Source: Candidatus Kaiserbacteria bacterium | GTDB lineage: Bacteria > Patescibacteriota > Minisyncoccia > Phycocordibacterales > UBA918 | Assembly (NCBI GenBank): GCA_043719825.1 | Contig: JAYSTK010000019.1 | Coordinates: forward strand, 1-45,022 | Reading direction: 5' to 3' | Length of the DNA stretch: 45,022 bases | Part shown: in pieces, positions 1 to 45,022 of the stretch | How the letters are laid out: each line of letters begins with the position of its first letter | Numbering within the stretch: the stretch's first letter is position 1 | Translations under genes and position numbers: made by a program | Notes under the pieces: generated by a model | The model's input: the letters and a program-made list of their open reading frames with translations, nothing else | Database searches by the model: none | Told to the model about the DNA's origin: nothing

Positions 1-37
1 GGGCGGCCTTTGTTGTATACTATATACAGTAGTACTA

Positions 38-65
38 TTGTATTTCAGATAAAATGTGGTATAAT
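38..65 (+). promoter_or_regulatory. sigma70-like promoter with extended -10
   Basis: TTGTAT at 38-43, 16-nt spacer, TG at 57-58 and TATAAT at 60-65. The ATG of the first gene is at 83. No Shine-Dalgarno motif lies between. Confidence 0.4.
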
Positions 66-82
66 ATTATTAATATCTAAAC

Positions 83-1186
83 ATGCGTAATCGCCTCAAA
101 GATTTATTTATCCCGCATGAAGGAAATGGTTTTCGCCCCAATATTCTTGAGGAATTTTCTGCAGGCGTGATGCTTGTGCTTATTTTGCTGTCTTTTACGA
201 TGGCAAATTTGCAGGCACTTCTTTGGATAAGCTCTGATTGGCTGGTTACGTCTATTCTTCCCGCGATCATTGTTGATCTCACGAACGATGAACGAGCTGA
301 TGAAAAACTTGTCACACTCACAAGAAGTGAAACGCTCGACAGAGCAGCACAACTCAAAGCAGAGGATATGGCAGCAAACGAATATTTCGCACACTACAGC
401 CCTACGGGTGTTTCACCATGGTATTGGTTTGATGAGGTTGCGTACGATTACCTCCATGCGGGTGAAAATCTAGCTGTTCATTTTACCGATTCAAGCGATG
501 TGGTAAAAGCATGGATGAATTCTCCTTCTCATCGTGCAAACATTATGAACAACGACTATCTCCAAATTGGTGTTGGCTCAGCGAAGGGCGAATACAAAGG
601 ACGGCCAACTATTTATGTAGTACAGCTATTTGGGACACCACGTGATATCCCTCCCGTTAGTTCGGTTGCTGGTGCATCTTCAGAATCTCAATCACCAGTT
701 AAAGAGGAAGAACCACAAATTTCAGTTGAAAAAGTCGCCATTCTGGATACAGAAACTTCTTCATCGTCAACACAAGTTGCTCCCGCTACTATTGAAACAG
801 AATCTCTCCAACCGTATACCAATGACGTTGGTGAAAGTCCGGCACTTGCGCAAACGGATGATACAGAAGAAATAGTGAGTATATACTCTGATATTGCAAC
901 AACTTCTCGCGATGGTATAGCAGTAGCCGTAATAAATGAGAACGACAATCGACCATCAGATTTAATTTCTCTCCCGCTTCGAAGCACTACTGAGCCGCAT
1001 TTATGGCTTTCAACCTTATACGTGATATTAACTGGTGTCGTACTTATGGCACTCCTTTTCTCACTGCAACTCGAGTGGCGGAAACATCATCCTGTGCAGG
1101 TAGCGTATGCGGGGGGACTGCTTGCAGTAATGGCGCTTCTTCTTTACATACATGTATCACTTACGGGCGTAGTAACTATAGTGTAA
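83..1186 (+). CDS. membrane-anchored CAP/SCP/PR-1 (YkwD-like) domain protein
   Basis: 367-aa ORF. AHYSPTGVSPWYWFDEV...GENLAV...AWMNSPSHRANIMNNDYLQIGVG...VVQLFG fits the CAP-domain signature blocks. One hydrophobic segment lies near the N-terminus and two at the C-terminus, with an acidic Ser/Thr-rich linker between. Confidence 0.8.
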   Translation: MRNRLKDLFIPHEGNGFRPNILEEFSAGVMLVLILLSFTMANLQALLWISSDWLVTSILPAIIVDLTNDERADEKLVTLTRSETLDRAAQLKAEDMAANEYFAHYSPTGVSPWYWFDEVAYDYLHAGENLAVHFTDSSDVVKAWMNSPSHRANIMNNDYLQIGVGSAKGEYKGRPTIYVVQLFGTPRDIPPVSSVAGASSESQSPVKEEEPQISVEKVAILDTETSSSSTQVAPATIETESLQPYTNDVGESPALAQTDDTEEIVSIYSDIATTSRDGIAVAVINENDNRPSDLISLPLRSTTEPHLWLSTLYVILTGVVLMALLFSLQLEWRKHHPVQVAYAGGLLAVMALLLYIHVSLTGVVTIV

Positions 1187-1190
1187 ACGA

Positions 1191-1640
1191 ATGAATGATA
1201 TACCCTCACATAAAAATAAAGTAACAGTACTTGGTGGCGTAGCTCAAAGTAATGTTCCGCTACCGCTGTATAGTTCTCGTCCACAAGCAGGATTTCCTGC
1301 CCCGGGAGACGATCAGATTGAGAAAGTGCTCGATATTAATGATCTTGTGGTCAAAAATCCCGCAAGCACCTTTTTTGTTCGTGTAGAAGGTGATTCTATG
1401 GAAGGAGCAGGAATATTTTCCCACGATGTACTTGTGGTCGATCGGTCTTTGACCCCCAAAGATGGGTCAATCGTAGTCGCTGCAGTGTATGGTGAGATGG
1501 TCGTCAAACGACTTGTGAAACGTGGAGATACTCATATTCTCGCTTCTGAAAACTCCAACTATAAACCTATCTTAATAGAAGGGCATGACGATTGCTTTAT
1601 GTGGGGTGTGGTGGTCGGGAGCGTACGACAGTTCTCATAG
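1191..1640 (+). CDS. umuD: UmuD-like S24 self-cleaving peptidase (pol V accessory subunit)
   Basis: 149 aa. QAGFPAPGDD parallels E. coli UmuD QCGFPSPAADY, giving a putative cleavage site at A33-G34. GDSM (Ser69) and VKRL (Lys106) are 37 residues apart, as in UmuD Ser60/Lys97. The ATG lies 4 nt after the upstream stop. Confidence 0.85.
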   Translation: MNDIPSHKNKVTVLGGVAQSNVPLPLYSSRPQAGFPAPGDDQIEKVLDINDLVVKNPASTFFVRVEGDSMEGAGIFSHDVLVVDRSLTPKDGSIVVAAVYGEMVVKRLVKRGDTHILASENSNYKPILIEGHDDCFMWGVVVGSVRQFS

Positions 1641-1695
1641 AGATGGTCGGTTGTTTTCATCAAAAGAACATAAAATATAATTGTATAATGATTAC

Positions 1696-2082
1696 ATGAA
1701 AGGATATATTATAAATATTGAAAAGGAAACCATTGCTAACGAAAACTACCGACGAGTGCTGTATACAGCCAAAAATTGTCAGCTAGTACTCATGTCTATC
1801 AAACCTGACGAAGAAATAGGCGAAGAAGTACACGCGTTAGATCAATTTATTCGTATTGAAGAAGGGAAAGGTGAGGTGCACATGGATAACGTGGTACACC
1901 AGATCCATGATGACCATGCAATAATTATTCCCGCAGGAATGAAACATAATGTTATTAATACTGGAGATACGGACCTTAAGCTGTATACAGTGTATTCGCC
2001 TCCGGAACATAAAGATGGCACGATTGTTCCCACAAAAGAGGATGAAAAAGAAGAACATTTTGATGGGGTGACAACAGAGTAA
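1696..2082 (+). CDS. cupin-fold protein
   Basis: The ATG at 1696 is preferred over the TTG at 1681. EEVHALDQFIRIEEGKGEV...IIPAGMKHNVINTGDTDLKLYTVYSPPEH is a typical two-motif cupin barrel. TATAAT at 1684-1689 sits 6 nt before the ATG. Confidence 0.7.
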   Translation: MKGYIINIEKETIANENYRRVLYTAKNCQLVLMSIKPDEEIGEEVHALDQFIRIEEGKGEVHMDNVVHQIHDDHAIIIPAGMKHNVINTGDTDLKLYTVYSPPEHKDGTIVPTKEDEKEEHFDGVTTE

Positions 2083-2136
2083 TGTATACAAATTTTGCGT
2101 ATACACCCACGCTATGAGCGGGTGTATACTTTTCGT

Positions 2137-3381
2137 ATGAAATGCATCGGACTCATGGATTGTAATAATTTTTTCGTATCCTGTGAGCGACTTTTTCGTC
2201 CTGACCTTATTAAAAAGCCAGTTTTTGTATTATCTGCCAACGATGGCTGTGTAGTTGCACGAAGTCAGGAAGTAAAAGACCTAGGTATTCCTATGGGAGT
2301 GCCGTTTTTTGAGGTCAAAGATATGTGTAAAAAGCATCACATAACAGTTTTTTCCTCTAATTTCACTTTGTATCGTGACATTTCATCTCGGGTAATGAGT
2401 GCACTTAAAGATGAATTTGACCGCATAGAAGTCTACTCAATAGACGAGGCATTTTTTGAAATCGAAAATCTGAATGAGGAGGATATTATGGCTATGCGTG
2501 AGCGTATTATTCTAAAAACCGGCATTCCTATTTCTTTTGGGATTGCAGCAACCAAAACGCTCGCAAAAATTGCAAATGCAGAGGCGAAACGTGCAAATGG
2601 GGTGAATATTCTTTCAAAAGAACAGGCGTTAGAAATAGGAGGTGAAATCTCGTGTGGAAGTGTATGGGGAATCGGACGACAAACGAGTGCAAAGCTTTCA
2701 AGATTTAAAATTCATACCATACATGATCTTTTGAATGTTGGGCTTACTTTTATGCGTCAGCATTTTGGAGTGCAGGGAGAACGGCTATACTTCGAGCTCT
2801 CTGGAACACCCGCCACACTTGCGGATTCTGTCGAACTTCCTCCAGGAAGCATAGCGAGCACAAGATCGTTTGGAAAAAAGGTAAACGATAAAGAAACGCT
2901 GAAGCAAGCACTTGCACATCATGTAACAAATATTGGGGAAAAATTACGTAAGGAAGAAGTTGCCGCATCTACTCTCACCATACTTTGTGCTCCTAGTCGG
3001 TATGGAACCTTTGCTTTACGCAAAGGAAGTGTACATCAGCCACTTTTGATTCCCACGAATGATACAAAGACTCTTCTCAAAGCAGCATTTGAGATGCTTG
3101 ACATGCTCTATGATAAAGAAGTGCCCTACAATAAAGCGGGCGTGATTGTGAGTGGCCTTATTCCTGTACCTTTCGTTTCCGAAAATTTATTTACGCTGTC
3201 ACCTAAAGAAGATTCCCGTGAACTTAATGCAGTCATCGACGGACTAAATAGTAAATATGGAAGACAAACAGTCACATTAGCAGCGTCATGCGGAGGGAAT
3301 AGTTGGAAAGAACGTACAGAGAGTCGATCGCCCGAATACACTACTTCATGGACGCAAATACCTAATGTTAAAGCCATATAA
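2137..3381 (+). CDS. umuC: Y-family DNA polymerase, UmuC-like
   Basis: The ATG at 2137 is preferred over the TTG at 2095. MDCNNFFVSCERLFRPDLIKKPVFVLSANDGCVVARSQEVKDLGIPMG parallels the UmuC N-terminus (CDVNAFYASCE..FRPDL..KPVVVLSNNDGCVIAR). A SIDEAF catalytic motif is present. TG-TATACT at 2123-2130 lies 6 nt before the ATG. Confidence 0.85.
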   Translation: MKCIGLMDCNNFFVSCERLFRPDLIKKPVFVLSANDGCVVARSQEVKDLGIPMGVPFFEVKDMCKKHHITVFSSNFTLYRDISSRVMSALKDEFDRIEVYSIDEAFFEIENLNEEDIMAMRERIILKTGIPISFGIAATKTLAKIANAEAKRANGVNILSKEQALEIGGEISCGSVWGIGRQTSAKLSRFKIHTIHDLLNVGLTFMRQHFGVQGERLYFELSGTPATLADSVELPPGSIASTRSFGKKVNDKETLKQALAHHVTNIGEKLRKEEVAASTLTILCAPSRYGTFALRKGSVHQPLLIPTNDTKTLLKAAFEMLDMLYDKEVPYNKAGVIVSGLIPVPFVSENLFTLSPKEDSRELNAVIDGLNSKYGRQTVTLAASCGGNSWKERTESRSPEYTTSWTQIPNVKAI

Positions 3382-3672
3382 GACGATGTCTTTAATATGT
3401 CGTATAAAAAGAAATATTCACACGCATAAACTACTAAAAGTAATTAAGGTTATCAACAATTCTTTAAGACAGTTTGTATAAGACTACGATATAATACATA
3501 AGGTCGATCGAGGAGTTAAAAGTCACCGGTAGTTGTCTAAACAAAACGGCTGTATCATTTTTTGGTACGTGTTTGGAATAATTGCCTCTCCACAGACTTT
3601 CTTCGATCGAGTGTTATACGGGGGTCTCCGTATGGCATCAAAGTTATTTACAACTTTATAATACTAAAGTAC

Positions 3673-4821
3673 ATGTACGTTTATAGACGGCAAGTTGCTG
3701 TCGAGAAAGGGATCGCGACCCTCCTCGCGCTAGCGCTTGTGCTCTGGGTAACGGGTACACACATGTTTATGAAGGCTGAGGCGGCAAACCTTACCTACAT
3801 AAAAGATACCCTATCAAACTCAGCACCAAGTGAGACATCGAATCATACGATTCAGTTTTTGTCACCAACAGGAGTCACAACTACGCAAAGTATTGTTATT
3901 ACATTTCCAAATGGATTCAATCTCAGTACGAGCACAGTAGCGTTTGACGACATCGATTTAGCTGAAGCAGGAGTTGACGAAACACTAGTAGCAGCAGGTG
4001 CAACAACTGCACAATGGAATGTATCCATTTCGGGACAGACGCTTACTTTCACGAGTGGAGGCGCATCAGCAGTTATTGCTGCTAATGCAACCGTTACTAT
4101 TGAAATTGGTACCAATGCAACATTTGGTACAGCTGGTGACGCACAAATTACTAATCCATCTGCAACTACCTCATACGAGTTTACTGCTGCCGCAGGTACA
4201 GCAGACTCAGGACAGTTCCGAGTAGCAATCGTTAATAAAGTACTCGTCACTGCAAACGTTGACACAACACTTACCTTTACAGTGGCAGGAGTGGCAGCAG
4301 GAGCAACCGTGAACACGAGTGCTACAACCACATCGACCACGACAACAAGTAGTGCGATTCCATTTGGAACGCTCGCAGCGAACGTCTCAAAAACTGCCGC
4401 ACAAGATCTTTCAGTTACTACTAATGCTAAAAACGGTTTTGTAGTCACCGTAGAGCAGAGTCAGCAACTTCAGTCATCAACTGGTGCTGACATTGACGGA
4501 TTCGTTAATGGTAGCTGGACAACGACACCAACTGCATGGACTGCCCCGACGAATAACATTGCAAACGAGAATACATGGGGCCATTGGGGTCTTACCTCGG
4601 AAGACTTTGTTACGGGCCGTACGAGTGAATTCTCTGCAAACACATGGGTTGCAGCAAGTACCACTCCGGTTATCATCATGGGCCACACAGGACCATCTGA
4701 TGGAACGACAGCAGGACAAGGTTTGTCTCGAATCGGTTATCAGGCACAAATCGCAACACTTCAAGAAGCAGGTGATGACTACAACACTTCGCTTACATAC
4801 ATTGCGACAGCAACCTTCTAA
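3673..4821 (+). CDS. secreted beta-rich surface protein, SAPS-box family (WxL/CscB-like by architecture)
   Basis: The ATG at 3673 is chosen because the N-terminus then aligns with the paralog at 39135-40286. It has a signal anchor ending AEAA, then the DTLSNSAPSETSNHT box and Thr/Ala-rich beta sequence. It ends in the conserved GYQAQIATLQEAGDDYNTSLTYIATATF. Confidence 0.75.
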   Translation: MYVYRRQVAVEKGIATLLALALVLWVTGTHMFMKAEAANLTYIKDTLSNSAPSETSNHTIQFLSPTGVTTTQSIVITFPNGFNLSTSTVAFDDIDLAEAGVDETLVAAGATTAQWNVSISGQTLTFTSGGASAVIAANATVTIEIGTNATFGTAGDAQITNPSATTSYEFTAAAGTADSGQFRVAIVNKVLVTANVDTTLTFTVAGVAAGATVNTSATTTSTTTTSSAIPFGTLAANVSKTAAQDLSVTTNAKNGFVVTVEQSQQLQSSTGADIDGFVNGSWTTTPTAWTAPTNNIANENTWGHWGLTSEDFVTGRTSEFSANTWVAASTTPVIIMGHTGPSDGTTAGQGLSRIGYQAQIATLQEAGDDYNTSLTYIATATF

Positions 4822-4838
4822 AGATATTCAATCAGAAT

Positions 4839-4870
4839 AAACAAAAACTCCCTTCGGGGAGTTTTTGTTT
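4839..4870 (+). terminator. rho-independent terminator
   Basis: AAACAAAAACTCCC-TTCG-GGGAGTTTTTGTTT is a perfect 14-bp stem with a tetraloop and a T-rich 3' arm. It lies 18 nt after the stop at 4821. Confidence 0.85.
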
Positions 4871-4923
4871 ATATACAGAAATTTCTATTCGAGTTTCTAG
4901 CAAAGTGGTAGGATAGATAAATC

Positions 4924-5994
4924 GTGCGAATCAAACCGCTCTCATTTCTGTTTGGAATTTTCTTAAGTACTTTTCTTGTAACAGTTCCTTTAACAAGTTC
5001 TGCTCAAAATGTTGCAGGCATTAAAGTGATTCCTGCATTCATAAATGGTCTCGCAGATCCGGGAGAGATACTGTATAAGGAAATAAAAATTTCAAATATA
5101 AGTGCAGAAGATAAAGAGTATTTTATATATAAGCGAGATATAAAAGGTGTAGAAGAAGGAGGGGTCCCCATTTTCGCTGATGAAAGTGCAGAAAAAACTG
5201 GATATGAGATATCAGAATGGATTTCACTACAAACAGAACCTGTGCGCGTTGGTGCTGGGGAAACGATCACTTTCCCTTTTAATATAAATGTTCCCGAAAA
5301 TGCATCACCGGGTAGCCACTTTGGCGGTATTTTTGTCTCTGTTGAAGCACCTAAATTACGGGAAATAGGAGCCGGAGTTGGATATGAAGTTGCTTCAATT
5401 GTCAGTATACGTATAAGCGGCGATGTTATTGATGACGCACGAGTTCGCTCATTTTCTACGGATAAACTTTTTTACAGTTCGAAGAATGTAAAATTTAATG
5501 CAAAGATTGAGAATCAAGGAAACATTCTTATCCAACCCCGGGGACCGCTTACGATTACCAGTATGCTTGGAGGTAAACCAGAAACAATAATGGTAAATGA
5601 GGATCTCGCGGGCGTTTTCCCAGGCACTATTCGTGAACTTTCTTTTGACTGGTCAAGTGAAGGAATTGGATTTGGTAAATATGAAGCAATACTTGCTCTG
5701 AGTTACGACGGTGAAGATGGACAAAAAACAATTGATGCTACTGCAGTGTTTTGGGTATTTCCTACAAAAGTAATTGTGCCAATTCTAATTGGCTTCGTAT
5801 CAATAATTGTTATTGGGTACCTTCTCACGCGATACTATATTAATCAGGCGGTGATGAGAGCTGCAGGAGGGCGTCGGATTTCGACATATCGGTATAGAAA
5901 GCAAGTTGGAGTTTCAAGATTTACGTTTGTATTTGTATCAATTTTAGGGGCAATGGTTATTTTCCTCATTGTGCTTCTCATATTGTTTGCGTAG
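4924..5994 (+). CDS. signal peptide + C-terminal TM anchored beta protein, DUF916/CscA-like (or COG1470-like)
   Basis: GTG start, 356 aa. It has a signal peptide ending SSAQN. The beta-sandwich-like blocks are IKVIPAFINGLADPGEILYKEIKISN and ISLQTEPVRVGAGETITFPFNINVPENASPGSHFGGIFV. Two hydrophobic helices lie in the last ~90 aa. The family name comes from remembered sequence pattern only. Confidence 0.65.
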   Translation: MRIKPLSFLFGIFLSTFLVTVPLTSSAQNVAGIKVIPAFINGLADPGEILYKEIKISNISAEDKEYFIYKRDIKGVEEGGVPIFADESAEKTGYEISEWISLQTEPVRVGAGETITFPFNINVPENASPGSHFGGIFVSVEAPKLREIGAGVGYEVASIVSIRISGDVIDDARVRSFSTDKLFYSSKNVKFNAKIENQGNILIQPRGPLTITSMLGGKPETIMVNEDLAGVFPGTIRELSFDWSSEGIGFGKYEAILALSYDGEDGQKTIDATAVFWVFPTKVIVPILIGFVSIIVIGYLLTRYYINQAVMRAAGGRRISTYRYRKQVGVSRFTFVFVSILGAMVIFLIVLLILFA

Positions 5995-6013
5995 CGCGTG
6001 ATAAAATATTCTT

Positions 6014-6400
6014 ATGACTCATGGTCTATATCATAAAATTCTCAGGGTAAGTATTGTCGTTACTTCACTTGTACTATTATTTGATGGGGGATTTATAACT
6101 CCGATTACAAAATCGTTGTCGCAAAATACCTACGTGTATTTAGGGAATGCGGTAGGCATATTCGCCGGCGTTGAACCTAATGAACTCAATGTCATTACCG
6201 CAGAATTAACCGAACGCACTCGTAATCTTGATGTACGTGAGCAACAAATTAGGGAACGTGAGATTGCGACACGCGATTTCAATAGTTCGCGGAACGATTA
6301 TTCAATTTATATTCTCTCCGTTATACTTTTTGCACTCACGTGCCTCATTTTGGTTAATTATGCGCTTGATTGGCGACGGGCGCGTCGCGTTTTTGCATGA
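6014..6400 (+). CDS. small bitopic/two-TM membrane protein with charged coiled segment
   Basis: 128 aa, with an N-terminal hydrophobic segment (VSIVVTSLVLLF), a central ELTERTRNLDVREQQIREREIATRD segment and a C-terminal TM (IYILSVILFALTCLILV). Its stop overlaps the next start (ATGA at 6397-6400). Confidence 0.55.
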   Translation: MTHGLYHKILRVSIVVTSLVLLFDGGFITPITKSLSQNTYVYLGNAVGIFAGVEPNELNVITAELTERTRNLDVREQQIREREIATRDFNSSRNDYSIYILSVILFALTCLILVNYALDWRRARRVFA

Positions 6401-7206
6401 AAAGAACTCTCTTAAAAGGAACGCTCGTAGTACTCACTGCATCAATTGTTTCTACACTTGGTATTTTTGCGTCTGATACATTGCGCGGTATTGATGGTGG
6501 AGTGGCAAACATCGGTGGAAGTGGCGGTGGCACATGTCGGGCAGGAATGGTAGCTCAAAAAATAGATGATACTCTTATCTGTGTTGATATGTATGAGGCA
6601 AGTCCCTCTACACAGTGTCCTCATGGAGCGCCCCAAAATGCACTTGAGAGCGAGAAAAATGCATCTACGCCCGAATGCTATGCTGCATCAGTTGCGCGAC
6701 AAGTTCCTTGGGTATTTGTCACCCTTTCACAAGCGCAACGCATGTGTGCTGAAGCCGGGAAAAGACTTCCAACAAATGATGAGTGGTATAAAATTGCTCT
6801 TGGTACTGACCCCTCTCTATGTGTCATTAATGACAATAGCCCAAAAAAAACAGGCACACCATCATGTGTTGCATCCTCTGGAGCGTACGATACGGTAGGA
6901 AATGTATGGGAATGGGTTGATGAAACTGTTGAAGGTAATCAATTTAAAGAGCGACCAATTCCTCCCGAAGGCTATGTGACTTCAGCAGATGCTTCTGGCG
7001 TGGCTATTACAACTGATTTAAATACGGGAGATCTACTCTATGGAGAGGACTATTTTTGGTCTAAGAGTGAAGGTATATCCGGCATGATACGAGGAGGATT
7101 TTATGGTAGTGGGGATGATGCGGGGCTCTACACAGTGAACGCCACCGTTGCGACAAACTTTGCGGCGCAAGGAGTTGGATTCCGCTGTGTAGAAGACATC
7201 ATTTAA
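6397..7206 (+). CDS. membrane-anchored FGE/SUMF1-fold (formylglycine-generating enzyme family) domain protein, copy 1
   Basis: The ATG at 6397 is preferred over 6370. It has an N-terminal TM. The motifs CVDMYEA, RLPTNDEWYKIALG, GNVWEWVDE, RGGFYGS and GFRCV are the hallmark blocks of the FGE-sulfatase/SUMF1 fold. No Cys lies between RGG and GFRC. Confidence 0.8.
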   Translation: MKRTLLKGTLVVLTASIVSTLGIFASDTLRGIDGGVANIGGSGGGTCRAGMVAQKIDDTLICVDMYEASPSTQCPHGAPQNALESEKNASTPECYAASVARQVPWVFVTLSQAQRMCAEAGKRLPTNDEWYKIALGTDPSLCVINDNSPKKTGTPSCVASSGAYDTVGNVWEWVDETVEGNQFKERPIPPEGYVTSADASGVAITTDLNTGDLLYGEDYFWSKSEGISGMIRGGFYGSGDDAGLYTVNATVATNFAAQGVGFRCVEDII

Positions 7207-7233
7207 GGAAACCGGAGAACGTATACTAGGAGC

Positions 7234-8040
7234 ATGAAATGGGTAAAGACCTGTATTGTTATTATATGTGCTGTAGTGGTAACTGCGCTTGGTATTGATG
7301 CGGCTGATACCATTAAAGGCTCAGAAGGAACACTCTTCTCACAAGTAATACATTCAACGGGAGAAGGCAGCTGTCCTTCCGGTATGCTTGAAATTCAAAA
7401 TGTTCTTACAATTAAATGTGTTGATCAATTTGAAGCATCGCCGAGCGAAAAGTGTCCTATCCCCGAGCCACAAAGTTCAATTGAGTCTCATAAAAATGCG
7501 GAATCTTCAATATGCACTGCAGAATCAAAAAAGGGGGTAAATCCATGGCGCTTTGTAAACCGAGATCAAGCAATGCAATTGTGTGCGCGAGAGGGGAAAC
7601 GTCTCCCTACAAGTGCGGAATGGTTCAACTTGAGTCTTGGGATGATTGAGGTTGAAGCATCCTGCAACATCAGCTCAAAAAAAATTTCACAGACAGGAAG
7701 CTTGTCAGAGTGCAAATCGCCTGCAGAAGTTTTTGATCTTGTGGGTAATGTGTGGGAATGGGTGCATGACGATGTCGTGGACGGAAAATATAATGAAAGA
7801 CAGCTTCCGAAAAATGGTTTTGTTATGCAAGCCGATAATGCGGGCATGGCTGTCAAAACAAGCGAACAAGAGGATCCCCTGTTCGGTAATGATTACTTCT
7901 GGTCGCCTGAGTCTGGTGTATACGGGATTGTTCGCGGCGGATATTACGACAGTGGGAGTGATGGCGGTATGTATTCCGTTCATGCAGACACACCTCCAAA
8001 CGCTGCAAGCATTGGAATTGGGTTTCGCTGTGTGATGTAA
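7234..8040 (+). CDS. membrane-anchored FGE/SUMF1-fold domain protein, copy 2 (tandem paralog)
   Basis: 268 aa with the same block order as copy 1: CVDQFEA, RLPTSAEWFNLSLG, GNVWEWVHD, RGGYYDS, GFRCV. TATACT at 7222-7227 lies 6 nt before the ATG. Confidence 0.8.
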   Translation: MKWVKTCIVIICAVVVTALGIDAADTIKGSEGTLFSQVIHSTGEGSCPSGMLEIQNVLTIKCVDQFEASPSEKCPIPEPQSSIESHKNAESSICTAESKKGVNPWRFVNRDQAMQLCAREGKRLPTSAEWFNLSLGMIEVEASCNISSKKISQTGSLSECKSPAEVFDLVGNVWEWVHDDVVDGKYNERQLPKNGFVMQADNAGMAVKTSEQEDPLFGNDYFWSPESGVYGIVRGGYYDSGSDGGMYSVHADTPPNAASIGIGFRCVM

Positions 8041-8114
8041 AGGTAAAATGTGGAGTGGTTATACGCAGAAGTATTCTTTTTCTTCAGATCAACAAGGTAC
8101 AATAGGTTTATACC

Positions 8115-9986
8115 ATGAATAAATGGGGGAATTTGATGCTCGACATCCTTAAACGAACTCTTATGAGTGGTGTTGCACTTGTGAGCGTATTTTTTGTATC
8201 AGAAAATGCGTTTGCTGCAACAATTCATCAATACAAAGATACCCTATCTGATTCAGCACCAAGCGAGTATTCTAATCATACCGTTGAGTTTAAGACGACA
8301 GTTCCAATTCCATCCGGAGGGTACATACGTTTTATTCCTGACAGCGGAGATTTCACTGTTCCTACCCTAAATTTTGACTATGAAAACGTTGAGTTAGCGG
8401 TTTCTACCTCTTCAGGATATGTCATTCGCTCATCCACATCATCTGTCAGTGCAACTGAGGATGGTGTGACAATTACTCCTGGTTCATCAGGCAAAATTGA
8501 AATATCGCTTAATAGTACCGTTCCGATACCTGCGAATGCATTCCTTAGAATACGAATGGGGAACAATACTCAAAATGCGACAAATACTGATTTGGGGTTT
8601 CAAAATCCGCCAACAACGGGAACATTTGAATATCATATTGAAACAGGCGGAGGAGGAAGCGACTCACGAGTGAGAGGTTTGGTTGCAATCATAGATACTG
8701 TTGGAATTGGTCCGATTGACACTCGAGAAATCGAACCACCTTTTCGATTTAATGGTGCTCCAACAGGAACACTCTCAGGGACAACACAAGTAGTACAGAT
8801 GTCACTTGAGACTAACGAGTTTGCTCAGTGTCGGTATAGTAACGCAGTAGGAACACCCTATTTTTCGATAGGGAATCAGTTCAGCAGTACATTTGTAACT
8901 GTCCACTCAAAAAATCTCACGGTAGCGACAAGTACTACGTATACATTCTACATACGATGTATAGATGATGAAGGAAATGAAAACCTAGATGATTATATTA
9001 TTTCATTTTCTATTCCCGCGTTTCCAGAAGGGTCACCAGGAAATGATGGAGATAATGAAGGACAAGGTTCTGGAACAGGCTCAGGATCAGGAGACTCGGA
9101 CCCCGGCGATGGATCACCTAATGGAGGCGATGATACTAGTGGAGGAACTTCAGGTGGTGGAGGAGGTGGCGGTGGGGGGGGAGGTTCAGGATCGAGTAGT
9201 GGAGGAGATGATGGAGGGGGTGGATTTGAAGGTGTTGGAAAGGCATACCAGAGTGGTGATGGACGAGTCATAATTAACGGATATGCGTTTCCGCGGAGTC
9301 TAGTCTATGTTCTTGTCGACGGTACTATCGCTGATAGTGTTACCGCAAGTGGACTTGGTGAATTCTCCGTTACTCTCGATGCCATAGCACGAGGTGTATA
9401 CAATTTTGGAATCTATGCGATTGACAAAAACAAAGTAAAATCGAGCACGTTTACGACAACATTTACGGTGACTGGGGCGCGCGGCTCAACACTTTCAAAT
9501 ATAAACGTAATGCCTTCAATTAAGGTTACACCGGATCCTGTAGAACCTGGTCAAACCCTACTCGTGTCAGGATTCGCTATCCCCAATGCAGTTATTACCC
9601 TTGAAAATCAGCAAGACAAATCAAGTGTGAGCTTAAAATCTTACACAACCAATTCTGACGCAAATGGAGCATGGAGTGTCTCAATTGAAACAACAGGATT
9701 TAAAAAGGGAACATATAAAGTACGTGCCAAAGCAAAACAAGAAACAGGAGATTTGGCACAAACGAACTACTCAAACTATACATTTTATGGAGTTGGTGAA
9801 TCAGCGGCTACACCGCGTTCTTCTGATCTTAACCGTGACGGCAAAGTAAACCTTATCGATTTTTCGATATTATTATTTTGGTGGAATAGCGATGGAGGAA
9901 ATTCAAATCCTCCGGCTGACATAAATGGCGATGGGCGAGTAAGTTTGACAGACTTCTCTATTTTGATCTTTAATTGGACTGGATAA
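8115..9986 (+). CDS. secreted surface protein: SAPS-box N-module, Gly/Ser linker, Ig-like repeats, C-terminal dockerin
   Basis: 623 aa. The signal peptide ends AFA, followed by DTLSDSAPSEYSNHT. A G/S/D-rich linker runs through about 9040-9230. The C-terminus carries two EF-hand-like dockerin segments, DLNRDGKVNLIDFSILLFWW and DINGDGRVSLTDFSILIFNW. Confidence 0.8.
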   Translation: MNKWGNLMLDILKRTLMSGVALVSVFFVSENAFAATIHQYKDTLSDSAPSEYSNHTVEFKTTVPIPSGGYIRFIPDSGDFTVPTLNFDYENVELAVSTSSGYVIRSSTSSVSATEDGVTITPGSSGKIEISLNSTVPIPANAFLRIRMGNNTQNATNTDLGFQNPPTTGTFEYHIETGGGGSDSRVRGLVAIIDTVGIGPIDTREIEPPFRFNGAPTGTLSGTTQVVQMSLETNEFAQCRYSNAVGTPYFSIGNQFSSTFVTVHSKNLTVATSTTYTFYIRCIDDEGNENLDDYIISFSIPAFPEGSPGNDGDNEGQGSGTGSGSGDSDPGDGSPNGGDDTSGGTSGGGGGGGGGGGSGSSSGGDDGGGGFEGVGKAYQSGDGRVIINGYAFPRSLVYVLVDGTIADSVTASGLGEFSVTLDAIARGVYNFGIYAIDKNKVKSSTFTTTFTVTGARGSTLSNINVMPSIKVTPDPVEPGQTLLVSGFAIPNAVITLENQQDKSSVSLKSYTTNSDANGAWSVSIETTGFKKGTYKVRAKAKQETGDLAQTNYSNYTFYGVGESAATPRSSDLNRDGKVNLIDFSILLFWWNSDGGNSNPPADINGDGRVSLTDFSILIFNWTG

Positions 9987-10070
9987 TTACCAGGTCCAGC
10001 GATTCACATTATGAATAGTGAATCGGGACATAAATTCAGAATAGTCATTTCATTCATTTCTTCATTTAGC

Positions 10071-10103
10071 TTCTCGATTTTGATCTTTAATTGGACGGGG
10101 TAA
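10071..10103 (+). pseudogene. orphan 3' remnant of a dockerin-encoding gene
   Basis: ttc tcg att ttg atc ttt aat tgg acg ggg taa encodes FSILIFNWTG*, the same last 10 codons as 9955-9986. It differs only at synonymous positions and lies 85 nt downstream of the real stop, with no ORF attached. Confidence 0.55.
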
Positions 10104-10226
10104 TGTCGTTCTCATAATTCCGAAGCATGGAGTACGTGTGGTATCAATATTAAAATTTTAGCATCGTCTACTCTTTGTGTATAAGTGAATGCAGTTTTTT
10201 ATACTAATGGCGTAGAATACTAACAT

Positions 10227-10691
10227 ATGTCCTTTTTGCAACGACTCAAAGGGAGGGGTATTCGTACCGAGCAGCGACTCCAATCAAGTGAAGAAGAGAC
10301 GGCGCTTGATAAAATCGTGCAGCTTGATGTGGATGTGTATCAAACCACCGATCTCATCGTTGTGTATGCGCAATCTGCAGGTGCAGAACTCTCGGAGATT
10401 CATGTGTCAATTGAGGGAGATGCCGATGTTGTACTCATAGAGGGAAAGCGCCTTAGACCTGAGCATATTGCTTTTCCAAAGAAAAAGCCTGATGGAGTTT
10501 TTTTTACAGAAGAATGCGTGTGGGGAGATTTCTATAGAAGAATTATACTTCCAGAGAGTATTGATATTACGAAGGCAGAAGCGAAAGTAAAAAATGGTGT
10601 TCTTGTGTTGGTGCTACCACTATTGCGTCCTGAAGAAAAAGAAAAAGTAAGACTTAAGATTCAGCGTGCAAAAGCACCGAGAGGTGGCTGA
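10227..10691 (+). CDS. hsp20: small heat-shock protein, Hsp20/alpha-crystallin family
   Basis: 154 aa. VDVYQTTDLIVVYAQSAG...HVSIEGDADVVLIEGKR...FYRRIILPESIDITKAEAKVKNGVLVLVLP follows the alpha-crystallin domain pattern. TAGAAT at 10213-10218 lies 8 nt before the ATG. Confidence 0.85.
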   Translation: MSFLQRLKGRGIRTEQRLQSSEEETALDKIVQLDVDVYQTTDLIVVYAQSAGAELSEIHVSIEGDADVVLIEGKRLRPEHIAFPKKKPDGVFFTEECVWGDFYRRIILPESIDITKAEAKVKNGVLVLVLPLLRPEEKEKVRLKIQRAKAPRGG

Positions 10692-10710
10692 TAAAATTTC
10701 AAGATATTCT

Positions 10711-12243
10711 ATGCCTGTTCTTTTAGTTCAAAATTCTCAAATCATCCGCACACTTATAATCAGTATATTTTTTTACTGTATTTTCGGCGTTGCATACCAT
10801 GCGACCGCAGCCGAAGTGGTTGTTACCCCTACCACTGCTACGTATTCGAAAGGTCAGACATTTACAACTACGATTCAAGTAAATCCTCAAGGTAAAAGTG
10901 TGAATGCGGTAGAGGCGAAACTTTCATTTGACTCTACAAAATTTGCCGTTGTAAGTATTTCTAAAACTGGTTCAGTTTTTTCACTTTGGACTACTGAACC
11001 CACATTTTCAAATTCAGCGGGCACAATTGAGTTTGGAGGTGGAAGTCCCACACCATTTACTGCAAAATCAAATCTTGTTTCTATAACGTTACGAACATTA
11101 GGAGAGGGAAGTGGAACACTGAGCGTGTCGACAGCTTCCGTGCTTGCGGCAGATGGTCTCGGTACAAATGTTTACACAGGTGCGAGTAATGGTACGTACT
11201 CAATAAGTGCGGCAGCTGTTACACCTCCGCCAGTCGAGCCAGAAGAGGAAGAAGAAGTTGTTTCCCCAGAAAAGCCAAAAGAAGAGAGTGAAGCAGCAAT
11301 TACCTTTGGAGACCCTCCACGAGCCCCAGAAGCTGGGTCTTCAGTATTTCTCGAGCCTGACAAGTGGTATGCAACGAAAGCTGGTCTTTTTACATGGGAG
11401 ATACCATTTGATGTAGATGAACTTGCACTTGATATTGCTACGTCTGTTGATGCAACTCCAACAACTAAGTACGACCCACCAATTGAAGAAATTGCACTTA
11501 ATGCAACCATGCTCATTGATGGAGTTCAATATCTCACCATGCAGTATAAAAATCAGGTTGGTTGGGGGGCAATACTCCACCGAAAGATCATGATTGACAC
11601 TGTCCCACCTGAGAAATTCGTGATAAATGTACGTGCAGGAAACACACCTTCAGCGTTTCCACTTCTAAACTTTGAGGCAATCGATTCTATATCTGGTATA
11701 GAGCGCTACGAAATGACTATTGCAGATGGGGAACCCATTCCTGTAACTCCAGATGAAGCAAAACTTGGCTATCTTATTAAAAACCTTGAAGATGGAACAT
11801 ACACCGTTCGAGTTACTGCGTTTGACTATGCAGGGAATGAGACCTTAGCGTCAGTACCTCTCCTCATTACTGCGGGATGGCTGCCACCACAAGAAATTGT
11901 AGTAACGAGCTCTTTCTGGGACCTGTTTAAAGGGAAAAATCTCGTTATCATATTGCTTCTTATTTCTCTCATTGCTCTCATCTCATATATTGTTTCACTT
12001 AAAAAAACAGCTGAGCATAAGGAACAAAAACTTAGAAAAGAAACAAAAGAAATCCAGGATCAGATGGAAAAAATATTCTCTGCTCTTCGTGACGAAATCT
12101 ATGATCAAATCAATATGATTACAAAACGCGAGCGACTTTCAAAGAAGGAGAAGGAAGCTGTTGAAGGCTTGAACCAAGCACTTGAAGTTTCAGAAACCTT
12201 GATTGAAAAAGAGATCACTGATGTGAGCAAAATACTCAAATAA
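10711..12243 (+). CDS. cohesin-like domain protein with Ig-like domain, TM anchor and ~80-aa cytoplasmic coiled-coil tail
   Basis: The ATG at 10711 is preferred over 10666, which overlaps hsp20. A signal segment is followed by VVVTPTTATYSKGQTFTTTIQVNPQGKSVNAVEAKLSFDSTKFAVVSISK...FGGGSP...LAADGLGTNV, a cohesin-like beta sandwich. The TM is at about 11941-12000, followed by a charged helical tail. It is a paralog of 41576-43321. Confidence 0.75.
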   Translation: MPVLLVQNSQIIRTLIISIFFYCIFGVAYHATAAEVVVTPTTATYSKGQTFTTTIQVNPQGKSVNAVEAKLSFDSTKFAVVSISKTGSVFSLWTTEPTFSNSAGTIEFGGGSPTPFTAKSNLVSITLRTLGEGSGTLSVSTASVLAADGLGTNVYTGASNGTYSISAAAVTPPPVEPEEEEEVVSPEKPKEESEAAITFGDPPRAPEAGSSVFLEPDKWYATKAGLFTWEIPFDVDELALDIATSVDATPTTKYDPPIEEIALNATMLIDGVQYLTMQYKNQVGWGAILHRKIMIDTVPPEKFVINVRAGNTPSAFPLLNFEAIDSISGIERYEMTIADGEPIPVTPDEAKLGYLIKNLEDGTYTVRVTAFDYAGNETLASVPLLITAGWLPPQEIVVTSSFWDLFKGKNLVIILLLISLIALISYIVSLKKTAEHKEQKLRKETKEIQDQMEKIFSALRDEIYDQINMITKRERLSKKEKEAVEGLNQALEVSETLIEKEITDVSKILK

Positions 12244-12263
12244 TTAAGCTCTGAATCCACACC

Positions 12264-12297
12264 TATAGCGCCCGCAGGACACCCTGCGGGCGCTATA
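12264..12297 (+). terminator. GC-rich hairpin terminator
   Basis: TATAGCGCCCGCAGG-ACAC-CCTGCGGGCGCTATA is a perfect 15-bp stem lying 21 nt after the stop. Its 3' arm runs into tandem TATAAT hexamers at 12294-12305. Confidence 0.75.
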
Positions 12298-12305
12298 ATT
12301 ATAAT
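12294..12305 (+). promoter_or_regulatory. tandem -10-like hexamers upstream of the giant gene
   Basis: TATAAT occurs twice, at 12294-12299 and 12300-12305. The ATG at 12325 is 19 nt downstream with no Shine-Dalgarno motif. Confidence 0.35.
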
Positions 12306-12324
12306 CAGCCCGCATTCTATTTGA

Positions 12325-15300
12325 ATGTTGGGGCTGCTTGTTCAATTGAAGAATTTTTACTTTAAAAAAACAAGTAAAGAATTTAAAAAACACATATTTA
12401 GAGCGCTACAATTACCATTAGCGTTTATTCGACGTGTTGAAGCGATTGATTATGAAAACTCATTGTTCGTGAGCTCTGCTTCACACACTAAGTCGTATAT
12501 AACGAAGTTCGTTTTAATATCGATATTTACTGTTGTGCTTTTGAGTACAAGCACCGTTGAGTCACAGTTTTCTTTAACACGCAAGTTAGATACGATTAAT
12601 GTTTTTTCTGAACGAGTAGAGAGTACAACTTGGAAAAATATCGAAGCTTTGTCTGAGCAAAATGTATCTAAAGATGGTTTGTATCAAGAATTTTCAAAAA
12701 ATAATTCTGCATATCGTGACGTTGAAAAAATAATTGATAATTCTTCAAGTACGCAAGAACCGCAACCGAATGAACAAATTATTGACAGTGAAATTGAACA
12801 GCAGCCTATTGATATTCAAGGAGAAGGCACAACTGAAACTTCTTCTCCAGAAATAAATCAAGAAATTAATACTGACACAGAAGCCTCATCTGATATTGAA
12901 AGCGAGTCGTCCACAGACTCAACTAATGAAGCAACGGAATTGCCAACTAATGCAATCGATGAACCGGTTTCACAGAACGAATATACTCCCGCAGAATTTG
13001 GTCTCTTTAAAAAAGTAACTGGTGTTTTTACTTTTGCGCAAGAATCTGTAACAAGCAGTTTAAGTGACAGTGTAAGTGATCAAATTGAAATAGATACTGA
13101 ATCTGAAGAAATCATTACGCCTACTGGAGAATCAATTACAGAAGATATAGACCTCATTGAATCAGCAAGTACAACTGAAGCAGATACCATAAGCATTAAT
13201 GAGAATAGTGATGTGAATGAAACTACGAATGTAGAAGAAAACACAAATACTCTAAACACTGCACACATTACCTTTAGTGATTTTGCACTTCCTAATCTTG
13301 AATCAGGTCAATTTATCACTAATGTGCAATTGCGCATGTCGCTTGCAGCACTTATCACAAGCAATCGCGAAGACTACCCTGTTCTTGATGTTGAATATTT
13401 ACTCAATGAAAAGTGGGAGAATGCAGGTTCCGTTATTCTTGACGGTGAGGTCTCAAATGCTTTAAATGGTGGCTATTATCTTTTTGCATTACCAACATTC
13501 ACTACCGTTGATGAATTAGATTCCTTGAGTGTAAGAATTACAGAGCGTGGGGAACTTTTAGAGGAAGACACTGTATTCATTGATGCGGTGTGGCTCGAAG
13601 TAGATACAGAAACATTTGATCGTGATCTATTGCGAGAACGGTTACTTCCAGAGGTCTTTAAAAAACTTTCTCTTCCAAGGATGCACACGCTCCTCAGTGA
13701 TACGCTCGACTTCTCTCGCGATGATGATCCTGTGTTTGTGCTCCGCTATGAGTCACAGCGAAATGCAGGAGTACGATTCTTAAGAAATATTTTTGGAAGA
13801 AATCTTGCAGAAGTTAAAACGGTTACGTTTGTTCGCAAGGGAGTTGGAATTGTAGATATTGAGCCTCTCGTAGACATGACAAATGAAGGCCTTTGGACTA
13901 TTCAGTTGCCACAAAATGCACAAGATGATTTAGAGCCGGGAACCTACACAATTGAAATTGTTATTGATGAGGGAGGTAAAGTTTTCACTGACTCTCTTGA
14001 TTTTCAATGGGGACTTCTTGCTGTTAATCCACATAAAACTGAATATGAAATTGGTGAAGTAGCGACTATTGCGCTTGCTGCGCTATCACCAAGCGGTAAT
14101 ACACTCTGCGATGCCGAGCTCGCACTGTACATTATCGATCCGCTTGAATATATTCATCGGTCAACAATACAAAAGTCCGGACTTTGTAATGGTAATAATG
14201 TTATTGATGTTCCCGATTATAGTGCGGAATTCACTCCGACTGTGAGTGGGGAATATGAAATGTATGTTGAAAATATTGGTACAAATGGAGAGGTGTTGGC
14301 CCACACCGTAGATACGTTTATGGTGGTAGAGCAACAATCATTTTCTATCACCCGTCAGAGTCAAACAAGAATTTATCCACGGGCAGAATATAGTATGGCG
14401 CTTAGAGTGGAAGCAGAGGATGCGTATGTGGGTGAACTTATGGAACGTGTACCTCGTGATTTCGTAATTGGTGAGACTGATGCGTCTATTACTATGAATG
14501 GTGATATTCAAGAATTGCGTTGGGGTATTTCTCTCAAAGGTGGAATCCCACAGACATTTACCTACTCATATGATGCGCCAGATATTTCGCCCTTCCTCTA
14601 CACACTTGGTCCTGCAGAAATAGGAAATAACACTCAATCTGACGTTGTACCCCAACTCGAAAATACTGCGACCCAGACCCCGTCTTCTGCATTTGAATCA
14701 CCCGTTATAGAAAATGTAATTGATGAAGCTACAGAAATTAATCAACCGCTTCAATTGGAAGATACAGAACCCACTTCTGTACCAGTCCTTAATGAAACCA
14801 CAACGCAACAAGAACCTGAAGAAATAATCGCTCCCGAAACTCCCGAAAGTACTATTCTTCAAAACGAAGATACTTTTGAAACAGTTGCGCCAGAGGAAAA
14901 TGCTTTTGAAATTGTTCCGACACTCGAACAACCTCTCATTGGCGAAGTAACACAGTTGACGCTTACTCCTCTGCCGCAAGCGAATGGATTTATTGAACAT
15001 CGCCGGTGGCAGATTGCGTCAGACGCAACGGGAAGTATGATCGTATTTTGGACTGATGGAGCGAGTATTCCTTCTGGATGGACGTGTATCTCATGTACAT
15101 CAACCAGTACATTTTATCAACGTTTTCCTCTTGGAGGTGCTACCTATGGAACACAAGCTGGTGTTGCTACAACTACACACACTGCAGATGGAGCAGTAAA
15201 TGCGTCGGGACTTTCAAATGCAGAAAGTTTTGGAACTTCGTTTGTAAGCATTAACTCTCACTCCCATACGATTACACCAATAATTGGAAGTACGACAACA

Positions 15301-18300
15301 CTACCCGCATATCGACAACTGCGTGTCATCCAAAATAATAGTGCCGGAAGTCCAGCGACAGTTCCGGCGGGAGCAATTCTTATTTTTGATGGATCACTAC
15401 CTTCTGGCTGGGTCCAGTATACGGACCTCGATAGTCGCTATCCACGCGGTGAAAACGCTATTACGAGTGCGGGTTCAAACACTCATATTCACACTGCTAC
15501 AGCTACCCTAAGCGCAGCTTCGGGTTCCACATATGATTCCCGAACTGGAGGTACTCAGGTCACTGCTGCTGGTATTAATCATACCCATACATTGAGTACA
15601 TCTACCCCTCCGGTCAATCATGAACCTGCATATATGCAAGTAATCTTTGCTACATCGTCAATCGCTACGGCAACACCACTCACAGCAATCGCTCTTTGGA
15701 GCGACACACCTCCCGCTGGATGGCTCAATCGATCTGCACAGCCGACAGACCCATTCTATAATCGCTATATAAAGGGAGGGTCTACATATGGCACTACAGG
15801 TGGAGGAGACTCTCATACACAAGGGAACTTCACTGCATCTTCGAGTGCAGCAGTCGGAACAGACAACGCGAGAACTGGTACAGCAGGTTCTTCAAATACT
15901 CATACGCATGCTATCGATCTTTCCAATTTTTCAACTGCTTCAAATACACCACCTTCCGTAACTGTAATTTATGCAAAATACTATGGACTCGTACCAATTT
16001 ATACTCAATCGGCATTTAGATGGTATGTAAACGCAAATTCCGTATCACCAACTGATGCGTGGCCGACGAGTACGGTAGACGTTCTTGAAAACGAAGCAAT
16101 CGATACATCGTTCACTCCTCTTAAAAATGGTGATGTTCTCCGTCTTCGCCTTCAACTAAATGTTTCAAACTCAACGACAACTGGAGAAGATTTCAAATTG
16201 CAATTTGGCACAACGACTGCACTCTGTACCGCAGTGAGCGCATGGACGGATGTAGGTTCAGCAACGTCTTCAGCAGCATGGATAGGGCACAACAATAGTA
16301 GCCCGAGTGATGGTGCAACGCTTTCAACATCGACTCTTACGGGGACTGATGTTCTCGAAACGTACGAAGAACAAAATCCAACAATAGTTCTTCCCAACGC
16401 AATAGGAATAGGACAAGAGGGGGAATGGGACTTTGTTTTGAAACAAAATGCTGCAAGTCCAAACACAAATTATTGTTTTAGAATGGTAGAAGCTGATGGC
16501 ACTGAATTATTCGCGTATACTCAGTACCCGTTACTTATTACGAATGCACAGCCAAATGCCCCATCGCTCCACGTACTTTTTGATAACGAAAAAGTGAGTA
16601 CGACGACACCTCAATTTGAATTCGCAGGAACTGATGCTGAAGCTGATGATCTTACCTATCAAATTCAAATTGATAGTGATTACACCTTTGGGTCAGTAGA
16701 TGTAGATCGAAATAGTGCATCAAATCCAACACAATTCGCTAATATAATTTCACCAGCTGATAAAAATCCATATACTAACGGAGAAACGATACGGTTCTCA
16801 CTCACTTCAGCTCTTACAAATAACACCACGTACTATTGGCGTGTAAGAACGCAAGACCCAACTGGTTCAAATAATTGGGGATCATGGTCAACGATTTTTA
16901 GTTTTACAATTGATTCATCACTTACGAATAGTGCGTGGTTCCAAACGACAGAGGAACAGTTTGATACGGACACACTTGTTGGAACAGATGCACTCGCAAC
17001 TGATTTGGTACAACTGAGCGTAGGATCAACGACAGGAACGACCACTTCTTCACAAATTGATTTTTTAGACGGCACTGTCGGAAATGCATGGGGGTCACTT
17101 TCTTTTAATGATGATGAGACTGTCGGTGACATCAAGTATCGAATTCAATACTATAGCGATGCCACTGCGAGCTGGGCAAACATTCCTGACATTGATCTTT
17201 CAGGTAATAGTGCGGGATTTGATACTTCTCCAGTTAGTTTGCTCTCTTTAAATACAGATATATATCGACTGATTCGAATTGTTGCCGTCTTTACAAATAG
17301 TGGAGGGAGCCCTCTCTTGTATGATTGGACAATTACGTGGGGGTACCGTATCGAGACACCAACATTAAATTCACCCTTCCCGAATGAAAAAGTAAGTACC
17401 ACAACACCGACATTTGAGTTTGAGACAACTGATCCACAAAGTGATGATCTTGAATATGAAATCCAATGGTCGACCACGTATGCATTTACTGCATCAACAA
17501 CACGGAACTCATCAACAAGTCTTGGCTTTATAAATAGCGAGAATGGTGGAGATACATCACCGTTCACTTCTGGTCAAACGATTCAGTTCACCGTGCAGCC
17601 AGCCGATATACTTACCAATGGCACCACATACTGGTGGCGGGTACGCGCTCGAGATCCCTTAGGTAGTAATCAGTTTTCTCTCTATACAGATCCTCTAAGT
17701 TTTACTGTAGATACTTCAACTTCAGTTTCAACATGGTTCCAAACTACACAATCCCAATTTGAAACAGATGTGCTATCAGGAACAATAGCGCTTGTAACAG
17801 GCTCCGTTACCGTTGCAACGACATCAGACGAAAGTCTTATGGTGTATGCAGAAGGAATTGTTACAACTCCTCGTTACCGTGAATGGGATGGCACTACATG
17901 GAGTAGTGAAGCAAGTGCACTCGGTGTAGGTGCACCCATCAATTGGATAGTCACGAAGGCTTCCCCAATAAAAAATGAATTCATAACAGGAACACTTGGG
18001 ACAGATGCTGATGTTAATATTCAAGTATTTAAAAATGGGTCTTGGGGAAATATTCAAGAAATTACCACCTCAATCCCAAATACCAATATGCGAGGATTTG
18101 ACATTGCATATGAGCAAACTTCAGGTGATGCGCTCGTTGTTGCGTGCGATGGCGACGCTGACCCTTCTTACTATGTGTGGAACGGAAGTGCGTGGGTAAG
18201 TGGTGGCACCATCGATCTAACAGCCGGGAATAGTTGTGGTTGGATAAAGCTTGTGTCGAATCCTACGTCTGATGAAATCATAGTAATCACCCGAGATACT

Positions 18301-21300
18301 TCTGGTACCGCCTATGAAACTCTTGTATGGAGTGGCTCTGCATGGGGAACAAATCGAAAAATATTTGGTTCTATGCAATCTACTCAAGCAAATCATGAAG
18401 GAATTGCAGCAGAATATGAAGAGAGTGGTAATCAGGCAGTTATAGGGGTATCAAACGGTACTGCGTCGAGTTTTATCTGGACCGCATGGGCAAGTGCGAC
18501 GTGGACAGTCCCCGCAGCAGTAGCGCTCGGTGACGATTTTGAATCGGGAACAATTGTAGCTGATGACGGTAGTGATAATTTGGCTCTTTGTTACATTGAT
18601 CACGACAATGATATTGGTGCGGTGCGCTGGACCGGTGCCGCATGGGCGGGTCAAACCGAACTCGAAATCGCATGGGCGGGTACAGACACCGTTTTCAACG
18701 ATCGTCCCGTTGATTGTTCTTTTGAGGTAGGGGGAGCACGTGATGGGTACATTATGGTTGCGTACAGCGACACCACCAATGTTCGACATCGTGCTTGGAA
18801 TGGAACAGCATGGGATGTTGGAGAAACAAACGTTTCAACAATACAAGACGCTCCGCGTGTTCAACTTCGTCGAACGGGAGCAAATCTTATACAGCTTGTT
18901 GCATTCGATGATACAAATGATCGATATGATTATTCGTATTGGAATGGAACGATATGGAATGCATTCCAAACTCTTGAAACAGATGCTTCAGTAGGTGCAA
19001 CTCCTTTTAAGGAGCCGTTCATGAATGCGGTACGAAATCCTGGAATTATAGGTTCTGCAGTTGTTTCTCCCGGAATTGATTTTTATGATGGAAGCGGACC
19101 GTACTGGGCACAGCTTTCGTGGACTGACTCAGAAGCAGGGGGATCAACTGTTTTATACCAAGTTGAATATTACGATGGTGACTCATGGGAGCTTGTTCCA
19201 AATGGTCTCATCCCTGGAAATTCAACAGGAACAACAACAAGTCCCATCAATCTTTCAAATGTTCTTCCTGTTTCAACGTACAACGAGATTCGCCCCGTAG
19301 CTAATCTCACCTGTAATCTCGGTACGTGCCCGTCACTTTCTGATTGGACAGTTACGTGGGCTGCAGGTATATCAATAAGTGGAACAGCACAGGCATATGA
19401 TCAATCGACGAATGTCATCTCGGGTACTGTTGGTGTCTCTCTGAACGGCGTCCTTCAAGTAGGGAAAACAGGCACAATTTCAGGCGGTGTCTGGTCAATT
19501 GCAAATGTAAACGCAGCGCCAGGTGATATTGTTTCAGTCTTTGTAAATGGGGCAAATGATATTAATGAAGCAGTCTCTGTGACACGTTACGATGGTATTG
19601 GTGACATTACCGGAATGCGACTCTACGAACGCCATCTTGCACTCGGATCCAATGATGCAACTTCTACCCCATTTACGAATGCAGAGATTGGACTATATGA
19701 TTTTACAAATGATGAGGACATTTTCTTTGATCTTTCAGGTACTGTACTCACCCTCTGTGCCGACGTTGGATGTGGAGATGTTGAGTTGTATACGGCGAGC
19801 ACTACTATCTACCGTCCTCAAGGTACTGTCGTAACTCATGACATTGAAATCAATGGAACCTTTAGACCTGAAGGAAATACGATCTACTTGAGTGGCTCGT
19901 GGGACAATAATGGCACCACAACATCAGCGACATCGACCGTTGTATTTACTGCTACATCCACAAATGAAACTATTGATGAAACGTCAGCTATTTCTCCATC
20001 ATTTTACAATCTTACGTTCGGTACGACGACCGGTAATGCTACGTGGACACCGATAACAGCGCTTGATGTTAATGGAGCATTGAGTATTACAAGAGGGACA
20101 TTCTCGCGTGCGAGCGTGAATCTCAATATAGCGGGCAATACATTTGTGGGTGTAAATGGATTTATAACGGGTGTTGGTACGACTACGTTTGATGGAACAG
20201 GCACTGCAATATATACGGACAGCAATGCAGTCACTCAAAATATTGGGCGCATAGTCGTCGATGGAACATCAAAAACACTTCAACTCGGTAGCGCCGCTCT
20301 CATGCAGTCAATCAACATTGGAAGCGATGATATTTTAGATGTATCAACATCAAATTATAGCCTTACCGTTCTGACCAATTTTATAAATAGCAACACGTAT
20401 GTCGCTCGAAGTGGTACGACAACGTTTGCGGGTACGACAACTAATCTCACTATAACTGCAGGGGGAGATGCATTCTACAACCTCGCATTCACGGGTGCGG
20501 GTGGCTCGTGGTCTTTCACTGAGGGAGATTTAAGTATCGGAAATGACTTTGTCATGAGTACCGGTACTATCACTATGCCCACAGGGACAACGACTGTCAC
20601 GGGAACCTTTGCAAACAACGGTGGAACATTTGCGCACAATAACGCTACTGTTGTTTTCGATTCTGCATTGTCTGAGACGGTGACACTTCTTGGTACTGCT
20701 TTTACGAACGCTTTCTATAATGTGCGGTTTTCGGGAAGTGGGAGTTGGGTATTTACTGAAAGTAACGCAACAACATCAAATGATTTCCGTATTACGCAAG
20801 GTACCGTTGTACTTCCTTCGAGTACACTCGCGATTGGAGGTCACTTTGCGAATAGTGCAGGTACATTTGCCCACAATAATGCCACTGTTCGATTTACGAG
20901 CAGTAGTGCAAAAACTATCGACACCAATTCATCGTTCAACCACCTTACCTTTGTCGGAAGTGGAAGTTGGTCATTTATTGATACAAACGTTACTGCACTC
21001 GAGGATGTTTCAATTAGTAACGGTACAGTCACGTTCCCCTCAAATACGTTTACAATAGGTGGCTCGCTCATAAATAGCTCCACGCTTACTCACAATAGTG
21101 GCACGGTACTATTCAATTCAATTGATAGTGGTGAAACGATTGCACTGGGCAATTCTCCATTACACAATCTCTTAATTAATAGTGGGACAGGTGGGTGGAC
21201 AGTGAGCACTCATGCAACAACAACGGGAAGTACAACACTCACGTCTGTAGGTTCATTCACCGTTACTTCTGGTCAAACACTTTCCGTGGGTGGCGTCTTT

Positions 21301-24300
21301 ACGAATAGCGTAGGAGGAGCTTCAACTACATGGACGGGCTCAACGCTTTCGCTTGAGTCTGGTGCGTATTCCATAAATTTAAAAACATCCGGTGCAGATG
21401 CGTACAATATTTTGAGAGTTAAGGCGAATACCGATATTAAAATGTGGAACTCAAGTGCGTCTTCGTATACCATAGACAGTACTGGCTCGCTTTATTCACA
21501 AGACCATTCTGCAGTTGATGGTGACCTGTATATATTTGGCGGATACGAACGCACATCAGGAACCGAGTACTGGAGCTACGCTACAGACTTTGATGGAACA
21601 AGCCTCGGAACCTCAAGCAGACAAGTTGATGTGCGCTTTGCTTCAGGAGCAAATGCGACATTTACGGGAAGTGTATTCACGGTGATGGGAACAACGACGG
21701 GTACTACTACAATTCGAAATCAGGGAAGTGGTACGTACACACTTTCAGTTTCAGGAGGTACCTCAACAGCATCCTATTATGATTTTGGTGACCTTGGACT
21801 CACCGGAGTAAGTCTTCAAGATGCGACAAAAGTAACATCCTTCGGCAATGGACGATTTGCTCCAGGTATAAATACCGGGACAGGCCTCACTGTTTCATCA
21901 TCAACGATTGATGTTAATGCTGGCCTCCAAATATTTGGAGTGGAGTTTAGTACAACGACTGCAATTACGGCGACGAATGTCACGCAAACTGGAGGAGTGC
22001 CTCTATCGTATTGGTGGTTCAGAAATAGTGCTGGAAATATTGACGGAGAAGCATTCGATAGTGATACGGGAGATCCGGGATCTGTACGATGGGATGATAG
22101 TTCACTTTCAATTACAGTTTCAGGTATTGTCTATGATGACGATGAAACAACACCTCTTGGCGCTCCAACGTGCGGTGTAGGAGGGACTCCTGTGCGTATT
22201 GTCGTTGAAAATGGAGGAACATACGATGGTGCGTGTGATGGAAGTGGAGTGTTTACTATCCCTGGCGTTGTAATTGTCGGAGACCCAACACTTACTGTTT
22301 TCCTCAACGGGGCAGGAGGAGGTAAAAAAGCGGTTACAGTCACAAAAACTCCTACAGAAAATATTACCGATCTCAATCTTATTGTAGGGCGTGTCATTAC
22401 GCGTCATGAAGACACGAGTGCTCTTACCATTGAAGACATGGCAACGTATGACAGCACGGATGATGGCGATATACCCTTTACTGCAGCTACAGGGACGTCA
22501 CCACTTCTTACCGTACATGCCGACAATGAGCTTCATATTGCATCAACAACTACGTTTGCTCCTGCGGGCACAGTTACAGTTATCGGGGGCGGTACAGGAA
22601 ATACCTTTGATGGCTCACTACATATCGGAGCTAATGCAACGTTTACGGGTGCCGGAACGACAACCTATTCGATAGGTGGGTCACTTCTCCAAAATAATGG
22701 TGGCGTATTTTCTCCTGCTTCAAGCACAATACTCATGACCGCTACCACAACAGGTAAAGGCGTCTCTTCGGTGGCGGGAGAGACTATATATGTAAACGAA
22801 CTCCAGTTCTCTGGAGTAGGTGGTGGCTGGAACCAAACGGGAACACTTTCGAGTACAGGAAACATTTACCTCGCAACGGGAACACTCACGGGTACAGGAA
22901 ACATTACGCTTACGAACGGTTCATTCTATGGAAATGGTTTGCTCTCACTTGGAAGTGGCACGACGACACTTTCAGTCACCAATACCCTCGGTGGTACACA
23001 AGCATGGACATTTGGAAATCTTGTTCTCGGTACAGGGAGCACAACAGGAACAACGACACCTGCGACTAATGCAACAACGACTGTCCTCGGCAAACTCACA
23101 ATTGGGACGGGTCATTTTTTTGGAATTCAAGGCGGCGTCTTAGATCTTCAAGGCTCAGGACTCGTGTTTGTGGAAAATGGAAATTTTGTTGAGGGGACGA
23201 GTACGGTACGGTACAGCGGGACACAAGGTTCTCAAGTGCTTTCGACGAATTACTATAACCTCGTCGTCCAGGCACTTGGTGGTTCTCCAACATACACAGG
23301 TACAGGAATCGGTATTTCTGTATTAAATAATCTCACTGTTGGCGGTACGAACACGACGACTTTAACACTCAACACAAATGATCCAGCACTTGATGTAAAT
23401 GGAAATGTTTCAGTTTTAACAAACGGAACATTGGTAGGAAGTAACAGCGCAATATTCAATGTGGCTGGAAGTTGGGATAATGATGGTACCTATACGGGAA
23501 GCGGCGGTACGGTAACATTTGATGGAAGTGGTATTCACGCAATTGCTCCAGGAAGTTCGGCGTTTAGTAACGCAGTGGTAAATGCAACGGGCAACTATAC
23601 CCTTACTGAATCTGCGACGGCTACAGCAGCTTTCACCATTACCACAGCGAATGATTTTATTGTTTCAAACAATGTATCTCTTGCAATAGGTGGCACATTC
23701 ACGAATTCGCTCGGTGGCGCAGATACGGTATGGAATAGTTCCACGCTTTACTTATATGGAGGAGGTGACTACCAAATTAATGCTTCGACAACGAGTGATA
23801 CTTATAGCAAACTTTCACTCGGTACCAGCACTCAAATTCGCATGTGGAATTCTTCTGCGTCTTCTACTGATCTTGCAAGTACTGCCTCACTCTATTCACA
23901 AGATCATGGAAATAGTAATGGTGATCTTTATGTGTACGGAAGTTATATTAAAATAAGTGGTACCGATTACTGGAGCTACGCAACTGATTTTGACGGGACG
24001 ATTCTTAATGGGACTGAAAGGCAGGTAGATGTTCGCATTGCATCAAACGGAAGTATGCTTTACACCGGAGGTGGGTTGGCGGTTGTTGGTGTAAATACTG
24101 GGTCTACCACAATCCAAAATCAAGGAAGTGGAACATACAGTTTCCGTATTGGAGGCACCGCCTCAACAACATGGTCTTATTACGACCTCGCTCACACAAA
24201 TGCAAGTGGCTTAACATTCTCAGGAACACCGAGTGTGACAAATCTTTCATACGGTAACTTCACACTTGGTATTGCGAGTGGTACCGCGCTTACCGTAGGT

Positions 24301-27300
24301 GGAAGTGTTATTGACCAGAATCCGGCAAAAACATTTACGAATAATAATTTTAGTACATCGACAGGAGTATCTGGCTTCAACGTAACCGCCACAAGTACAA
24401 CAGTGAGTTCGTGGCGATTTACAAACCATAGTGGCTCGATAGACGGAGAATCATATGATTTTGATCCTGATGGTGATCCTGGATATATCGTATGGGACGA
24501 TAGCAGTGCGTCACTTTCATTCTCTGGTCGTGTGTATAGTGATGAAGGTACTACAGCGAGTGGTGTGGGAATATGTAACGGTGTAATGCAGTCAGTCACC
24601 CTCCGCGTCGCTGGATTGACAACGTATACAACTGACTGTGATCTCGGTACTGGTGCATACTCAATTTCGGGTATTACCTACAGCCCGGGGGATTCATTTG
24701 TGGTATACCTCACTCCTCCCGGAGCTGAACGAGGTTCGACGGTTTCGGAAGACCCTGTCACAAGTATTGGCAATCTCGATATCTATGAGAACCGAGTCAT
24801 TGTTCGACACGAAAGTTCTGACCCTCTTTCGATTGCAGATATGTCACTCTGGGATTCAAGTGATGATGCAAATATTCCCTTCACGGCTATTGATGCCTCG
24901 CCCGATACACTTACGCTTCCCGCAAACAGAAAACTGCTTGTATGGACCGGAAAGGAATTTGAGCCAAATGGAAACGTAACCGTCTCGGGAGGTGGGGCAG
25001 GCACTGCATATGACGGTACCCTTGAGCTTTTTGCAAATGCTATCTTCGACGCAACAGGGAGTGAAGTACATACGATTGGTGGCAACCTCATTATGGGTAC
25101 CGGCGCAACATTCGATGACGAAACCTCTGCTTTCACGTTCACGACGACTGGAGCTTCGCGCACGATTGATACAAACGACCAGAGTTTCTACAATCTCACA
25201 ATAAACGGAAGTGGTAGCTTTACGACTCCGAATGCTGTCTTCGATATTGGAAACGATTTCACCCTTACGCAAGGCACTGTAACGCTACCAACAGGCACTA
25301 CGACTGTAGCAGGGTCATTCCTTAATACAGGGGGTACGTTCATTCAAAATGGAGGTCACATGAGATTTACGGGTTCATCTGCAAAATCTATCCGCGCGGG
25401 CAGCTCATCATTCGGGACAACAACATTTGCGGGGACAGGAACCTATACGTACCTTAGTACGAATGCAACGACGACAGGTGACTTTACAATTCTCAGTGGA
25501 ACGGTAAGCGCACCTACGGGGACTCTTTCAATTGGCGGTGATTTTACGAACATGGGAATTTACACCCACAATAGTGGAATTATTAAAATGACGTCAGCCT
25601 TAGCCTCAACAACAATTGCTGCAAGTTCCTCTGATCTAGGTTCCCTTACGATTGCTGGCGCCGGGACGTTCTCAATGACGAATACAAATAGCACACTTGC
25701 GGGAACACTCTCAATTCAACAAGGAGCACTTACGCTTGCATCCGGGACTCTTTCAGTAGGTGGTTCATTCCTCAATACGGGGGGATCCTTTGCACATGCA
25801 AGTGGTACCATTCTCTTTAATTCTGCGGATACCGGCGAGAGTATTAATGGTGGAACTTCTGAGTTTAATATTATTTCTATAGCAGCGCCGAGTGGTGGAT
25901 ATACCATTACAGGGAACGCAACGACAACGGGCAATTTTTCATTAACAAGTGCTACACAATTCACACTACAAAATGGTTTGATATTAAATGTTGGAAGAGT
26001 ATTTACTAATCTGGTTGGAGGAGCAGCGACTACATGGACAGGATCCACTATTAAATTAGGATCAGGATCCTCGTATACGGTAAATTCTAAAACTACGGGT
26101 AGTGACGTATACAATGTCATTGCACTAAGGGGAAATACCGATATTCGACTTTGGAATAGTAGCGCGACAACAACACTTCTCGACTCACTGAGCTCACTAT
26201 ATTCTCAAGACAATGCTGCGATTGATGGTGAGTTATACATATATGGAGATTATTCACGCACCACAGGAGCTGACTATTGGAGTTATGCCACTGACTTTGA
26301 CGGTACGAGTATTTCAACTTCAAGTCGAGCAGTTACCGTACGACACGCGAGCGGAGCAACAAGTACATTTTCAGGAGGAACATTGAGCATAATTGGTGCA
26401 GCGAATGCAACCACAACAATTACGAATCAAGGGAGTGGGACATATGCAATGGGAGTCTCCGGCGGAACACTTAGTGCGCTCAATTACGCATTCCGAAATT
26501 CCAATGCCACAGGCCTCTCGCTTTCGGGTACCACAACAGTAACATCCATTGCAAATGGCGATTTCGAACTTGCACTGAACGGTGGTTCACTTCTTACGGT
26601 AAGTTCTACTACAATAAATTACAACGCGTCGATGGTCGTTTCAGGAATGCGCTTCGCTACAACATCGGTCATTTCTGGCACAAATATTAGCGTTGTAGGC
26701 ACAACACCTTCGTCATGGACATTTACGACTCATCGAGGGAATCTTGCTGGAGAATCCTACGACAACGACGGAATAGATGCGTGTGGTTCAATACGCTGGA
26801 GTGATAGTGCATGTTTATTGACTCAACAATCTGCATACCGTTGGCGCCAAAACAATGGTGGCGAAGGTGTGCCTGACAGTGAATGGTTTGATACAAGCTG
26901 GTCAAAACGAAAACGAATAACGGTTACGAATAGTGATGCAATAGGGTACACCAATGCCGTTGTTGAAGTTACCATTCCCTATGATAGTGACATGCAAACA
27001 GACTTTGATGACCTGCGTGTGACAAATGGTGGCGGCACTACCACACTTAATTTTGCTCGTGAGATTTATACGGCAAGTACCGAAGCGACAATTTGGGTAA
27101 AGATTCCAATACTCGCCACTTCAACGGAGACAGATGTATATGTGTATTACGGAAATGGAGGAGCGACGTATGGAGGAGTGGGCACCTCGACATTCAGTGT
27201 GTATGATGACTTTGAAGATGATAATATCACTGAATACAGCGGAGACACCACTCTGTTCAATGTTGGTACGGCGTATGCATATCAAGGAACATATGGTCTT

Positions 27301-29097
27301 GATGCGTCTGGAAACGAAACTAACAAAACAATTGATGGTATATATCGGACCAGCGTAACCGTGAGTCAAGGAGAAACCATTCGCTTTCTACAAAACATTA
27401 GTGCGGCAGGCACGCTTGATGAAGTATGTACGCTGTTTGGAGTTCAATCGCCGGGATCGAATAACAATAACTATGCCATTTGTCTTGAGCAGGTAGCAGG
27501 AACAGATCGTATGAGTATTGCAGAGAACGTTCAAAGTTCTGATTCTGACGGAACCGGTGTTGTTCTCGCTTCAACAACCGTGGCATACTCACCTGGATGG
27601 TACGAAGTTGAAATTCGATGGGGCACAAACAATACAATATTAGCGACTCTATATGATAGTAGTGATGTATTTGTTGCATCAACATCAGTCGTCGACACTT
27701 CGTACACCTCGGGAGGTATTGGATTTACCTATTGGTTCCAAAGCGGTGGATGGGATCATTACACATCGAGAGCACTATTAGCAACTGAACCTACTGCAAC
27801 CTTAGGTTTTGAACAGGGTCGGGGTGGTGCATCGTGGCTCGCTGCGCTTAACACAAAAGCAAGTGGCGTAGCCGCCGGCACAATTATTCGACCTCGATTT
27901 GTTATTGAAAATACAGGGCTTCAAGTAATCGATGCATACCGACTCATGTATGCAGACAAAGGTGCTTCACCAAGCTGTGAAGCAGTGAGTTCGGGATCAT
28001 ATTCTGCAGTGCCATTACAAGCTTCATGTACTGGATCTCCTCTTTGTATGCAAGCGTCAACGCATTTTGTAAATAATGCATCAACGACCGATGTGCTTGG
28101 TGGTGCTGGTACATTTACTCAGGGGCAGATAATTGAAGATCCTTCAAACACAACTCAAAATATTACAATTCCGAGTTCGAGCTATACGGAGGTTGAATAT
28201 TCAATTACTGTTACGAATGATGCCGTTGCACCGAATTACTGTTTACGTGTAAGCGATAATGGAACAGATATTGATTCATATACTCGTGTAGCAGAACTAG
28301 AACTTGTCTTTGTTCCAAATATTACTGCACTTTCATTAAATGCAGGGAATGACATTATTCTTTTACCGGGTGTAACGACAACCATATATGCTACAGGAAC
28401 AGTTACTGATCAAAATGGATACGCTGATATTGTATTAGCGACAACTACCATGTTCCGTTCTGGTGTAGGAGAAAGTTGTTCCGTTAACACTAACAATTGT
28501 TATATTGCGGGTCCATCGCGATGTTCATACTCCAATTGTTCTGGCGATTCATGTAATATTTCATGTACAAGTGATTTCTATTTCCATACAGATCCGACGG
28601 ATACAGGAAGTACGTTTGATGCAGAAACATGGAGAGCACTTCTAAGAATAGAAGACCAAGGTGGTAGCTTCGCGACCGCTACAGCTCCATCAATTGACCT
28701 CATAACACTCCGAGCACTTGATGTAAATAGTTTGATTAATTATGGTTCACTCGAAGTTAATGCAAATACTGGTTCTTACAATGCCTCGACAACATTCCAA
28801 AATCTTGGTAATGACTCGATTGATGTAGCCATAGAAGGCACCAACCTTTCAGATGGTGTTTCTTCAGCAATTCCAGTAAATGAGCAAATATTTGCTACAT
28901 CCACATTTACGTATAGCGCATGTGTGTTCTGTACGGCGCTTTCGGCTTCGTCCACAAACTATGAGCTTGATCTCACGAAGCCCGCATCAACGACTCCCCC
29001 CGTGACCGACGATGTATTTTGGGGAATTGAAATTCCGTTCGGCATTTCTGCCGCACCTCACCAGGGTACTAACATCTTCTACGCAATTAGTGACTAG
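12325..29097 (+). CDS. giant (5590 aa) membrane-anchored multidomain surface protein
   Basis: A single uninterrupted ORF with an N-terminal TM (FVLISIFTVVLLSTS, about 12507-12560) and acidic low-complexity stretches. It then carries three tail-collar-like modules, two FN3-like modules with a YYWRVR/YWWRVR strand, eight W-x-G-x-x-W repeats and long G-x-F-x-N..GTF-x-HN..TV-x-F solenoid repeats. DUF2341-like sequence (WSKRKRITVTN...DDLRVTN...IWVKIP...VYVYYGNGGA) is at 26881-27180, followed by a LamG-like region. The C-terminal module is shared with 34748-36580. Confidence 0.9.
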   Translation: MLGLLVQLKNFYFKKTSKEFKKHIFRALQLPLAFIRRVEAIDYENSLFVSSASHTKSYITKFVLISIFTVVLLSTSTVESQFSLTRKLDTINVFSERVESTTWKNIEALSEQNVSKDGLYQEFSKNNSAYRDVEKIIDNSSSTQEPQPNEQIIDSEIEQQPIDIQGEGTTETSSPEINQEINTDTEASSDIESESSTDSTNEATELPTNAIDEPVSQNEYTPAEFGLFKKVTGVFTFAQESVTSSLSDSVSDQIEIDTESEEIITPTGESITEDIDLIESASTTEADTISINENSDVNETTNVEENTNTLNTAHITFSDFALPNLESGQFITNVQLRMSLAALITSNREDYPVLDVEYLLNEKWENAGSVILDGEVSNALNGGYYLFALPTFTTVDELDSLSVRITERGELLEEDTVFIDAVWLEVDTETFDRDLLRERLLPEVFKKLSLPRMHTLLSDTLDFSRDDDPVFVLRYESQRNAGVRFLRNIFGRNLAEVKTVTFVRKGVGIVDIEPLVDMTNEGLWTIQLPQNAQDDLEPGTYTIEIVIDEGGKVFTDSLDFQWGLLAVNPHKTEYEIGEVATIALAALSPSGNTLCDAELALYIIDPLEYIHRSTIQKSGLCNGNNVIDVPDYSAEFTPTVSGEYEMYVENIGTNGEVLAHTVDTFMVVEQQSFSITRQSQTRIYPRAEYSMALRVEAEDAYVGELMERVPRDFVIGETDASITMNGDIQELRWGISLKGGIPQTFTYSYDAPDISPFLYTLGPAEIGNNTQSDVVPQLENTATQTPSSAFESPVIENVIDEATEINQPLQLEDTEPTSVPVLNETTTQQEPEEIIAPETPESTILQNEDTFETVAPEENAFEIVPTLEQPLIGEVTQLTLTPLPQANGFIEHRRWQIASDATGSMIVFWTDGASIPSGWTCISCTSTSTFYQRFPLGGATYGTQAGVATTTHTADGAVNASGLSNAESFGTSFVSINSHSHTITPIIGSTTTLPAYRQLRVIQNNSAGSPATVPAGAILIFDGSLPSGWVQYTDLDSRYPRGENAITSAGSNTHIHTATATLSAASGSTYDSRTGGTQVTAAGINHTHTLSTSTPPVNHEPAYMQVIFATSSIATATPLTAIALWSDTPPAGWLNRSAQPTDPFYNRYIKGGSTYGTTGGGDSHTQGNFTASSSAAVGTDNARTGTAGSSNTHTHAIDLSNFSTASNTPPSVTVIYAKYYGLVPIYTQSAFRWYVNANSVSPTDAWPTSTVDVLENEAIDTSFTPLKNGDVLRLRLQLNVSNSTTTGEDFKLQFGTTTALCTAVSAWTDVGSATSSAAWIGHNNSSPSDGATLSTSTLTGTDVLETYEEQNPTIVLPNAIGIGQEGEWDFVLKQNAASPNTNYCFRMVEADGTELFAYTQYPLLITNAQPNAPSLHVLFDNEKVSTTTPQFEFAGTDAEADDLTYQIQIDSDYTFGSVDVDRNSASNPTQFANIISPADKNPYTNGETIRFSLTSALTNNTTYYWRVRTQDPTGSNNWGSWSTIFSFTIDSSLTNSAWFQTTEEQFDTDTLVGTDALATDLVQLSVGSTTGTTTSSQIDFLDGTVGNAWGSLSFNDDETVGDIKYRIQYYSDATASWANIPDIDLSGNSAGFDTSPVSLLSLNTDIYRLIRIVAVFTNSGGSPLLYDWTITWGYRIETPTLNSPFPNEKVSTTTPTFEFETTDPQSDDLEYEIQWSTTYAFTASTTRNSSTSLGFINSENGGDTSPFTSGQTIQFTVQPADILTNGTTYWWRVRARDPLGSNQFSLYTDPLSFTVDTSTSVSTWFQTTQSQFETDVLSGTIALVTGSVTVATTSDESLMVYAEGIVTTPRYREWDGTTWSSEASALGVGAPINWIVTKASPIKNEFITGTLGTDADVNIQVFKNGSWGNIQEITTSIPNTNMRGFDIAYEQTSGDALVVACDGDADPSYYVWNGSAWVSGGTIDLTAGNSCGWIKLVSNPTSDEIIVITRDTSGTAYETLVWSGSAWGTNRKIFGSMQSTQANHEGIAAEYEESGNQAVIGVSNGTASSFIWTAWASATWTVPAAVALGDDFESGTIVADDGSDNLALCYIDHDNDIGAVRWTGAAWAGQTELEIAWAGTDTVFNDRPVDCSFEVGGARDGYIMVAYSDTTNVRHRAWNGTAWDVGETNVSTIQDAPRVQLRRTGANLIQLVAFDDTNDRYDYSYWNGTIWNAFQTLETDASVGATPFKEPFMNAVRNPGIIGSAVVSPGIDFYDGSGPYWAQLSWTDSEAGGSTVLYQVEYYDGDSWELVPNGLIPGNSTGTTTSPINLSNVLPVSTYNEIRPVANLTCNLGTCPSLSDWTVTWAAGISISGTAQAYDQSTNVISGTVGVSLNGVLQVGKTGTISGGVWSIANVNAAPGDIVSVFVNGANDINEAVSVTRYDGIGDITGMRLYERHLALGSNDATSTPFTNAEIGLYDFTNDEDIFFDLSGTVLTLCADVGCGDVELYTASTTIYRPQGTVVTHDIEINGTFRPEGNTIYLSGSWDNNGTTTSATSTVVFTATSTNETIDETSAISPSFYNLTFGTTTGNATWTPITALDVNGALSITRGTFSRASVNLNIAGNTFVGVNGFITGVGTTTFDGTGTAIYTDSNAVTQNIGRIVVDGTSKTLQLGSAALMQSINIGSDDILDVSTSNYSLTVLTNFINSNTYVARSGTTTFAGTTTNLTITAGGDAFYNLAFTGAGGSWSFTEGDLSIGNDFVMSTGTITMPTGTTTVTGTFANNGGTFAHNNATVVFDSALSETVTLLGTAFTNAFYNVRFSGSGSWVFTESNATTSNDFRITQGTVVLPSSTLAIGGHFANSAGTFAHNNATVRFTSSSAKTIDTNSSFNHLTFVGSGSWSFIDTNVTALEDVSISNGTVTFPSNTFTIGGSLINSSTLTHNSGTVLFNSIDSGETIALGNSPLHNLLINSGTGGWTVSTHATTTGSTTLTSVGSFTVTSGQTLSVGGVFTNSVGGASTTWTGSTLSLESGAYSINLKTSGADAYNILRVKANTDIKMWNSSASSYTIDSTGSLYSQDHSAVDGDLYIFGGYERTSGTEYWSYATDFDGTSLGTSSRQVDVRFASGANATFTGSVFTVMGTTTGTTTIRNQGSGTYTLSVSGGTSTASYYDFGDLGLTGVSLQDATKVTSFGNGRFAPGINTGTGLTVSSSTIDVNAGLQIFGVEFSTTTAITATNVTQTGGVPLSYWWFRNSAGNIDGEAFDSDTGDPGSVRWDDSSLSITVSGIVYDDDETTPLGAPTCGVGGTPVRIVVENGGTYDGACDGSGVFTIPGVVIVGDPTLTVFLNGAGGGKKAVTVTKTPTENITDLNLIVGRVITRHEDTSALTIEDMATYDSTDDGDIPFTAATGTSPLLTVHADNELHIASTTTFAPAGTVTVIGGGTGNTFDGSLHIGANATFTGAGTTTYSIGGSLLQNNGGVFSPASSTILMTATTTGKGVSSVAGETIYVNELQFSGVGGGWNQTGTLSSTGNIYLATGTLTGTGNITLTNGSFYGNGLLSLGSGTTTLSVTNTLGGTQAWTFGNLVLGTGSTTGTTTPATNATTTVLGKLTIGTGHFFGIQGGVLDLQGSGLVFVENGNFVEGTSTVRYSGTQGSQVLSTNYYNLVVQALGGSPTYTGTGIGISVLNNLTVGGTNTTTLTLNTNDPALDVNGNVSVLTNGTLVGSNSAIFNVAGSWDNDGTYTGSGGTVTFDGSGIHAIAPGSSAFSNAVVNATGNYTLTESATATAAFTITTANDFIVSNNVSLAIGGTFTNSLGGADTVWNSSTLYLYGGGDYQINASTTSDTYSKLSLGTSTQIRMWNSSASSTDLASTASLYSQDHGNSNGDLYVYGSYIKISGTDYWSYATDFDGTILNGTERQVDVRIASNGSMLYTGGGLAVVGVNTGSTTIQNQGSGTYSFRIGGTASTTWSYYDLAHTNASGLTFSGTPSVTNLSYGNFTLGIASGTALTVGGSVIDQNPAKTFTNNNFSTSTGVSGFNVTATSTTVSSWRFTNHSGSIDGESYDFDPDGDPGYIVWDDSSASLSFSGRVYSDEGTTASGVGICNGVMQSVTLRVAGLTTYTTDCDLGTGAYSISGITYSPGDSFVVYLTPPGAERGSTVSEDPVTSIGNLDIYENRVIVRHESSDPLSIADMSLWDSSDDANIPFTAIDASPDTLTLPANRKLLVWTGKEFEPNGNVTVSGGGAGTAYDGTLELFANAIFDATGSEVHTIGGNLIMGTGATFDDETSAFTFTTTGASRTIDTNDQSFYNLTINGSGSFTTPNAVFDIGNDFTLTQGTVTLPTGTTTVAGSFLNTGGTFIQNGGHMRFTGSSAKSIRAGSSSFGTTTFAGTGTYTYLSTNATTTGDFTILSGTVSAPTGTLSIGGDFTNMGIYTHNSGIIKMTSALASTTIAASSSDLGSLTIAGAGTFSMTNTNSTLAGTLSIQQGALTLASGTLSVGGSFLNTGGSFAHASGTILFNSADTGESINGGTSEFNIISIAAPSGGYTITGNATTTGNFSLTSATQFTLQNGLILNVGRVFTNLVGGAATTWTGSTIKLGSGSSYTVNSKTTGSDVYNVIALRGNTDIRLWNSSATTTLLDSLSSLYSQDNAAIDGELYIYGDYSRTTGADYWSYATDFDGTSISTSSRAVTVRHASGATSTFSGGTLSIIGAANATTTITNQGSGTYAMGVSGGTLSALNYAFRNSNATGLSLSGTTTVTSIANGDFELALNGGSLLTVSSTTINYNASMVVSGMRFATTSVISGTNISVVGTTPSSWTFTTHRGNLAGESYDNDGIDACGSIRWSDSACLLTQQSAYRWRQNNGGEGVPDSEWFDTSWSKRKRITVTNSDAIGYTNAVVEVTIPYDSDMQTDFDDLRVTNGGGTTTLNFAREIYTASTEATIWVKIPILATSTETDVYVYYGNGGATYGGVGTSTFSVYDDFEDDNITEYSGDTTLFNVGTAYAYQGTYGLDASGNETNKTIDGIYRTSVTVSQGETIRFLQNISAAGTLDEVCTLFGVQSPGSNNNNYAICLEQVAGTDRMSIAENVQSSDSDGTGVVLASTTVAYSPGWYEVEIRWGTNNTILATLYDSSDVFVASTSVVDTSYTSGGIGFTYWFQSGGWDHYTSRALLATEPTATLGFEQGRGGASWLAALNTKASGVAAGTIIRPRFVIENTGLQVIDAYRLMYADKGASPSCEAVSSGSYSAVPLQASCTGSPLCMQASTHFVNNASTTDVLGGAGTFTQGQIIEDPSNTTQNITIPSSSYTEVEYSITVTNDAVAPNYCLRVSDNGTDIDSYTRVAELELVFVPNITALSLNAGNDIILLPGVTTTIYATGTVTDQNGYADIVLATTTMFRSGVGESCSVNTNNCYIAGPSRCSYSNCSGDSCNISCTSDFYFHTDPTDTGSTFDAETWRALLRIEDQGGSFATATAPSIDLITLRALDVNSLINYGSLEVNANTGSYNASTTFQNLGNDSIDVAIEGTNLSDGVSSAIPVNEQIFATSTFTYSACVFCTALSASSTNYELDLTKPASTTPPVTDDVFWGIEIPFGISAAPHQGTNIFYAISD
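15031..15987 (+). repeat. three tandem ~100-aa phage-tail-collar-like (MdpB-like) modules inside the giant CDS
   Basis: The units are about 15031-15350, 15364-15660 and 15675-15987. Each starts I/L-x-F/W-x-(D/G)..P-(S/A)-GW, carries HxH motifs (SHSHT; NTHIHT and NHTHT; DSHT and NTHTHA), and ends in a PAY/PPS + hydrophobic strand (LPAYRQLRVIQ, EPAYMQVIFA, PPSVTVIYAKY). Confidence 0.55.
17884..18960 (+). repeat. eight ~50-aa W-x-G-x-x-W repeats (beta-propeller-like) inside the giant CDS
   Basis: The motifs are WDGTTW 17884, NGSWGN ~18034, WNGSAW 18178, WSGSAW 18328, WTAWASATW 18478, WTGAAW 18628, WNGTAW 18795 and WNGTIW 18939. The spacing is about 150 nt throughout. Confidence 0.6.
19340..26790 (+). 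repeat. three tandem protein-level super-repeats (about 2.7, 2.4 and 2.3 kb) inside the giant CDS
   Basis: The anchor YWSYATDFDGT occurs at 21568, 23968 and 26275. The anchor DPG(S/Y)(V/I)(R/V)WDDSS / GSIRWSDSA occurs at 22072, 24475 and 26776. LYSQD(H/N)...GDLY-x-(F/Y)G and QNQGSGTY blocks recur in the same order. The nucleotide sequences are diverged. Confidence 0.7.
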
Positions 29098-29311
29098 TGA
29101 GGCTTGTGGAAATGCCACATTTCTTTGTTACTTCGTATGTTTTCTCCATCACTGCACGTCCATGTACAGCTCAGTCGCAAACATACTTGCGCCTTACAGT
29201 CGCTGTTCAGGTTGTATGATAATTTTCATAAACTCAAATTATCGACAACCTCTTACAAAGCTCCAAGTATTCGCTTCTCACCTTGAACTGTATCCATTTA
29301 CACAGGCCTCA
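29098..29311 (+). ncRNA. candidate structured element, copy A (stop-codon-proximal family)
   Basis: It starts 1 nt after the giant-gene stop. The closing helix pairs TGAGGCTTGTGGAAATG (29098-29114) with CATTTACACAGGCCTCA (29295-29311), 17 positions with 1 mismatch and 1 G-U. Conserved ACATTTCTTTGTT is at 29117-29129 and GAACTG at 29285-29290. Compared with copies B and C it carries a ~90-nt insertion. Confidence 0.4.
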
Positions 29312-29368
29312 ATTTCTCTAAATACATTCTGTTAATTAACAGCAAAATTTTTTTGACTCTTCTCAAAT

Positions 29369-29377
29369 GGTACACTG
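29369..29377 (+). promoter_or_regulatory. extended -10-like element
   Basis: TGgTACACT at 29369-29377, 9 nt upstream of the ATG at 29387. Confidence 0.3.
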
Positions 29378-29386
29378 TAACTACAT

Positions 29387-30916
29387 ATGAAACGTGGGTT
29401 CATTTCTGTATGTTTAACGCTCTTCATATTACTCGCGTATGGTGAGATGTTTTATACTGTCCGCGCTGCAGACATTGACCCTCCCTCAATAAATAATGTT
29501 CAGATAACAAATGTTGCTGAAGATACCGTAACCATCACCTGGGAGACTGACGAAGACGCAGACTCGCTCGTAAACTATGGACTTCAAGAAAACTACGGAA
29601 TTGTACATATTCCTGTAGTAGATAAAACAACTCATTCAATAACTCTTGATGCACTTGAGCCTGGGCGCACATATTTCTTCCGCGTTGTATCTTCAGATTT
29701 TGAAGGCAACCAGGGAATTTCTGCAAACTACAAAGTACTCACCGATGGAACACCATCTTCAGGAGCTGATGCGGGTGAAGGCGAAGCGACTGCAACAGAA
29801 GAAAATCAAACCGTACAAGAAGAAACAAAATCTCAAACGGAATCACAAACAGATGCACAAATTACAGAAGAGATAGTAAAACAAATTAAGCAAATTGAAT
29901 CGCCTGAAAAGCTTGAAGAAATATTAAATGAAACAGTAAAGGCTATACAGGGAATTACTGAGGATCTTACTATCGTCGGTCCCCCGACAGTTATTCCAGA
30001 AACGACCAGTGCGCTAATTAAATGGACCACCGATCGTGAAGCAAGTTCAGAAGTGCAATTTTCTCCAAGTGATGAGTATGTAGAGGGTGATTATAGCTAC
30101 TCACAAGCTAGTACGGATGGTAGTGTGACCGATCATGAAATCAGACTAATAGGTCTTGTACCGTTCACCGAATACCATTTTAAAGTTATTTCAAAAGATT
30201 CAATTGGTATTTCGGGAGAAAGTCGGGACTTTACATTTAAAACAAAAGCATCGCTTCCCGACATTAGAAATTTACGTATCGTTAAAGTAGAAGAAAATTC
30301 TGCAACGCTTGCATGGGACACAACCGTTCCCGCTAAAGCACTTATTGAATATCAAGATCTTACGAAAGGCCTCCAAAATTCAGTGGGCCGACCAACACTC
30401 GCTACAACACATCAGATGCAAATTTCTGATCTCACTCTCGGCACTAGATACGTTGCATTCGTAATTGCAGAAAATGCGGGAGGCGACCGAGTAAAAAGCA
30501 ATCCTATTACGTTTATTACGGTGAAAGATTCAGCTCCTCCACTTATTAGTAATGTTACAAATGAATCCACTATTTTCCCTGGCGGGGAATCAAGAATTCA
30601 AACTATTATTGAATGGGATACCGATGAGCCGGCTTACTGCACTATGTCATATCGCGAGGGAATAACCGGTGGTGTCGACCCTACAATAATAGAGTCTGAA
30701 ACCATTTCGTATGCAGAAGAGCATGTCGAAGTTATCGTGGAGTTTGCTCCTGCAACGGTATACCAATTTTGGCTCACCTGCTCAGATGATTCAAATAATA
30801 AAATTGACTCTGAAAATTATGTGCTCTTTACACCGATTCAGGAAAAAAACATTATTGATATTATTCTTGAAAACTTCGAGTCGACGTTTGGATGGGTTAA
30901 GAACGTCAACAACTAG
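29387..30916 (+). CDS. secreted protein with four fibronectin type III-like domains
   Basis: 509 aa with a signal peptide. There are four units of the form P-x-I-x-N-V..T-x-A-x-I-x-W-x-T-D-x-x-(A/S)...Y-x-F-x-V, for example VTITWETDEDADSLVNYG...GRTYFFRVVS and ALIKWTTDREASSEVQF...FTEYHFKVIS. An acidic Glu/Thr/Gln linker follows the first domain. Confidence 0.8.
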   Translation: MKRGFISVCLTLFILLAYGEMFYTVRAADIDPPSINNVQITNVAEDTVTITWETDEDADSLVNYGLQENYGIVHIPVVDKTTHSITLDALEPGRTYFFRVVSSDFEGNQGISANYKVLTDGTPSSGADAGEGEATATEENQTVQEETKSQTESQTDAQITEEIVKQIKQIESPEKLEEILNETVKAIQGITEDLTIVGPPTVIPETTSALIKWTTDREASSEVQFSPSDEYVEGDYSYSQASTDGSVTDHEIRLIGLVPFTEYHFKVISKDSIGISGESRDFTFKTKASLPDIRNLRIVKVEENSATLAWDTTVPAKALIEYQDLTKGLQNSVGRPTLATTHQMQISDLTLGTRYVAFVIAENAGGDRVKSNPITFITVKDSAPPLISNVTNESTIFPGGESRIQTIIEWDTDEPAYCTMSYREGITGGVDPTIIESETISYAEEHVEVIVEFAPATVYQFWLTCSDDSNNKIDSENYVLFTPIQEKNIIDIILENFESTFGWVKNVNN

Positions 30917-31037
30917 TATGCGCATTTTCGACGCATTTCTTTGTTGCATCACTCGATTGTTCATTCGTCGTACGTCTGTGTACGCCTTACTCGCAAACGA
31001 GCTTGGGCCGCGAACTGCACTCGAAAATGCGCATACT
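30915..31037 (+). ncRNA. candidate structured element, copy B
   Basis: A 17-bp closing helix pairs AGTATGCGCATTTTCGA (30915-30931, including the last 2 nt of the stop codon) with TCGAAAATGCGCATACT (31021-31037). GCATTTCTTTGTT is at 30933-30945. The hairpin is CGTAC-GTCTGT-GTACG. TCGCAAAC and GAACTG (31012-31017) are also present. Confidence 0.45.
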
Positions 31038-31071
31038 GTGACCCAATTACGAAACGTGGCGAAGTCACCAC

Positions 31072-31175
31072 TTTCGAGAGACATTGCGCAGACGCATCGA
31101 GCATAGTAAAAAATTCACAGATTTTTATGCGTGTCTATCAAAATGTGTGATTGAGAAAGAGTTTTTTGATTTTTG
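31072..31175 (+). ncRNA. candidate structured cis-element, copy 1 (homolog of 40401-40498)
   Basis: It is roughly 80 percent identical by eye to 40401-40498. Nested helices are CGCAT (31093-31097) with ATGCG (31127-31131), and AAAAAT with ATTTTT. An asymmetric loop carries CGAGCATAG, followed by the AGAAAGAGTTTTTTGATTTTT tail. It ends 26 nt before the ATG at 31201. Confidence 0.4.
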
Positions 31176-31200
31176 TACTGTATAATAATTTTAATCTCGC

Positions 31201-32523
31201 ATGGCAAAACCACTTATCGTCTGCAGAAATCTCGACATTACCTACAATAAAGGGAAGTCGAATGAATACCGCGCTCTTCAATCGGTAAACACTGATATAT
31301 ATGAAGGAGAATATATTATTCTTTTCGGTTCTTCAGGATGTGGAAAGTCGACGCTCATGTATGCAATTCAAGGTTCACTTCCACCTGCAGGAGGTGCGCT
31401 TCTTATTCGAGGAGATGATATTTATTCGTATCCACCACAAGACCGTGTGTACTTCCAACGGTATATCATGGGAATTATTTTCCAATCCTTCAACCTCATT
31501 GGTTCACTTTCTGTACTCGACAACGTTGCACTCCCAATGATTTTCTGTGGCGTTGATAAAACAACTCGAGAACGTCGTGCGCAAATGCTCCTCGATCGTT
31601 TTGGTGTAGGACACGTTTCAGATAAACGACCAAATATGCTTTCAGGAGGTCAGCAGCAACGTGTCTCTGTTGCGCGTTCTATGGTGAACGATCCGCAGAT
31701 TCTGCTTGCGGACGAACCTACCGGAAACCTCGACTCAGTGTCTACGCAACAAGTTATGGATAAAATTGATGAAATTAACACGTTTGACCAACGTACTATC
31801 ATTATGGTCTCGCACAATGCGGCACATCTTTCCTATGCGCATCGTGTGTATTACCTCAAGGATGGCAGGGTAGTACGAGAAGTCGCGAACCCACAGCGTA
31901 AACAGATTAAACCTGTAAAAGAAGGGGAGACCATCGTGACCGAACTCGAACAACTCGCGCGCCTTTTTCCTTACGACTCTGTAGATACACTACGAGTAAA
32001 AAGCCTTGTAAATTTTCTTACGCAGCAATACACCTTTGACCAACTCGTGCGACTTGAACGTGCTGTTGATCTTCTCATTCAGGGTAAGATCCACAAAAAG
32101 AAATTTATTGAGACGCTCATGCGAAAATACGAAGAGGGAGGAATAGAAATGGAACGTTCAGATGCTGAACGTATGGCCGCGGTATCAATAACAATTATTA
32201 AACAAGCTAATGATGTGCATCGTTTCCGCTCAAAAAATGATTCCGATGCTGTGTTTTTCGAACAACATAAATTTGCTGAGCGCATTAAAGAATACCTTAT
32301 TGAATATCATCGAGTTTCGCTTTCAAAAAAAGCGACTGAGAACCTAACCGAAATGATAGCCGACCGCCTTTCAGGAATTGAAGGAGAAGCACAGTTCCAT
32401 GCTCGCATGATTGAGAAAGAACGCACCGGGGGACTGGGACTTCAGGAGAAAATCGCGGATGATATTACGAGGTATATGGAGAAGCTGGTAGCATTAGGCG
32501 TCGACGTCAGCTACAAAGCCTAG
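31201..32523 (+). CDS. ABC transporter ATP-binding protein (MacB/LolD-like) with ~210-aa helical C-terminal extension
   Basis: Walker A GSSGCGKST, Q-loop IFQSFNL, signature LSGGQQQRVSVARS, Walker B ILLADEPTGNLD and H-loop MVSHN all lie in the first ~230 aa. The remaining ~210 aa are charged and helical with no motif I recognise. Confidence 0.9.
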   Translation: MAKPLIVCRNLDITYNKGKSNEYRALQSVNTDIYEGEYIILFGSSGCGKSTLMYAIQGSLPPAGGALLIRGDDIYSYPPQDRVYFQRYIMGIIFQSFNLIGSLSVLDNVALPMIFCGVDKTTRERRAQMLLDRFGVGHVSDKRPNMLSGGQQQRVSVARSMVNDPQILLADEPTGNLDSVSTQQVMDKIDEINTFDQRTIIMVSHNAAHLSYAHRVYYLKDGRVVREVANPQRKQIKPVKEGETIVTELEQLARLFPYDSVDTLRVKSLVNFLTQQYTFDQLVRLERAVDLLIQGKIHKKKFIETLMRKYEEGGIEMERSDAERMAAVSITIIKQANDVHRFRSKNDSDAVFFEQHKFAERIKEYLIEYHRVSLSKKATENLTEMIADRLSGIEGEAQFHARMIEKERTGGLGLQEKIADDITRYMEKLVALGVDVSYKA

Positions 32524-32644
32524 AGCATAGAAATTTGGAACATTTCTTTGTTGGAACTACAGTTTTCTCCTTCACCGTACGTTGAGTACGTTTCATTCGT
32601 AAACTTTGTTCCGCCTCGAACTGTTCTCAAATTTCTATGCTCTA
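32521..32644 (+). ncRNA. candidate structured element, copy C
   Basis: A perfect 17-bp closing helix pairs TAGAGCATAGAAATTTG (32521-32537, including the TAG stop of the ATPase gene) with CAAATTTCTATGCTCTA (32628-32644). ACATTTCTTTGTT is at 32540-32552. The hairpin is CGTAC-GTTGA-GTACG. TCGTAAAC and GAACTG (32619-32624) are also present. Confidence 0.45.
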
Positions 32645-32740
32645 GATTTCTGACTTCAGTCCGTATCAGAAGGATTTTGAAGATGCGCTTTGAATCTGTG
32701 CGCAGCAATGTACGAAATCCCAACGATTTTGATAAAAGTA

Positions 32741-32798
32741 TAAAAAAGAAAACAGCTCCAGCAGGGAAGACGGAGATGTCTTCGCTCAGCGGGAGCTG
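32741..32798 (-). terminator. rho-independent terminator of the minus-strand gene
   Basis: On the minus strand, CAGCTCC...GGAGCTG (32753-32759 with 32792-32798), with an inner GAAGAC/GTCTTC helix, is followed by TTTTCTTTTTTA (complement of 32741-32752). It lies 20 nt after the stop of 32818-33252. Confidence 0.65.
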
Positions 32799-32817
32799 CC
32801 TATAGTGATGCTGGACT

Positions 32818-33252
32818 CTATGCAACTTCTAAGCGATGTGCGTCGATAAATTCCCGTTTGATTTCATTCGACAGTTTTTCTACGTCGTCATTATCCACTC
32901 GCCTGCCAAACAGTGCAACGGCAACAACGGCGAATGCCTGAAGACGCGATGAAGCGCTGTCGCGGTCTTCAGAACGCTGTTGGATCTTTGTACTTTTAAA
33001 GCCACTACGCGCAAAGGCCTCAAATGCAATGATGAACGCAGAAGCAGAAAGATCCTTTAGACCGGCAACCAAGCGAACGAAGTTGGTCGCGGCCTCTTGG
33101 CTGAAGTCATTTTTGATACCAACGTAAAACTTTTCGAGTATTCTGGAATTGAGATCGCTTTGTGTTGGCCCACGTCCAGCGTAGTAGCCAGCTTCAAATA
33201 CGAAACACTCTTCTCCACGCATCCAATTCTCAACAGTTCTAATTAAGTTCAT
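32818..33252 (-). CDS. hypothetical alpha-helical protein, the only minus-strand gene
   Basis: 144-aa ORF with an ATG start, its own terminator and no hydrophobic segment typical of secretion. I recognise no family motif (the sequence begins MNLIRTVENWMRGEECFVFEAGYYAGRGP). Confidence 0.55.
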   Translation of the reverse strand: MNLIRTVENWMRGEECFVFEAGYYAGRGPTQSDLNSRILEKFYVGIKNDFSQEAATNFVRLVAGLKDLSASAFIIAFEAFARSGFKSTKIQQRSEDRDSASSRLQAFAVVAVALFGRRVDNDDVEKLSNEIKREFIDAHRLEVA

Positions 33253-33470
33253 TCAGGACCTTCATAGAAGAAGAAAAAAGTACACTGACTCAAATCGAGT
33301 CGCCTATCAATACTGTACTATGATTCAATCAAAAGTCAAATTTATAAAGTTATGTGACACAGAAATGAGTAAATATTTTTTAAAAAATTTACTTAAGAGA
33401 TGACGACAGATCATAACTTATACAGCCGCGTGCATTCCTTATTATGGTGTTTCTATTTACTATATAGAGT

Positions 33471-34679
33471 ATGGAAGTTGTTGACTTAGCGCGTCTCTCA
33501 ACGCGTATGTTTAAAACGAACCCACTTCGTACGTGGCTTACTATTCTTGGCATGGGTGTGGGAACGGGTGCGGTGGTTATTCTTGTAGGTTTAGGATTTG
33601 GCCTCCAGCAGATTATTCTTGAACAGATTGTCTTCGGAGACAGTCTTCTCTCACTCGGCGTTTCTGCAACCGGTGCGCGAAATCTATCTATTACTGACGA
33701 GTCTATCAAAACATTTGAAGACAATGAATTTATTGAAGATGCTGCTCCGCTCGCTCGATATCCTGCGTTAGTTACCTATAAAGGACTTACGGGAAATGTG
33801 TTTTTACAGGGTGCTGAACCGGCATATCTTCGATATGCCGGTATCACCGCATCAGCAGGAGATGTATTTATTGAAGAAGATCTTATGAATGGAGGCGATG
33901 TGATGCTCTCACCGGCCGTCCTCAAGCTCTTTGGAGCAGAAGATCCCGAAGCGTTTATAGGTCAAGAAGTTTCATTTCGACTTCTTATTCCTGCTGAAGA
34001 TGGAAGTGACGCAATTAATGAAGTGATTATTGAGAAAAAATATCGCGTCCGAGGGATTACGAAAGAGGAGGGAGTACTCAATGCGCTTATTATGCTCCCC
34101 GAACTTAAAAATTATGTTGGAGTGGAAGCGTATGACCGTGCTCAAGTAAAAGTAGTTTCAAATGAGTATCTTACTCAAGTTGAAGAACTCCTTATTAAAG
34201 AAGGCTATCGAGTTACAGCACTTTCAAAAACAGTAGAACAAGCTTCAAAGATTTTTACGGGTATTCAAGCAACACTTGCTGTATTCGGTGGAATCGCGCT
34301 TATTGTGTCCGCTATCGGTATGTTTAATACCATGACCGTGACGCTTCTCGAACGTACAAAGGAAATTGGAATTATGCGCACACTAGGTGCTTCGCCCAGT
34401 GACGTTAAGCTCCTCTTCATTTCTGAATCAGTGATCGTAGGATTCCTTGGAGGAGTGAGTGGGATACTTATGGGGATAACCTTGGGATTGGTTGTGAATT
34501 TCGCTCTAAACATAGCTGCTTCTCAGTTTGGAGGACAAGCAGTCAAGCTATTTGCGTTTCCAACTTGGTTCCTTCTCTTCATCACTTTCTTCTCTGCAAT
34601 TGTGGGATATATGACCGGAATCTTTCCAGCACGACGTGCTGCACTTCTTAATCCGCTCGACGCGATTCGGTATGAATAG
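33471..34679 (+). CDS. ABC transporter permease, MacB/FtsX family
   Basis: 402 aa. An N-terminal TM (LRTWLTILGMGVGTGAVVILVGLGFG) is followed by a ~220-aa extracytoplasmic domain. The C-terminal FtsX-type three-TM bundle includes TLLERTKEIGIMRTLGASPSDV. Confidence 0.85.
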   Translation: MEVVDLARLSTRMFKTNPLRTWLTILGMGVGTGAVVILVGLGFGLQQIILEQIVFGDSLLSLGVSATGARNLSITDESIKTFEDNEFIEDAAPLARYPALVTYKGLTGNVFLQGAEPAYLRYAGITASAGDVFIEEDLMNGGDVMLSPAVLKLFGAEDPEAFIGQEVSFRLLIPAEDGSDAINEVIIEKKYRVRGITKEEGVLNALIMLPELKNYVGVEAYDRAQVKVVSNEYLTQVEELLIKEGYRVTALSKTVEQASKIFTGIQATLAVFGGIALIVSAIGMFNTMTVTLLERTKEIGIMRTLGASPSDVKLLFISESVIVGFLGGVSGILMGITLGLVVNFALNIAASQFGGQAVKLFAFPTWFLLFITFFSAIVGYMTGIFPARRAALLNPLDAIRYE

Positions 34680-34683
34680 GGAA

Positions 34684-34715
34684 CTGTGTATAACTAAAGG
34701 TTTTTTTATACACAG
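34684..34715 (+). terminator. hairpin after the permease gene (weak terminator)
   Basis: CTGTGTATAA (34684-34693) pairs with TTATACACAG (34706-34715), a 10-bp stem. The T-run lies in the loop and 3' arm rather than after the stem. Confidence 0.4.
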
Positions 34716-34747
34716 TCAGCTATTATATATACAAAGCTCATTAGTTT

Positions 34748-36580
34748 ATGTCTTACAACACTGATCAATTGCGTACGGCGGGCAAGATCACTGTATATAC
34801 CTCAATAGTTGGTGTATTCATTTTTGCAGTTGCGTTTATTTTTAATCTTGGCGTTTCTGAAATTCCTCAAGCGGGAGCACAAGATACTGCGACCACTTCA
34901 GTCCAAGTTTTAAATACCCCTCCGCTTTGGACTGCAAGCTCCACAGAGCTTGTTGAATCATCAGTAACATCCCCTACGAATGCAGGTGATGTTATAAGAT
35001 GGGTAGCAGTCGCAACTGATGCTAATGGAGAAAGATATTATTTGCTCGTATGCAGTACAAGTGCGACTCCTACTCCTAATTCTAATGCAGCACCTGCCTG
35101 CACTTCTGGAGTACAATGGGCAGTTTCAGCATCAACAACAAGTGGGACTCAAGCAACAGCTGCAACCACAACATATGCAGCACTTGGTGAAACAAATAAC
35201 TGGTTTGCGTGGATTTGTGACGGAAATGCTGGAACTCCACGTTGTAATACTTCTTTTACACAAGGTACAAACGCTACAAACTCATCACCATTTATCATAA
35301 ATCATAGACCTTCTTTTACACTTTTCTCTGATACTTCTCCAGGAGACCCAGGAACATTGATTACCTTTAACTCAACTTCGTCAGACTCAGACACTGCAGG
35401 TACTGCTGACACCGTTAAACTCATAGTTTGTGCTTCAGCTGGATTTAGTACTACAACAGATTCATGTACTGGAAATACACTTGGTAGTACGACAGTATTT
35501 GCAACAGCAAATGCAACTGCTACATACACAATAGTTATCCCAACTCAAGACCAAAATTACAGTGCATTTGGCTACGTAATAGATAATCATGGCTTTGAGG
35601 CTTCTGGTGGTGCACATGGTACTGACTCGACTTTAACAGTGAATAACGTAGCCCCAAGCATAACTCCCGCACTTATTTCACTTACTCAGGCTTCAGGTAC
35701 GGACTTATACTTAACAGTTGAATCCGCACAAACAACCGGTTTCACTCTGTCATTTGTGACTTCTGACAATAATAGTTGTCTCACTGCTGCTTCAACGACT
35801 GAAGTTTCAAACTATCAACTTAGCCTTTACAGATCGGGCATAGCTTCGACAACCTGTACTCCAACAGGTACTCATAATGCAAACAATTGTTATGTAAGTA
35901 GTGTCCCCACTACTACATGGAATCTTGGATGCACAGCTTCCTCTACATCATGTACGGGATCTAGTGACACTGATCAACGTTGGGATTGTACGTTCCCACT
36001 CTGGTACATCGCAGACCCCACCGACGGAACTGCGACAAGTACTCAGTATTCTACGCAAAATTGGCTTGCCCAAGTACGTGGAATTGACGACGATAATGCG
36101 ACAGGCTCTCTCTCAGAAAGTACAATTGGAGTAGAAGTAAAAAGCTTCCTCGCATTCGCACTTAATTCACTCTCGGTTGACTACGGCGCCCTTGAACCGG
36201 GTAATCAGACTGATCCACTTAATGCAACGACAACAATATCTGCAACAGGAAATGTTGGTCTCGACAAGGAAGTAAGTGGCTCATCGATGTGTACAACATA
36301 TACAAATAGCTCTCTATGTCCCGTTTCTGCAACGTCAACTATTAATGCTCAAGAACAAGTGTTTGCTACAGGAACTGTCTCATATGCATCTGCTCAGGCA
36401 CTTTCTTCCACGACAATTCAAGAAATTGAAATAAATGTTCCCAAATCTACGGCAACCTCTACGCAGGCAACAAATAATGCATACTGGGGAATCAGAGTTC
36501 CTGGCAGTGTAACTTTTGCTGGGTTTTACTACGGAAACAACGTCTTCTATGCGAAGGTAGGTGAATCAATGTTCTGGTAG
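34748..36580 (+). CDS. secreted Thr/Ser-rich surface protein sharing the giant protein's C-terminal module (CscC/WxL-like by architecture)
   Basis: 610 aa with an N-terminal signal anchor. The C-terminal ~310 aa (35641-36577) align block by block with 28306-29094 of the giant CDS: APSIT/VPNIT, NNCYV/NNCYI, DPTDGT/DPTDTG, YGALE/YGSLE, QVFATGT/QIFATST, YWGIRVP/FWGIEIP, NVFYA/NIFYA. Confidence 0.8.
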   Translation: MSYNTDQLRTAGKITVYTSIVGVFIFAVAFIFNLGVSEIPQAGAQDTATTSVQVLNTPPLWTASSTELVESSVTSPTNAGDVIRWVAVATDANGERYYLLVCSTSATPTPNSNAAPACTSGVQWAVSASTTSGTQATAATTTYAALGETNNWFAWICDGNAGTPRCNTSFTQGTNATNSSPFIINHRPSFTLFSDTSPGDPGTLITFNSTSSDSDTAGTADTVKLIVCASAGFSTTTDSCTGNTLGSTTVFATANATATYTIVIPTQDQNYSAFGYVIDNHGFEASGGAHGTDSTLTVNNVAPSITPALISLTQASGTDLYLTVESAQTTGFTLSFVTSDNNSCLTAASTTEVSNYQLSLYRSGIASTTCTPTGTHNANNCYVSSVPTTTWNLGCTASSTSCTGSSDTDQRWDCTFPLWYIADPTDGTATSTQYSTQNWLAQVRGIDDDNATGSLSESTIGVEVKSFLAFALNSLSVDYGALEPGNQTDPLNATTTISATGNVGLDKEVSGSSMCTTYTNSSLCPVSATSTINAQEQVFATGTVSYASAQALSSTTIQEIEINVPKSTATSTQATNNAYWGIRVPGSVTFAGFYYGNNVFYAKVGESMFW

Positions 36581-36604
36581 GTATAATTGATTGAAATTTT
36601 AGGT

Positions 36605-36630
36605 AAGCTGCTGTTGTTCGACAGCAGCTT
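36605..36630 (+). terminator. hairpin terminator
   Basis: AAGCTGCTGT-TGTTCG-ACAGCAGCTT is a perfect 10-bp stem lying 25 nt after the stop at 36580. Confidence 0.65.
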
Positions 36631-36691
36631 CTTGCGTTAACACCCACAGTATTTGATAATGATACTGCACCGCAAGCCGCGTGCGTTTTGA

Positions 36692-37630
36692 ATGATGAAG
36701 ATATTACTTCGCGCCTTTTTTTGTACAATTGTTTTTGTATTGGTGTTTGTGAATACAGTACATGCTGGTTTTGGTATTACTCCTCCATATGTTACAAACT
36801 CAAGTCTCACGAGAAACTCAATTTACGAGCAAGTAATCTATCTTGTTAGGAGCGACCCAACCACCGATCTCAAAGCAACAATAAGTATAGATGTCCCCGG
36901 CATTAACGAATGGTTTACTGTTGCTGAAGGAAATGAATTTATACTTCACCGAGGTGAGCAAAAAGTTCCAATGACTATAAAAGTGTCCGTTCCTGATAAA
37001 GCAGATTTCAAGCAATATAAAGGTAATATTCGAATAAAGACAGGCGCTCCAGATGATAGTGTTGCTTCAGCCGGTGTAAATATTTCTCTTGGTGCTCAAA
37101 TTGATGTTGATTTAAATGTTATAGACAAAGAGATTTTAGATTTTAAAGTGAGGCGTATTGGTATATCAGATTTAAATGAAGGTCATAAAGTTGGATGGTT
37201 ATATTTCCCCGGAAAGATTATGTTTGAAATGTATATTGAAAACATAGGAAACGTACCCGTTTCTCCATCAGATGTTGTGTTTAGAATCTATGATAGATCA
37301 GGTAACGTGATTCTTGAAGAGACACACAAAAAAGGAAAAATCGATAGTGTTGATCCTTTTATGACAGAAACAGTTTTTGCGGAACTCCCCACTCGTCTAC
37401 CGCAAGGAAGCTATCTCGCTCGATTTGAAATCAAAAATGGAGAAGAAATAAAACTTGCTGGGGAAGTAAACATAAGTATCTTGCCATTTGGTACTTTAGA
37501 TGCAGCAGGTTTTGGTTTTGCCGGCCTTTCACTTCCGCATAAACTTTCTGTTGTGGTTCCGATATTTTTCGCTGGTATGTTAGTTGTTTTAATTCTTGTT
37601 CGTATAGGAAGTCGACGTAAGATCAAGTAG
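36692..37630 (+). CDS. signal peptide + C-terminal TM anchored beta protein, DUF916/CscA-like, second copy
   Basis: 312 aa. The signal peptide ends VHA, then GFGITPPYVTNSSL...EQKVPMTIKVSVPDKADFKQYKGNIRIKT. The C-terminal TM is VVVPIFFAGMLVVLILV, followed by RIGSRRKIK. The layout matches 4924-5994. Confidence 0.7.
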   Translation: MMKILLRAFFCTIVFVLVFVNTVHAGFGITPPYVTNSSLTRNSIYEQVIYLVRSDPTTDLKATISIDVPGINEWFTVAEGNEFILHRGEQKVPMTIKVSVPDKADFKQYKGNIRIKTGAPDDSVASAGVNISLGAQIDVDLNVIDKEILDFKVRRIGISDLNEGHKVGWLYFPGKIMFEMYIENIGNVPVSPSDVVFRIYDRSGNVILEETHKKGKIDSVDPFMTETVFAELPTRLPQGSYLARFEIKNGEEIKLAGEVNISILPFGTLDAAGFGFAGLSLPHKLSVVVPIFFAGMLVVLILVRIGSRRKIK

Positions 37631-37634
37631 ATTC

Positions 37635-38759
37635 ATGAATGAATTCCGCATATCAACATCGGGTCTCTTAGCCGGAGGGATCCTCATATTGCTCTCATGT
37701 CCTTTTTTTGCACACGCTCAGATTAATATAGCAACCACTTCTGTGCTCATTAGTATTTGTGGTGATCTCATCATCAACTCGGGGGAGGAGTGTGATGTGC
37801 CAAGTGATACTGGGGCATACAGCACATCAATAACAGGACGACAGTGCACGACTGAGTGTCGATTTGCTGCATATTGTGGGGACGCGATTCTGCAAACACT
37901 ATTCGGAGAACAATGCGATGATGGTAACAACAACAATGATGACTTTTGTTCAGCTAATTGTGCTGAAGAAACTGCTGATGCAGGAGGAGGGTCAACAGGA
38001 GGTGGTGGAAGTTCTGGTTCTGGAGGGAGAGATTCAGCACTTGGAGACACACAGGTTACGCTTCAAGGAAAAGCATACCCAAATGTGACGGTTACGATTC
38101 TCATGGATAGCAAATCAGTCGGTACCGTCCGCACAAATTCTAAAGGAGAATTTTTATTTAATTTAGCAGCAGATCCGGGTACTGCATCATTTAGTTTTTG
38201 GGCCAATGATCAAACTGGCACTCGTTCTTCAACATTCACTACAACGTTTGATGTTACGCAAGGAGCAGTAACAAATGTAAGTGGCATTCTTATCCCGCCG
38301 ACTATACGGACAGCAACTTCACAAGTTAATCCAGGTGCAATAATCATACTCGAAGGACAAACGATTCCAAATGTAAACGTGGAAATTTCTGTCGACAATG
38401 GCGCACGTATGCTCAACACGCTTTCTGATGCGACCGGAAAGTGGACGACGTCACTCAATACAACCGGCCTCAGTGTGAATACCCACACTGCCAAGGCACG
38501 TTTTATTGAAGGTGCAAGTACGCTTAAACGGGAAAGTACATATGGATCGAACCTCTCCCTATTTATTGGTGTGGAAGGGAAGGCAACAAGTAATTCGGAT
38601 CTAAATCGTGATGGAAAAATAAACTTAGTGGACTTTTCAATTCTTGTTTTTTGGTGGGGAACACCAGGTGGAAATTCAAATCCTCCCGCTGATATAAATA
38701 GTAATGCAAAAGTAGGTCTTGAAGATTTTTCTATTTTACTTTTTAACTGGACGGGCTAA
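37635..38759 (+). CDS. secreted protein: Cys-rich repeats (myxococcal/DUF4215-like), Gly linker, Ig-like repeats, C-terminal dockerin
   Basis: 374 aa. CGDLIINSGEECDVPSD... and CGDAILQTLFGEQCDDGNNNNDDFCSANC fit the CGDG..EECDDGN..C repeat. A GGGSTGGGGSSGSGG linker follows. The C-terminal half is paralogous to 8115-9986. The dockerin segments are DLNRDGKINLVDFSILVFWW and DINSNAKVGLEDFSILLFNW. Confidence 0.8.
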   Translation: MNEFRISTSGLLAGGILILLSCPFFAHAQINIATTSVLISICGDLIINSGEECDVPSDTGAYSTSITGRQCTTECRFAAYCGDAILQTLFGEQCDDGNNNNDDFCSANCAEETADAGGGSTGGGGSSGSGGRDSALGDTQVTLQGKAYPNVTVTILMDSKSVGTVRTNSKGEFLFNLAADPGTASFSFWANDQTGTRSSTFTTTFDVTQGAVTNVSGILIPPTIRTATSQVNPGAIIILEGQTIPNVNVEISVDNGARMLNTLSDATGKWTTSLNTTGLSVNTHTAKARFIEGASTLKRESTYGSNLSLFIGVEGKATSNSDLNRDGKINLVDFSILVFWWGTPGGNSNPPADINSNAKVGLEDFSILLFNWTG

Positions 38760-38766
38760 TGTAAGA

Positions 38767-38822
38767 GCATAGAAAATACACATGACACTAATCTATAAGA
38801 TTAGTGTCATGTGTATTTATGC
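38767..38822 (+). terminator. long perfect hairpin after 37635-38759
   Basis: AAATACACATGACACTAATC (38774-38793), loop TATAA, GATTAGTGTCATGTGTATTT (38799-38818) form a 20-bp perfect stem. GCAT (38767-38770) pairs with ATGC (38819-38822) as an extension. There is no clear U-tract. GAGCATAG at 38765-38772 overlaps the hairpin base. Confidence 0.55.
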
Positions 38823-39134
38823 GGGTCTAAAAAAGGTAATAATCAAAGAGATTTTGTGTATAACTGTTCATCATTTAAAAATGTACACGTTACAATGCAG
38901 ATACGTTCATTGGAGATTGGTATTCCATACATGTGAGGAATACCAATTTGTAAGAGGAAACTTTTGCCGGTACGAACAGCCGAGTACCGTCCATTGAACG
39001 GAATATGTCGATAGTGAACAAAGAGGGGTGGAGACTCTCGTGTTTCTAGGGTGCGAGATTATGCTGAAGAGCACAGCATTCGCATTTCTCATTATCAGAG
39101 TCGACATATTGAGATGTAATACAACGTAAAGTCT

Positions 39135-40286
39135 ATGAGTAACACGGCAAGAACCGTGACCACTCTACAGGCTGTAGCGATGATTGTTGGAGTGGCAGTA
39201 TTTCTTTGGAGTACTGGTCTTCCAACCCTCTTCCGATTTGCGGAAGCGGCATCGATCACAAATGCGAGCGATACATTGTCGAGTTCAGCACCAAGTTTAG
39301 CGTCAAATCACACCATCGGGTTTACAACACCAAATGGTTTGATTATCGGTCAAACGATAGCGCTTACTTTTGCTGGAGGGTTTAACTTGGCTTCAATTAT
39401 TGAAGACGATGTCGACATTCTCATCAATGGACTTTCCTCAACTACAGTAGCTGGAGCAGCTAGTGCAGGAAACTGGGGAGTCACTTTTTCGGGGAATGTT
39501 GTAACATTTACAACACCCACTAACTCAGGAGTTGCATCGGCAACACCAATCGTTATACGAATTGGTAACCATGCAGTCACCTCAGGAACTGGTGCAAACC
39601 AAATCATAAATCCATCCTCAACAACAACGTCGCATGCGATTGATATTGGGGGAACAATGCAGGACTCGGGCCAAGTCCGAGTCGCAATCGTGAATCAAGT
39701 CACGCTAAGTGCAAGTGTAGATACATCGCTTACATTTACAGTTTCTGGAGTAAATTCCAGTTCAACAGTAAATGGTAGTCCGACTACAACGTCGGCTACG
39801 ACTACGAGTAGCGCACTTCCATTTGGGTCTCTCTCAGCAAATCAATCAAAGGTACTTGCTCACGACCTCGCTGTTACCACAAATGCCTCACAAGGGTATA
39901 CGGTAACTGTTGAGCAAACGGGAGCATTGCAGTCTACGACGGGAGCAACCATCGATGGATTCATTGATGGAGCAAACACAGTCACGCCAACAGCGTGGCA
40001 GGCCCCGTCAGCACTCATTGCAAATCCTAATACGTACGGTCACTGGGGTCTAACCTCAACTGATGGTACGACAACTCGTACAGCGCTAGAGGAATTTAGC
40101 TCTAACAGATGGGTTTCAGGAAGTACAACGCCTATTGTGATCATGGGACACACCGGTCCTGCAGATGGAACCACTTCTGGTTCTGGAGCTGCACGAATCG
40201 GATTCCAAGCTCAGATTTCGCCATTGCAAGAAGCAGGTGCCGACTATACAACGACACTTCGCTACATTGCAACGCCGACATTCTAA
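39135..40286 (+). CDS. secreted beta-rich surface protein, SAPS-box family, paralog of 3673-4821
   Basis: 383 aa, colinear with 3673-4821. The signal anchor ends AEAA, followed by DTLSSSAPSLASNHT. VRVAIVNQVTLSASVDTSLTFTV, ALPFGSLSAN, GYTVTVEQ and WGHWGLTS follow in order. It ends GFQAQISPLQEAGADYTTTLRYIATPTF. Confidence 0.8.
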   Translation: MSNTARTVTTLQAVAMIVGVAVFLWSTGLPTLFRFAEAASITNASDTLSSSAPSLASNHTIGFTTPNGLIIGQTIALTFAGGFNLASIIEDDVDILINGLSSTTVAGAASAGNWGVTFSGNVVTFTTPTNSGVASATPIVIRIGNHAVTSGTGANQIINPSSTTTSHAIDIGGTMQDSGQVRVAIVNQVTLSASVDTSLTFTVSGVNSSSTVNGSPTTTSATTTSSALPFGSLSANQSKVLAHDLAVTTNASQGYTVTVEQTGALQSTTGATIDGFIDGANTVTPTAWQAPSALIANPNTYGHWGLTSTDGTTTRTALEEFSSNRWVSGSTTPIVIMGHTGPADGTTSGSGAARIGFQAQISPLQEAGADYTTTLRYIATPTF

Positions 40287-40300
40287 AACAGCTGTAGAAC

Positions 40301-40341
40301 AGAAAAACCCTATCTCCCACCACGAGAAGGGTTTTTCTTTT
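40301..40341 (+). terminator. rho-independent terminator
   Basis: GAAAAACCCT (40301-40310) pairs with AGGGTTTTTC (40327-40336), followed by TTTTG. Confidence 0.8.
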
Positions 40342-40400
40342 GCTCAAATACTAATCAATAATATAGATATTTCAATTCAAAACTCGTTGCTGTTATTACA

Positions 40401-40498
40401 TTTCTGAGACATTGCACAGGCGTATGCCGAGCATAGCAAAAATCATAGATTTTATACGTGTCTCAGAAAGTGATGGCAAGAAAGAGTTTTAGATTTTT
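40401..40498 (+). ncRNA. candidate structured cis-element, copy 2 (homolog of 31072-31175)
   Basis: A perfect 11-bp outer helix pairs TTTCTGAGACA (40401-40411) with TGTCTCAGAAA (40459-40469). The inner helices are CGTAT with ATACG and AAAATC with GATTTT. A 13-nt 5'-side loop, GCCGAGCATAGCA, is present. The AGAAAGAGTTTTAGATTTTT tail runs to 40498. Confidence 0.4.
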
Positions 40499-40539
40499 CA
40501 ATATTTGTGTGAGTAGCGGTCCTTTTATGGAGTAAGTAT

Positions 40540-40548
40540 TGGTATACT
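40540..40548 (+). promoter_or_regulatory. extended -10-like element
   Basis: TGgTATACT at 40540-40548, 9 nt upstream of the ATG at 40558. Confidence 0.35.
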
Positions 40549-40557
40549 AAGTGCATT

Positions 40558-41586
40558 ATGTTGTTTCTCCGGATACACTTGTATATAAGCATTTTTGCAA
40601 TTTTAGTCTGTGCATTCGTTCTTATCCTTGTCTCTATTCCAACATCAGTTAACGCAGCACTTTTGTATTTTGATCCAAGTGAAGCGTCCCTCTATAGAGG
40701 GGATACTGTAACCTTAAATCTCAGGATAGATACTGACGAAGGTGAGTGCATTAATACAGTTGACGCCGTAGTGAAGTACGGTGATGGGATACGTGCCGTT
40801 GATGTTTCTCGAGGTGATTCAATTCTCAATATATGGGTTGAAAATCCATTAATTGATGAAGTTAATAAAACAGTAACTTTTGCTGGTGGAATTCCTGGAG
40901 GATACTGTGGGAGAGCTCTCGGAGATCCGAGTCTTACCAATGTTATCGCAGCTATTGTTTTTAATTCCCCCGGTTTCAGTGTGGGCGGCACGAGCGTCCC
41001 CATTGTTGCTGTGGACATTGCTCCAGAATCACAAGTGTTGCTTCATGATGGGCTCGGTACTGTAGCAAATCTTAATACTCAGGGAACAAAAATTACTCTC
41101 CTTGCAACACCAGGTCAAACAGGAACTGATGCATGGAATGAGACGGTGAGTGAAGATCTCGTCCCTCCTTCAGATTTCAGTGTTGGCATTTCTCAAGACG
41201 AAACAGCTTTCAGCAATCAATATTTTATTGTTTTTAACACACAAGATAAACAATCGGGTATTGATCATTATGAGGTCATTGAAGAACCGCTCGAAGATTT
41301 CTATACGTTTACATGGGGTCGCGCTGACGCTCCGTGGCTTACCGTTGAAAGTCCCTATGTTCTAAAGGATCAAACACTTAATAGCACAATTCGAGTAAAA
41401 GCTATTGATAAAGCGGGGAATGAAAGGATCACAGTGCTTGTACCCGATAGTGCAATTAGATCTATTTCATTTAACCGGATGATTACCTATGCGCTCAGTG
41501 GAGTAATCGGAATAATTCTACTTATGGGGATTGTTTATATTCTTATAAAACGTAAAAGCAAACTTGAAGCAACCTATGAGCAATAA
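40558..41586 (+). CDS. cohesin-like domain protein with Ig-like domain and C-terminal TM anchor
   Basis: 342 aa with a signal anchor. LLYFDPSEASLYRGDTVTLNLRIDTDEGECINTVDAVVKYGDGIRAVDVSRGDSILNIWVENP...FAGGIPGGY follows the same block order as the other cohesin-like modules. The TM is near the C-terminus (VIGIILLMGIVYILI), with a short basic tail. Confidence 0.7.
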   Translation: MLFLRIHLYISIFAILVCAFVLILVSIPTSVNAALLYFDPSEASLYRGDTVTLNLRIDTDEGECINTVDAVVKYGDGIRAVDVSRGDSILNIWVENPLIDEVNKTVTFAGGIPGGYCGRALGDPSLTNVIAAIVFNSPGFSVGGTSVPIVAVDIAPESQVLLHDGLGTVANLNTQGTKITLLATPGQTGTDAWNETVSEDLVPPSDFSVGISQDETAFSNQYFIVFNTQDKQSGIDHYEVIEEPLEDFYTFTWGRADAPWLTVESPYVLKDQTLNSTIRVKAIDKAGNERITVLVPDSAIRSISFNRMITYALSGVIGIILLMGIVYILIKRKSKLEATYEQ

Positions 41587-43321
41587 ATGTGCATTGAATA
41601 TAGTATGGAGTGCAGCTCTACTCTTATTTGTTTTTATTATTCCCACATATGCTCTTGCTGCTACATTGCGATTAAGTCCAGAAACGGGCGTGTATACAGC
41701 GGGGAGCACATTTACCGCAAATGTAATTATTAATACTGATGGCAAATCAGTGAATGCCGCAGACGGACAACTTTCCTTCAATCCTAAAGAACTTTCTGTG
41801 GTAAGTGCAACTCGAGGAACCTCTATTTTTAATCTATGGACCCTCGAGCCAACATTTTCAAACAGTGCAGGAACTATTTCATTTGGTGGTGGATCACCAT
41901 CTGGCTATAAAGGATCCAATGGAACAATTATGTCGGTTACGTTCCGTACACAATCAGCAGGAACTCCCAAAGTTTCTTGGAAAAGTGGTTCCATTTTAGC
42001 AGCGGACGGACTAGGCACCAATATACTTACTTCGATGAACGGAGGCACCTACACAGTAGGTGCTAAAAGTGAAACACCACCTGCCGAGTACATTCCCCCC
42101 GCAAATACGCCAAAAGCTCCTACAATAACTTCATCTACACATTCAGATACTGAGCGTTGGTACAAAGAAAAAAATGCCGAACTCGCATGGAGTATCCCAA
42201 ATGATGTTATTGCAGTAAGAACTTTACTTGATAATTCAAAAGAAACTATACCGACAATTATTTATGATGAACCAATTACCAAAAAAAGTATTACTGCCTT
42301 ACATGAAGGAGTATCATATTTTCACATTCAATTCAAAAATGCAGATGGATGGGGAAGAATAACTCATTTTCCACTTCGCATTGATTCTGAAGCACCAAAG
42401 CGTTTTGATATAACAGAAACGGAAACAGATGCAGAAAAGCCCGTTCGTACACTCACGTTTGATATTGAAGACACATCGCCAATATCTAAATATGTTGTTC
42501 AAGTCGATGGTGGGGAACCCGTTGAATATATTGATACAAAAAATACGAAACAATATGAACTTAAGGATTTAAATCCAGGGAACCACACTGTGGTAATTGA
42601 GGCATTCGATAGTGCAGGAAATAGTCGCGTTGCTACATACTCCTTTACTATTGATTCGTTTGAACCACCAGTATTTACAGATTATCCGACACGACTTCAA
42701 ACTAATGTTATCCCTGCTCTAAAAGGAATGACTCGCCCTCGAGTACAGGTTTATATTGAAGTTAGAAAAGCTTCAGACGGAGCAATCGTAGGAGGTGAAA
42801 GCACCGATACTTCTAGTCCATCAAATATTACTGCAAACGAAAAAGGGGAATTTACGTATGTGCCTAATACTGCTTTTGAAAAAGGTGTATATATAATTAC
42901 TGCTACGGCTCGAGATGAATTCGGTAGGCAGAGTGAAAAATCTGAGGAAATTAGAATCATTGTCGATGCTCCGGGATATGTGGTTATTGGAACAATTGTG
43001 GTGAATGCACTTTCAGTCATTGTCCCTCTTATTGCACTCTGCCTCCTGCTCATTTTTGGTACATGGTTTCTTTTTCATAAACTAAGAGTATGGAAAAGAC
43101 GGGTGATGAGAGAAACGTTAGAAGCTGAAGATAAATTAAGAACAGAACTTGATGCTATTATCGACAACATGCATGCTCGTGTGAATGATCTAAAAGAATC
43201 ACGAAAGTCAAAATTGACTCAAGCAGAATCAGCACTCATCGAACAAATTGAACATGATGTTGCTTCAGCTCGAGAAAAAATCAAGAAGGAAATTACTGAT
43301 ATTGAACGTATTGTAGAATAA
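41576..43321 (+). CDS. cohesin-like domain protein with Ig-like domains, TM anchor and ~80-aa cytoplasmic coiled-coil tail
   Basis: The ATG at 41576 (MSNKCALNIVW...) overlaps the upstream gene by 11 nt. LRLSPETGVYTAGSTFTANVIINTDGKSVNAADGQLSFNPKELSVVSATRGTSIFNLWTLEPTFSNSAGTISFGGGSP...LAADGLGTNI is closely parallel to 10711-12243. The TM is at about 43015-43075, followed by a charged tail ending KEITDIERIVE. Confidence 0.8.
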   Translation: MSNKCALNIVWSAALLLFVFIIPTYALAATLRLSPETGVYTAGSTFTANVIINTDGKSVNAADGQLSFNPKELSVVSATRGTSIFNLWTLEPTFSNSAGTISFGGGSPSGYKGSNGTIMSVTFRTQSAGTPKVSWKSGSILAADGLGTNILTSMNGGTYTVGAKSETPPAEYIPPANTPKAPTITSSTHSDTERWYKEKNAELAWSIPNDVIAVRTLLDNSKETIPTIIYDEPITKKSITALHEGVSYFHIQFKNADGWGRITHFPLRIDSEAPKRFDITETETDAEKPVRTLTFDIEDTSPISKYVVQVDGGEPVEYIDTKNTKQYELKDLNPGNHTVVIEAFDSAGNSRVATYSFTIDSFEPPVFTDYPTRLQTNVIPALKGMTRPRVQVYIEVRKASDGAIVGGESTDTSSPSNITANEKGEFTYVPNTAFEKGVYIITATARDEFGRQSEKSEEIRIIVDAPGYVVIGTIVVNALSVIVPLIALCLLLIFGTWFLFHKLRVWKRRVMRETLEAEDKLRTELDAIIDNMHARVNDLKESRKSKLTQAESALIEQIEHDVASAREKIKKEITDIERIVE

Positions 43322-43328
43322 AAATGCT

Positions 43329-43985
43329 ATGAAAAATTATTTAACAGAACATCTTCTCATAGCAGGTAATGCTTTATTGCTTGCTGCTATTATCGCTCTC
43401 TCTGCATGGACGATTGAAAATACAAAAGCAAATACACTTTCGCTTTTACAAAGTAATATTGAAACACAAGTAACACACATAACGGAACTTGCAGAACTTA
43501 CTGATAGAAATGGCGCAGATGCTGTGACTGAAGAAATCATATCTGATTGTCCTCGCCGTGTAGAATTTGAAAATCAACTCATGCGCCTCGATAGCGCAAC
43601 AAAAAGAGAGCTCATTACAATTCAACAATTATTTGAAAGTTGTGGCACTTTTTTTGCTGAAAGAAAGGCACTTATGGTTTCTCGTTTAGAACGGGAATTC
43701 TTGAGTTTGAAAAATGATTTAGCCTTATTGAGTACCATTCGAGATCTATCATCTAATGAAGAGAAATTGAAGGAATGGGAAAAACTTATTGAATTAGAAA
43801 AAACGAGGAGTGCATTACTCGCAGAACAAACTGCAATTCAAGAAAAAATTATTAGTCTTCTCATGAGTGATACCAATGTGACTGTCGAAATCAATGTCCT
43901 TGTACGAGAAGCACAAAATGTGAGTCAATCATTATCTGTTACGGGCGCTCAAATTGATACGTTGACCAAAGAGCTCACTAACTAA
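43329..43985 (+). CDS. N-terminally anchored coiled-coil protein
   Basis: 218 aa. One N-terminal TM (LLIAGNALLLAAIIALSAWTI) is followed by heptad-like charged helical sequence. It is tightly packed between two cohesin genes. Confidence 0.6.
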   Translation: MKNYLTEHLLIAGNALLLAAIIALSAWTIENTKANTLSLLQSNIETQVTHITELAELTDRNGADAVTEEIISDCPRRVEFENQLMRLDSATKRELITIQQLFESCGTFFAERKALMVSRLEREFLSLKNDLALLSTIRDLSSNEEKLKEWEKLIELEKTRSALLAEQTAIQEKIISLLMSDTNVTVEINVLVREAQNVSQSLSVTGAQIDTLTKELTN

Positions 43986-43986
43986 T

Positions 43987-44727
43987 ATGCGTGATTGGCT
44001 TACTCGAATACTTTTTCCATCCTACTACCGCTCGCAACCGCGAAGTACCGTACGCTATGCCTTCCCTATCATAGCGCTCACTGCACTGTTTGCTGGGTTA
44101 GCTTCTGTCGTGAGTCAAGATTCTTCGTATATTATTGTTCAAACAACACCTTCAACTATTAAAGAAGGTGAAACATTTACTATTGAAGTAAGAGCCCATG
44201 CGAGCACTCCAGTGAATGCTGTAGATATCACACTTAACTATCCAGAAAATCAAATATCCATAGAGAGTATTGATAAAGGAACTTCCGTCATTACCCTATG
44301 GACACAGGATCCCTATGCAAGAAACGGCAAAATATACTTACGAGGTGGAGTCTTTCAAAAGGGATTTCTTGGTGAACATACAATTGCTCGTATCAGAGCA
44401 AAAGCGACTCAGGCTGGTCTTGCGTACGTGTCACTTGATACCGCCGCACTTATAGCTGGAGATGGTAAAGGAACAGAAGTAATTGTGGAGCGAACAAGTA
44501 AGGATGAAACTAGAATCCTAGTTCAGAATAAAGAGGGATCCCTCACCGGTGAGGCAAGTGTCGCTATTGTCACCGATATAGATGGTAGTGGGGGAGTTGA
44601 TATTAGAGACATATCAGCTTTTATGGCCGCGTGGTTTACAAAAGGTAAAGTGTTTGATTTTAACAATGATGGAAAGATGACTTTTAGAGATTTTTCAATT
44701 TTGCTTGCAGATTCATTTTTTAAGTGA
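43987..44727 (+). CDS. anchored protein carrying both a cohesin-like module and a dockerin (adaptor-type)
   Basis: 246 aa with an N-terminal TM. The cohesin-like module is IKEGETFTIEVRAHASTPVNAVDITLNYPENQISIESIDKGTSVITLWTQDP...LIAGDGKGTEV. The dockerin pair is DIDGSGGVDIRDISAFMAAWF and DFNNDGKMTFRDFSILLADSF. Confidence 0.75.
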   Translation: MRDWLTRILFPSYYRSQPRSTVRYAFPIIALTALFAGLASVVSQDSSYIIVQTTPSTIKEGETFTIEVRAHASTPVNAVDITLNYPENQISIESIDKGTSVITLWTQDPYARNGKIYLRGGVFQKGFLGEHTIARIRAKATQAGLAYVSLDTAALIAGDGKGTEVIVERTSKDETRILVQNKEGSLTGEASVAIVTDIDGSGGVDIRDISAFMAAWFTKGKVFDFNNDGKMTFRDFSILLADSFFK

Positions 44728-45022
44728 GCAAAGGAGCCAAAGACGACTATTGCGAACTTACGCAGGCGAATTAGAAAAATAGCGAGACCTAACGAGCATT
44801 TTTTTCTTATTCGGCAGTGCTAGTACAGGGTTGCCGGTTACTCGAATGTAGTCACTCTTTCAAATCAAACCCCTCTCTGCAGTTATCTGTTGATAATCCT
44901 GTGGAGAAAGCGTGTACAGATTGGTACTATTATGGGTATAAGGTGAATTAGGCAATTTATCTTGTGACGTAGAGCATGAGAAAACGGAAAACAATAAAAA
45001 CGGCATTGATTCTGAACAAACA

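Follow-up and report, generated by a model that had tools for sequence, protein, structure and literature searches.

The window, a 45,022-nt stretch of DNA (contig JAYSTK010000019.1), holds some 20 genes, all on the + strand and many with modules in common, which to judge from sequence comparison are a real cell-surface gene cluster whose order is preserved across many ultrasmall Parcubacteria. We put at about even the chance that this cluster specifies chaperone-assisted, strand-complemented surface fibres and large adhesins, docked through dockerins to cohesin-bearing membrane anchors. That a Parcubacteria cell close to Ca. Kaiserbacteria would make these fibres, and that they would share their mechanistic class with the 'Pam' pilus of the CPR and with the WxL/WxLIP clusters of Firmicutes, we regard as similarly balanced. 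Module content, homologies, predicted folds, membrane topology and gene order have been established and are the substance of what follows.

A sequence-only reading of this DNA had proposed a single module-linked envelope locus, and the shared modules and the conserved order bear this out: the genes are syntenic, as that reading had suggested checking, in most of ~80 loci from Parcubacteria MAGs, with protein identities of 40-90%, and the two pilin genes lie 35-52 kb apart in those loci, matching the window. The gene content of one gap, between g15 and g16, varies between genomes. Unrelated genes, CAP and UmuD/UmuC upstream and hsp20 within the locus, are also syntenic, and synteny that spans them may stem from clade-wide genome stability rather than from function. 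A new ORF begins near the right end of the window (44977..45022, start only; MRKRKTIKTALILNK) and relatives have two more genes there, one of ~580 aa followed by one for a large protein; thus, the locus extends beyond 44727. In the relative L029, the large protein past the equivalent of the window's end terminates in a pilin-type C-domain.

Pilin-like proteins and membrane-anchored chaperone-like proteins

g05 (3673..4821) and g20 (39135..40286) are pilin-like proteins, 55% identical over their full length. g05 is a secreted two-domain protein whose N-terminal beta-sandwich is followed by a linker strand and then by a Pam-like C-domain; g20 shows very strong conservation, the 120 homologs listed being 65-92% identical. 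The match of their C-domains to the NCBIfam profile CPR_Pam_pilin_C (NF058581) is, as profile evidence goes, weak but consistent. It takes in residues 225-382 of g05 (E 1.7e-4) and is comparable in g20 (E 1.2e-4), covering the entire 148-position profile in both proteins at a score (22 bits) that is far below the NCBIfam cut-off of 55 bits; Pam was compared by way of this profile and its published description only. The same profile matches 26 of 33 diverse members of the g05/g20 family (best E 1.5e-9) and is the sole family to recur in more than two of them. Related loci also encode large proteins, of 1,155, 1,871 and 1,893 aa, that have the pilin C-domain at their very end (E between 3e-22 and 5e-14). 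In the AF2 model of g20, nine confident strands (residues 42-172) make up the N-domain and a further strand (178-184) is the linker, which lies in one of the most conserved stretches of the pilin family; the C-domain is modelled at low confidence. Foldseek searches with g20 return the strand-complementing two-Ig adhesins SdrG and ClfA and the pilin fusion CfaE-CfaB (TM-scores in Foldseek lie at a low 0.2-0.3, and confidence in the models is moderate, with a mean pLDDT of 69-72). Neither pilin contains a cysteine.

g06 (4924..5994) and g18 (36692..37630) are membrane-anchored and chaperone-like. In g06, which is WxLIP/PamC-D-like, two Ig-like domains lie between a signal peptide and two C-terminal TM segments (283-301 and 336-354); g18 has a signal peptide, two beta-sandwich domains (AF2 model and Foldseek) and a TM helix. 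Homology between the g06 and g18 families is supported by hhalign (probability 98%, E 2e-13), with which HMM comparison agrees, and the expectation of two beta proteins with signal peptide and C-terminal TM held for both, each having an N-terminal hydrophobic segment and a C-terminal TM. WxLIP_PGBD (DUF916) scores below its cut-off in g06 itself (E 2e-4; 21.8 bits, cut-off 27.3), but 16 of the 26 members of the family are matched by it, with a best E of 2e-9. The best Foldseek matches of the g18 model are the E. faecium WxLIP structures 9i25 and 9i1y, and also CfaA, Caf1M, FimC, PapD, SafB and RbmA; in addition, g18 has a weak NCBIfam match to a 'putative S-layer protein' model. The earlier label WxL/Csc-like holds good for g06 and g18, by the fold of g18 and the family of g06, and fails for the WxL domain itself, for which Pfam gives zero matches among family members even at E up to 10. 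Each chaperone-like gene adjoins a pilin or adhesin gene, g06 following g05 and g18 following g17.

Dockerins, cohesins, giant proteins and other genes of the locus

g10 (8115..9986) opens with a pilin N-domain and linker strand; Ig-like domains follow, then a Gly/Ser spacer and, last, a dockerin. The N-terminal module beginning DTLSxSAPSxxSNHT had been seen in g05, g10 and g20, and comparison confirms it. g05 and g10 are 28% identical over 193 aa (E 1.6e-10), an HMM built on the N-domain and linker of the pilins matches g10 with E 1.4e-17 over positions 2-150 of 159 and the g10 orthologs with E of about 1e-8 to 1e-22, and the linker motif AI[VI]DxVxVxxVDT is retained. Since g10 has the N-domain and linker and lacks the pilin C-domain, it would end a chain at its base, and we propose it as the chain-ending base adaptor. 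In g19 (37635..38759), Cys-rich repeats of DUF4215 precede two Ig-like domains and a dockerin, and its Ig-dockerin half is paralogous to that of g10, as supposed (41% identity over 245 aa, E 7.5e-44). (The mature N-termini of g19 and g17 have a weak motif, AQxxATT[ST]V, in common.) The third of the predicted dockerins is in g24 (43987..44727), identified by profile comparison as an adaptor-type protein with both cohesin and dockerin, the latter unlike those of g10 and g19 in sequence. Dockerin_1 scores 37 bits in g10 and is marginal in g19 (22.2) and g24 (20.7; cut-off 22.9); in each of the three dockerin families, conservation of the duplicated Ca-loop motifs is strong.

Cohesins were likewise found in the four genes expected. 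g12 (10666..12243), which we propose as a membrane anchor, has a cohesin (27.3 bits), an Ig-like domain, a C-terminal TM helix (426-444) and a charged tail. (Its annotated GTG start overlaps g11, and an internal ATG may be the true start.) Its paralog g22 (41564..43321) has a cohesin, Big_13 Ig-like domains, a TM region and a coiled-coil tail, by profile comparison and TM prediction, and g21 (40558..41586) has a cohesin-like domain and a C-terminal TM helix (312-330). The Pfam Cohesin score is above cut-off in g12 and g22 and just below it in g24; g21 has no Pfam Cohesin match, and family profiles unite all four proteins (g21 versus g22, hhalign E 1e-28; versus g12, E 2e-24; versus g24, E 1e-10). 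C-terminal TM helices are present in three of the four.

g13 (12325..29097) is a giant Thr/Ser/Gly-rich fibre or adhesin of 5,590 aa. It has an anchor segment at its N-terminus, contains three large internal repeats and DUF2341, and ends in a C-terminal module (CTM) of ~300 aa (residues 5324-5590). The CTM also ends g17 (34748..36580), a highly conserved secreted protein of 610 aa (61-92% identity among the 120 homologs listed); blastp of g17 against the last ~300 aa of the giant gives E 1e-18 and hhalign E 9e-36 over 288 columns. The CTM is an unannotated family of 898 representative clusters, and in nearly all of the 150 clusters listed it stands last or almost last in the protein, which can be as long as 7,622 aa, as would be expected of an attachment module. 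A single C-terminal beta module had been read across g05, g20, g17 and the giant; the relation holds within each pair and fails across the pairs, which are two distinct families: profile-profile comparison of the CTM with the pilin C-domain gives E 0.05-0.1 even with intermediate sequences included, establishing no link, so that an acceptor role for the CTM is conjecture.

g07 (6014..6400) is a small protein with two TM segments, conserved in position and matching no family. g08 (6370..7206; signal-anchored) and its paralog g09 (7234..8040), 42% identical, have FGE-sulfatase-fold domains (PF03781, E 8.6e-11 and 1.1e-11, respectively) and could, at a guess, modify subunits; the g08 position holds an additional ABC-ATPase-like gene in some lineages, or such a gene substitutes for the FGE pair. 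g11 (10227..10691) is Hsp20 (PF00011, E 2e-10), found at the same position in relatives (49-95% identical, 69-95% in most); it has no signal or TM segment and is therefore presumably cytoplasmic and, though embedded in the locus, probably not part of the assembly. g14 (29387..30916; Pfam fn3, E 3e-21), a secreted FN3-repeat protein, and g23 (43329..43985), which begins with a TM segment and has helical repeats, are conserved in position. g15 (31201..32523) is an ABC ATPase (ABC_tran, E 6e-32) with a C-terminal extension of ~210 aa for which Pfam gives zero matches, and g16 (33471..34679) is a MacB-type permease (MacB_PCD, FtsX) with an extracytoplasmic core domain and four hydrophobic TM segments. 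Synteny is what links this ABC system to the assembly, which the sequence-only reading had it serve; at a guess, it might assist release or assembly mechanically. In the profile searches that the sequence-only reading had recommended, the FGE-sulfatase pair, MacB_PCD/FtsX with ABC_tran, DUF4215 and DUF2341 were recovered; WxL and the phage tail collar were not.

Comparison with known systems

The first reading knew of no characterised system with this combination. Two are in fact comparable: the CPR Pam pilus, which g05/g20 and g06/g18 fit, and the WxL/WxLIP clusters of Firmicutes. In the Pam pilus of Ca. Mycosynbacter amalyticus (Saccharimonadia), a donated linker strand joins two-domain pilins, PamA and PamB, which have a nine-strand N-terminal sandwich, a conserved linker strand, an Ig-like C-domain and paired cysteines, and the chaperones are membrane-anchored and PapD/FimC-like (Troman et al., bioRxiv 10.64898/2026.03.03.709456). 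The likenesses are a CPR host that lacks an outer membrane, secreted two-domain pilins of the g05/g20 layout, chaperone-like proteins that fold like FimC/PapD and end in a TM helix, a locus with several paralogous subunits and, close by, a large fibre-like protein. In contrast, the host here belongs to the Parcubacteria rather than to the Saccharimonadia or Microgenomatia, and the pilins lack the paired cysteines of PamA and PamB. The CTD-only PamT and the TM-bearing, RbmA-like PamR were not found here; instead there are dockerin proteins (one with pilin N-domain and linker) and cohesin-TM proteins. This locus is also set apart by its protein of 5,590 aa, by a further C-terminal module that is widespread, and by the FGE-fold pair and the MacB-type ABC system, and Pam's ATP-synthase neighbourhood was not seen adjacent to it.

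In WxL/WxLIP (Csc) clusters, the WxLIP, a two-Ig protein (DUF916 and DUF3324) with a C-terminal TM helix, is encoded beside two secreted proteins, one small and one large, with a common C-terminal module, and a DUF916 strand is predicted to insert into the WxL partner (Hassan et al. 2023, PMC10599100; structures PDB 9i1y and 9i25). The resemblance lies in the g18 model and the g06 family; the difference is that a WxL domain is undetectable here, the partners carrying a Pam-like C-domain or the unannotated CTM, and that cohesin-dockerin parts and polymerisation are not known for WxL. Chaperone-usher pili (Fim, Pap, Caf1, CFA/I) have the PapD-like two-domain chaperone fold and what we take, by inference, to be the same logic of donor-strand complementation, an acceptor-only tip, repeating subunits and a terminator, but there is neither usher nor outer membrane here, the chaperones are membrane-anchored, and what the two-domain subunits would donate is an internal linker and not an extension at the N-terminus. 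Cohesin-dockerin systems, whether of cellulosomes or not, likewise have type-I-like dockerins with duplicated Ca-binding loops, cohesins, and an adaptor with both; unlike them, this locus has no enzymes or CBMs, a single cohesin per protein, TM-helix anchors in place of SLH domains or sortase signals, and one dockerin protein fused to a pilin N-domain. The ABC ATPase and four-TM permease with MacB periplasmic core domain are of the MacB/FtsEX type, but come without a membrane-fusion adaptor or known partner, with the extension of g15, and with a variable insert that splits g15 from g16.

A proposed assembly and its rivals

For the locus as a whole we infer polymerisation, cohesin-dockerin pairing and a role for the ABC system. 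Subunits would be secreted by Sec and held by beta-strand complementation on the membrane-anchored two-Ig proteins g06 and g18. Subunits would then join by a strand passing from one to the next, whose C-terminal Ig-like domain would be incomplete without it, with g05 and g20 (N-domain, linker strand, C-domain) as the repeating shaft subunits. Proteins that have an acceptor module and lack the pilin N-domain and linker would be adhesins at the distal end; the large protein found just past the window in relatives is a candidate, as perhaps are the giant and g17 by way of their own CTM. The dockerins of g10 and g19 would plug into the cohesins of the membrane-anchored g12, g21 and g22, with g24 as adaptor.

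A non-filamentous complex of the WxL/Csc type would dispense with polymerisation: g06 and g18 would be WxLIP-like tethers, each holding one small (g05, g20) or large (g17, the giant) protein, and cohesin-dockerin pairs would add display proteins. The WxLIP, free and bound to long WxL (9i1y, 9i25), is among the best structural matches of g18, the 16 of 26 family members with WxLIP_PGBD point the same way, and the WxL logic of small protein, large protein with C-terminal module and WxLIP is mirrored in the locus. We nevertheless consider this reading doubtful: no family member matches the WxL domain, the only recurrent family in g05/g20 is the Pam pilin C-domain, these proteins are laid out like a polymerising pilin, and g10 makes most sense as a chain terminator. 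That g05 and g20 instead form an S-layer or wall sheet, the remaining proteins being independent envelope components, is quite improbable. Their conservation is extreme for a surface protein and suggests an abundant structural one, and g18 has its weak S-layer match, but the Pam-type C-domain, the two-domain pilin-like model, the chaperone-like partners next to pilin and adhesin genes and the pilin C-domain at the end of large adhesins argue otherwise.

The genes might also be several unrelated surface genes, kept together only by the general stability of gene order in the clade; CAP, UmuD, UmuC and hsp20 are, after all, equally syntenic, and different genomes have different genes between g15 and g16. 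We think this improbable in view of the modules that recur across the locus: g05, g10 and g20 have the pilin N-domain, g10 and g19 the Ig-dockerin half, g13 and g17 the CTM, g12, g21, g22 and g24 a cohesin, and g06 and g18 are both chaperone-like. It also speaks against chance that an adhesin or pilin is repeatedly grouped with a chaperone-like protein, a dockerin protein and a cohesin anchor. A cellulosome-like scaffold for enzyme display, to which the mere existence of cohesin and dockerin modules lends itself, is highly improbable: no gene encodes a glycoside hydrolase, CBM or other carbohydrate-active enzyme, the dockerins are borne by Ig-domain proteins rather than enzymes, and each cohesin protein has one cohesin.

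Strand-complemented surface fibres remain our preferred reading. The absence of any carbohydrate-active enzyme, which the sequence-only reading had also pointed out, makes adhesion or host contact a more plausible function than that of a cellulosome. The core of the locus has the look of a divergent form of the strand-swapping Pam pili, here joined to cohesin-dockerin connectors and giant adhesins.

Layout and conservation of the locus

All genes of interest in the window, numbered here g01 to g24 from left to right, lie on the + strand. A CAP-domain membrane protein, UmuD, a cupin and UmuC (g01-g04, 83-3381) come first. By a hydrophobicity scan, all products of g05-g24 (g23, 43329-43985, included) carry a signal or anchor segment at the N-terminus except g10, g11, g15 and g16: the Hsp20 protein g11 (10227-10691) and g15 have none, g16 is a four-TM permease and the signal-like segment of g10 is weaker, under the threshold. 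The same scan finds C-terminal TM segments in g06, g07 (6014-6400), g12, g18, g21 and g22. The Hsp20 gene is flanked by g10, which encodes a dockerin protein, and by g12, which encodes a cohesin anchor. Its last 26 nt overlap g12 as annotated from a GTG start, and g12 may therefore truly begin at an internal ATG (MPVLLVQ...). Since a new ORF begins at ~44977, and relatives have a ~580-aa gene and then another large protein 3' of g24, the locus runs on past the end of the window. At 15 nt past the g19 stop codon lies a perfect inverted repeat of 20 bp around a 5-nt loop (38774-38818), and a 316-nt gap then precedes g20, which suggests that g20 is transcribed on its own. A promoter and terminator scan of 36-45 kb found sites no more numerous than in shuffles, Rfam and tRNA scans gave no match, and small overlapping ORFs matched no family.

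Database relatives of g20, g18 and g17 number 630, 1,490 and 799; among the 120 matches listed for each (the window's own entries excluded), whose sources name Minisyncoccia, Ca. Paceibacterota and Ca. Kaiserbacteria, identities run from 61 to 92%. Over half of the closest g20 homologs listed are on contigs of 1.2-1.8 kb that barely exceed the gene, which could reflect assembly collapse on a highly conserved gene or the assembly of an abundant transcript. Scanning species-representative genomes with the pilin alignment yielded 174 pilin relatives, from which 80 loci were kept, nearly all from Parcubacteria-type MAGs. Gene order had been expected to be kept in related genomes, and most of the 80 loci do have the same order where contigs are long enough: CAP, UmuD, (cupin), UmuC, g05-g12, the giant gene g13, g14-g24, at identities down to 40-50%, with the cupin detected in only a few. 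On many related contigs the two pilin genes are 35-52 kb apart (35.5 kb in the window), and in loci L024 and L026 a gene for a ~1,890-aa protein is followed by additional pilin and chaperone-like genes. A 4.8-kb contig with g17-g20 orthologs (L078, PXDL01000553.1) is filed under a 'Balneolia bacterium' MAG, probably through mis-binning of Parcubacteria DNA; the name 'uncultured Candidatus Saccharibacteria', given to many binchicken MAGs in which the locus occurs, also seems generic.

The predicted FGE-fold pair, g08 (6370-7206) and g09 (7234-8040), matches FGE-sulfatase in Pfam in both members, which are 42% identical in all-against-all blastp. The MacB-type ABC parts are likewise borne out, g15 (31201-32523) being an ABC ATPase (ABC_tran, E 6e-32) and g16 (33471-34679) a MacB_PCD/FtsX permease (E 5e-17 and 1e-16), the combination that defines a MacB-type transporter. 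The C-terminal extension of g15 matches no family. Neither do the ORFs between g15 and g16 (32523-33471), all on the minus strand; in relatives this gap holds different genes (Fic/RhuM, a trypsin-like protease, Bac_transf), and it looks like an insertion hot-spot within an expected two-gene transporter operon. In some lineages (L049, L058, L064, L071, L077, L082-L084) a ~600-aa ABC-ATPase-like gene, 25-31% identical to g15, lies between g07 and g10, beside the FGE genes or in their place.

Pilin-like and chaperone-like proteins

Cryo-EM of filaments of the saccharibacterium Ca. Mycosynbacter amalyticus has revealed a strand-swapping pilus, Pam, made of two pilins, PamA and PamB, in each of which a single linker strand joins an N-terminal sandwich of nine strands to a truncated Ig-like C-domain that takes up the neighbour's linker strand; the same operon encodes PamC and PamD, with a FimC/PapD-like fold and a C-terminal TM helix, a CTD-only tip subunit, PamT, and an RbmA-like anchor, PamR (bioRxiv 10.64898/2026.03.03.709456). 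The same 2026 preprint, from which the NCBIfam profile NF058581 (CPR_Pam_pilin_C) derives, reports Pam homologs mainly in Saccharimonadia and Microgenomatia, and an unexplained modification on PamA.

The window proteins fit that published description; their match to the NF058581 profile is weak. The pilin-like g05 (3673-4821) and g20 (39135-40286), which had been proposed to share their modules, are 55% identical over their full length (all-against-all blastp). The whole of NF058581 aligns with their C-terminal 160 residues, at 21.7 bits for g05 and 22.2 bits for g20 against a cut-off of 55 bits. Across a diverse pilin family it matches 26 of 33 members at E up to 1 (best 1.5e-9), none attaining the 55-bit cut-off, and any other family matches at most two. 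The AF2 model of g20, a monomer of moderate confidence (mean pLDDT 72), has the layout of a Pam-type pilin: nine strands in residues 42-172 (pLDDT mostly above 85-90), a linker strand at 178-184 and a beta-rich C-domain at 199-381 (pLDDT 35-75) in which C-domain truncation is unreadable. Low confidence there would be expected of a fold that requires a partner strand, which is not proof of one. In the pilin family, few stretches are as well conserved as the linker region. The nearest Foldseek matches of the g20 model, at low TM-scores, are two-Ig strand-complementation adhesins and a CfaE-CfaB pilin fusion; no Pam structure is among its PDB matches (library up to April 2026), and g05, g06 and the pilin profile have no match among PDB sequences.

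The sequence-only reading had also singled out two signal-peptide proteins with a C-terminal TM segment, g06 (4924-5994) and g18 (36692-37630), and profile comparison makes their families homologous (probability 98%, E 2e-13). The AF2 monomer of g18 (mean pLDDT 69, also of moderate confidence) consists of a signal helix, two beta-sandwich domains and a TM helix; with the homologous g06 it resembles the membrane-anchored FimC/PapD-like chaperones of Pam. By Foldseek it matches CfaA, Caf1M, FimC, PapD and SafB at E 1e-7 to 5e-6, with low TM-scores, and the WxLIP structures 9i25_C and 9i1y of E. faecium at E 5e-9 to 2e-8; RbmA is also among its best PDB matches. At the sequence level PF06030 (WxLIP_PGBD, DUF916) scores 21.8 bits in g06 (cut-off 27.3) and, in the g06/g18 family, matches 16 of 26 members (best E 2e-9). 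A WxLIP combines DUF916 (PGBD) with DUF3324 (HBD) and a TM helix; no DUF3324 match is listed for g06 or g18, and NCBIfam offers no other Pam-component model, just weak FxLYD, PACE-CTERM and choice-of-anchor matches.

In Firmicutes, WxLIP adjoins one small and one large protein, both with a C-terminal WxL domain, into which WxLIP is predicted to insert a strand (PMC10599100). PDB 9i25 is a WxLIP bound to a long WxL protein; a literature search found no publication for it. By analogy, the logic of WxLIP clusters would apply to the window locus too. The WxL domain itself (PF13731), at least two carriers of which mark a WxL/WxLIP (Csc) cluster, had been suspected here, but Pfam finds it in no window protein, and at E up to 10 it is absent from the 33 pilin-family members and from 31 sequences of the C-terminal module discussed below.

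Dockerins, cohesins and the C-terminal module

The N-terminal module of g05 recurs, as claimed, in the dockerin protein g10 (8115-9986; blastp E 1.6e-10). An HMM of the pilin N-domain and linker matches g10 orthologs at E ~1e-8 to 1e-22, as far as the linker's end. The linker motif is retained in g10, which then has Ig-like domains and a dockerin where the pilins have their C-domain. Conversely, the pilin C-domain HMM matches the extreme C-terminus of large proteins in three related loci (L029, 1,155 aa, E 3e-22; L026, 1,871 aa; L024, 1,893 aa). Proteins with pilin domains are therefore of three kinds: g05 and g20 would be both donor and acceptor, g10 donor only and the large proteins acceptor only. 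These are the three roles that a strand-exchange fibre would require.

Dockerins had been assigned to three genes: Dockerin_1 scores 37 bits in g10 and is marginal in g19 (37635-38759; also DUF4215, as predicted, and Big_6) and in g24 (43987-44727). The Ig/dockerin C-halves of g10 and g19 are indeed paralogous (41%, blastp E 7.5e-44), their dockerins having a near-identical consensus from which that of g24 differs. The four cohesin-like modules also stand up, all four regions being homologous by ortholog profiles: Pfam supports those of g12 (10666-12243) and g22 (41564-43321), which are 37% identical by blastp, and gives a marginal match in g24; g21 (40558-41586) is cohesin-like by profile. 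Each cohesin protein of the window has one cohesin, which g24 combines with a dockerin. The other three are anchored by TM segments, and their charged tails we take to be cytoplasmic.

The giant protein g13 (12325-29097; 5,590 aa) is 35% Thr, Ser and Gly, with three large internal repeats (residues ~2700-3570, 3670-4290 and 4270-4833; 40-52% identical) and a duplicated ~150-aa unit (1413-1565 and 1679-1831). Pfam finds the expected DUF2341 in it, and no phage tail collar, another suggestion of the sequence-only reading, at E up to 0.01. A single related C-terminal module had been proposed for g05, g20, g17 and the giant. The part that stands is the pair formed by g17 (34748-36580) and the giant (blastp E 1e-18; 288 columns aligned at E 9e-36 with ortholog profiles); three profile rounds failed to link it to g05/g20. 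The module could not be joined to the pilin C-domain: hhalign with shallow, deeper and intermediate-enriched profiles gave E 0.02-0.2 throughout, with short motif-level matches only (PFGxL, WG[IL], AGxY...F/YxA), so the two are treated as separate families. The module has no match in NCBIfam, Pfam or PDB sequence searches, and 898 clusters among 1.84 billion representative proteins contain it (753 with E up to 1e-10); in the 150 matches listed, proteins of up to 7,622 aa, it is almost always at or near the extreme C-terminus. Within the related loci it is confined to g17 and giant orthologs, and g18 always follows g17. The predicted mature N-termini of g17 (34871-34930) and g19 (37713-37770) have a common motif, AQxxATT[ST]V, that resembles an inter-domain strand, 'TVxVxNxxP', inside g17. 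The best non-self matches of a g17 N-terminus HMM are g19 N-termini, none individually significant, and the reverse search gave no match; the motif could be a donor strand, a suggestive sequence likeness that is not significant.

A possible strand-complemented fibre

These elements can be put together as a fibre, a model to which, as a whole, we give an even chance. The chaperone-like g06 and g18 would hold freshly secreted subunits at the membrane through strand complementation, and g05 and g20 would polymerise via their linker strands, with the large acceptor-only proteins as putative distal adhesins. The chain would end in g10, whose dockerin may bind a cohesin-TM anchor and so fix the chain to the cell; g19 and g24 would extend the docking network. 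In this anchoring we have less confidence than in the fibre model as a whole. The giant and g17 may be coupled via their own C-terminal module, perhaps with g18 as partner. That the FGE-fold pair modifies subunits and that the MacB-type system supplies mechanical work are guesses.

In its workings the locus is closest to the Pam pilus and the WxL/WxLIP clusters, without being a clear member of either: the Pam match is under the NF058581 cut-off, PamT and PamR are missing and there is no WxL domain. Unlike the Pam operon, the window has no CTD-only small protein as PamT counterpart and no FnIII protein with a TM helix (g14, 29387-30916, has fn3 repeats in Pfam) to stand for PamR, an RbmA-like anchor with an N-terminal strand; that role may fall to g10/g19 together with the cohesin-TM proteins. 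A non-polymeric WxL-like display complex, with which the WxLIP likeness of g06/g18 would agree and the missing WxL domain would not, is an unlikely alternative to the fibre. An S-layer-type sheet we consider distinctly improbable. A chaperone-usher pilus differs in its outer-membrane usher, a family that Pfam and NCBIfam do not find in the window; to our knowledge, CPR bacteria have no outer membrane.

It is improbable, too, that unrelated genes are simply kept together by general synteny. The unrelated CAP, UmuD and UmuC genes and the embedded hsp20 (in relatives at the same position, 49-95% identical, 69-95% in most) are as syntenic as the surface genes, so that gene order alone is not proof of a functional unit; the shared modules tie several surface genes to one another. 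Cohesin and dockerin modules could also denote a cellulosome-like scaffold, and a literature search for the pair in Parcubacteria returned only cellulosome papers, none mentioning Parcubacteria. Dockerin-borne CAZymes and a multi-cohesin scaffoldin with a CBM are lacking, however: Pfam finds no CAZyme or CBM family in any window gene, as the sequence-only reading had said, and with no enzyme in the locus the cellulosome is rejected as very improbable.

What is new is a dockerin fused with a pilin N-domain, along with the anchors of cohesin-TM type, the giant, the widespread C-terminal module and the occurrence in Parcubacteria. The fibre reading would carry the recent Pam principle to a third large CPR class and, through fold and a weak likeness in sequence, tie it to Firmicutes WxL/WxLIP clusters; it also puts forward as candidate mechanisms the cohesin-dockerin anchoring of a fibre and the coupling of giant adhesins to the envelope by a widespread C-terminal module. 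One module joining adhesins in this reading is an unannotated family of ~900 clusters. That Parcubacteria have strand-complemented fibres unlike the Pam pili described so far, held at the base by dockerin-cohesin pairing rather than by a TM helix of their own, with distal adhesins of several thousand residues joined through C-terminal modules, is a proposal that we make tentatively. If it is true, the Pam pili of CPR bacteria and Firmicutes WxL/WxLIP would both be offshoots of a single ancient pathway for chaperone-assisted assembly in cells that lack an outer membrane, and cohesin-dockerin pairs would acquire a pilus-anchoring role. Parcubacteria are among the most abundant uncultured bacteria, and the locus bears on how they attach to hosts or particles; it is present in many of their genomes with an unusually conserved pilin-like protein, and so may be a major structure of their envelope.

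Follow-up and report, generated by a model that had tools for sequence, protein, structure and literature searches.

Much of bacterial diversity belongs to the CPR/Patescibacteria, which live in attachment to hosts and whose surface machinery is almost unannotated. One surface structure described in the CPR is the Pam pilus, which is built from the pilins PamA and PamB (PDB 25PZ and 25QA) and has PamC and PamD as chaperones anchored in the membrane (Troman et al., bioRxiv 10.64898/2026.03.03.709456). Its pilins have two domains, and its PapD/FimC-like chaperones, which are encoded in the same operon, have two β domains followed by a C-terminal transmembrane helix; in the filament, the linker of one subunit lies in the C-domain of the next, by donor-strand exchange (bioRxiv 10.64898/2026.03.03.709456). 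The tip subunit PamT consists of a C-domain only, and the terminator PamR is an RbmA-like, membrane-anchored protein with two FnIII-like domains, a transmembrane helix and an extra N-terminal strand. The system is reported mainly in Saccharimonadia and Microgenomatia, with genes for ATP synthase, CorB and MFS in the neighbourhood of the pam operon (bioRxiv 10.64898/2026.03.03.709456).

Csc/WxL gene clusters are defined by WxLIP, in which a DUF916 domain (PGBD) is followed by a DUF3324 domain (HBD) and a C-terminal transmembrane helix, together with at least two proteins that carry a C-terminal WxL domain of 160-190 aa with two conserved W-x-L motifs separated by ~68 or ~106 residues; an LPXTG protein is frequent but not obligatory (Siezen 2006; Hassan & Williamson 2023). 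A strand of WxLIP itself is predicted to make the β-sandwich of the WxL domain complete.

The window analysed here is a stretch of 45,022 nucleotides from a Kaiserbacteria genome (Paceibacteria). It is best explained as carrying a conserved surface-assembly island with two gene pairs, in each of which the gene for a secreted client is followed by that for a membrane-anchored partner.

Two conserved gene pairs and their neighbourhood

The first pair consists of A1 (3673-4821) and B1 (4924-5994), and the second of A3 (34748-36580) and B2 (36692-37630); A2, a paralog of A1, is encoded at 39135-40286. All five ORFs were verified at these coordinates on the + strand. The initial annotation had proposed that a gene logic of secreted, then anchored protein occurs twice in the window, and the adjacency that it described was confirmed in related loci. 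A B1 homolog was preceded by an A1-family gene on the same strand and within ≤400 bp in 46 of the 51 metagenome loci that had enough upstream sequence, and a B2 homolog was directly preceded by an A3-family gene in 73 of 73 GTDB loci. The closer sequences were used in this search for B2 loci, and the alignment of very diverse B2 sequences had no conserved stretch. In both sets, this immediate adjacency far exceeds chance and persists down to 40-45% identity, and the same order is also kept in a complete Kaiserbacteria genome. In addition, 33 of 55 loci have an A1-family gene 1.3-2.3 kb 3' of their B2 homolog, as is the case for A2 here. The order of secreted, then anchored protein is also that of the real WxL clusters taken for comparison from plasmid records of Enterococcus, Listeria and Bacillus, in agreement with the parallel first drawn for this locus.

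All A and B families of the window are ‘hypothetical’ in public records, where homologs of the window proteins carry the names Kaiserbacteria, Paceibacterota and Minisyncoccia. Searches returned >1895 matches to A1-type, 799 to A3-type and 416 + 753 to B-type proteins, the 753 being representative homologs of B2. Matches to the sequence were found solely in DNA sediment metagenomes and in no RNA runs, and promoter and terminator scans of the window gave counts no better than those of shuffled sequence, which is a weak hint at most.

Several neighbouring genes, all on the + strand, are part of the same island. Directly 3' of B1 is a conserved gene for a 128-aa protein with two hydrophobic segments (6014-6400; its counterpart in locus L001 has 133 aa), with a terminator-like hairpin at 6360-6388. 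A secreted protein encoded at 8115-9986 combines an A1-type N-domain, recognized by BLASTP, HMM and alignment, and the first half of the A1 linker with Ig-like domains and a C-terminal dockerin (Dockerin_1, E 4e-9); it lacks the A1-type C-domain, and may be a terminator or anchor subunit. The product of 10666-12243 has a cohesin domain that scores above the Pfam cut-off (27.3 bits) and a C-terminal transmembrane helix (residues 418-449), and from its context could serve as a membrane dock for dockerin proteins; a further cohesin is encoded at 41564-43321. A giant surface protein of 5590 aa is encoded next, at 12325-29097. A MacB-type ABC transporter pair (31201-34679), identified by the Pfam families ABC_tran, MacB_PCD and FtsX, comprises an ATPase (31201-32523) and a permease (33471-34679) and lies directly 5' of A3-B2, with a spacing that is conserved in related loci. 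Finally, the secreted product of 37635-38759 is Cys-rich (DUF4215) and has Ig-like and dockerin domains, and over its C-terminal 250 aa it shares 40% identity with the 8115-9986 protein. Genes for a Y-family polymerase and FGE-like proteins are also found in this neighbourhood.

Anchored proteins related to WxLIP

On the evidence of sequence profiles and predicted structure, B1 and B2 are homologs of each other and distant homologs of WxLIP/CscA, the family with DUF916, DUF3324 and a transmembrane helix. B1 is predicted to consist of a signal peptide, Ig-like β-sandwich domains at residues 38-164 and 172-278 and a C-terminal transmembrane hairpin (281-315, 322-355), and B2 of a signal peptide and a pair of Ig-like domains followed by one C-terminal transmembrane helix; hhalign relates the two at 97.9% (E 3.8e-13). 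The Pfam family PF06030 (DUF916) matches B1 with E 2e-4 and 24 of 26 B1 homologs with a best E of 6.6e-7, while the DUF916 scores of the window proteins B1 and B2 themselves are below the Pfam gathering score. No B-family member was matched by the DUF3324 Pfam model by sequence alone.

A search of the PDB with the B1 profile found the Enterococcus faecium WxLIP (EfmWxLIP1, E 2.3e-4), and hhalign comparison with real WxLIPs of Enterococcus, Listeria and Bacillus gave 86.9% for B1 and 93.3% (E 2.7e-7) for B2, in alignments of 202-243 columns that span both domains. When the predicted model of B1 was compared with the PDB by Foldseek, the top three matches were WxLIP structures (9i25_C and 9i1y; E 2.7e-11, 244 columns), followed by the fimbrial chaperones CfaA and CupB2 (TM 0.46-0.54, E 4e-9 to 7e-7) and then by RbmA (TM 0.32-0.35). 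The earlier suggestion that the anchored proteins are relatives of CscA/DUF916 therefore stands, since PF06030, hhalign (87% and 93%) and the top fold matches agree. No paper that mentions both DUF916 and CPR names came up in a search of the literature.

Two families of secreted proteins

A single hydrophobic signal segment is present at the N-terminus of each of A1, A2 and A3. A1 is organized as a signal (residues 1-37), an N-domain (~41-185), a conserved linker (~181-205) and a C-domain (~225-382) that ends in an invariant Phe. Its AF2 model is confident (pLDDT 87.4) and has two β domains, and a fold search with this model returned tandem Ig-like adhesins. Within the family, the N-domain is the least conserved part, and the C-terminal strand, C-domain and linker are the most conserved. 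A2 is 55% identical to A1 over its full length by BLASTP and, like A1, contains no cysteines; the mature A1 protein has a mass of 35 kDa.

It is the C-domain that suggests a link between these proteins and the Pam pilins. Residues 225-382 of A1 align with positions 2-148 of the 148 in the NCBIfam profile CPR_Pam_pilin_C (NF058581; E 1.7e-4, below cut-off), and the profile is fully covered in both A1 and A2, up to the exact C-terminus. Matches were found in 50 of 55 members of the A1 family and in 8 of 10 divergent A1-type members that adjoin B1 homologs, with scores of 17-29 bits where the NCBIfam cut-off is 55. Such a match suggests a pilus of the donor-strand kind, with a chaperone anchored in the membrane, instead of a static Csc complex.

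A3, a Cys-rich β protein of 610 aa that is predicted to be secreted or signal-anchored, belongs to a CPR-only family without a named domain. Over its C-terminal ~330 aa it is homologous to the C-terminus of the giant (BLASTP E 1e-19), where the module occupies residues ~5301-5588 (nt ~28225-29088); an HMM of the A3-family C-terminal part (A3fam_C) matches giant residues 5456-5588 with E 8e-17. In 41 related loci, the same module also ends the product of the large upstream gene. The sharing of one C-terminal module by a short and a giant protein was correctly anticipated, and parallels small and large WxL proteins. A3 and the module of the giant had no detectable similarity to Pam pilins, A1 or WxL domains.

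A single pattern had been proposed to run through all of the secreted proteins. The motifs cited for this locus (VPENASPGSHFGGIFV, VSVPDKADFKQYKGNIRIKT, WGHWGLTS, YWGIRVP and FWGIEIP) all occur in window proteins, and the pattern holds at the level of motifs, but it does not define one module, as A1/A2 and A3/giant are without profile similarity. The hhalign probability between them was 0.3% over the full length and 1.5% for the C-domains, and the domain HMMs did not cross-match, either in the window or across 160 loci; within the window, the A1-type C-domain HMM matched A1 and A2 only. The likeness is confined to motifs because a single stretch of 16 columns aligns (‘iPFGtL / IpYGsL’).

Judged by sequence, the secreted proteins thus form two unrelated families, neither of which is WxL. 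The profile comparison that had been suggested for a WxL-like identity turned out against it in Pfam, hhalign and fold searches. Even at E≤1, the Pfam WxL model matched 0 of 55 A1-family and 0 of 36 A3-family members (0/91 in all), and alignment by hhalign, in local and global mode, with real WxL domains of both the small and the large type gave ≤1.2%, where the control comparison of small with large WxL domains gave 99.5%. No WxL chain was among the best 50 fold matches of the A1 model, and a PDB sequence-profile search of the secreted proteins found no WxL relationship. A1 and A2 have one W-x-L motif each, A3 has one that lies outside its C-terminal domain, and the Asp/Arg residues at W-8/W-6 are absent in the clients. 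The TasA/camelysin and SCPU families, named as further candidates, had no match among these proteins in Pfam, NCBIfam or PDB searches.

Proposed assembly and comparison with known systems

The reading that we favour, and to which we give about an even chance, is that this locus encodes a Pam-like pilus, made of pilins and a membrane-anchored chaperone or anchor, in Paceibacteria/Kaiserbacteria, and that a second, analogous pair serves the module of A3 and the giant. B1 and B2, which are exported by Sec and anchored in the membrane, have two Ig-like domains and fold like PapD/CfaA-type chaperones, and each may bind the C-terminal domain of the client encoded just upstream. Physical binding between A and B proteins is proposed from gene order and analogy: a β-strand of the B protein would insert into the incomplete β-sandwich of its client, which would be held and stabilized at the membrane surface. 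In pair 1, A1 and A2 would most likely form a thin pilus, polymerizing through donor-strand exchange, to which the conservation of the linker and the C-terminal strand lends indirect support, and B1 would act like PamC and PamD. In pair 2, B2 would serve the unclassified C-terminal module common to A3 and the 5590-aa giant, and the giant could be displayed or incorporated through this A3-type module.

A broader proposal, put forward only tentatively, is that the WxLIP of Firmicutes (DUF916/DUF3324, CscA) and the CPR Pam chaperones are one homologous family. Csc/WxL complexes and Pam pili would then both descend from one monoderm system, whose anchored protein with two Ig-like domains completes a client that is short of a strand. 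Within Paceibacteria, diversification of this system would have led to two client families, with one module placed on a 5590-aa adhesin and the fibre base tied to the membrane by the dockerin-bearing 8115-9986 protein on membrane-anchored cohesins. If these proposals are true, Pam-type pili reach Paceibacteria/Kaiserbacteria, beyond the classes in which they have been reported, and thousands of hypothetical proteins acquire a testable function. Such homology would also tie pilus chaperones to the WxLIP of Gram-positive commensals and pathogens, and would suggest a way in which the same assembly logic could accommodate a giant adhesin and a network of cohesins and dockerins.

It is also conceivable, although on balance unlikely, that B1 and B2 are stable anchors which hold A1, A3 and the giant non-covalently in a static Csc/WxL-like complex without a filament. 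WxLIP, a homolog of B1 and B2 in sequence and fold, outranks the chaperones among the PDB fold matches, permanent membrane anchoring fits the role of a tether, and both the gene order and the module common to a short and a giant protein are as in WxL clusters, but the clients fail every WxL-domain test, and A1 and A2 match a pilin domain known to polymerize and have a conserved linker strand. This arrangement is partly compatible with a pilus, as pair 2 could be static and pair 1 polymerizing.

It is improbable that B1 and B2 are instead PamR-like terminators or anchors, in which a conserved N-terminal strand (AGFGI(T/S)PPY in B2, AGIKxIPA in B1) enters the C-domain of the last subunit and tethers the finished fibre. 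In favour of this, the best fold matches of B1 include RbmA, whose fold PamR is reported to have, the domain composition described for PamR fits, and in the B2 family the motif of highest conservation directly follows the signal peptide. Against this, RbmA scores below both the chaperones and WxLIP, the N-terminal motif falls inside the first WxLIP domain in the hhalign alignment, and a terminator role would leave the window without a separate chaperone candidate. An equally poor prospect is that A and B are not direct partners, B1 and B2 being Ig-like proteins of a generic (CARDB/NPCBM-type) kind that belong to the envelope or are associated with the S-layer and are merely co-transcribed with other surface proteins. 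Weak matches of the B2 family to generic Ig-like families such as GH123 N-domain, CARDB, choice-of-anchor T and PACE-CTERM S-layer, and the many unrelated PDB entries matched by tandem Ig folds, might suggest this, but adjacency this strict is hard to explain without functional coupling, and the match to WxLIP is specific by three independent methods (PDB profile search, fold search and hhalign).

Compared with known systems, this locus shares with Csc/WxL clusters the distant homology of B1 and B2 to WxLIP over both domains, their C-terminal anchor, a client gene immediately upstream, and a short and a very large protein with a common client module. It differs in that the DUF3324 Pfam model is unmatched by sequence alone, B1 has a two-helix hairpin where WxLIP has a single transmembrane helix, and the lineage is CPR rather than Firmicutes. 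The two or more proteins with C-terminal WxL domains are replaced by two pairs with unrelated client families, and there is no LPXTG protein, as the LPxT[GAS] motif is absent from all window proteins.

Chaperone-usher systems (PapD/FimC, CfaA and CupB2, with Pap/Fim pilins) resemble the locus in the two-Ig-domain fold of B1 and in a pilin-like client whose C-terminus is strictly conserved, for which donor-strand complementation and exchange are presumed. Here, however, there is no outer membrane and no usher (Pfam scans of the large window ORFs found no match to usher families), the protein that resembles a chaperone is anchored in the membrane, the pilin carries an additional domain at its N-terminus, and the would-be donor strand is the inter-domain linker rather than an N-terminal extension. 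The membrane-anchored cohesin and secreted dockerin proteins of the island, one of them with an A1-type N-domain, recall the cellulosome, although no carbohydrate-active enzymes were seen; gene content suggests that cohesin-dockerin pairing could link to the pilin-like proteins.

The Pam pilus differs in its class distribution, in the disulfide pairs of its pilins, which the cysteine-free A1 and A2 lack, and in the single transmembrane helix of PamC/PamD, where B1 has a hairpin. The neighbourhood also differs: the Y-family polymerase, FGE-like proteins, cohesin/dockerin proteins, giant and MacB-type transporter are found here, and ATP synthase, CorB and MFS are not among the annotated window ORFs, nor were a PamT-like tip subunit, a clear PamR-like terminator or a separate RbmA-like protein found in the window. 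As for the likenesses, both systems belong to the CPR and have two paralogous pilins or pilin-like proteins; A1 is predicted to be Sec-exported, with an N-terminal β-sandwich, linker and C-terminal domain, is close in mature mass to PamB (38.7 kDa), matches the Pam pilin C-domain over its full length, though far below cut-off, and is most conserved in the linker and C-domain, the pattern reported for Pam pilins. B1 has two β-sandwiches and a C-terminal membrane anchor, a fold matched by CfaA and CupB2, and a gene directly 3' of that for a pilin-like protein, features that agree with those of PamC and PamD as described. The gene pattern of this island is real and conserved, and mostly a variant of known surface-assembly systems.

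Paired genes for secreted and membrane-anchored proteins

The window is a run of plus-strand genes for surface proteins (GC ~42%), and the names of homologs (Candidatus Kaiserbacteria, Paceibacterota, Minisyncoccia) place it in the CPR/Patescibacteria. It encodes three secreted beta proteins, A1 (3673-4821, +, 382 aa), A2 (39135-40286, +, 383 aa) and A3 (34748-36580, +, 610 aa), each with a single N-terminal hydrophobic signal segment, plus B1 (4924-5994, +, 356 aa), with a signal peptide and two C-terminal transmembrane (TM) helices, and B2 (36692-37630, +, 312 aa), with a signal peptide and one C-terminal TM helix. All five open reading frames were found where the initial annotation had placed them, as was every motif that it quoted from the window proteins.

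The proposed gene logic, in which a secreted and an anchored protein are encoded as a pair, holds across related genomes. Of 51 metagenome loci that carry a B1 homolog (identity as low as ~40%) and extend far enough upstream, 46 have an A1-family gene ≤400 bp upstream of it on the same strand; an A3-family gene is directly upstream of the B2 homolog in 73/73 GTDB species loci that extend far enough upstream. In B2-homolog loci, an A1-family gene also occurs 1.3-2.3 kb downstream (33/55 GTDB loci), and ~6 kb upstream is a large gene whose end is the A3-type C-module. The window's gene order is that of the complete Kaiserbacteria genome L001: CAP, S24 peptidase, Y-family polymerase, A1-like, B1-like, small TM protein, FGE-like genes, dockerin protein, HSP20, cohesin protein and a giant surface protein (12325-29097, +, 5590 aa in the window).

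An S24 (LexA/UmuD-like) peptidase (1191-1640) and a Y-family (IMS/DinB-like) polymerase (2095-3381) directly precede A1; L001 keeps both neighbors, with a Y1 transposase inserted between them. A promoter-like site upstream of A1 (3466-3495, 10/12 consensus positions) and a terminator-like hairpin (6360-6388) after 6014-6400, both from scans with counts no better than shuffled sequence, would bracket A1, B1 and the 6014 gene as one transcription unit. Tandem secreted FGE-sulfatase-like paralogs (6370-7206 and 7234-8040, 42% identity; three copies in L001) lie beside the surface proteins, one possibility being a protein-modifying activity. A cytoplasmic-type HSP20 small heat-shock gene (10227-10691) sits amid surface-protein genes, in the same position in L001. 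An ATPase extended at its C-terminus by ~200 residues (31201-32523) and a MacB_PCD plus FtsX permease (33471-34679) form a MacB-type ABC transporter directly upstream of A3-B2, at a spacing conserved across related genomes, that could have a part in export or assembly.

Membrane-anchored proteins

BLAST detects weak similarity between B1 and B2 (E 0.002), and comparison of their profiles shows them to be clear homologs (97.9%, E 3.8e-13, 216 columns, both domains). B1 matches Pfam WxLIP_PGBD (DUF916) at E 2e-4, under the gathering score; 24/26 B1 homologs also match it (best E 6.6e-7). A homolog of B1 is named 'DUF916 domain-containing protein' in an NCBI record, and the B1 profile found the E. 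faecium WxLIP in the PDB (E 2.3e-4). In the AF2 model of B1 (pLDDT 76.6), two beta-sandwich domains precede a pair of TM helices; among 350,542 PDB chains the model's top three fold matches were WxLIP 9i25_C and 9i1y (E 2.7e-11, 244 columns, 17% identity), followed by the fimbrial chaperones CfaA and CupB2, then RbmA and transglutaminase Ig domains. In an independent profile test with five real WxLIPs, from WxL clusters in Enterococcus, Listeria and Bacillus records, both domains aligned for B1 (hhalign 86.9%, E 4e-6, 202 columns) and B2 (93.3%, E 2.7e-7, 243 columns). Therefore, B1 and B2 are distant homologs of WxLIP/CscA, the DUF916-DUF3324-TM protein of Firmicute Csc/WxL clusters, as had been suggested. 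The TM hairpin that ends B1 (residues 281-355) has a conserved basic cytoplasmic loop (YYINQA..AGGRR..RYRKQVG.SR).

Two families of secreted proteins

A1 and A2 are paralogous over their whole length (55% identity). The last ~330 aa of A3 have a homologous counterpart at the C-terminus of the giant protein (E 1e-19), where the A3-type module occupies residues 5456-5588 (HMM E 8e-17). A relationship between A1/A2 and A3/giant was undetected by hhalign (0.3% at full length, 1.5% for C-domains), the sole alignment being a 16-column 'PFGtL/pYGsL' match. Therefore, the pattern described as shared by the secreted proteins exists as a motif and is not evidence for one module; of that observation, the reading frames, motifs and pairing stand.

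Pfam WxL had no match at E<=1 in the A1 (55 scanned) or A3 (36 scanned) families, and PDB searches with both family profiles found nothing relevant. Comparison of the secreted proteins with real small and large WxL domains gave hhalign values <=1.2% (global mode was also negative), with small versus large WxL at 99.5% as positive control. A1 and A2 contain one W-x-L motif each, not preceded by the Asp/Arg signature. The AF2 model of A1 (pLDDT 87.4) has two beta domains (41-185 and 200-382), matches tandem Ig-like adhesins (BslA for one domain) and has no WxL chain among its top 50 fold matches. By Pfam (0/55 and 0/36), hhalign and, for A1, fold comparison, the secreted proteins are not WxL proteins. 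The initial interpretation is supported for the anchored proteins and gene logic, and not for the secreted proteins as one WxL-like family.

In the A3 family, 14 cysteines and a C-terminal Trp are invariant; residues 1-35, an N-terminal tail plus hydrophobic segment, are unusually conserved and seem to be more than a signal peptide that is simply discarded. Besides its A3-type module, the giant protein has only Ig_Rha78A_N and DUF2341 as recognizable domains, and an acidic N-terminus rich in Ser/Thr/Glu.

A predicted assembly system and its relation to the Pam pilus

Residues 225-382 of A1 and 224-383 of A2 align with positions 2-148 of the 148-position profile NCBIfam NF058581 (CPR_Pam_pilin_C, Pam pilus system pilin subunit), at a sub-threshold level (E ~1e-4, ~22 bits versus a cut-off of 55). 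This weak match is family-wide (50/55 A1-family members, best E 2.7e-6; 8/10 divergent members adjoining B1 homologs, up to 29 bits) and absent from the A3 family (0/36). Conservation in A1 is highest in the C-terminal strand (355-382), followed by the C-domain and linker (181-205), and lowest in the N-domain.

The thin pili of Ca. Mycosynbacter amalyticus consist of PamA (55 kDa) and PamB (38.7 kDa), whose C-domain takes up the linker of a neighboring subunit; PamC and PamD are two-domain PapD/FimC-like chaperones with a C-terminal TM helix, and PamR is a TM-anchored, RbmA-like terminator (Troman et al., bioRxiv 2026). That paper makes no mention of DUF916/WxL or Parcubacteria/Paceibacteria, and a literature search for DUF916 together with CPR names found no paper with both.

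We propose that each B protein uses beta-strand complementation to bind the C-terminal domain of the client whose gene lies upstream, a mode predicted for WxLIP-WxL and also for PamC/D-pilin (Troman et al., bioRxiv 2026). A1 and A2 would polymerize via donor-strand exchange, and B2 may play the equivalent role for the unrelated C-module common to A3 and the giant protein, which could then be displayed or incorporated via this module. Of the alternatives, an anchor complex that stays static, like that of WxL proteins, would fit the homology of the B proteins to WxLIP and has against it that the secreted proteins are not WxL proteins; B proteins as PamR-like terminators would fit the RbmA fold match, which ranks after WxLIP and the chaperones; and A and B proteins without any direct partnership face the strict gene order.

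Also encoded in this CPR window is a cohesin-dockerin network (10666-12243, 40558-41586, 41564-43321, 43987-44727; 8115-9986, 37635-38759). Two or three of its members are cohesin proteins anchored by a C-terminal TM segment, two are secreted dockerin proteins, and a further small protein is part cohesin-like and part dockerin-like; no carbohydrate-active enzyme was seen nearby. The 8115-9986 product repeats the N-terminal ~190 aa of A1/A2 (E 1e-10), keeping the A1-type N-domain and the linker's first half; it has no counterpart of the proposed acceptor domain and carries a dockerin at its C-terminus. Speculating from gene content, this protein could close off the proximal end and attach to the TM-anchored cohesin proteins (10666-12243, 41564-43321).

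Compared with the Pam system, the tip protein PamT and PamR are not recognizable in the window, the ATP-synthase context of the pam operon is absent, and the TM hairpin of B1 differs from the single TM helix of WxLIP, B2 and PamC/D. A1 resembles the Pam pilins in size (mature A1, 35.2 kDa), conservation pattern and architecture, as PamA and PamB are described, and B1 matches the description of the membrane-anchored chaperone. The description that suits the locus best is a Paceibacteria island for assembly of a Pam-like pilus or adhesin, with an anchored partner homologous to Firmicute WxLIP.

Follow-up and report, generated by a model that had tools for sequence, protein, structure and literature searches.

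To our knowledge, the mechanism by which most CPR/Patescibacteria outside the Saccharibacteria find and hold a host is not known, and in a 45,022-nucleotide stretch of DNA from a Candidatus Kaiserbacteria bacterium (the window) one gene takes up 37% of the length. The gene (12325–29097, + strand) begins with ATG and runs for 5,590 codons to one terminal stop; the window holds no ambiguous bases (N) and the frame is uninterrupted, in agreement with an initial reading made from the sequence alone (the sequence-only reading). The encoded protein of 5,590 amino acids (aa) contains 14.4% T, 10.9% S, 10% G and 1.2% K, carries 563 D+E versus 209 K+R residues and has 34 cysteines that mostly lie in local pairs.

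Within the ORF, the longest DNA repeat measures 41 nt at 76–83% identity, no tandem DNA repeats were found and the internal protein repeats are only 30–57% identical by self-BLAST. Intact single ORFs are present in the independent metagenome-assembled genomes (MAGs) L076 (5,633 aa), L077 (5,574 aa) and L078 (6,130 aa), and L082 and L075 contribute further ones, whose lengths are at least 5,983 aa and 4,718 aa, respectively. The orthologues align collinearly at 45–75% identity, nearly without gaps except in acidic spacers, and the 5,625-aa protein P0114 matches aa 8–5590 in one HSP at 58% identity. The lack of long DNA repeats, together with collinear ORFs in the same neighbourhood of independent MAGs, argues against collapsed or chimeric repeats, and the collinear 5,574–6,130-aa ORFs indicate neither an assembly artefact nor a pseudogene; the gene is real and intact and belongs to a Paceibacteria/Kaiserbacteria-like CPR bacterium. 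Its orthologous loci sit in Kaiserbacteria, Paceibacterota or Parcubacteria MAGs, and a UmuC encoded nearby has its nearest relatives in Kaiserbacteria/Paceibacterota MAGs. Retention of an intact 17-kb frame across several lineages implies strong selection. The homologous gene is split into three ORFs in L074 and shattered in L073, which may reflect dispensability there or errors in those assemblies.

The protein opens with an N-terminal export signal (12325–12579, +; hydropathy and charge scan), in which a KR-rich n-region of 56 aa is followed by a hydrophobic segment at aa 57–80 (nt 12493–12564) and then by TVES/QF. This segment is the single TM-like stretch of the protein, no second TM-helix-like window being found with 19-aa windows and a mean Kyte–Doolittle hydropathy above 1.6. 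In 8/8 orthologues a small-x-small motif occurs approximately 5–12 residues past the hydrophobic core (among them VES/Q, IYA/S, VYA/N, SQA/E and VLA/D), so the segment may be a cleaved signal peptide. Of the N-terminal TM anchor that had been proposed, the hydrophobic segment therefore stands, while membrane rooting does not follow given these cleavage-like motifs; the segment may be a signal anchor or a long cleavable signal peptide.

Two acidic spacers lie where the sequence-only reading had placed them, as judged by composition. The first (aa ~130–310; 12712–13254, +), scored per 50 aa, is a K/R-free, low-complexity tract rich in S/T/N/E/D/I and the least conserved part of the protein (8–32% identity to orthologues, with large gaps); the second (aa ~795–888; 14707–14988, +) is missing or gapped in L077 and L078. 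Their DE fraction reaches 0.32 with a KR fraction of 0. Between them is a conserved globular region, the N-module (aa 310–790; 13252–14694, +), earlier called Ig-like, which is 36–54% identical to orthologues and common to 39 other proteins of 630–1,850 aa. Its sole Pfam match is weak (Y_Y_Y, E 0.023), and a profile search found no relatives among PDB sequences.

Downstream of the second spacer, aa 889–1230 (14989–16014, +) form a triplet of tandem ~114-aa repeats, each with P-x-G-W, YG-x-TGG, HTH ... HTH and PPY; P-x-G-W, HTH and PPY are conserved in each of the three repeats in alignment A2. The AlphaFold2 (AF2) model of the triplet (pLDDT 76, pTM 0.73) retrieved Pas28 (E 8e-14) and Pas29 (E 2e-11; TMq 0.57–0.59) by Foldseek against BFVD, together with a ‘Phage tail collar domain containing protein’ (E 9e-5, TMq 0.38). 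Profile comparison by hhalign gave Prob 99.2% and E 2.9e-19 for Pas29 and Prob 99.0% and E 4e-18 for Pas28, with homology spanning all three repeats. The triplet is thus homologous to Pas28 and Pas29, two receptor-recognition proteins encoded by phage phiAsp2, and this lends profile and structure-model support to the tail-collar-like character originally suspected. Pas29 is annotated in GenBank as ‘possible receptor recognizing protein; contains HXHY motifs; similar to phage TuIa tail fiber’. The triplet had no match in Pfam at E up to 5 (Collar PF07484 included) or in PHROGs, no structural match by Foldseek against the PDB and no tblastn match in phage genomes and IMG/VR. It resembles Pas28/Pas29, T-even gp37/gp12-type fibres and Pfam Collar in its P-x-G-W, GG-x-x-HTH and HTH...PPY repeats, but forms part of a cellular protein of 5,590 aa rather than of a virion protein. 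The motifs of the triplet may be related to the metal-binding HxH sites of T4 fibres. A free-standing triplet protein, P0102, is encoded in a TasA/camelysin and signal-peptidase cluster.

The triplet is followed by a beta-sandwich (FRWYVNAN ... YCFRMV; aa 1225–1412; 15997–16560, +) with 44–64% identity to orthologues and no Pfam match. Its suspected second copy near the C-terminus, bounded by RPRFVIENTG ... YCLRVS (27793–28317, +; placed with the AF2 model), is borne out as a remote homologue (aa ~5182–5331; hhalign Prob 93.9%, E 1.6e-7). Two FN3/Ig-like modules come next (16561–17817, +; self-BLAST and Pfam), and their description as a pair holds: aa 1413–1565 and 1679–1831 are 49% identical by self-BLAST, and Pfam Ig_Rha78A_N matches at nt 16597–16908 (E 6e-9) and in 5/5 orthologues, with Ig_J_second also matching the region. 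The ~100-aa domain after the first module (aa 1575–1676) recurs at aa 2248–2349 with 42% identity. The W-x-G-x-x-W region (aa 1835–2250; 17827–19074, +) comprises approximately eight units with a ~50-aa period (autocorrelation peaks at lags 50, 100–103 and 150) and matches nothing in Pfam or among PDB sequences. The eight repeats first counted there resolve into six canonical motifs (aa 1854, 1952, 2002, 2102, 2158 and 2206) and two degenerate copies, near aa 1905 and 2050, that were read by eye.

The next approximately 2,480 aa (19372–26814, +) form a repeat shaft delineated by self-BLAST, an iterated HMM, alignment A7 and autocorrelation, which peaks at lags 20 and 75–80. The iterated HMM and alignment A7 define a unit of ~76 aa (about 4 × 19–20 aa) in 13 copies, grouped in three arrays at aa 2510–2964, 3437–3764 and 4242–4532. 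Each array is followed by a highly conserved ~330-aa block in which numerous D, H, Y and W residues are invariant, and array plus block, three times over, make up three super-repeats that are 41–57% identical by self-BLAST (aa 2902–3283, 3711–4084 and 4469–4833); aa 3207–3495 additionally match 4008–4288. The shaft is 41–82% identical to those of orthologues, with repeats corresponding 1:1. No Pfam family covers it in 5/5 orthologues, the sole significant match being DUF2341 in one of them, and no relatives were found among PDB sequences; NCBIfam TIGR02601 ‘autotrns_rpt’ stays below its cutoff on the giant protein (16.7 versus 19.85 bits, E 0.005). Across the whole protein, phmmer and profile searches with six regions yielded no significant match among PDB sequences. 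As Pfam, NCBIfam and PDB sequences leave ~80% of the length unmatched, it is periodicity that suggests a beta-solenoid for the shaft and a beta-propeller for the W-x-G-x-x-W region. The three super-repeats of the sequence-only reading are thus present in diverged form, and the rigid solenoid fold that it attached to them is a proposal drawn from periodicity alone.

The C-terminal region contains DUF2341 (PF10102; 27001–27231, +; E 1.8e-15), which scores 55–58 bits against a gathering cutoff of 23.4 and overlaps the place where it was first drawn (26881–27180), with a shift of ~50–120 nt. An AF2 model built for the last 761 aa (pLDDT 92.2) places after it an all-beta domain of ~13 strands and ~200 aa (27184–27786, +), of jelly-roll size and LamG/ConA-like by context. 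The LamG-like region reported along with DUF2341 has no Pfam match in the giant protein (PF13385 Laminin_G_3); in distant homologues and in the cassettes of relatives Laminin_G_3 accompanies DUF2341, and this recurrence across the family favours lectin-type modules of the kind proposed. Foldseek with the 761-aa model as a multi-domain query retrieved just generic multi-Ig chains from the PDB (TM <0.2).

At the extreme C-terminus is a Cys-rich C-module (28210–29094, +; alignment A8 and profile) ending ...YWGIEIP...GTNIFYAISD and predicted from its strand pattern to be all-beta, with about two sandwich-sized domains. Invariant positions among the window protein and 11 homologues in alignment A8 are C90, C97, C110, C119, W271 and G272. 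The profile gathers 2,379 cluster representatives at 50% identity, and in 142 of the best 150 of these the module occupies the extreme C-terminus; the proteins that carry it span 263–7,696 aa, the minimal members being a signal peptide plus the C-module alone. It has no match in Pfam, NCBIfam or PDB sequences. A further copy, as had been noticed, is encoded by the ORF at 34748–36580, aa 277–602 of which match giant-protein aa ~5301–5587 at 27% identity (BLASTP, E 4e-21). The WxL-like modules of the sequence-only reading fall away: at E up to 5 the C-module of the giant protein matched no Pfam family, and none of the 12 C-modules aligned in A8 had a WxL match. A Pam pilin domain was likewise rejected: hhalign against the window's Pam-pilin-like ORF gave Prob 0.1%, and NCBIfam CPR_Pam_pilin_C matched neither the giant protein nor ORF 34748–36580.

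Of 34 relatives that reach 3,000 aa or more, ~31 have the shaft, the DUF2341 region and the C-module, ~9 the triplet and ~14 the propeller-like region. The chassis is conserved, the triplet and the propeller-like region being optional cassettes in it, and P0139 (MEX0931679.1, 5,649 aa, deposited as ‘DUF2341 domain-containing protein’) has every module of the giant protein. The chassis would comprise the N-module, beta-sandwich and FN3 modules, a ~2,500-aa shaft in three ancient super-repeats, DUF2341 with the LamG-like domain and the C-module, into which the triple HxH repeat and the ~8-unit W-x-G-x-x-W propeller-like module would have been inserted in this genome. Variable cassettes (triplet, propeller-like region and extra DUF2341/LamG units) lie in the N-proximal third, while the C-terminal ~2,700 aa, C-module included, are conserved, so that either end may be the distal one to which the sequence-only reading assigned the lectin-like modules.

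Nearly all neighbouring ORFs encode either a signal peptide or a TM segment, with cohesin, dockerin, FN3 or Ig domains in several of them. Directly upstream is a cohesin-domain protein (10666–12243, +; Pfam Cohesin E 4.5e-6), for which an exact look-up returned no record and whose orthologues (55–61% identity) precede the giant ORF in L076, L077, L078, L081, L082 and L083. Directly downstream lie an FN3/Pur_ac_phosph_N-repeat protein (29387–30916, +; Pfam) with orthologues in L073–L078, then a MacB-type ABC transporter (31201–34679, +; Pfam; ATPase 31201–32523, MacB_PCD/FtsX permease 33471–34679) that is syntenic with the giant gene and keeps its order in L073 and L074, and then the 610-aa C-module paralogue (34748–36580, +), a signal/TM segment plus C-module with syntenic orthologues in L073 and L074.

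We regard a giant exported fibre for host recognition and adhesion as the best and, on balance, a probable reading. From the lone hydrophobic segment that follows a KR-rich stretch at the N-terminus, the mostly locally paired cysteines, the excess of D+E and the signal- and cohesin/dockerin/FN3/Ig-bearing neighbours we infer an extracellular location; host binding, orientation and anchoring are putative, and a host-contact role is plausible. The protein would be Sec-exported, strongly acidic, disulfide-paired and extracellular, forming a long-reach cell-surface fibre in which the repeat shaft acts as a spacer and the cassettes and lectin-type modules recognize surface polymers of a host or partner, much like a phage tail fibre. 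The C-module could perform a task that thousands of related surface proteins have in common, for instance fixing them to the envelope of the producing cell or docking to a partner, possibly involving the MacB-type ABC transporter and the C-module paralogue. Counting against this reading are the two breaks among MAG relatives (L073 and L074), the ~80% of the length that finds no database match, the purely generic Foldseek matches of the 761-aa model and the missing PDB, PHROG, Pfam and tblastn matches of the triplet. Many adhesins vary in repeat copy number; the strictly constant number and 1:1 orthology seen here differ from that pattern and fit a structural or machine-like role equally well.

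Such a role is the substance of an alternative that we hold to be unlikely, namely that the protein is no host adhesin but a structural component of the CPR cell's own envelope or coat, S-layer-like or scaffold, with the N-terminal TM segment fastening one end and the C-module the other. The fixed, gap-free architecture and 1:1 repeat orthology would suit it, as would the ubiquity of the C-module (including minimal signal-plus-C-module proteins), the cohesin and dockerin proteins of the same island, which suggest a self-assembling surface scaffold, and a weak S-layer-type NCBIfam match of the neighbour at 36692–37630. A phage-type triplet and swappable lectin-type cassettes, however, typify proteins that recognize a target more than they do a lattice, and the gene is apparently lost or broken in some relatives.

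Enzymatic attack offers a different explanation for the conserved shaft blocks, although we consider it quite improbable: the protein would be a tailspike-like depolymerase or attack protein whose beta-helix-like blocks act as polysaccharide lyase or hydrolase domains to open the host envelope while the triplet provides targeting. This draws on the homology of the triplet to phage receptor-recognition proteins, on the high conservation of the ~330-aa blocks with their many invariant D, H, Y and W residues, and on a connection drawn between cell-wall degradation and the giant proteins that predatory Omnitrophota encode (bioRxiv 10.1101/2023.11.21.568195). Neither the giant protein nor four orthologues, however, has a lyase, hydrolase, Beta_helix or other enzymatic match in Pfam/NCBIfam, and a profile search of PDB sequences returned no match.

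We also give little credence to the protein being a tip or cargo subunit of a polymeric filament, with the C-module as polymerization or docking domain, the minimal C-module proteins forming the fibre and the giant members joining it by way of that domain. The extreme C-terminal position of the module in proteins of 263–7,696 aa, the existence of signal-plus-C-module-only members, the second C-module protein kept in the locus, the genomic setting of P0102 and two Pam-pilin-like ORFs in the window are all compatible with it. Against it, the C-module shows no relation to the window's Pam-pilin-like ORF by hhalign, AF2 folds the C-terminal module without a partner strand (pLDDT mostly above 70, range 58–97) and a chaperone/usher-like neighbour is absent. 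Finally, that the ORF is an artefact, chimera or pseudogene of collapsed or mis-joined repeats, as its internal protein repeats and the split (L074) and fragmented (L073) homologous regions might suggest, is effectively refuted by the low identity of those repeats, by DNA repeats of at most 41 nt with none in tandem and by the recurrence of this collinear ORF in four or more independent assemblies as well as in P0114 and further proteins from databases.

A host-recognition and adhesion fibre of this kind has partial counterparts in known systems. Monoderm giant adhesins (Ebh/Embp, SasG, the 7,651-aa Mobiluncus adhesin and Apilactobacillus Giant1-5) are alike in their export signal, long beta-rich repeat stalk, status as the largest gene of a small genome and presumed role in cell–cell contact. 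The giant protein differs in lacking an LPXTG motif and a C-terminal TM segment, in a C-terminal module of a different, unannotated family and in repeats that are few, ancient and fixed in number, whereas those adhesins have many near-identical Ig repeats. Sortase (LPXTG) anchoring was rejected, as the C-terminus reads ...GTNIFYAISD and the sole TM-like segment is at aa 57–80. Type 1-secreted RTX adhesins (LapA, SiiE, MpIBP) share an acidic giant encoded beside an ABC transporter and a conserved C-terminal region, but the protein described here has an N-terminal Sec-type signal and its neighbouring transporter is of MacB/FtsX rather than HlyB type; with no RTX (HemolysinCabind) Pfam match and a MacB_PCD/FtsX-type neighbour, an RTX/T1SS adhesin was likewise rejected. 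Autotransporter/TPS adhesins (FhaB, pertactin, Pmp) have a comparable G/T/N/S-rich periodicity of ~19–20 residues that suggests a beta-solenoid, and are unlike the giant protein in that it has no TPS domain, no beta-barrel translocator and a TIGR02601 score below cutoff. An outer membrane is generally considered to be absent from CPR bacteria, as the Pam-pilus preprint also notes.

Closest in phylum, size class (>4,000 aa) and DUF2341 content are the giant DUF2341- or FhaB-containing Patescibacteria proteins noted, without characterization, in PMC11809585, which reported no full-length homologues for its giant examples and inferred rapid domain shuffling; DUF2341 has also been linked to PilY-like tip adhesins (PMC4858521). 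Such proteins have been counted only, and the present family is instead strictly collinear across MAGs. In the literature on giant Patescibacteria proteins we found no description of the triplet, propeller-like region, shaft or C-module. In the giant gene a receptor-recognition module of phage type is combined with a long shaft, its C-module represents a very large family (2,379 clusters) that Pfam, NCBIfam and PDB sequences do not recognize, and the optional cassettes suggest a route to predicting host-range determinants from metagenomes.

A bolder proposal, which we put forward as speculative and rather doubtful, is that the ~290-aa C-module is an undescribed CPR-wide C-terminal sorting, anchoring or assembly domain and the giant protein a fixed-length chassis with swapped phage-derived receptor-binding cassettes. 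If so, the C-module would be analogous in function to LPXTG, the T9SS CTD or a pilin docking domain and would act as a tag on surface proteins in the thousands, the smallest being 260-aa minimal forms and the largest 7,700-aa giants, with the MacB-type ABC transporter and the 610-aa paralogue taking part in surface attachment or assembly. Cassette swapping would then change host specificity, making the giant protein a cellular counterpart of the phage tail fibre.

Upstream of the giant gene, a consensus scan found no terminator-like site; a GC-rich hairpin is visible at ~12265–12300.

The giant gene is a single ORF of 5,590 aa with an ATG start (12325..29097, plus strand, in the ORF listing of the window), and its translation carries one stop, the terminal one, in a window that contains no N. 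The longest direct DNA repeats within it are 31–41 nt at 73–90% identity, no tandem DNA repeats were detected by Tandem Repeats Finder and the internal repeats of the protein are only 30–57% identical. With aa 2250–2900 as query, nine loci were found among GTDB representative genomes, and one stop-to-stop frame occupies the corresponding position in the related loci L076 (5,633 aa), L077 (5,574 aa), L078 (6,130 aa), L082 (at least 5,983 aa) and L075 (at least 4,718 aa). The uninterrupted frame reported by the sequence-only reading thus has intact counterparts in relatives, repeats of at most 41 nt leave no sign of assembly collapse, and these short repeats together with the collinear single frames effectively exclude an assembly artefact.

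Orthologues align with the giant protein collinearly from end to end, nearly gap-free and at 45–75% identity per 100-aa block, except across both acidic spacers (8–32% identity, large gaps), while each super-repeat of the shaft, the ~2,480-aa repeat region, is matched 1:1 by its own orthologue. The database protein P0114 (5,625 aa) aligns over aa 8–5590 in one HSP at 58% identity. In two related Paceibacterota MAGs the orthologue is broken into three collinear ORFs (L074, 1–12952; GCA_041389025.1) or fragmented into many small ones (L073, 1–12994; GCA_041389005.1), which could reflect gene decay or indel/assembly error. Extra sequence of ~550–700 aa lies by the triplet/sandwich junction in L078 (~3875–6949), and two shaft segments of L082 (~12284–18367) are each longer by ~300–350 aa, with a further DUF2341 among the additions; modules can therefore be inserted into the chassis. 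Gene order is conserved as well: FGE-sulfatase-like ORFs, a dockerin protein, HSP20, a cohesin protein, the giant gene, an FN3 protein, an ABC ATPase, a MacB/FtsX permease, a 610-aa C-module protein, a 312-aa protein and a DUF4215/Big_6/dockerin protein. The neighbouring UmuC shares 59% identity with its nearest matches, from MAGs of Candidatus Kaiserbacteria and Paceibacterota, which places the window in a Patescibacteria/CPR genome.

Thr, Ser, Gly and Asn abound in the giant protein, whereas Lys is scarce (1.2%), and an excess of D+E (563) over K+R (209) makes it strongly acidic; most of its 34 Cys lie in local pairs, as expected of extracellular disulfides. Its export signal (aa 1–85) consists of a KR-rich n-region followed by the sole TM-like hydrophobic segment (aa 57–80). 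This segment had been read as a TM anchor, but a small-x-small motif follows ~5–12 residues past it in all eight orthologues, so that it may instead be a cleavable long signal peptide. Acidic spacers free of K and R (aa ~130–310 and ~795–888, by composition) flank an N-module common to 39 other proteins (aa 310–790) and are followed by the triplet, three tandem ~114-aa HxH repeats (aa 889–1230). The beta-sandwich at aa 1225–1412 is a remote homologue of that at aa ~5182–5331, bearing out the proposed second copy near the C-terminus. Two FN3/Ig_Rha78A_N modules (aa 1413–1831; Pfam and self-comparison) come next, the first of them trailed by a ~100-aa domain with a second copy at aa 2248–2349, and then W-x-G-x-x-W repeats at ~50-aa spacing (aa 1835–2250), where six of the eight motifs originally counted are canonical and two degenerate.

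The shaft (aa 2350–4830) comprises 13 copies of a ~76-aa unit with a ~20-aa sub-period, distributed over three arrays (aa 2510–2964, 3437–3764 and 4242–4532), each followed by a conserved ~330-aa block; array plus block accounts for the three super-repeats described earlier. Pfam also confirmed DUF2341 (aa ~4893–4969), after which all-beta domains follow; in an AF2 model (pLDDT 92.2) the C-terminal 761 aa are predicted to form about six all-beta domains in a row. The C-module (aa 5296–5590) is, as proposed, shared with ORF 34748–36580 (E 4e-21). DUF2341 and the FN3-like modules were the only Pfam and NCBIfam matches; the shaft matched no Pfam family in the giant protein or in four orthologues, and profile searches with regions of the protein against PDB sequences gave no match. 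Since these searches left both regions without a match, the putative solenoid fold of the shaft and propeller fold of the W-x-G-x-x-W region derive from their periodicity.

The C-terminal 761 aa have 62 homologues (41–66% identity), which come almost entirely from Paceibacterota or Kaiserbacteria, and the sole source name among the close ones, as for a full-length member (MEX0931679.1), is ‘DUF2341 domain-containing protein’. A profile of the C-module (the last ~290 aa) run against 1.84 billion cluster representatives yielded 2,379 matches with an E-value of 1e-3 or less, 1,020 of them with 1e-30 or less. In 142 of the best 150 matches no more than 12 residues follow the module, and the proteins span 263–7,696 aa, 25 of the 150 reaching at least 5,000 aa. 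Minimal family members consist of a signal peptide and the C-module alone, and several proteins of middle size bear both the N-module and the C-module, with differing middles. Shaft, DUF2341 region and C-module recur in ~31 of 34 relatives that are 3,000 aa or longer; ~9 of the 34 have the triplet and ~14 the propeller-like region, and triplet-less relatives have other inserts instead, including DUF2341 with Laminin_G_3 units. The family is thus built on a conserved chassis, with N-proximal cassettes that can be swapped.

Relatives of the triplet occur among phage receptor-recognition proteins. The AF2 model of the triplet (pLDDT 76, pTM 0.73; cores above 90, loops between the His motifs low) had no structural match in the PDB; in BFVD it matched Pas28 (E 8e-14, TMq 0.59) and Pas29 (E 2e-11) of Actinoplanes phage phiAsp2. 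Profile alignment with hhalign covered all three repeats in Pas29 aa 373–788 (Prob 99.2%, E 2.9e-19) and Pas28 aa 733–1149 (Prob 99.0%, E 4e-18), and GenBank describes Pas29 as a ‘possible receptor recognizing protein; contains HXHY motifs; similar to phage TuIa tail fiber’. The earlier label ‘tail-collar-like’ finds an echo in a BFVD match to a ‘Phage tail collar domain containing protein’ (E 9e-5) but not in Pfam Collar, and neither PHROGs nor BLAST in phage collections returned a match. The pTM suggests that the three repeats pack as one unit; that one chain might here mimic a trimeric fibre knob is an attractive, if hypothetical, idea. Free-standing triplet proteins of 400–570 aa exist. 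One, P0102 (L085, 8001–9455; 484 aa), is a stand-alone triple HxH module clustered with a Peptidase_M73 (TasA/camelysin) protein, signal peptidase S26 and a CARDB/HD protein, in a genome with PAS/GAF sensors that is un-CPR-like in appearance. Other bacteria may use this module on their surface in the setting of a fibre.

We propose that the giant protein would be a Sec-exported surface fibre, by a rough estimate ~100 nm long, for recognition of, or adhesion to, a partner or host, with the triplet, propeller-like module and DUF2341/LamG-type domains as binding elements and the shaft as spacer. An N-terminal membrane root with a wall-spanning linker, in line with the membrane-rooted fibre first envisaged, fits the acidic spacer beside the hydrophobic segment, but the cleavage-type motifs, N-proximal variable cassettes and universal C-terminal module fit the opposite layout, with the C-module as base; whether the lectin-like modules are distal, as had been suggested, depends on this orientation. 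Rival readings are a filament tip or cargo protein, an envelope scaffold and a tailspike-like depolymerase. A surface fibre belongs to a known kind, the giant bacterial surface fibres and adhesins, and giant proteins containing DUF2341 or FhaB have been tallied for Patescibacteria, uncharacterised and said to be without full-length homologues (PMC11809585). DUF2341 has been tied to PilY-type tip adhesins (PMC4858521). We found no literature description of the collinear giant family, its phage-related triplet or the C-module family. The C-module could possibly be a CPR-wide sorting or assembly domain, which, if true, would be the more interesting outcome.

Among neighbouring genes, ORFs 3562–4821 and 39135–40286 are paralogues (55% identical) with signal peptides, whose C-termini cover the entire NCBIfam CPR_Pam_pilin_C model (positions 2–148 of 148) at scores far below cutoff (21–22 bits versus 55; E ~2e-4). 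Both are candidate remote relatives of Pam pilins, here in a genome of Paceibacteria type; the C-module is related to neither. Pam pilins were reported mainly from Saccharimonadia and Microgenomatia. A preprint of 2026 on Pam pili in CPR bacteria mentions a conserved ‘tail fibre-like protein’ close to pam operons. Four cohesin-like ORFs (10666–12243, 40558–41586, 41564–43321 and 43987–44727) and three dockerin-bearing ones (8115–9986, 37635–38759 and 43987–44727), nearly all with signal peptides, suggest that a cohesin–dockerin-type surface assembly is encoded around the giant gene. Of the cohesin-like ORFs, the one upstream of that gene (10666–12243) is syntenic in six related loci. The secreted 356-aa product of 4924–5994 matches Pfam WxLIP_PGBD, the peptidoglycan-binding domain of WxL-interacting proteins, below threshold (E 2e-4, 21.8 bits versus 27.3), the sole WxL-system-related signal in the window. 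At the left of the island lie a UmuD-like (Peptidase_S24) and UmuC (IMS family) pair (1191–3381) and two tandem FGE-sulfatase-domain paralogues (6370–8040; 42% identical) with N-terminal hydrophobic segments. The ABC ATPase and MacB permease genes, 214 nt apart in L074, are separated here by a ~950-nt insertion (32523–33471) that holds a 144-aa minus-strand ORF without a Pfam match (32818–33252) and an inverted repeat, ctagagcatagaaatttg at 32521 and caaatttctatgctctag ending at 32647.

Follow-up and report, generated by a model that had tools for sequence, protein, structure and literature searches.

Covarying hairpin repeats at gene ends of Paceibacteria: a family of probably mobile origin that may form mRNA 3' structures

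INTRODUCTION

The YPAL elements of Yersinia were reportedly described by De Gregorio et al. in 2006 as having internal repeats, as inserting close to stop codons and at dyad-symmetric sites, and as being co-transcribed with the upstream gene. Conserved mismatches within hairpins are what IS608 TnpA, RAYTs and IntI recognise in their substrates. To our knowledge, little is known of how transcripts end or are delimited in CPR/Patescibacteria, and genetics is not possible in these bacteria.

ERIC, YPAL and NEMIS offer a precedent for stop-proximal, co-transcribed palindromic insertion repeats that affect mRNA stability (PMC2229807). ERIC has been proposed to refold in a ribosome-dependent manner close to the upstream stop, and NEMIS elements are transcribed into mRNAs, with their hairpin being an RNase III substrate (PMC2229807).

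We have analysed a window of 45,022 nucleotides (the whole stretch of DNA under study) from a contig of a Candidatus Kaiserbacteria bacterium, in which an earlier note had pointed out three structured elements at the stop codons of consecutive genes. The repeats agree with the ERIC/YPAL type in being intergenic imperfect hairpins of 100-170 nt near stop codons, with filled and empty sites.

RESULTS

Three copies of the repeat in the window

The three copies, A, B and C, were found to share one architecture, and every position and motif that the earlier note had reported for them was recovered. Their parts are as follows.

29098..29311, plus strand: copy A, long form, 214 nt, directly after the TAG (29095-29097) of a 5590-aa gene
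29098-29114 / 29295-29311: closing helix of copy A, with 15 Watson-Crick pairs, one G.U pair and one mismatch
29118..29129, plus strand: core 5' box of copy A, CATTTCTTTGTT, whose partner is GAACTG at 29285-29290
29192..29284, plus strand: insertion domain of copy A ("module M"), with the box AAGCTCCAAGTATTCGCTTCTCACC at 29258-29282
29329..29360, plus strand: small hairpin CTGTTAATTAACAG, then CAAAATTTTTTT, 3' of copy A and outside the repeat
30914..31038, plus strand: copy B, model score 124.6 bits
30915-30931 / 31021-31037: closing helix of copy B, perfect over 17 bp, with the last two nucleotides (AG) of the TAG stop (30914-30916) of the FN3 gene inside
30934..30945, plus strand: core 5' box of copy B, whose partner is GAACTG at 31012-31017
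30991-30998: 3' strand of the inner helix of copy B, TCGCAAAC; a GTAC/GTAC hairpin lies at 30970-30983
32520..32645, plus strand: copy C, model score 121 bits
32520-32537 / 32628-32645: closing helix of copy C, perfect over 18 bp, with all three nucleotides of the ABC ATPase gene's TAG stop (32521-32523) inside
32541..32552, plus strand: core 5' box of copy C, whose partner is GAACTG at 32618-32623
32597-32604: TCGTAAAC of copy C; a GTAC/GTAC hairpin lies at 32577-32589

The inclusion of stop-codon nucleotides in the B and C helices, as the earlier note had it, was thus confirmed. These two helices were the sole long perfect inverted repeats within 28900-33000. The box CATTTCTTTGTT matched three times in the 45 kb, once in each copy, while at least three matches were obtained in none of 100 shuffles. 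The fold z-scores were -4.8 for B, -10.6 for C and -4.5 for A. When the covariance model was run with the filters off, A, B and C were its only matches in the window; the window copies scored 121-125 bits on the plus strand vs 27-33 bits on the minus strand, with the 5' two-thirds of copy A scoring 59 bits. No transposase, integrase or reverse transcriptase gene was found in the window.

The insertion of ~90 nt attributed to copy A is present; rather than random sequence, it proved to be a conserved module that occurs too in a related longer family. Its 25-nt box AAGCTCCAAGTATTCGCTTCTCACC is identical at L214:1935-1959 and, on the minus strand, at L120:1548-1572. The hairpin at 29329..29360 has the look of an intrinsic terminator belonging to the giant gene itself, and this segment could be aligned to L204, a relative devoid of copy A.

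Further copies, filled and empty sites

Searching with the covariance model beyond the window, as had been suggested, revealed nine more copies (44-132 bits) in contigs from metagenomes and MAGs of Kaiserbacteria- and Taylorbacteria-like Paceibacteria: two in L183 and one each in L162, L096, L127, L120, L202, L204 and L215. The family thus comprised 12 copies from nine contigs and eight loci. The repeat was absent from the corresponding sites of L201, L203, L206, L210, L213 and L214, and from the rpsD-rpoA junction of the Taylorbacteria-like L216-L221. L204 had C, with A and B absent, and L202 and L215 had B alone. At most orthologous loci the repeat was missing or another hairpin element stood at the same stop codon, while the order of the giant, FN3, ABC ATPase and FtsX genes was kept in relatives with or without it. 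The family has been gained, lost or replaced among close relatives.

TA..TA flanks were seen in 7 of 11 copies, although TA is self-complementary and such flanks may simply lengthen the helix; a family-Y copy on a TGA stop had no TA. The empty and filled sites were too diverged to be aligned base by base, and no direct duplication beyond the possible TA was seen at the flanks of the copies. Copies within one genome were old and diverged, near-identical recent ones being absent.

Absence from orthologous intergenic regions, combined with identity with a known mobile repeat, was one of the outcomes that the earlier note had set against its own reading; the former was observed at most orthologous loci, whereas no known mobile repeat was matched. 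Its remark that the motif was not recognised as any named RNA family agrees with Rfam 15, which at gathering thresholds gave no match in the window or in seven related loci, nor any on the elements at relaxed E values (up to 10; up to 1).

Shared fold and covariation

The usual form of the repeat has ~125 nt, and the long forms, with the extra module, 200-250 nt. A single strand of each copy was predicted to form one extended hairpin, or rod. At the base of the rod lies an 18-bp closing helix of free sequence, starting in the stop codon or adjoining it. Above it come a helix of 7 bp whose sequence is fixed and which has a pyrimidine-pyrimidine mismatch (G-CA.TTC / GAA.TG-C), and then an internal loop made of pyrimidines (TTT / CTC). 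A short helix in which a U.G pair is conserved, a covarying helix of 10 bp and a GUAC hairpin complete the rod. The U.G pair was kept in 10 of 11 copies and, like the T.C mismatch and the TTT/CTC loop, was retained in both lineages. The core halves (GCATTTCTTTGTTGC and the reverse complement TGCAGTTCGAGGCGC) are unlike at the conserved positions, and so are not inverted copies of each other.

This fold revised two earlier assignments. The box CATTTCTTTGTT had been taken as unpaired; instead, its CA.TTC pairs with the GAA.TG of the GAACTG box around the conserved T.C mismatch. The TCG(C/T)AAAC motif was indeed found, its role being that of the 3' strand of a covarying helix.

Between the window copies, identity was 17-39% in the closing helix, 75-100% in the core and ~60% in the middle. 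The closing helix is complementary in each copy, as first described; its sequences, however, are not unrelated, since they are homologous family-wide and fast-evolving, with a consensus of roughly TAgRACTTcCgcgTTTGG. The helix TAGGACTT...GG is common to L120, L162 and L183b, and that of L204 is like the one of L096. Across copies the helix is of constant length (17-20 bp) and is joined to the core by constant linkers.

Pairing was observed in 93% of the cells, compared with 72% in shuffles (0 of 500 reaching the observed value) and 30-44% when the partners were slid, and changes on both sides had occurred in 33 of 42 pairs. Copies at the same site showed this directly: between C and L204, 7 of 17 closing-helix positions had changed, all of them compensated, so that both helices are perfect, and between B and L215 there were five compensated closing-helix pairs. 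In L204, one pair of the CATTTCTTTGTT-GAACTG pairing had gone from T-A to C-G by a compensated change. The helices are maintained by compensatory substitution, and the fold is under selection. Together with the conserved non-helical positions of the core, the covariation bears out the view that the elements are not a decaying repeat.

The rods fold about equally well on both strands, also as ssDNA. Among variable pairs, G.U and A.C combinations were nearly equal overall (11 vs 10), and hence give no clear RNA-strand signature; in the closing helix alone they numbered 8 and 3. A functional RNA, as the earlier note proposed, is plausible yet unproven, since this comparison favours no RNA strand.

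Stop-codon position and transcript ends

The helix started at -2 to +6 nt from the stop codon in A, B, C, L183a, L096, L127, L120 and both family-Y copies, with TAG, TAA and TGA all occurring at the anchored sites. Eight to nine of the ~10 anchored copies were in sense orientation to the upstream gene. L120 runs antisense to the gene with the adjoining stop, and L183b lies antisense between rpmJ and rpsM. No conserved reading frame or recoding signal was found in the copies compared.

A promoter-like region, read from the sequence and not called by a tool, precedes each downstream gene. Other gene ends of the organism in the window carry perfect hairpins of 15-20 bp with short loops, suggesting that a long hairpin is its normal style of transcript end. 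The terminator scan flagged only small internal hairpins, and the flank sequences of B, C and the metagenome copies showed no T-run after the 3' arm. As the 3' arm has no U-run and copy A is followed by its separate, canonical-looking terminator, the element is not itself a classical intrinsic terminator.

DISCUSSION

A, B and C are genuine members of a hairpin repeat family of Paceibacteria that has not been described before and whose copies are dispersed and insertion-polymorphic; they are most likely mRNA 3' end structures derived from a mobile repeat. The fuller explanation, in which these repeats are co-transcribed as a 3'UTR structure, we hold to be evenly balanced. The repeat would have spread through insertion of a small DNA unit that is not autonomous, much as ERIC, YPAL, Correia or REPIN elements do, and once co-transcribed would form the first part of the 3'UTR. 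Its persistence might be due to the RNA rod delimiting the upstream transcript, either by blocking 3' exonucleases or by serving as a site for double-strand-specific processing or for assisted termination. The conserved asymmetric core could then be a docking site for a protein, such as a nuclease, an RNA-binding protein or the mobilising enzyme. With the stop codon inside the helix base, a terminating ribosome would melt part of the helix, possibly coupling the fold to translation. Counting against this explanation are the equal G.U and A.C numbers, the strand-neutral fold, the two off-orientation copies and the lack of conserved termini, of a U-run after the 3' arm and, in the window, of a transposase, integrase or reverse transcriptase gene.

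Clearly less probable, but still the strongest competitor, is a purely selfish element acting as a ssDNA hairpin (a REPIN, an IS200/IS605-derived palindrome or an attC-like site), for which an HUH/Y1 transposase or a tyrosine recombinase, reading the folded mismatched core, would provide mobility in trans. The stop position and orientation bias would then reflect target choice, through terminator-like dyads, TA or the lagging-strand template. Dispersed, insertion-polymorphic copies in both orientations would be expected of such an element, as would a stable ssDNA fold with no excess of G.U over A.C and the TA..TA flanks (7 of 11 copies); the conserved mismatches are of the sort read by the enzymes named above, and the presence of copies in three consecutive gaps suggests local spread. 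However, the genes of the window included no candidate enzyme, copies of the same genome are old and diverged, 8-9 of the ~10 anchored copies are in sense, and a family-Y copy sits on TGA without TA. The same-site compensation kept over long divergence argues, moreover, for selection at the level of the host.

It is unlikely that the family forms, together with family Y and the simple-repeat hairpins that occupy these positions, a CPR-specific "gene-end device". In such a device a structured RNA would have its closing helix, with the stop codon, opened by the ribosome at each termination event, and its conserved mismatched core, plus module M in the long forms, would recruit a dedicated 3'-end or decay protein. 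If so, it would provide mobile, exchangeable punctuation for the near-monocistronic genes of reduced genomes.

We also regard as quite unlikely a dedicated cis-regulatory RNA coupled to translation termination, in which the closing helix hides the stop and the terminating ribosome opens it, exposing or refolding a core that then recruits a factor for decay, termination or ribosome recycling of the cistron. The helix base lying on or next to the stop at nearly all sites, whichever the stop codon, the sense orientation of most copies and the conserved internal loops between covarying helices are compatible with such an RNA. Its sporadic occurrence is not, orthologous genes having no element or unrelated hairpins, nor are the two antisense or unanchored copies, the lack of a conserved reading frame or recoding signal and the missing strand-specific wobble signature.

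Very improbable, and already disfavoured, is that the closing helix is a pre-existing host terminator hairpin with only the ~90-nt core being mobile and inserted in its loop. The perfect short-loop hairpins at other gene ends of the window and the seemingly unrelated closing helices of A, B and C recall such an origin, but the closing helix is homologous across unrelated loci and lineages (L120/L162/L183b; L204 and L096), and its length and linkers to the core are constant. An integron-type attC cluster without integrase, with the three genes as cassettes, is scarcely credible and was rejected: although hairpins overlap the stops of consecutive ORFs and the layout of box, unpaired spacer, second box and variable tip recalls attC, the RYYYAAC / GTTRRRY boxes are absent from the hairpin base, the outer 18 bp vary, in relatives devoid of the element the genes on either side are core genes kept in synteny, and the window has no integrase gene.

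A stop-anchored family that is swapped for other hairpin elements among close relatives offers a handle for metatranscriptome 3'-end mapping, with the presence or absence of the repeat in strains being a natural experiment. The combination of unconserved ends and a conserved subterminal mismatched core constrains which enzyme or binding protein could recognise it.

Comparison with known systems

The repeat resembles attC in being a structure-defined hairpin at the 3' end of ORFs with conserved unpaired positions inside. It differs in the absence of the R''/R' core sites, in flanking genes that are not cassettes and in having a variable base and a conserved interior, which is the reverse of attC.

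A REP-like element was among the options of the earlier note, and the repeat does behave as an insertion-polymorphic, dispersed REP/MITE-like element. With REPIN/REP-RAYT systems it shares persistent, lineage-maintained extragenic hairpins of ~100 nt in which half-to-half pairing is preserved. Nevertheless, the unit is a 125-nt rod and not a 20-40-nt REP with the GTAG/CGTC tag, this tag and the inverted doublets being absent, the core halves are not inverted copies, no RAYT was identified and the copy number appears modest.

The repeat is like a MITE in being small, non-coding and dispersed in multiple copies, some orthologous sites being filled and others empty. The conserved terminal inverted repeats of classical MITEs are lacking: the arms are complementary within each copy but have only 17-39% identity between the window copies, and conservation lies subterminally, in the core boxes. 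Unconserved termini between copies are atypical of MITE ends recognised by a transposase.

Like the Correia/NEMIS elements of Neisseria, the repeat is a small inverted-repeat insertion, flanked by TA in 7 of 11 copies, and its helix is, as there, of sufficient length for a double-strand-specific nuclease. Correia elements have, in contrast, conserved terminal repeats of 24-26 bp and an IHF site, and neither stop-codon anchoring nor a hypervariable closing helix.

YPAL (RU-2, 168 bp) also has conserved inverted repeats that are internal and not terminal (PMC2229807), and lies close 3' of stop codons, at or beside dyad-symmetric targets, where it is co-transcribed (PMC2229807). YPAL makes variable direct target duplications of 3-26 bp, whereas here none is seen beyond the possible TA, and the flanks belong to the unit itself, as the strands of a compensated helix.

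ERIC (IRU, 127 bp) is of similar size, and it too forms a long imperfect hairpin when its 5' end pairs with its 3' end. It is intergenic as well, with known effects on co-oriented mRNA (PMC2229807), has filled and empty sites among relatives and carries TA at its termini (PMC2229807). The two differ in host phylum and share no sequence similarity, and ERIC is conserved in its termini and sequence, whereas in our repeat the outer 18 bp are free and a subterminal asymmetric core is fixed. With this repeat, the range of small palindromic repeats of the ERIC/YPAL/REPIN type extends to the CPR.

Three stop-anchored elements of one hairpin family

The copies A, B and C that the earlier note had placed at consecutive gene ends were all present at the positions it gave. 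They belong to a hairpin repeat family, X, with a usual form of ~125 nt, and each starts at a CTAG that holds the TAG stop of the upstream gene.

Copies of X in the window
29098-29311, +: A, after the giant 5590-aa gene; closing arms 29098-29114 / 29295-29311, with 15 Watson-Crick pairs, one G.U and one mismatch
30914-31038, +: B, after the FN3 gene; closing arms a perfect 17-nt inverted repeat, 30915-30931 / 31021-31037
32520-32645, +: C, after the ABC ATPase gene; closing arms a perfect 18-nt inverted repeat, 32520-32537 / 32628-32645

Within 28900-33000, the arms of B and C were the sole long perfect inverted repeats. The motif CATTTCTTTGTT had exactly three matches in the 45-kb window, all of them within A, B and C, a number reached by none of 100 shuffles. 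Folding against shuffled sequences gave z scores of -4.5 (A), -4.8 (B) and -10.6 (C). A covariance model applied to the whole window with filters off returned zero copies besides these three, which scored 121-125 bits on the + strand vs 27-33 bits on the - strand. CTAG is ~six-fold depleted across the whole window (29 observed vs 167 expected); the element boundaries hold 4 of the 29.

Fold and covariation of the X rod

The consensus fold, taken from an alignment of 11 copies, is a single long rod whose helices are numbered P1 to P4 from the outside inward.

Anatomy of the X rod
P1: closing helix, 18 bp in the consensus
Internal loop inside P1: 1 nt / 2 nt
P2: G-CA.TTC with GAA.TG-C, around a conserved T.C mismatch
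Pyrimidine loop: TTT vs CTC
P3: GTTGC / GCGC, with a U.G pair in 10/11 copies
P4: 10-bp helix, its 3' strand being the TCG(C/T)AAAC noted earlier
Tip: a large loop, then a GTAC/GTAC hairpin

All copies have a P1 of 17-20 bp, with an abrupt end to pairing beyond it. In this fold CATTTC, previously described as unpaired, pairs with the GAACTG box, so that the two conserved motifs are the strands of one helix, P2.

The helix covariation claimed from the window copies was supported by the larger alignment. Standard pairs occupied 93.0% of cells in the 11 copies vs 72.4% when the 3' partners were shuffled, and none of 500 shuffles equalled the observed value. Both sides had changed in 33 of the 42 pairs, with 100 double-change cells against 28 expected. 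The shuffle control ignores phylogeny; free of that problem are the slid controls, in which moving the partners by 1-3 columns dropped pairing to 30-44% in the same alignment, and comparisons between copies at the same site. Thus, C and its counterpart in the related contig L204, whose flanking ABC proteins are 94% identical, differ at 7 of 17 P1 positions, all compensated, and both helices are perfect; a further compensated T-A to C-G change lies inside P2 (CATCTC / GAGCTG). B and its L215 counterpart show five compensated P1 pair differences.

P1 identity among A, B and C was 17-39%, about random, vs about 60% in the middle region and 75-100% in the core. The closing helices are thus completely different within the window, as the earlier note held, but not across the family, since P1 is homologous between copies at unrelated loci: TAGGACTT...GG is common to L120, L162 and L183b (the second of two copies in L183), and the P1 of L204 resembles that of L096. 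The same homology led us to reject a core inserted into the loops of host terminators, a very improbable origin.

The non-complementary core positions are as conserved as the surrounding pairing, with the T.C mismatch turned into C.T in L183b. This argues that recognition must be of a single strand in its folded form and not of a symmetric duplex. Short perfect palindromes were seen within the closing arms of the window at 30918-30925 (ATGCGCAT) and 32531-32536 (AAATTT), and in relatives as GATATC (L202), AATATT (L215) and TGCGCA (L120), at about twice the chance expectation. A palindrome within an arm is therefore also a direct repeat common to both arms.

Copies outside the window

The pattern CATTTCTTTGTT-N38-52-TCGYAAAC was run on GTDB species representatives and then on metagenome contigs. 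The 67 matches in the species representatives were set aside as chance, all being single, in unrelated taxa and without the flanking helix or GAACTG. Further copies of the kind the earlier note had called for came from metagenome contigs and orthologous loci. The scripted contig scan gave at least 120 matches, and real copies were found in L162, L127 and L183 among the matches listed, from which the covariance model added L096 and the second L183 copy; L120 was found by motif search and model together. Orthologue loci of the window ABC ATPase, which belong to Candidatus Kaiserbacteria or Paceibacterota wherever named, yielded three more, in L202 and L215 (B site) and in L204 (C site; L204 is identical to L205).

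The sample thus comprises 12 copies, same-site pairs included. Six of them (A, B, C, L162, L183a and L127) trained the model and score high by construction, and the six unseen by it scored 44-121 bits (lowest E-value about 1e-29). The ribosomal protein S4 adjoining the first L183 copy finds its closest matches among Candidatus Taylorbacteria proteins, which indicates that X is present in at least two Paceibacteria lineages.

Rfam gave zero matches at gathering and permissive thresholds for the window and the related loci, in line with the earlier note, which had recognised no named RNA family. A tRNA- or tmRNA-like origin was looked for and none was found. Two patterns run on viral contigs gave zero or only chance matches, and BLAST of the long form against phages and plasmids gave zero.

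Position at the stop codon

The closing helix starts -2 to +6 nt from the first base of the stop codon in A, B, C and their same-site counterparts, in L183a (after rpsD), L096 and L127, and in both copies of a related longer hairpin family, Y, one of them on TGA. All these copies are sense to the anchoring gene. Three other copies either depart from this arrangement or are uncertain: L162 is preceded only by a doubtful 30-codon ORF, L183b lies antisense between rpmJ and rpsM with its end 4 nt from the rpsM start codon, and L120, antisense to a convergent 294-codon ORF, lies 6 nt past its stop. Flanking proteins have C-termini of equal length whether or not the element is present, so that it sits exactly at the gene end and not inside the gene. 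TA..TA flanks and a purine start were found in 7/11 copies, so that an element landing on the TA of a stop codon would restore a TAR stop. TA is its own complement, however, and the existence of a Y copy on TGA speaks against a simple TA rule.

The frame stays open past the stops of A, B and C for 61, 77 and 93 codons, with the core in the same frame (ISLL); after the FN3 and ABC ATPase stops it covers window 30914-31160 and 32521-32805. A read-through or recoding peptide was rejected: the L202, L204 and L215 copies run into a TGA in frame within 5 codons, and the frame is a different one in other copies.

Gain, loss and replacement at the same gene ends

In all relatives fetched, the genes run in the same order: giant gene, FN3, ABC ATPase, FtsX permease. 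X is not a fixed feature of these spacers, most of the orthologous sites examined being without it.

X at the A, B and C sites of relatives
L204: C only
L202, L215: B only
L201, L203, L206, L210, L213, L214: none

Likewise, the copy located after rpsD in L183 is absent from five relatives of the second lineage. Other long hairpins often take the place of X at the same stop codons.

Replacing hairpins (first three rows) and other stop-anchored inverted repeats
L214:1792-1988, +: Y copy, B site
L210:7957-8208, +: Y copy, A site; also in L211
L203, after stops at 9804 and 11321, and L204, after stop at 2333: simple-repeat inverted repeats, ATAGAAG-type
L183, -, after stops at 2498 and 1968: simple-repeat inverted repeats, ACGAAT-type

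Y has a 19-bp closing helix beginning inside the stop codon (TAA in L214, TGA in L210) and the cores CATCTACnTyGTTGCC (5') and CTAGTATCTGAGGG (3'). Since the simple-repeat inverted repeats also start at stops, stop-anchored long hairpins seem a general habit of these genomes. The simple-repeat arms consist of heptamer or hexamer units. A plain 10-bp hairpin is another replacement in L210. At L201:9860-10000, in the FN3-ABC spacer, ACACATTTCTTCG (identical to the L202 core) lies in a 12-bp outer helix without GAACTG; this is probably a degenerate X that the model misses.

The FN3-ABC-FtsX spacers are hot spots of change. The L206 FN3-ABC spacer holds a 23S_rRNA_IVP (PF05635) gene, and the ABC ATPase-FtsX permease junction, just 3' of the C site, holds 0 to 6 unrelated genes depending on the relative.

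ABC ATPase-FtsX permease junctions
Window 32646-33470: 144-codon antisense ORF
L201:11324-17073: YD-shell protein and DAHP synthase
L206:11324-14715: ApbE and NQR-like protein
L202:11321-11843: junction

Empty and filled sites could not be aligned base by base for target duplication, the flanks being too diverged to compare. Elsewhere in the window (1191-3381) are adjoining genes for Peptidase_S24 (UmuD/LexA-like) and an impB/mucB/samB (UmuC/DinB-like) polymerase.

Long forms and module M

The ~90-nt insertion of A (29192-29284) is present as described, and what had been taken for an insertion ends in a conserved 25-nt box, AAGCTCCAAGTATTCGCTTCTCACC.

Identical copies of the box
Window 29258-29282: A
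L214:1935-1959: family Y, Kaiserbacteria-like
L120:1548-1572, -: X long form, Taylorbacteria-like subfamily

L120 and L214 share ~65 nt of this insertion, which we call module M. Module M is optional but conserved, and its place of insertion is the 3' side of P4. M had zero matches in the Rfam, phage, plasmid and viral collections. The box contains UCACCU, similar to the 16S rRNA 3' end.

RNA or DNA

Both strands of the rods fold well, also with DNA parameters. Among variable non-Watson-Crick cells, sense-strand G.U and A.C were equal overall (11 vs 10), with 8 vs 3 in P1 alone. About 8-9 of 10 independent anchored sites are in sense orientation, and this bias, together with the stop anchoring, favours a role in the transcript. 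Spread as DNA is favoured by the patchy distribution, by the two copies that are antisense or unanchored, and by the filling of three consecutive gaps in the window.

In our preferred reading, to which we give about even confidence, X would be a hairpin-forming insertion repeat, dispersed in the same way as ERIC, YPAL, Correia or REPIN elements. Its rod would be co-transcribed as the first part of the 3'UTR and kept because it delimits the upstream transcript. Perfect 15-20-bp hairpins, short-looped and with a weak T-run or none, lie at other gene ends in the window (4837-4872, 12264-12297, 36600-36640 and 38774-38818) and appear to be the usual transcript-end structure of the organism. A promoter-like segment of its own was read by eye for each downstream gene, at sites that a consensus scan did not call. 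Both observations fit a co-transcribed 3'UTR delimiter.

A purely selfish single-stranded DNA hairpin, read by an HUH or tyrosine enzyme, is a weaker candidate that we consider unlikely: it would share the evidence for spread as DNA, and the sense bias points instead to the transcript. No transposase, integrase or reverse transcriptase is encoded in the window. Less probable again is a dedicated RNA switch coupled to termination, to which the same sense bias and anchoring would be open. X is not itself a classical terminator, since no U-run follows the element and a small hairpin with a T-run stands separately downstream of A; L204, which is without A, has this small hairpin too. A hidden intrinsic terminator (5'-arm local hairpin and T-rich core) was rejected as well, being found in A and B only and not family-wide. 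That the elements are attC sites is scarcely credible, the defining boxes being absent.

Comparison with known hairpin repeats

The kind of element is already known, and the dispersed-repeat reading has precedents. Both ERIC and YPAL are co-transcribed and influence how stable the upstream mRNA is; the repeats of YPAL are internal, and its targets are dyad-symmetric sites. For ERIC, a refolding induced by the ribosome has been proposed, and the hairpins of NEMIS serve as substrates of RNase III (PMC2229807). No named family matched X by sequence or model, and we did not find X described in the literature on CPR bacteria. What is unusual in X is the combination of hypervariable but compensated termini with a fixed mismatched subterminal core, the strict stop-codon anchoring, the optional conserved module, and the other hairpin families that take over at the same stop codons.

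What the first reader, a model, noticed from the sequence alone, without database searches (positions are those of the whole stretch)
37635..44727. Non-cellulosomal cohesin-dockerin inventory with a built-in hierarchy (anchors, adaptor, cargo)
Seen: cohesin-like modules lie in 10711-12243, 40558-41586, 41576-43321 (all three with C-terminal TM anchors) and 43987-44727. Dockerin EF-hand pairs (D-x-N-x-D-G-x-(V/I)-x-x-x-D-F) lie at the C-termini of 8115-9986, 37635-38759 and 43987-44727. The last protein carries both, as cellulosomal adaptor scaffoldins do. In 37635-38759 the second Ca-loop is degenerate (DINSNAKV instead of D-x-N-x-DG), which would make that dockerin asymmetric. The cargo consists of Ig-like, Cys-rich and SAPS-box modules, not enzymes.
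Established: cohesin-dockerin pairs are high-affinity Ca-dependent connectors, and non-cellulosomal copies are known from genome surveys but are mostly uncharacterised.
Basis: partly seen in the sequence, partly recalled or inferred. Interest (0 to 1): 0.7.

Follow-up and report, generated by a model that had tools for sequence, protein, structure and literature searches.

The report
Membrane cohesin–dockerin anchors in CPR pilus locus
The cohesin and dockerin "plug-and-socket" modules are real, and they form the conserved membrane-attachment part of a large cell-surface and pilus gene cluster shared by many ultra-small Patescibacteria (CPR), where they probably hold secreted surface proteins, possibly including the base of a pilus, on the cell.

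Summary
The window encodes exactly four cohesin modules and three dockerins, and no others. Three cohesins and all three dockerins pass Pfam thresholds as isolated modules. The fourth cohesin (40558-41586) is homologous by profile comparison and matches only solved cohesins by fold.

The 'degenerate' second loop keeps all Ca-ligand positions and is conserved within its clade. The 'adaptor' 43987-44727 itself carries a conserved N-terminal membrane segment. The 'SAPS-box' cargo is the N-domain of Pam-like pilins.

The main new result is the context. Dockerin protein, cohesin-X and cohesin-TM genes sit in a fixed order in about 80 Patescibacteria species, downstream of a MacB-type ABC transporter and a chaperone-like gene. 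Of 79 pilin-centred loci, 61 carry both cohesin and dockerin genes.

Protein 8115-9986 joins a pilin N-domain and linker strand to a dockerin, with no acceptor domain. It always lies near a cohesin-TM gene.

Best reading: membrane cohesins tether dockerin-tipped secreted subunits, perhaps including the pilus base. Binding is inferred, not shown. This is a new variant of a known kind.

The parts
37635..38759 (+). Secreted dockerin protein 'docA'. It has a signal peptide (cleavage after AHA, aa 28), Cys-rich DUF4215/myxo_disulf repeats (aa ~70-113), a Gly-rich linker, two Ig-like domains and a C-terminal dockerin.
   Evidence: Pfam and NCBIfam hits. Found in 52 of 53 related loci that have room upstream of cohesin-X.
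38595..38756 (+). Dockerin of docA, with two Ca loops (DLNRDGKINLVD and DINSNAKVGLED), each followed by a DFSIL.F.W helix. It ends in WTG.
   Evidence: PF00404 scores 23.1-31.4 bits against a gathering score of 22.9. All 30 orthologues tested hit PF00404. The family profile finds PDB dockerins. The loop variant is conserved within its clade.
39135..40286 (+). Pam-like pilin with a signal peptide, a 'SAPS-box' N-domain, a VRVAIVNQV linker strand and a C-domain. Its paralogue lies at 3562-4821 (55% identity; the likely true start is 3673).
   Evidence: The only NCBIfam hit is NF058581 CPR_Pam_pilin_C. It is full-length on the model but scores 21-22 bits against a cutoff of 55. Eight of 10 orthologues give the same hit. 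Paralogy is shown.
40558..41586 (+). Cohesin-X membrane protein. It has a signal peptide (cleavage after VNA, aa 33), a cohesin module (nt 40657-41112), a highly conserved second beta domain, a TM helix (nt 41482-41547) and a short basic tail.
   Evidence: hhalign against the 41564 cohesin gives probability 98.2%. The top 45 Foldseek matches of the AlphaFold model are cohesins. More than 1500 homologues exist, the listed ones 55-85% identical, with no Pfam domain.
41564..43321 (+). Cohesin-TM anchor. It has a signal peptide, a cohesin (nt 41654-42067), Big_13 Ig-like domain(s), a TM segment (nt 42986-43075) and an 81-aa helical cytoplasmic tail (nt 43076-43318). It overlaps the end of the previous gene.
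   Evidence: PF00963 scores 31.9 bits and Big_13 gives E 1.9e-12. It is a paralogue of 10666-12243 (37% identity over 364 aa, and the tails also align). It lies immediately downstream of cohesin-X in 75 of 79 loci.
43329..43985 (+). Small protein with an N-terminal TM segment and a coiled-coil-like region. It is conserved between the cohesin-TM and cohesin-dockerin genes in the closer clade.
   Evidence: Synteny. No family hit was found.
43987..44727 (+). Small protein carrying both a cohesin and a dockerin. It has an Arg-rich N-terminus and hydrophobic segment (nt 44059-44115), a cohesin (nt 44125-44526) and a dockerin (nt 44572-44724; loops DIDGSGGVDIRD and DFNNDGKMTFRD).
   Evidence: PF00963 scores 25.4 bits and PF00404 scores 24.9 bits. 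Foldseek top hits are cohesins (2xdh, 2vo8). There are 810 homologues, the 120 listed ones 214-257 aa and mostly 244-247 aa. The dockerin ligand positions are invariant. Distant orthologues keep the TM-cohesin-dockerin architecture.
8115..9986 (+). Pilin-dockerin fusion. It has a signal peptide, a pilin-type N-domain and linker strand (nt 8217-8702), an FN3-like domain, a Gly-rich linker, two Ig-like domains and a dockerin (nt 9822-9983). It has no pilin C-domain.
   Evidence: hhalign of the pilin family against 8115 aligns aa 36-189 with aa 32-196 (probability 97.4%, E 1.6e-11). PF00404 scores 42.1 bits. The architecture is conserved down to 32% identity.
10666..12243 (+). Second cohesin-TM anchor. 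It has a cohesin (nt 10801-11211), an Ig-like region, a TM segment (nt ~11935-12000) and a helical cytoplasmic tail. It lies two genes downstream of the pilin-dockerin fusion.
   Evidence: PF00963 scores 31.4 bits. The order dockerin protein, Hsp20, cohesin-TM is conserved in other genomes.
36692..37630 (+). Chaperone-like protein with a signal peptide, a beta-rich ectodomain and a C-terminal TM segment. It is a possible PamC/D analogue. Its paralogue lies at 4924-5994.
   Evidence: The assignment rests on architecture and synteny only. hhalign against 4924-5994 gives probability 79%. A weak WxLIP_PGBD hit is seen in 4924-5994. No link to PDB or Pfam chaperones was found.
29387..36580 (+). Conserved upstream context: an FN3 protein (29387-30916), an ABC ATPase with a C-terminal extension (31201-32523), a MacB/FtsX-type permease (33471-34679) and a 610-aa Cys-rich surface protein (34748-36580).
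   Evidence: Family hits. The gene order is conserved in related loci: the FtsX gene is present upstream in 35 of 42 loci with enough room.

Best explanation
This is a true non-cellulosomal cohesin-dockerin set. It forms the conserved membrane-attachment part of a Patescibacteria (Paceibacteria/Kaiserbacteria-type) surface-appendage super-locus.

Proposed mechanism:
- Three bitopic membrane proteins (10666-12243, 40558-41586 and 41564-43321) are exported by signal peptides and held by C-terminal TM helices. Each presents one cohesin on an Ig-like stalk outside the cell.
- Secreted proteins ending in a dockerin plug into these cohesins in a Ca-dependent way. They are thereby retained on a cell that has no outer membrane.
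- One such protein (37635-38759) displays a Cys-rich module.
- Another (8115-9986) starts with a pilin N-domain and the linker (donor) strand of Pam-like pilins but lacks the acceptor C-domain. It could therefore cap the proximal end of a donor-strand-exchange pilus built from pilins 3562-4821 and 39135-40286. It would tether that pilus, through its dockerin, to the neighbouring cohesin-TM protein.
- The small protein 43987-44727 carries both a cohesin and a dockerin and is probably tethered by its own N-terminal segment. It would cross-link or extend the anchor complex.

Shown here: module identities, topology signals, paralogy, and conserved gene order in about 160 loci.
Inferred: that these cohesins bind these dockerins, which pairs form, and the pilus-anchoring role.
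For: Module identity comes from Pfam on isolated modules, hhalign, AlphaFold plus Foldseek, and the dockerin family profile against Pfam and the PDB. The inventory is complete at four cohesins and three dockerins.

Gene order in the cohesin-X loci:
- A dockerin gene lies upstream in 52 of 53 loci that have room.
- Cohesin-TM lies immediately downstream in 75 of 79 loci.
- A TM-cohesin-dockerin gene lies within 5 kb in 54 of 70 loci, including distant lineages where it is on the other strand.

The docA dockerin is the most conserved module of the locus. Its mean pairwise identity is 0.78, against 0.50 for the adjacent Ig domains and 0.76 for FtsX. This fits a constrained binding interface.

Link to the pilus:
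- The pilins hit only CPR_Pam_pilin_C.
- The Pam model of donor-strand exchange with a membrane-anchored terminator comes from preprint 10.64898/2026.03.03.709456.
- The N-domain and strand of 8115 are homologous to the pilin N-domain.
- The fusion is conserved and always accompanied by cohesin-TM-type cohesins, never cohesin-X.
- Of 79 pilin-centred loci, 61 contain both dockerin and cohesin genes. Most of the rest are cut by contig ends, and I found only two untruncated exceptions, L114 with neither and L093 without a dockerin gene.
Against: - No binding was measured or modelled, because no multimer prediction was available.
- Mirror-tree partial correlations between dockerin and cohesin modules (0.2-0.45) did not single out any pair.
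- The pilin assignment to the Pam family is below the curated cutoff (16-30 bits against 55).
- The chaperone-like proteins have no detectable sequence link to PapD/FimC-type or any solved chaperone, and their fold was not predicted.
- The universal dockerin protein (37635-38759 family) has no pilin part, and the dockerin, cohesin-X, cohesin-TM core exists in loci without an adjacent pilin gene. The system is therefore not pilus-specific.
- The dockerin part of the 43987-44727 model has low confidence (pLDDT about 55).
Confidence: 0.55

Rival explanations
1. This is plain hierarchical surface display. Membrane cohesins act as anchors, 43987-44727 acts as a released adaptor, and the dockerin proteins are adhesin cargo. 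There is no role in pilus anchoring, and the pilin-like N-domain of 8115-9986 is just another displayed Ig-like module.
For: The module-identity evidence is the same. The universal dockerin protein lacks any pilin part, and the core trio occurs without an adjacent pilin gene. No enzyme domains are present.
Against: 43987-44727 keeps a conserved Arg-rich N-terminus and hydrophobic segment even in distant orthologues, which is unlike a disposable signal peptide. 8115-9986 retains the linker strand VAI(I/V)xxV in all ten family members aligned and specifically lacks the acceptor domain. Pilin genes are almost always co-located with cohesin and dockerin genes.
Confidence: 0.25
2. The modules do not pair with each other. 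The dockerin-like ends would act as Ca-binding stabilising modules or as host- or glycan-binding modules. The cohesin-like domains would act as structural spacers or bind another ligand, for example on a host cell.
For: Many non-cellulosomal dockerins occur without known partners (background cited in PMC9012536). Wang et al. speculated on glycan targeting for an essential dockerin-domain protein in a Saccharibacterium (PMC10633639). The mirror-tree signal was not specific.
Against: Dockerin and cohesin genes are adjacent in two separate paralogous locus types across about 160 loci. One conserved protein carries both modules. The dockerin is conserved as strongly as a core transporter.
Confidence: 0.1
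3. The cohesin-dockerin protein 43987-44727 polymerises head to tail, with its dockerin binding the next copy's cohesin. Together with the membrane cohesins this would form a chain or lattice (an S-layer-like coat) on the cell surface.
For: It has one cohesin and one dockerin in a tightly length-constrained protein of mostly 244-247 aa that is very well conserved (53-80% identity among the listed homologues). Its closest structural match is the Archaeoglobus fulgidus cohesin 2xdh. From my own knowledge, the A. fulgidus proteins also carry a dockerin.
Against: There is no evidence that its dockerin recognises its own cohesin type. A probable N-terminal membrane tether would limit chain growth.
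Confidence: 0.07

Closest known systems
Cellulosome anchoring and adaptor scaffoldins (for example Clostridium thermocellum SdbA/OlpB and Acetivibrio cellulolyticus ScaA/ScaB)
   Same: Both use cohesin modules of the same fold (Foldseek TM 0.67-0.84 to solved cohesins) and type-I-like duplicated F-hand dockerins. In both, surface-bound cohesins would hold dockerin-bearing secreted proteins. Both include a protein carrying a cohesin and a dockerin together.
   Different: This system has no glycoside hydrolases or CBMs. Each protein has only one cohesin. Anchoring is by TM helices with cytoplasmic tails, whereas cellulosome anchors use SLH modules or sortase (the latter from my own knowledge). 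The host is a Patescibacterium. The genes are embedded in a pilin, chaperone-like and ABC-transporter locus.
Non-cellulosomal cohesin-dockerin proteins of Archaeoglobus fulgidus, ANME archaea and Clostridium perfringens
   Same: These are also non-cellulolytic organisms, and their proteins carry single or few cohesins. The A. fulgidus cohesin 2xdh is the top structural match of the 43987-44727 cohesin. Archaeal pairs have been shown to bind (cited in PMC9012536, and PMC6394049).
   Different: Those proteins are scattered or variable between relatives (PMC9012536). Here there is a fixed set of four to five proteins in a fixed gene order across many species, linked to pilin genes.
Pam pilus system of CPR bacteria (Ca. 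Mycosynbacter amalyticus; bioRxiv 10.64898/2026.03.03.709456)
   Same: Both have CPR-specific two-domain pilins with a donated linker strand, chaperone-like proteins anchored by a C-terminal TM helix, and a proposed terminator that has a donor strand and no acceptor domain and ties the pilus to the membrane. The window pilins hit only CPR_Pam_pilin_C.
   Different: The hits fall below the family cutoff. The preprint does not mention cohesin or dockerin, and its anchor PamR has its own TM helix. Here the candidate terminator ends in a dockerin, and the TM helix would be supplied in trans by a cohesin protein. The lineage is Paceibacteria-type rather than Saccharimonadia or Microgenomatia.

Membership tests
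Cohesin (Pfam PF00963; cohesin fold) | Profile HMM score at or above the Pfam gathering score (24.1 bits) | tested here: met
   Scores are 31.9 bits (41654-42067), 31.4 bits (10801-11211) and 25.4 bits (44125-44526). Module 40657-41112 gives no Pfam hit but is homologous to the 41564 cohesin (hhalign probability 98.2%, E 3.5e-14).
Cohesin (Pfam PF00963; cohesin fold) | Beta-sandwich fold superposable on solved cohesins | tested here: met
   For the AlphaFold model of 40558-41586, the top 45 PDB matches are all cohesins (E down to 5e-9, TM 0.67-0.77). For the model of 43987-44727, the top matches are cohesins 2xdh (TM 0.79) and 2vo8 (TM 0.84). The other two modules were not modelled and are assigned by homology.
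Cohesin (Pfam PF00963; cohesin fold) | Ca-dependent high-affinity binding of a dockerin | not testable with these tools
   No multimer prediction or wet-lab test was available. Only conserved gene adjacency supports it.
Dockerin type I (Pfam PF00404) | Profile HMM score at or above the gathering score (22.9 bits) | tested here: met
   Scores are 42.1 bits (9822-9983), 23.1 bits (38595-38756; 31.4 with a 70-aa tail) and 24.9 bits (44572-44724). All 30 orthologous tails tested hit PF00404. The family profile finds cellulosomal dockerins in the PDB (2y3n_B, E 2.9e-7).
Dockerin type I (Pfam PF00404) | Duplicated F-hand: two 12-residue Ca loops with O-donor residues at positions 1, 3, 5 and 12, each followed by a helix | tested here: met
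   Six loops occur in three C-terminal pairs. All have D at 1, N or D at 3, D, N or S at 5, and D at 12. Two helices are modelled at aa 206-218 and 233-245 of 43987-44727, although with low pLDDT.
Cellulosome | Dockerins borne by carbohydrate-active enzymes | tested here: not met
   The three dockerin proteins have no catalytic domain. They carry only Ig-like, DUF4215 and pilin-like modules.
Cellulosome | Primary scaffoldin with multiple cohesins and a CBM, anchored by SLH modules or sortase | tested here: not met
   Each protein has one cohesin and there are no further cohesins in the window. No CBM or SLH hits were found. The anchors are TM helices.
Pam pilus system (CPR) | Pilin matching NCBIfam NF058581 CPR_Pam_pilin_C at or above its cutoff (55 bits), with N-domain, linker strand and C-domain architecture | tested here: inconclusive
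   This is the only family hit and it covers the full model, but it scores 21-22 bits for the window pilins and 16-30 bits for 8 of 10 orthologues. The architecture is compatible by sequence layout. No structure was predicted.
Pam pilus system (CPR) | Membrane-anchored PapD/FimC-like chaperones (PamC/D) | tested here: inconclusive
   36692-37630 and 4924-5994 have a signal peptide, a beta-rich ectodomain and a C-terminal TM segment, and they are syntenic with the pilins. There is no sequence link to solved chaperones or to Pfam.
Pam pilus system (CPR) | PamR-type terminator with a donor strand and its own TM helix | not tested
   No PamR sequence was available for comparison. 8115-9986 has an N-domain, a strand and an FN3-like domain, but ends in a dockerin instead of a TM helix.

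The most novel reading that the evidence does not exclude
In Paceibacteria-type CPR bacteria, a cohesin-dockerin pair serves as the membrane anchor and terminator of a donor-strand-exchange (Pam-like) pilus. A conserved subunit with a pilin N-domain and donor strand but no acceptor domain ends the fibre. It plugs the fibre, by its dockerin, into a transmembrane cohesin whose cytoplasmic helical tail may couple it to the cell. More widely, a fixed set of four membrane cohesin and dockerin proteins next to a MacB-type ABC transporter would be the core of the host-attachment apparatus of these episymbionts. This would be the first use of cohesin-dockerin in pilus biogenesis.
Probability: 0.3. Interest if true: 0.8.

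Novelty: new variant of a known kind. Interest (0 to 1): 0.66.

Why it matters
How ultra-small CPR/Patescibacteria build their surface and attach to hosts is largely unknown. Most of their envelope proteins are unannotated.

This work shows that widely conserved 'hypothetical' families are membrane-bound cohesins or dockerin partners. These families have more than 1500 and about 800 database clusters. They sit in a stereotyped locus with pilins, giant surface proteins and an ABC transporter.

It gives concrete, cheaply testable protein pairs: 12 cohesin-dockerin combinations and one strand-groove complex. It also gives a candidate answer to how the newly described Pam-type pili could be anchored in lineages without a PamR-like anchor.

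For the cohesin-dockerin field, it would add a transmembrane-anchored, non-enzymatic, lineage-wide system. That would be a new natural context for these connectors.

Tried and rejected
1. Mirror-tree test. I compared distance matrices of dockerin and cohesin modules in 23 complete loci, using partial correlations that controlled for FtsX, chaperone-like and p34748 distances. The aim was to decide which dockerin pairs with which cohesin. All values were 0.2-0.45 with no outstanding pair, so the test was uninformative.
2. Pilin-like acceptor domains in large proteins. I tested whether the C-terminal modules of 34748-36580 and of the giant protein 12325-29097 are pilin C-domain-like, which would make them tip subunits. 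hhalign probability was 0.5% or less, so this was rejected. The two C-termini are, however, homologous to each other (27% identity, E 4e-22).
3. Chaperone link. A sequence or profile link of the chaperone-like family (alignment A4) to solved PapD/FimC-type chaperones or to Pfam gave nothing significant.
4. PDB sequence search with the cohesin-X family profile gave no hits. Only the fold search worked.
5. Literature. Searches for cohesin or dockerin together with CPR, Patescibacteria or Parcubacteria found no paper describing this locus in the held library. Peer et al. 2009 is not held.
6. 'Degenerate, asymmetric dockerin' was rejected on the orthologue alignment.
7. Hidden extra cohesins or dockerins, for example inside the 5590-aa protein, were looked for and none were found.

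Full report
**What is in the window.** Almost all genes lie on the + strand. Homologues of the finding's proteins come from Candidatus Kaiserbacteria, Paceibacterota and Parcubacteria MAGs, so the window is from a Patescibacteria (CPR) genome. The region 37635-44727 encodes, with tight or overlapping gene junctions:
- a secreted dockerin protein (37635-38759);
- a pilin-like protein (39135-40286);
- two membrane proteins with N-terminal cohesins (40558-41586 and 41564-43321);
- a small TM and coiled-coil protein (43329-43985);
- a 246-aa protein with a cohesin and a dockerin (43987-44727).

A paralogous pair lies upstream: the dockerin protein 8115-9986 and the cohesin protein 10666-12243.

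**Check of the observation: cohesins.** As full proteins, two cohesins pass the Pfam threshold, one is just below, and 40558-41586 has no hit. Scanned as isolated modules, three of four cohesins pass (31.9, 31.4 and 25.4 bits against 24.1). The Pfam-negative module is homologous to the 41564 cohesin (hhalign probability 98.2%, E 3.5e-14). I built an AlphaFold model from 37 homologues. Its block-mean pLDDT is mostly 75-94 over aa 34-185, with two blocks near 61-64. The top 45 PDB matches of that model are all cohesins. The model of 43987-44727 (cohesin pLDDT 80-92) likewise matches almost only cohesins. Its best matches are the non-cellulosomal Archaeoglobus fulgidus module 2xdh (TM 0.79) and the C. 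perfringens cohesin 2vo8 (TM 0.84).

**Check of the observation: dockerins and inventory.** All three dockerins pass Pfam as isolated modules (42.1, 23.1-31.4 and 24.9 bits against 22.9). All 30 orthologous tails tested hit PF00404. Their profile retrieves cellulosomal dockerins from the PDB. A six-frame scan of the whole window with family HMMs and a loop regex finds exactly four cohesins and six Ca loops in three C-terminal pairs, and nothing else. The C-terminal TM helices followed by basic tails are visible in the sequences and in the model.

- *The second loop.* DINSNAKVGLED in 37635-38759 keeps D, N, N and D at positions 1, 3, 5 and 12. The same form (DINxN[GA]xVG[LI]ED) recurs in its close orthologues. 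The two helices that would contact a cohesin remain near-identical. All 66 orthologues end in DFSI[LM][LM][FY]xWTG or a near variant. This is a conserved variant, not decay, and gives no basis for asymmetry.
- *The 'adaptor'.* 43987-44727 has five Arg in its first 23 residues, then a hydrophobic segment with invariant positions. Distant orthologues at 25-30% identity keep a basic N-terminus, a TM segment, a cohesin and a dockerin. It is therefore probably membrane-tethered, N-in and C-out.
- *The 'SAPS box'.* It belongs to a pilin N-domain. Proteins 39135-40286 and 3562-4821 (55% identical) hit only NCBIfam CPR_Pam_pilin_C. The hit is full-length on the model but below cutoff. Eight of 10 orthologues behave the same way.

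Pam pili are CPR-specific donor-strand-exchange pili described in a 2026 preprint. That preprint proposes TM-anchored chaperones and a membrane-anchored terminator, PamR. It never mentions cohesin or dockerin.

**Conservation of the cohesin families.** The 40558-41586 family has more than 1500 database clusters; the listed homologues are 55-85% identical, and none has a Pfam domain or a functional name. The 43987-44727 family has 810 homologues, the 120 listed ones 214-257 aa and mostly 244-247 aa. I fetched loci around cohesin-X from 80 GTDB species representatives, chosen from 95 hits. I then mapped all window proteins onto them. The gene order is fixed:

[giant protein], FN3 protein, ABC ATPase, MacB/FtsX permease, p34748, chaperone-like protein, dockerin protein, [pilin], cohesin-X, cohesin-TM, [coiled-coil protein], TM-cohesin-dockerin protein, giant protein.

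Counts from these loci:
- A dockerin gene lies upstream of cohesin-X in 52 of 53 loci with room.
- Cohesin-TM follows immediately in 75 of 79 loci.
- The small cohesin-dockerin gene lies within 5 kb in 54 of 70 loci.

The invariant core, kept even at about 30% identity, is dockerin protein, cohesin-X and cohesin-TM. Within 23 complete loci the docA dockerin is the most conserved module (0.78 mean identity). It equals the FtsX permease (0.76) and far exceeds the adjacent Ig domains (0.50).

**The link to the pilus.** The N-terminal 165 residues of mature 8115-9986 are homologous to the pilin N-domain, up to and including the strand that corresponds to the donated linker (hhalign probability 97.4%, E 1.6e-11). 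It has no pilin C-domain. Instead it continues into an FN3-like domain, a Gly-rich linker, two Ig-like domains and the dockerin. This fusion is conserved in about 20 protein clusters down to 32% identity. The VAI(I/V)xxV strand is kept in all ten aligned members, and the dockerin is the best-conserved segment.

Its locus type ('type A') recurs in other genomes in this order: CAP, S24, Y-family polymerase, pilin, chaperone-like protein, small protein, two FGE-like proteins, dockerin-pilin fusion, Hsp20, cohesin-TM, giant protein. Type A loci contain only cohesin-TM-type cohesins. WTG-type dockerin with cohesin-TM-type cohesin is therefore the parsimonious cognate pair.

In a separate scan centred on the pilin, 61 of 79 loci contain both dockerin and cohesin genes within 10 kb. 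Thirteen contain only one, and most of these are cut by contig ends. Five contain neither, of which four are truncated and one (L114) is a true exception; L093 is a second untruncated exception, with cohesin genes but no dockerin gene. The window shows both locus types joined by the 5590-aa gene.

**Mechanism.** By analogy with the Pam model, a subunit with a donor strand but no acceptor groove can only be the last, proximal subunit. In M. amalyticus that role is proposed for PamR, which has its own TM helix. Here the equivalent subunit ends in a dockerin. The TM helix and a conserved cytoplasmic tail of about 80 aa sit on the cohesin protein encoded two genes downstream.

I therefore propose that the membrane cohesins are general sockets for dockerin-tipped secreted proteins, and that one of these proteins anchors a Pam-like pilus. 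The identities, topology signals and synteny are shown. The binding, the pairing and the pilus role are inferred. I put 0.55 on this overall reading and about 0.3 on the pilus-anchor component specifically.

**What did not work.**
- Mirror-tree analysis could not assign pairs.
- The p34748 and giant-protein C-termini are not pilin-like.
- No paper in the held library describes cohesin or dockerin genes in CPR loci. The nearest mention is an essential dockerin-domain envelope protein in a Saccharibacterium (PMC10633639). Non-cellulosomal cohesin-dockerin proteins are otherwise known from archaea and other bacteria (PMC9012536; PMC6394049).

**Verdict.** The thing is a new variant of a known connector system: single-cohesin, TM-anchored, non-enzymatic, conserved across a CPR lineage and tied to pilus genes.

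Noticed in passing
window 83-45022; related loci L097-L167: The whole window is one conserved super-locus. Type A runs CAP, S24 peptidase, Y-family polymerase, pilin, chaperone-like protein, small TM protein, two FGE-like proteins, dockerin-pilin fusion, Hsp20, cohesin-TM. It is joined by the giant gene to type B, which runs FN3, ABC, FtsX, p34748, chaperone-like protein, dockerin protein, pilin, cohesin-X, cohesin-TM, coiled-coil protein, cohesin-dockerin protein. Both types recur in the same genomes.
   Followed up: partly
window 6370-7206 and 7234-8040: Two paralogous FGE-sulfatase-domain proteins (PF03781), each with an N-terminal TM or signal segment, are conserved between the chaperone-like gene and the dockerin-pilin gene. 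The invariant pilin motif DTLSxSAPSxxSNHT contains an S-x-P-x stretch. From my own knowledge this is reminiscent of the (C/S)xPxR site modified by formylglycine-generating enzymes, though it lacks the Arg. Pilin modification is possible but untested.
   Followed up: no
window 10227-10691: An Hsp20/alpha-crystallin protein without a signal peptide sits between the dockerin-pilin gene and the cohesin-TM gene. It keeps that position in nearly all type A loci. The reason is unknown.
   Followed up: no
window 12325-29097 and 34748-36580: A 5590-aa protein with an N-terminal TM segment separates the two locus types. Its last ~330 aa are homologous to the C-terminal part of the 610-aa protein 34748-36580 (27% identity, E 4e-22). 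It contains no cohesin or dockerin, and this shared module is not pilin-like. A homologue carries DUF2341.
   Followed up: partly
window 31201-32523, 32818-33252 (-), 33471-34679: A MacB/LolCDE-type ABC system is conserved upstream of the cohesin-dockerin genes. Its ATPase has a C-terminal extension of about 200 aa. A small minus-strand ORF lies between the ATPase and the permease, and one relative has a Fic gene inserted there. The cohesin-TM proteins have conserved cytoplasmic helical tails. Coupling between the two is conceivable but untested.
   Followed up: no
window 40558-41586 (aa 200-300): The second domain of cohesin-X is extremely conserved (DKQSGIDHYEV..., SPYVLKDQTLNSTIRVKAIDKAGNE) yet was modelled with pLDDT below 50. 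The cohesin itself has two invariant Cys (C64, C117) and an inserted GGIPGGYCGR motif that is absent from the other cohesins.
   Followed up: no
L026, L030, L062, L065, L066, L072 and many 'uncultured Candidatus Saccharibacteria' records: Several loci with the same Patescibacteria-type gene order come from MAGs labelled Acidimicrobiales, Azotimanducaceae or Gammaproteobacteria. Many binchicken MAGs are labelled Saccharibacteria. These are probably mislabelled or contaminated bins, so the titles cannot be used for taxonomic distribution.
   Followed up: no
L086 9643-10275: One type A locus has an extra ~200-aa protein with a cohesin-like module between the dockerin-pilin gene and Hsp20, plus two tandem cohesin-TM genes.
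   Followed up: no
window 83-3381: A CAP/YkwD-family secreted protein and a UmuD-like S24 peptidase plus Y-family polymerase pair are conserved at the left edge of type A loci. This looks like an ordinary SOS-mutagenesis cassette with unexplained constant linkage to the surface locus.
   Followed up: no
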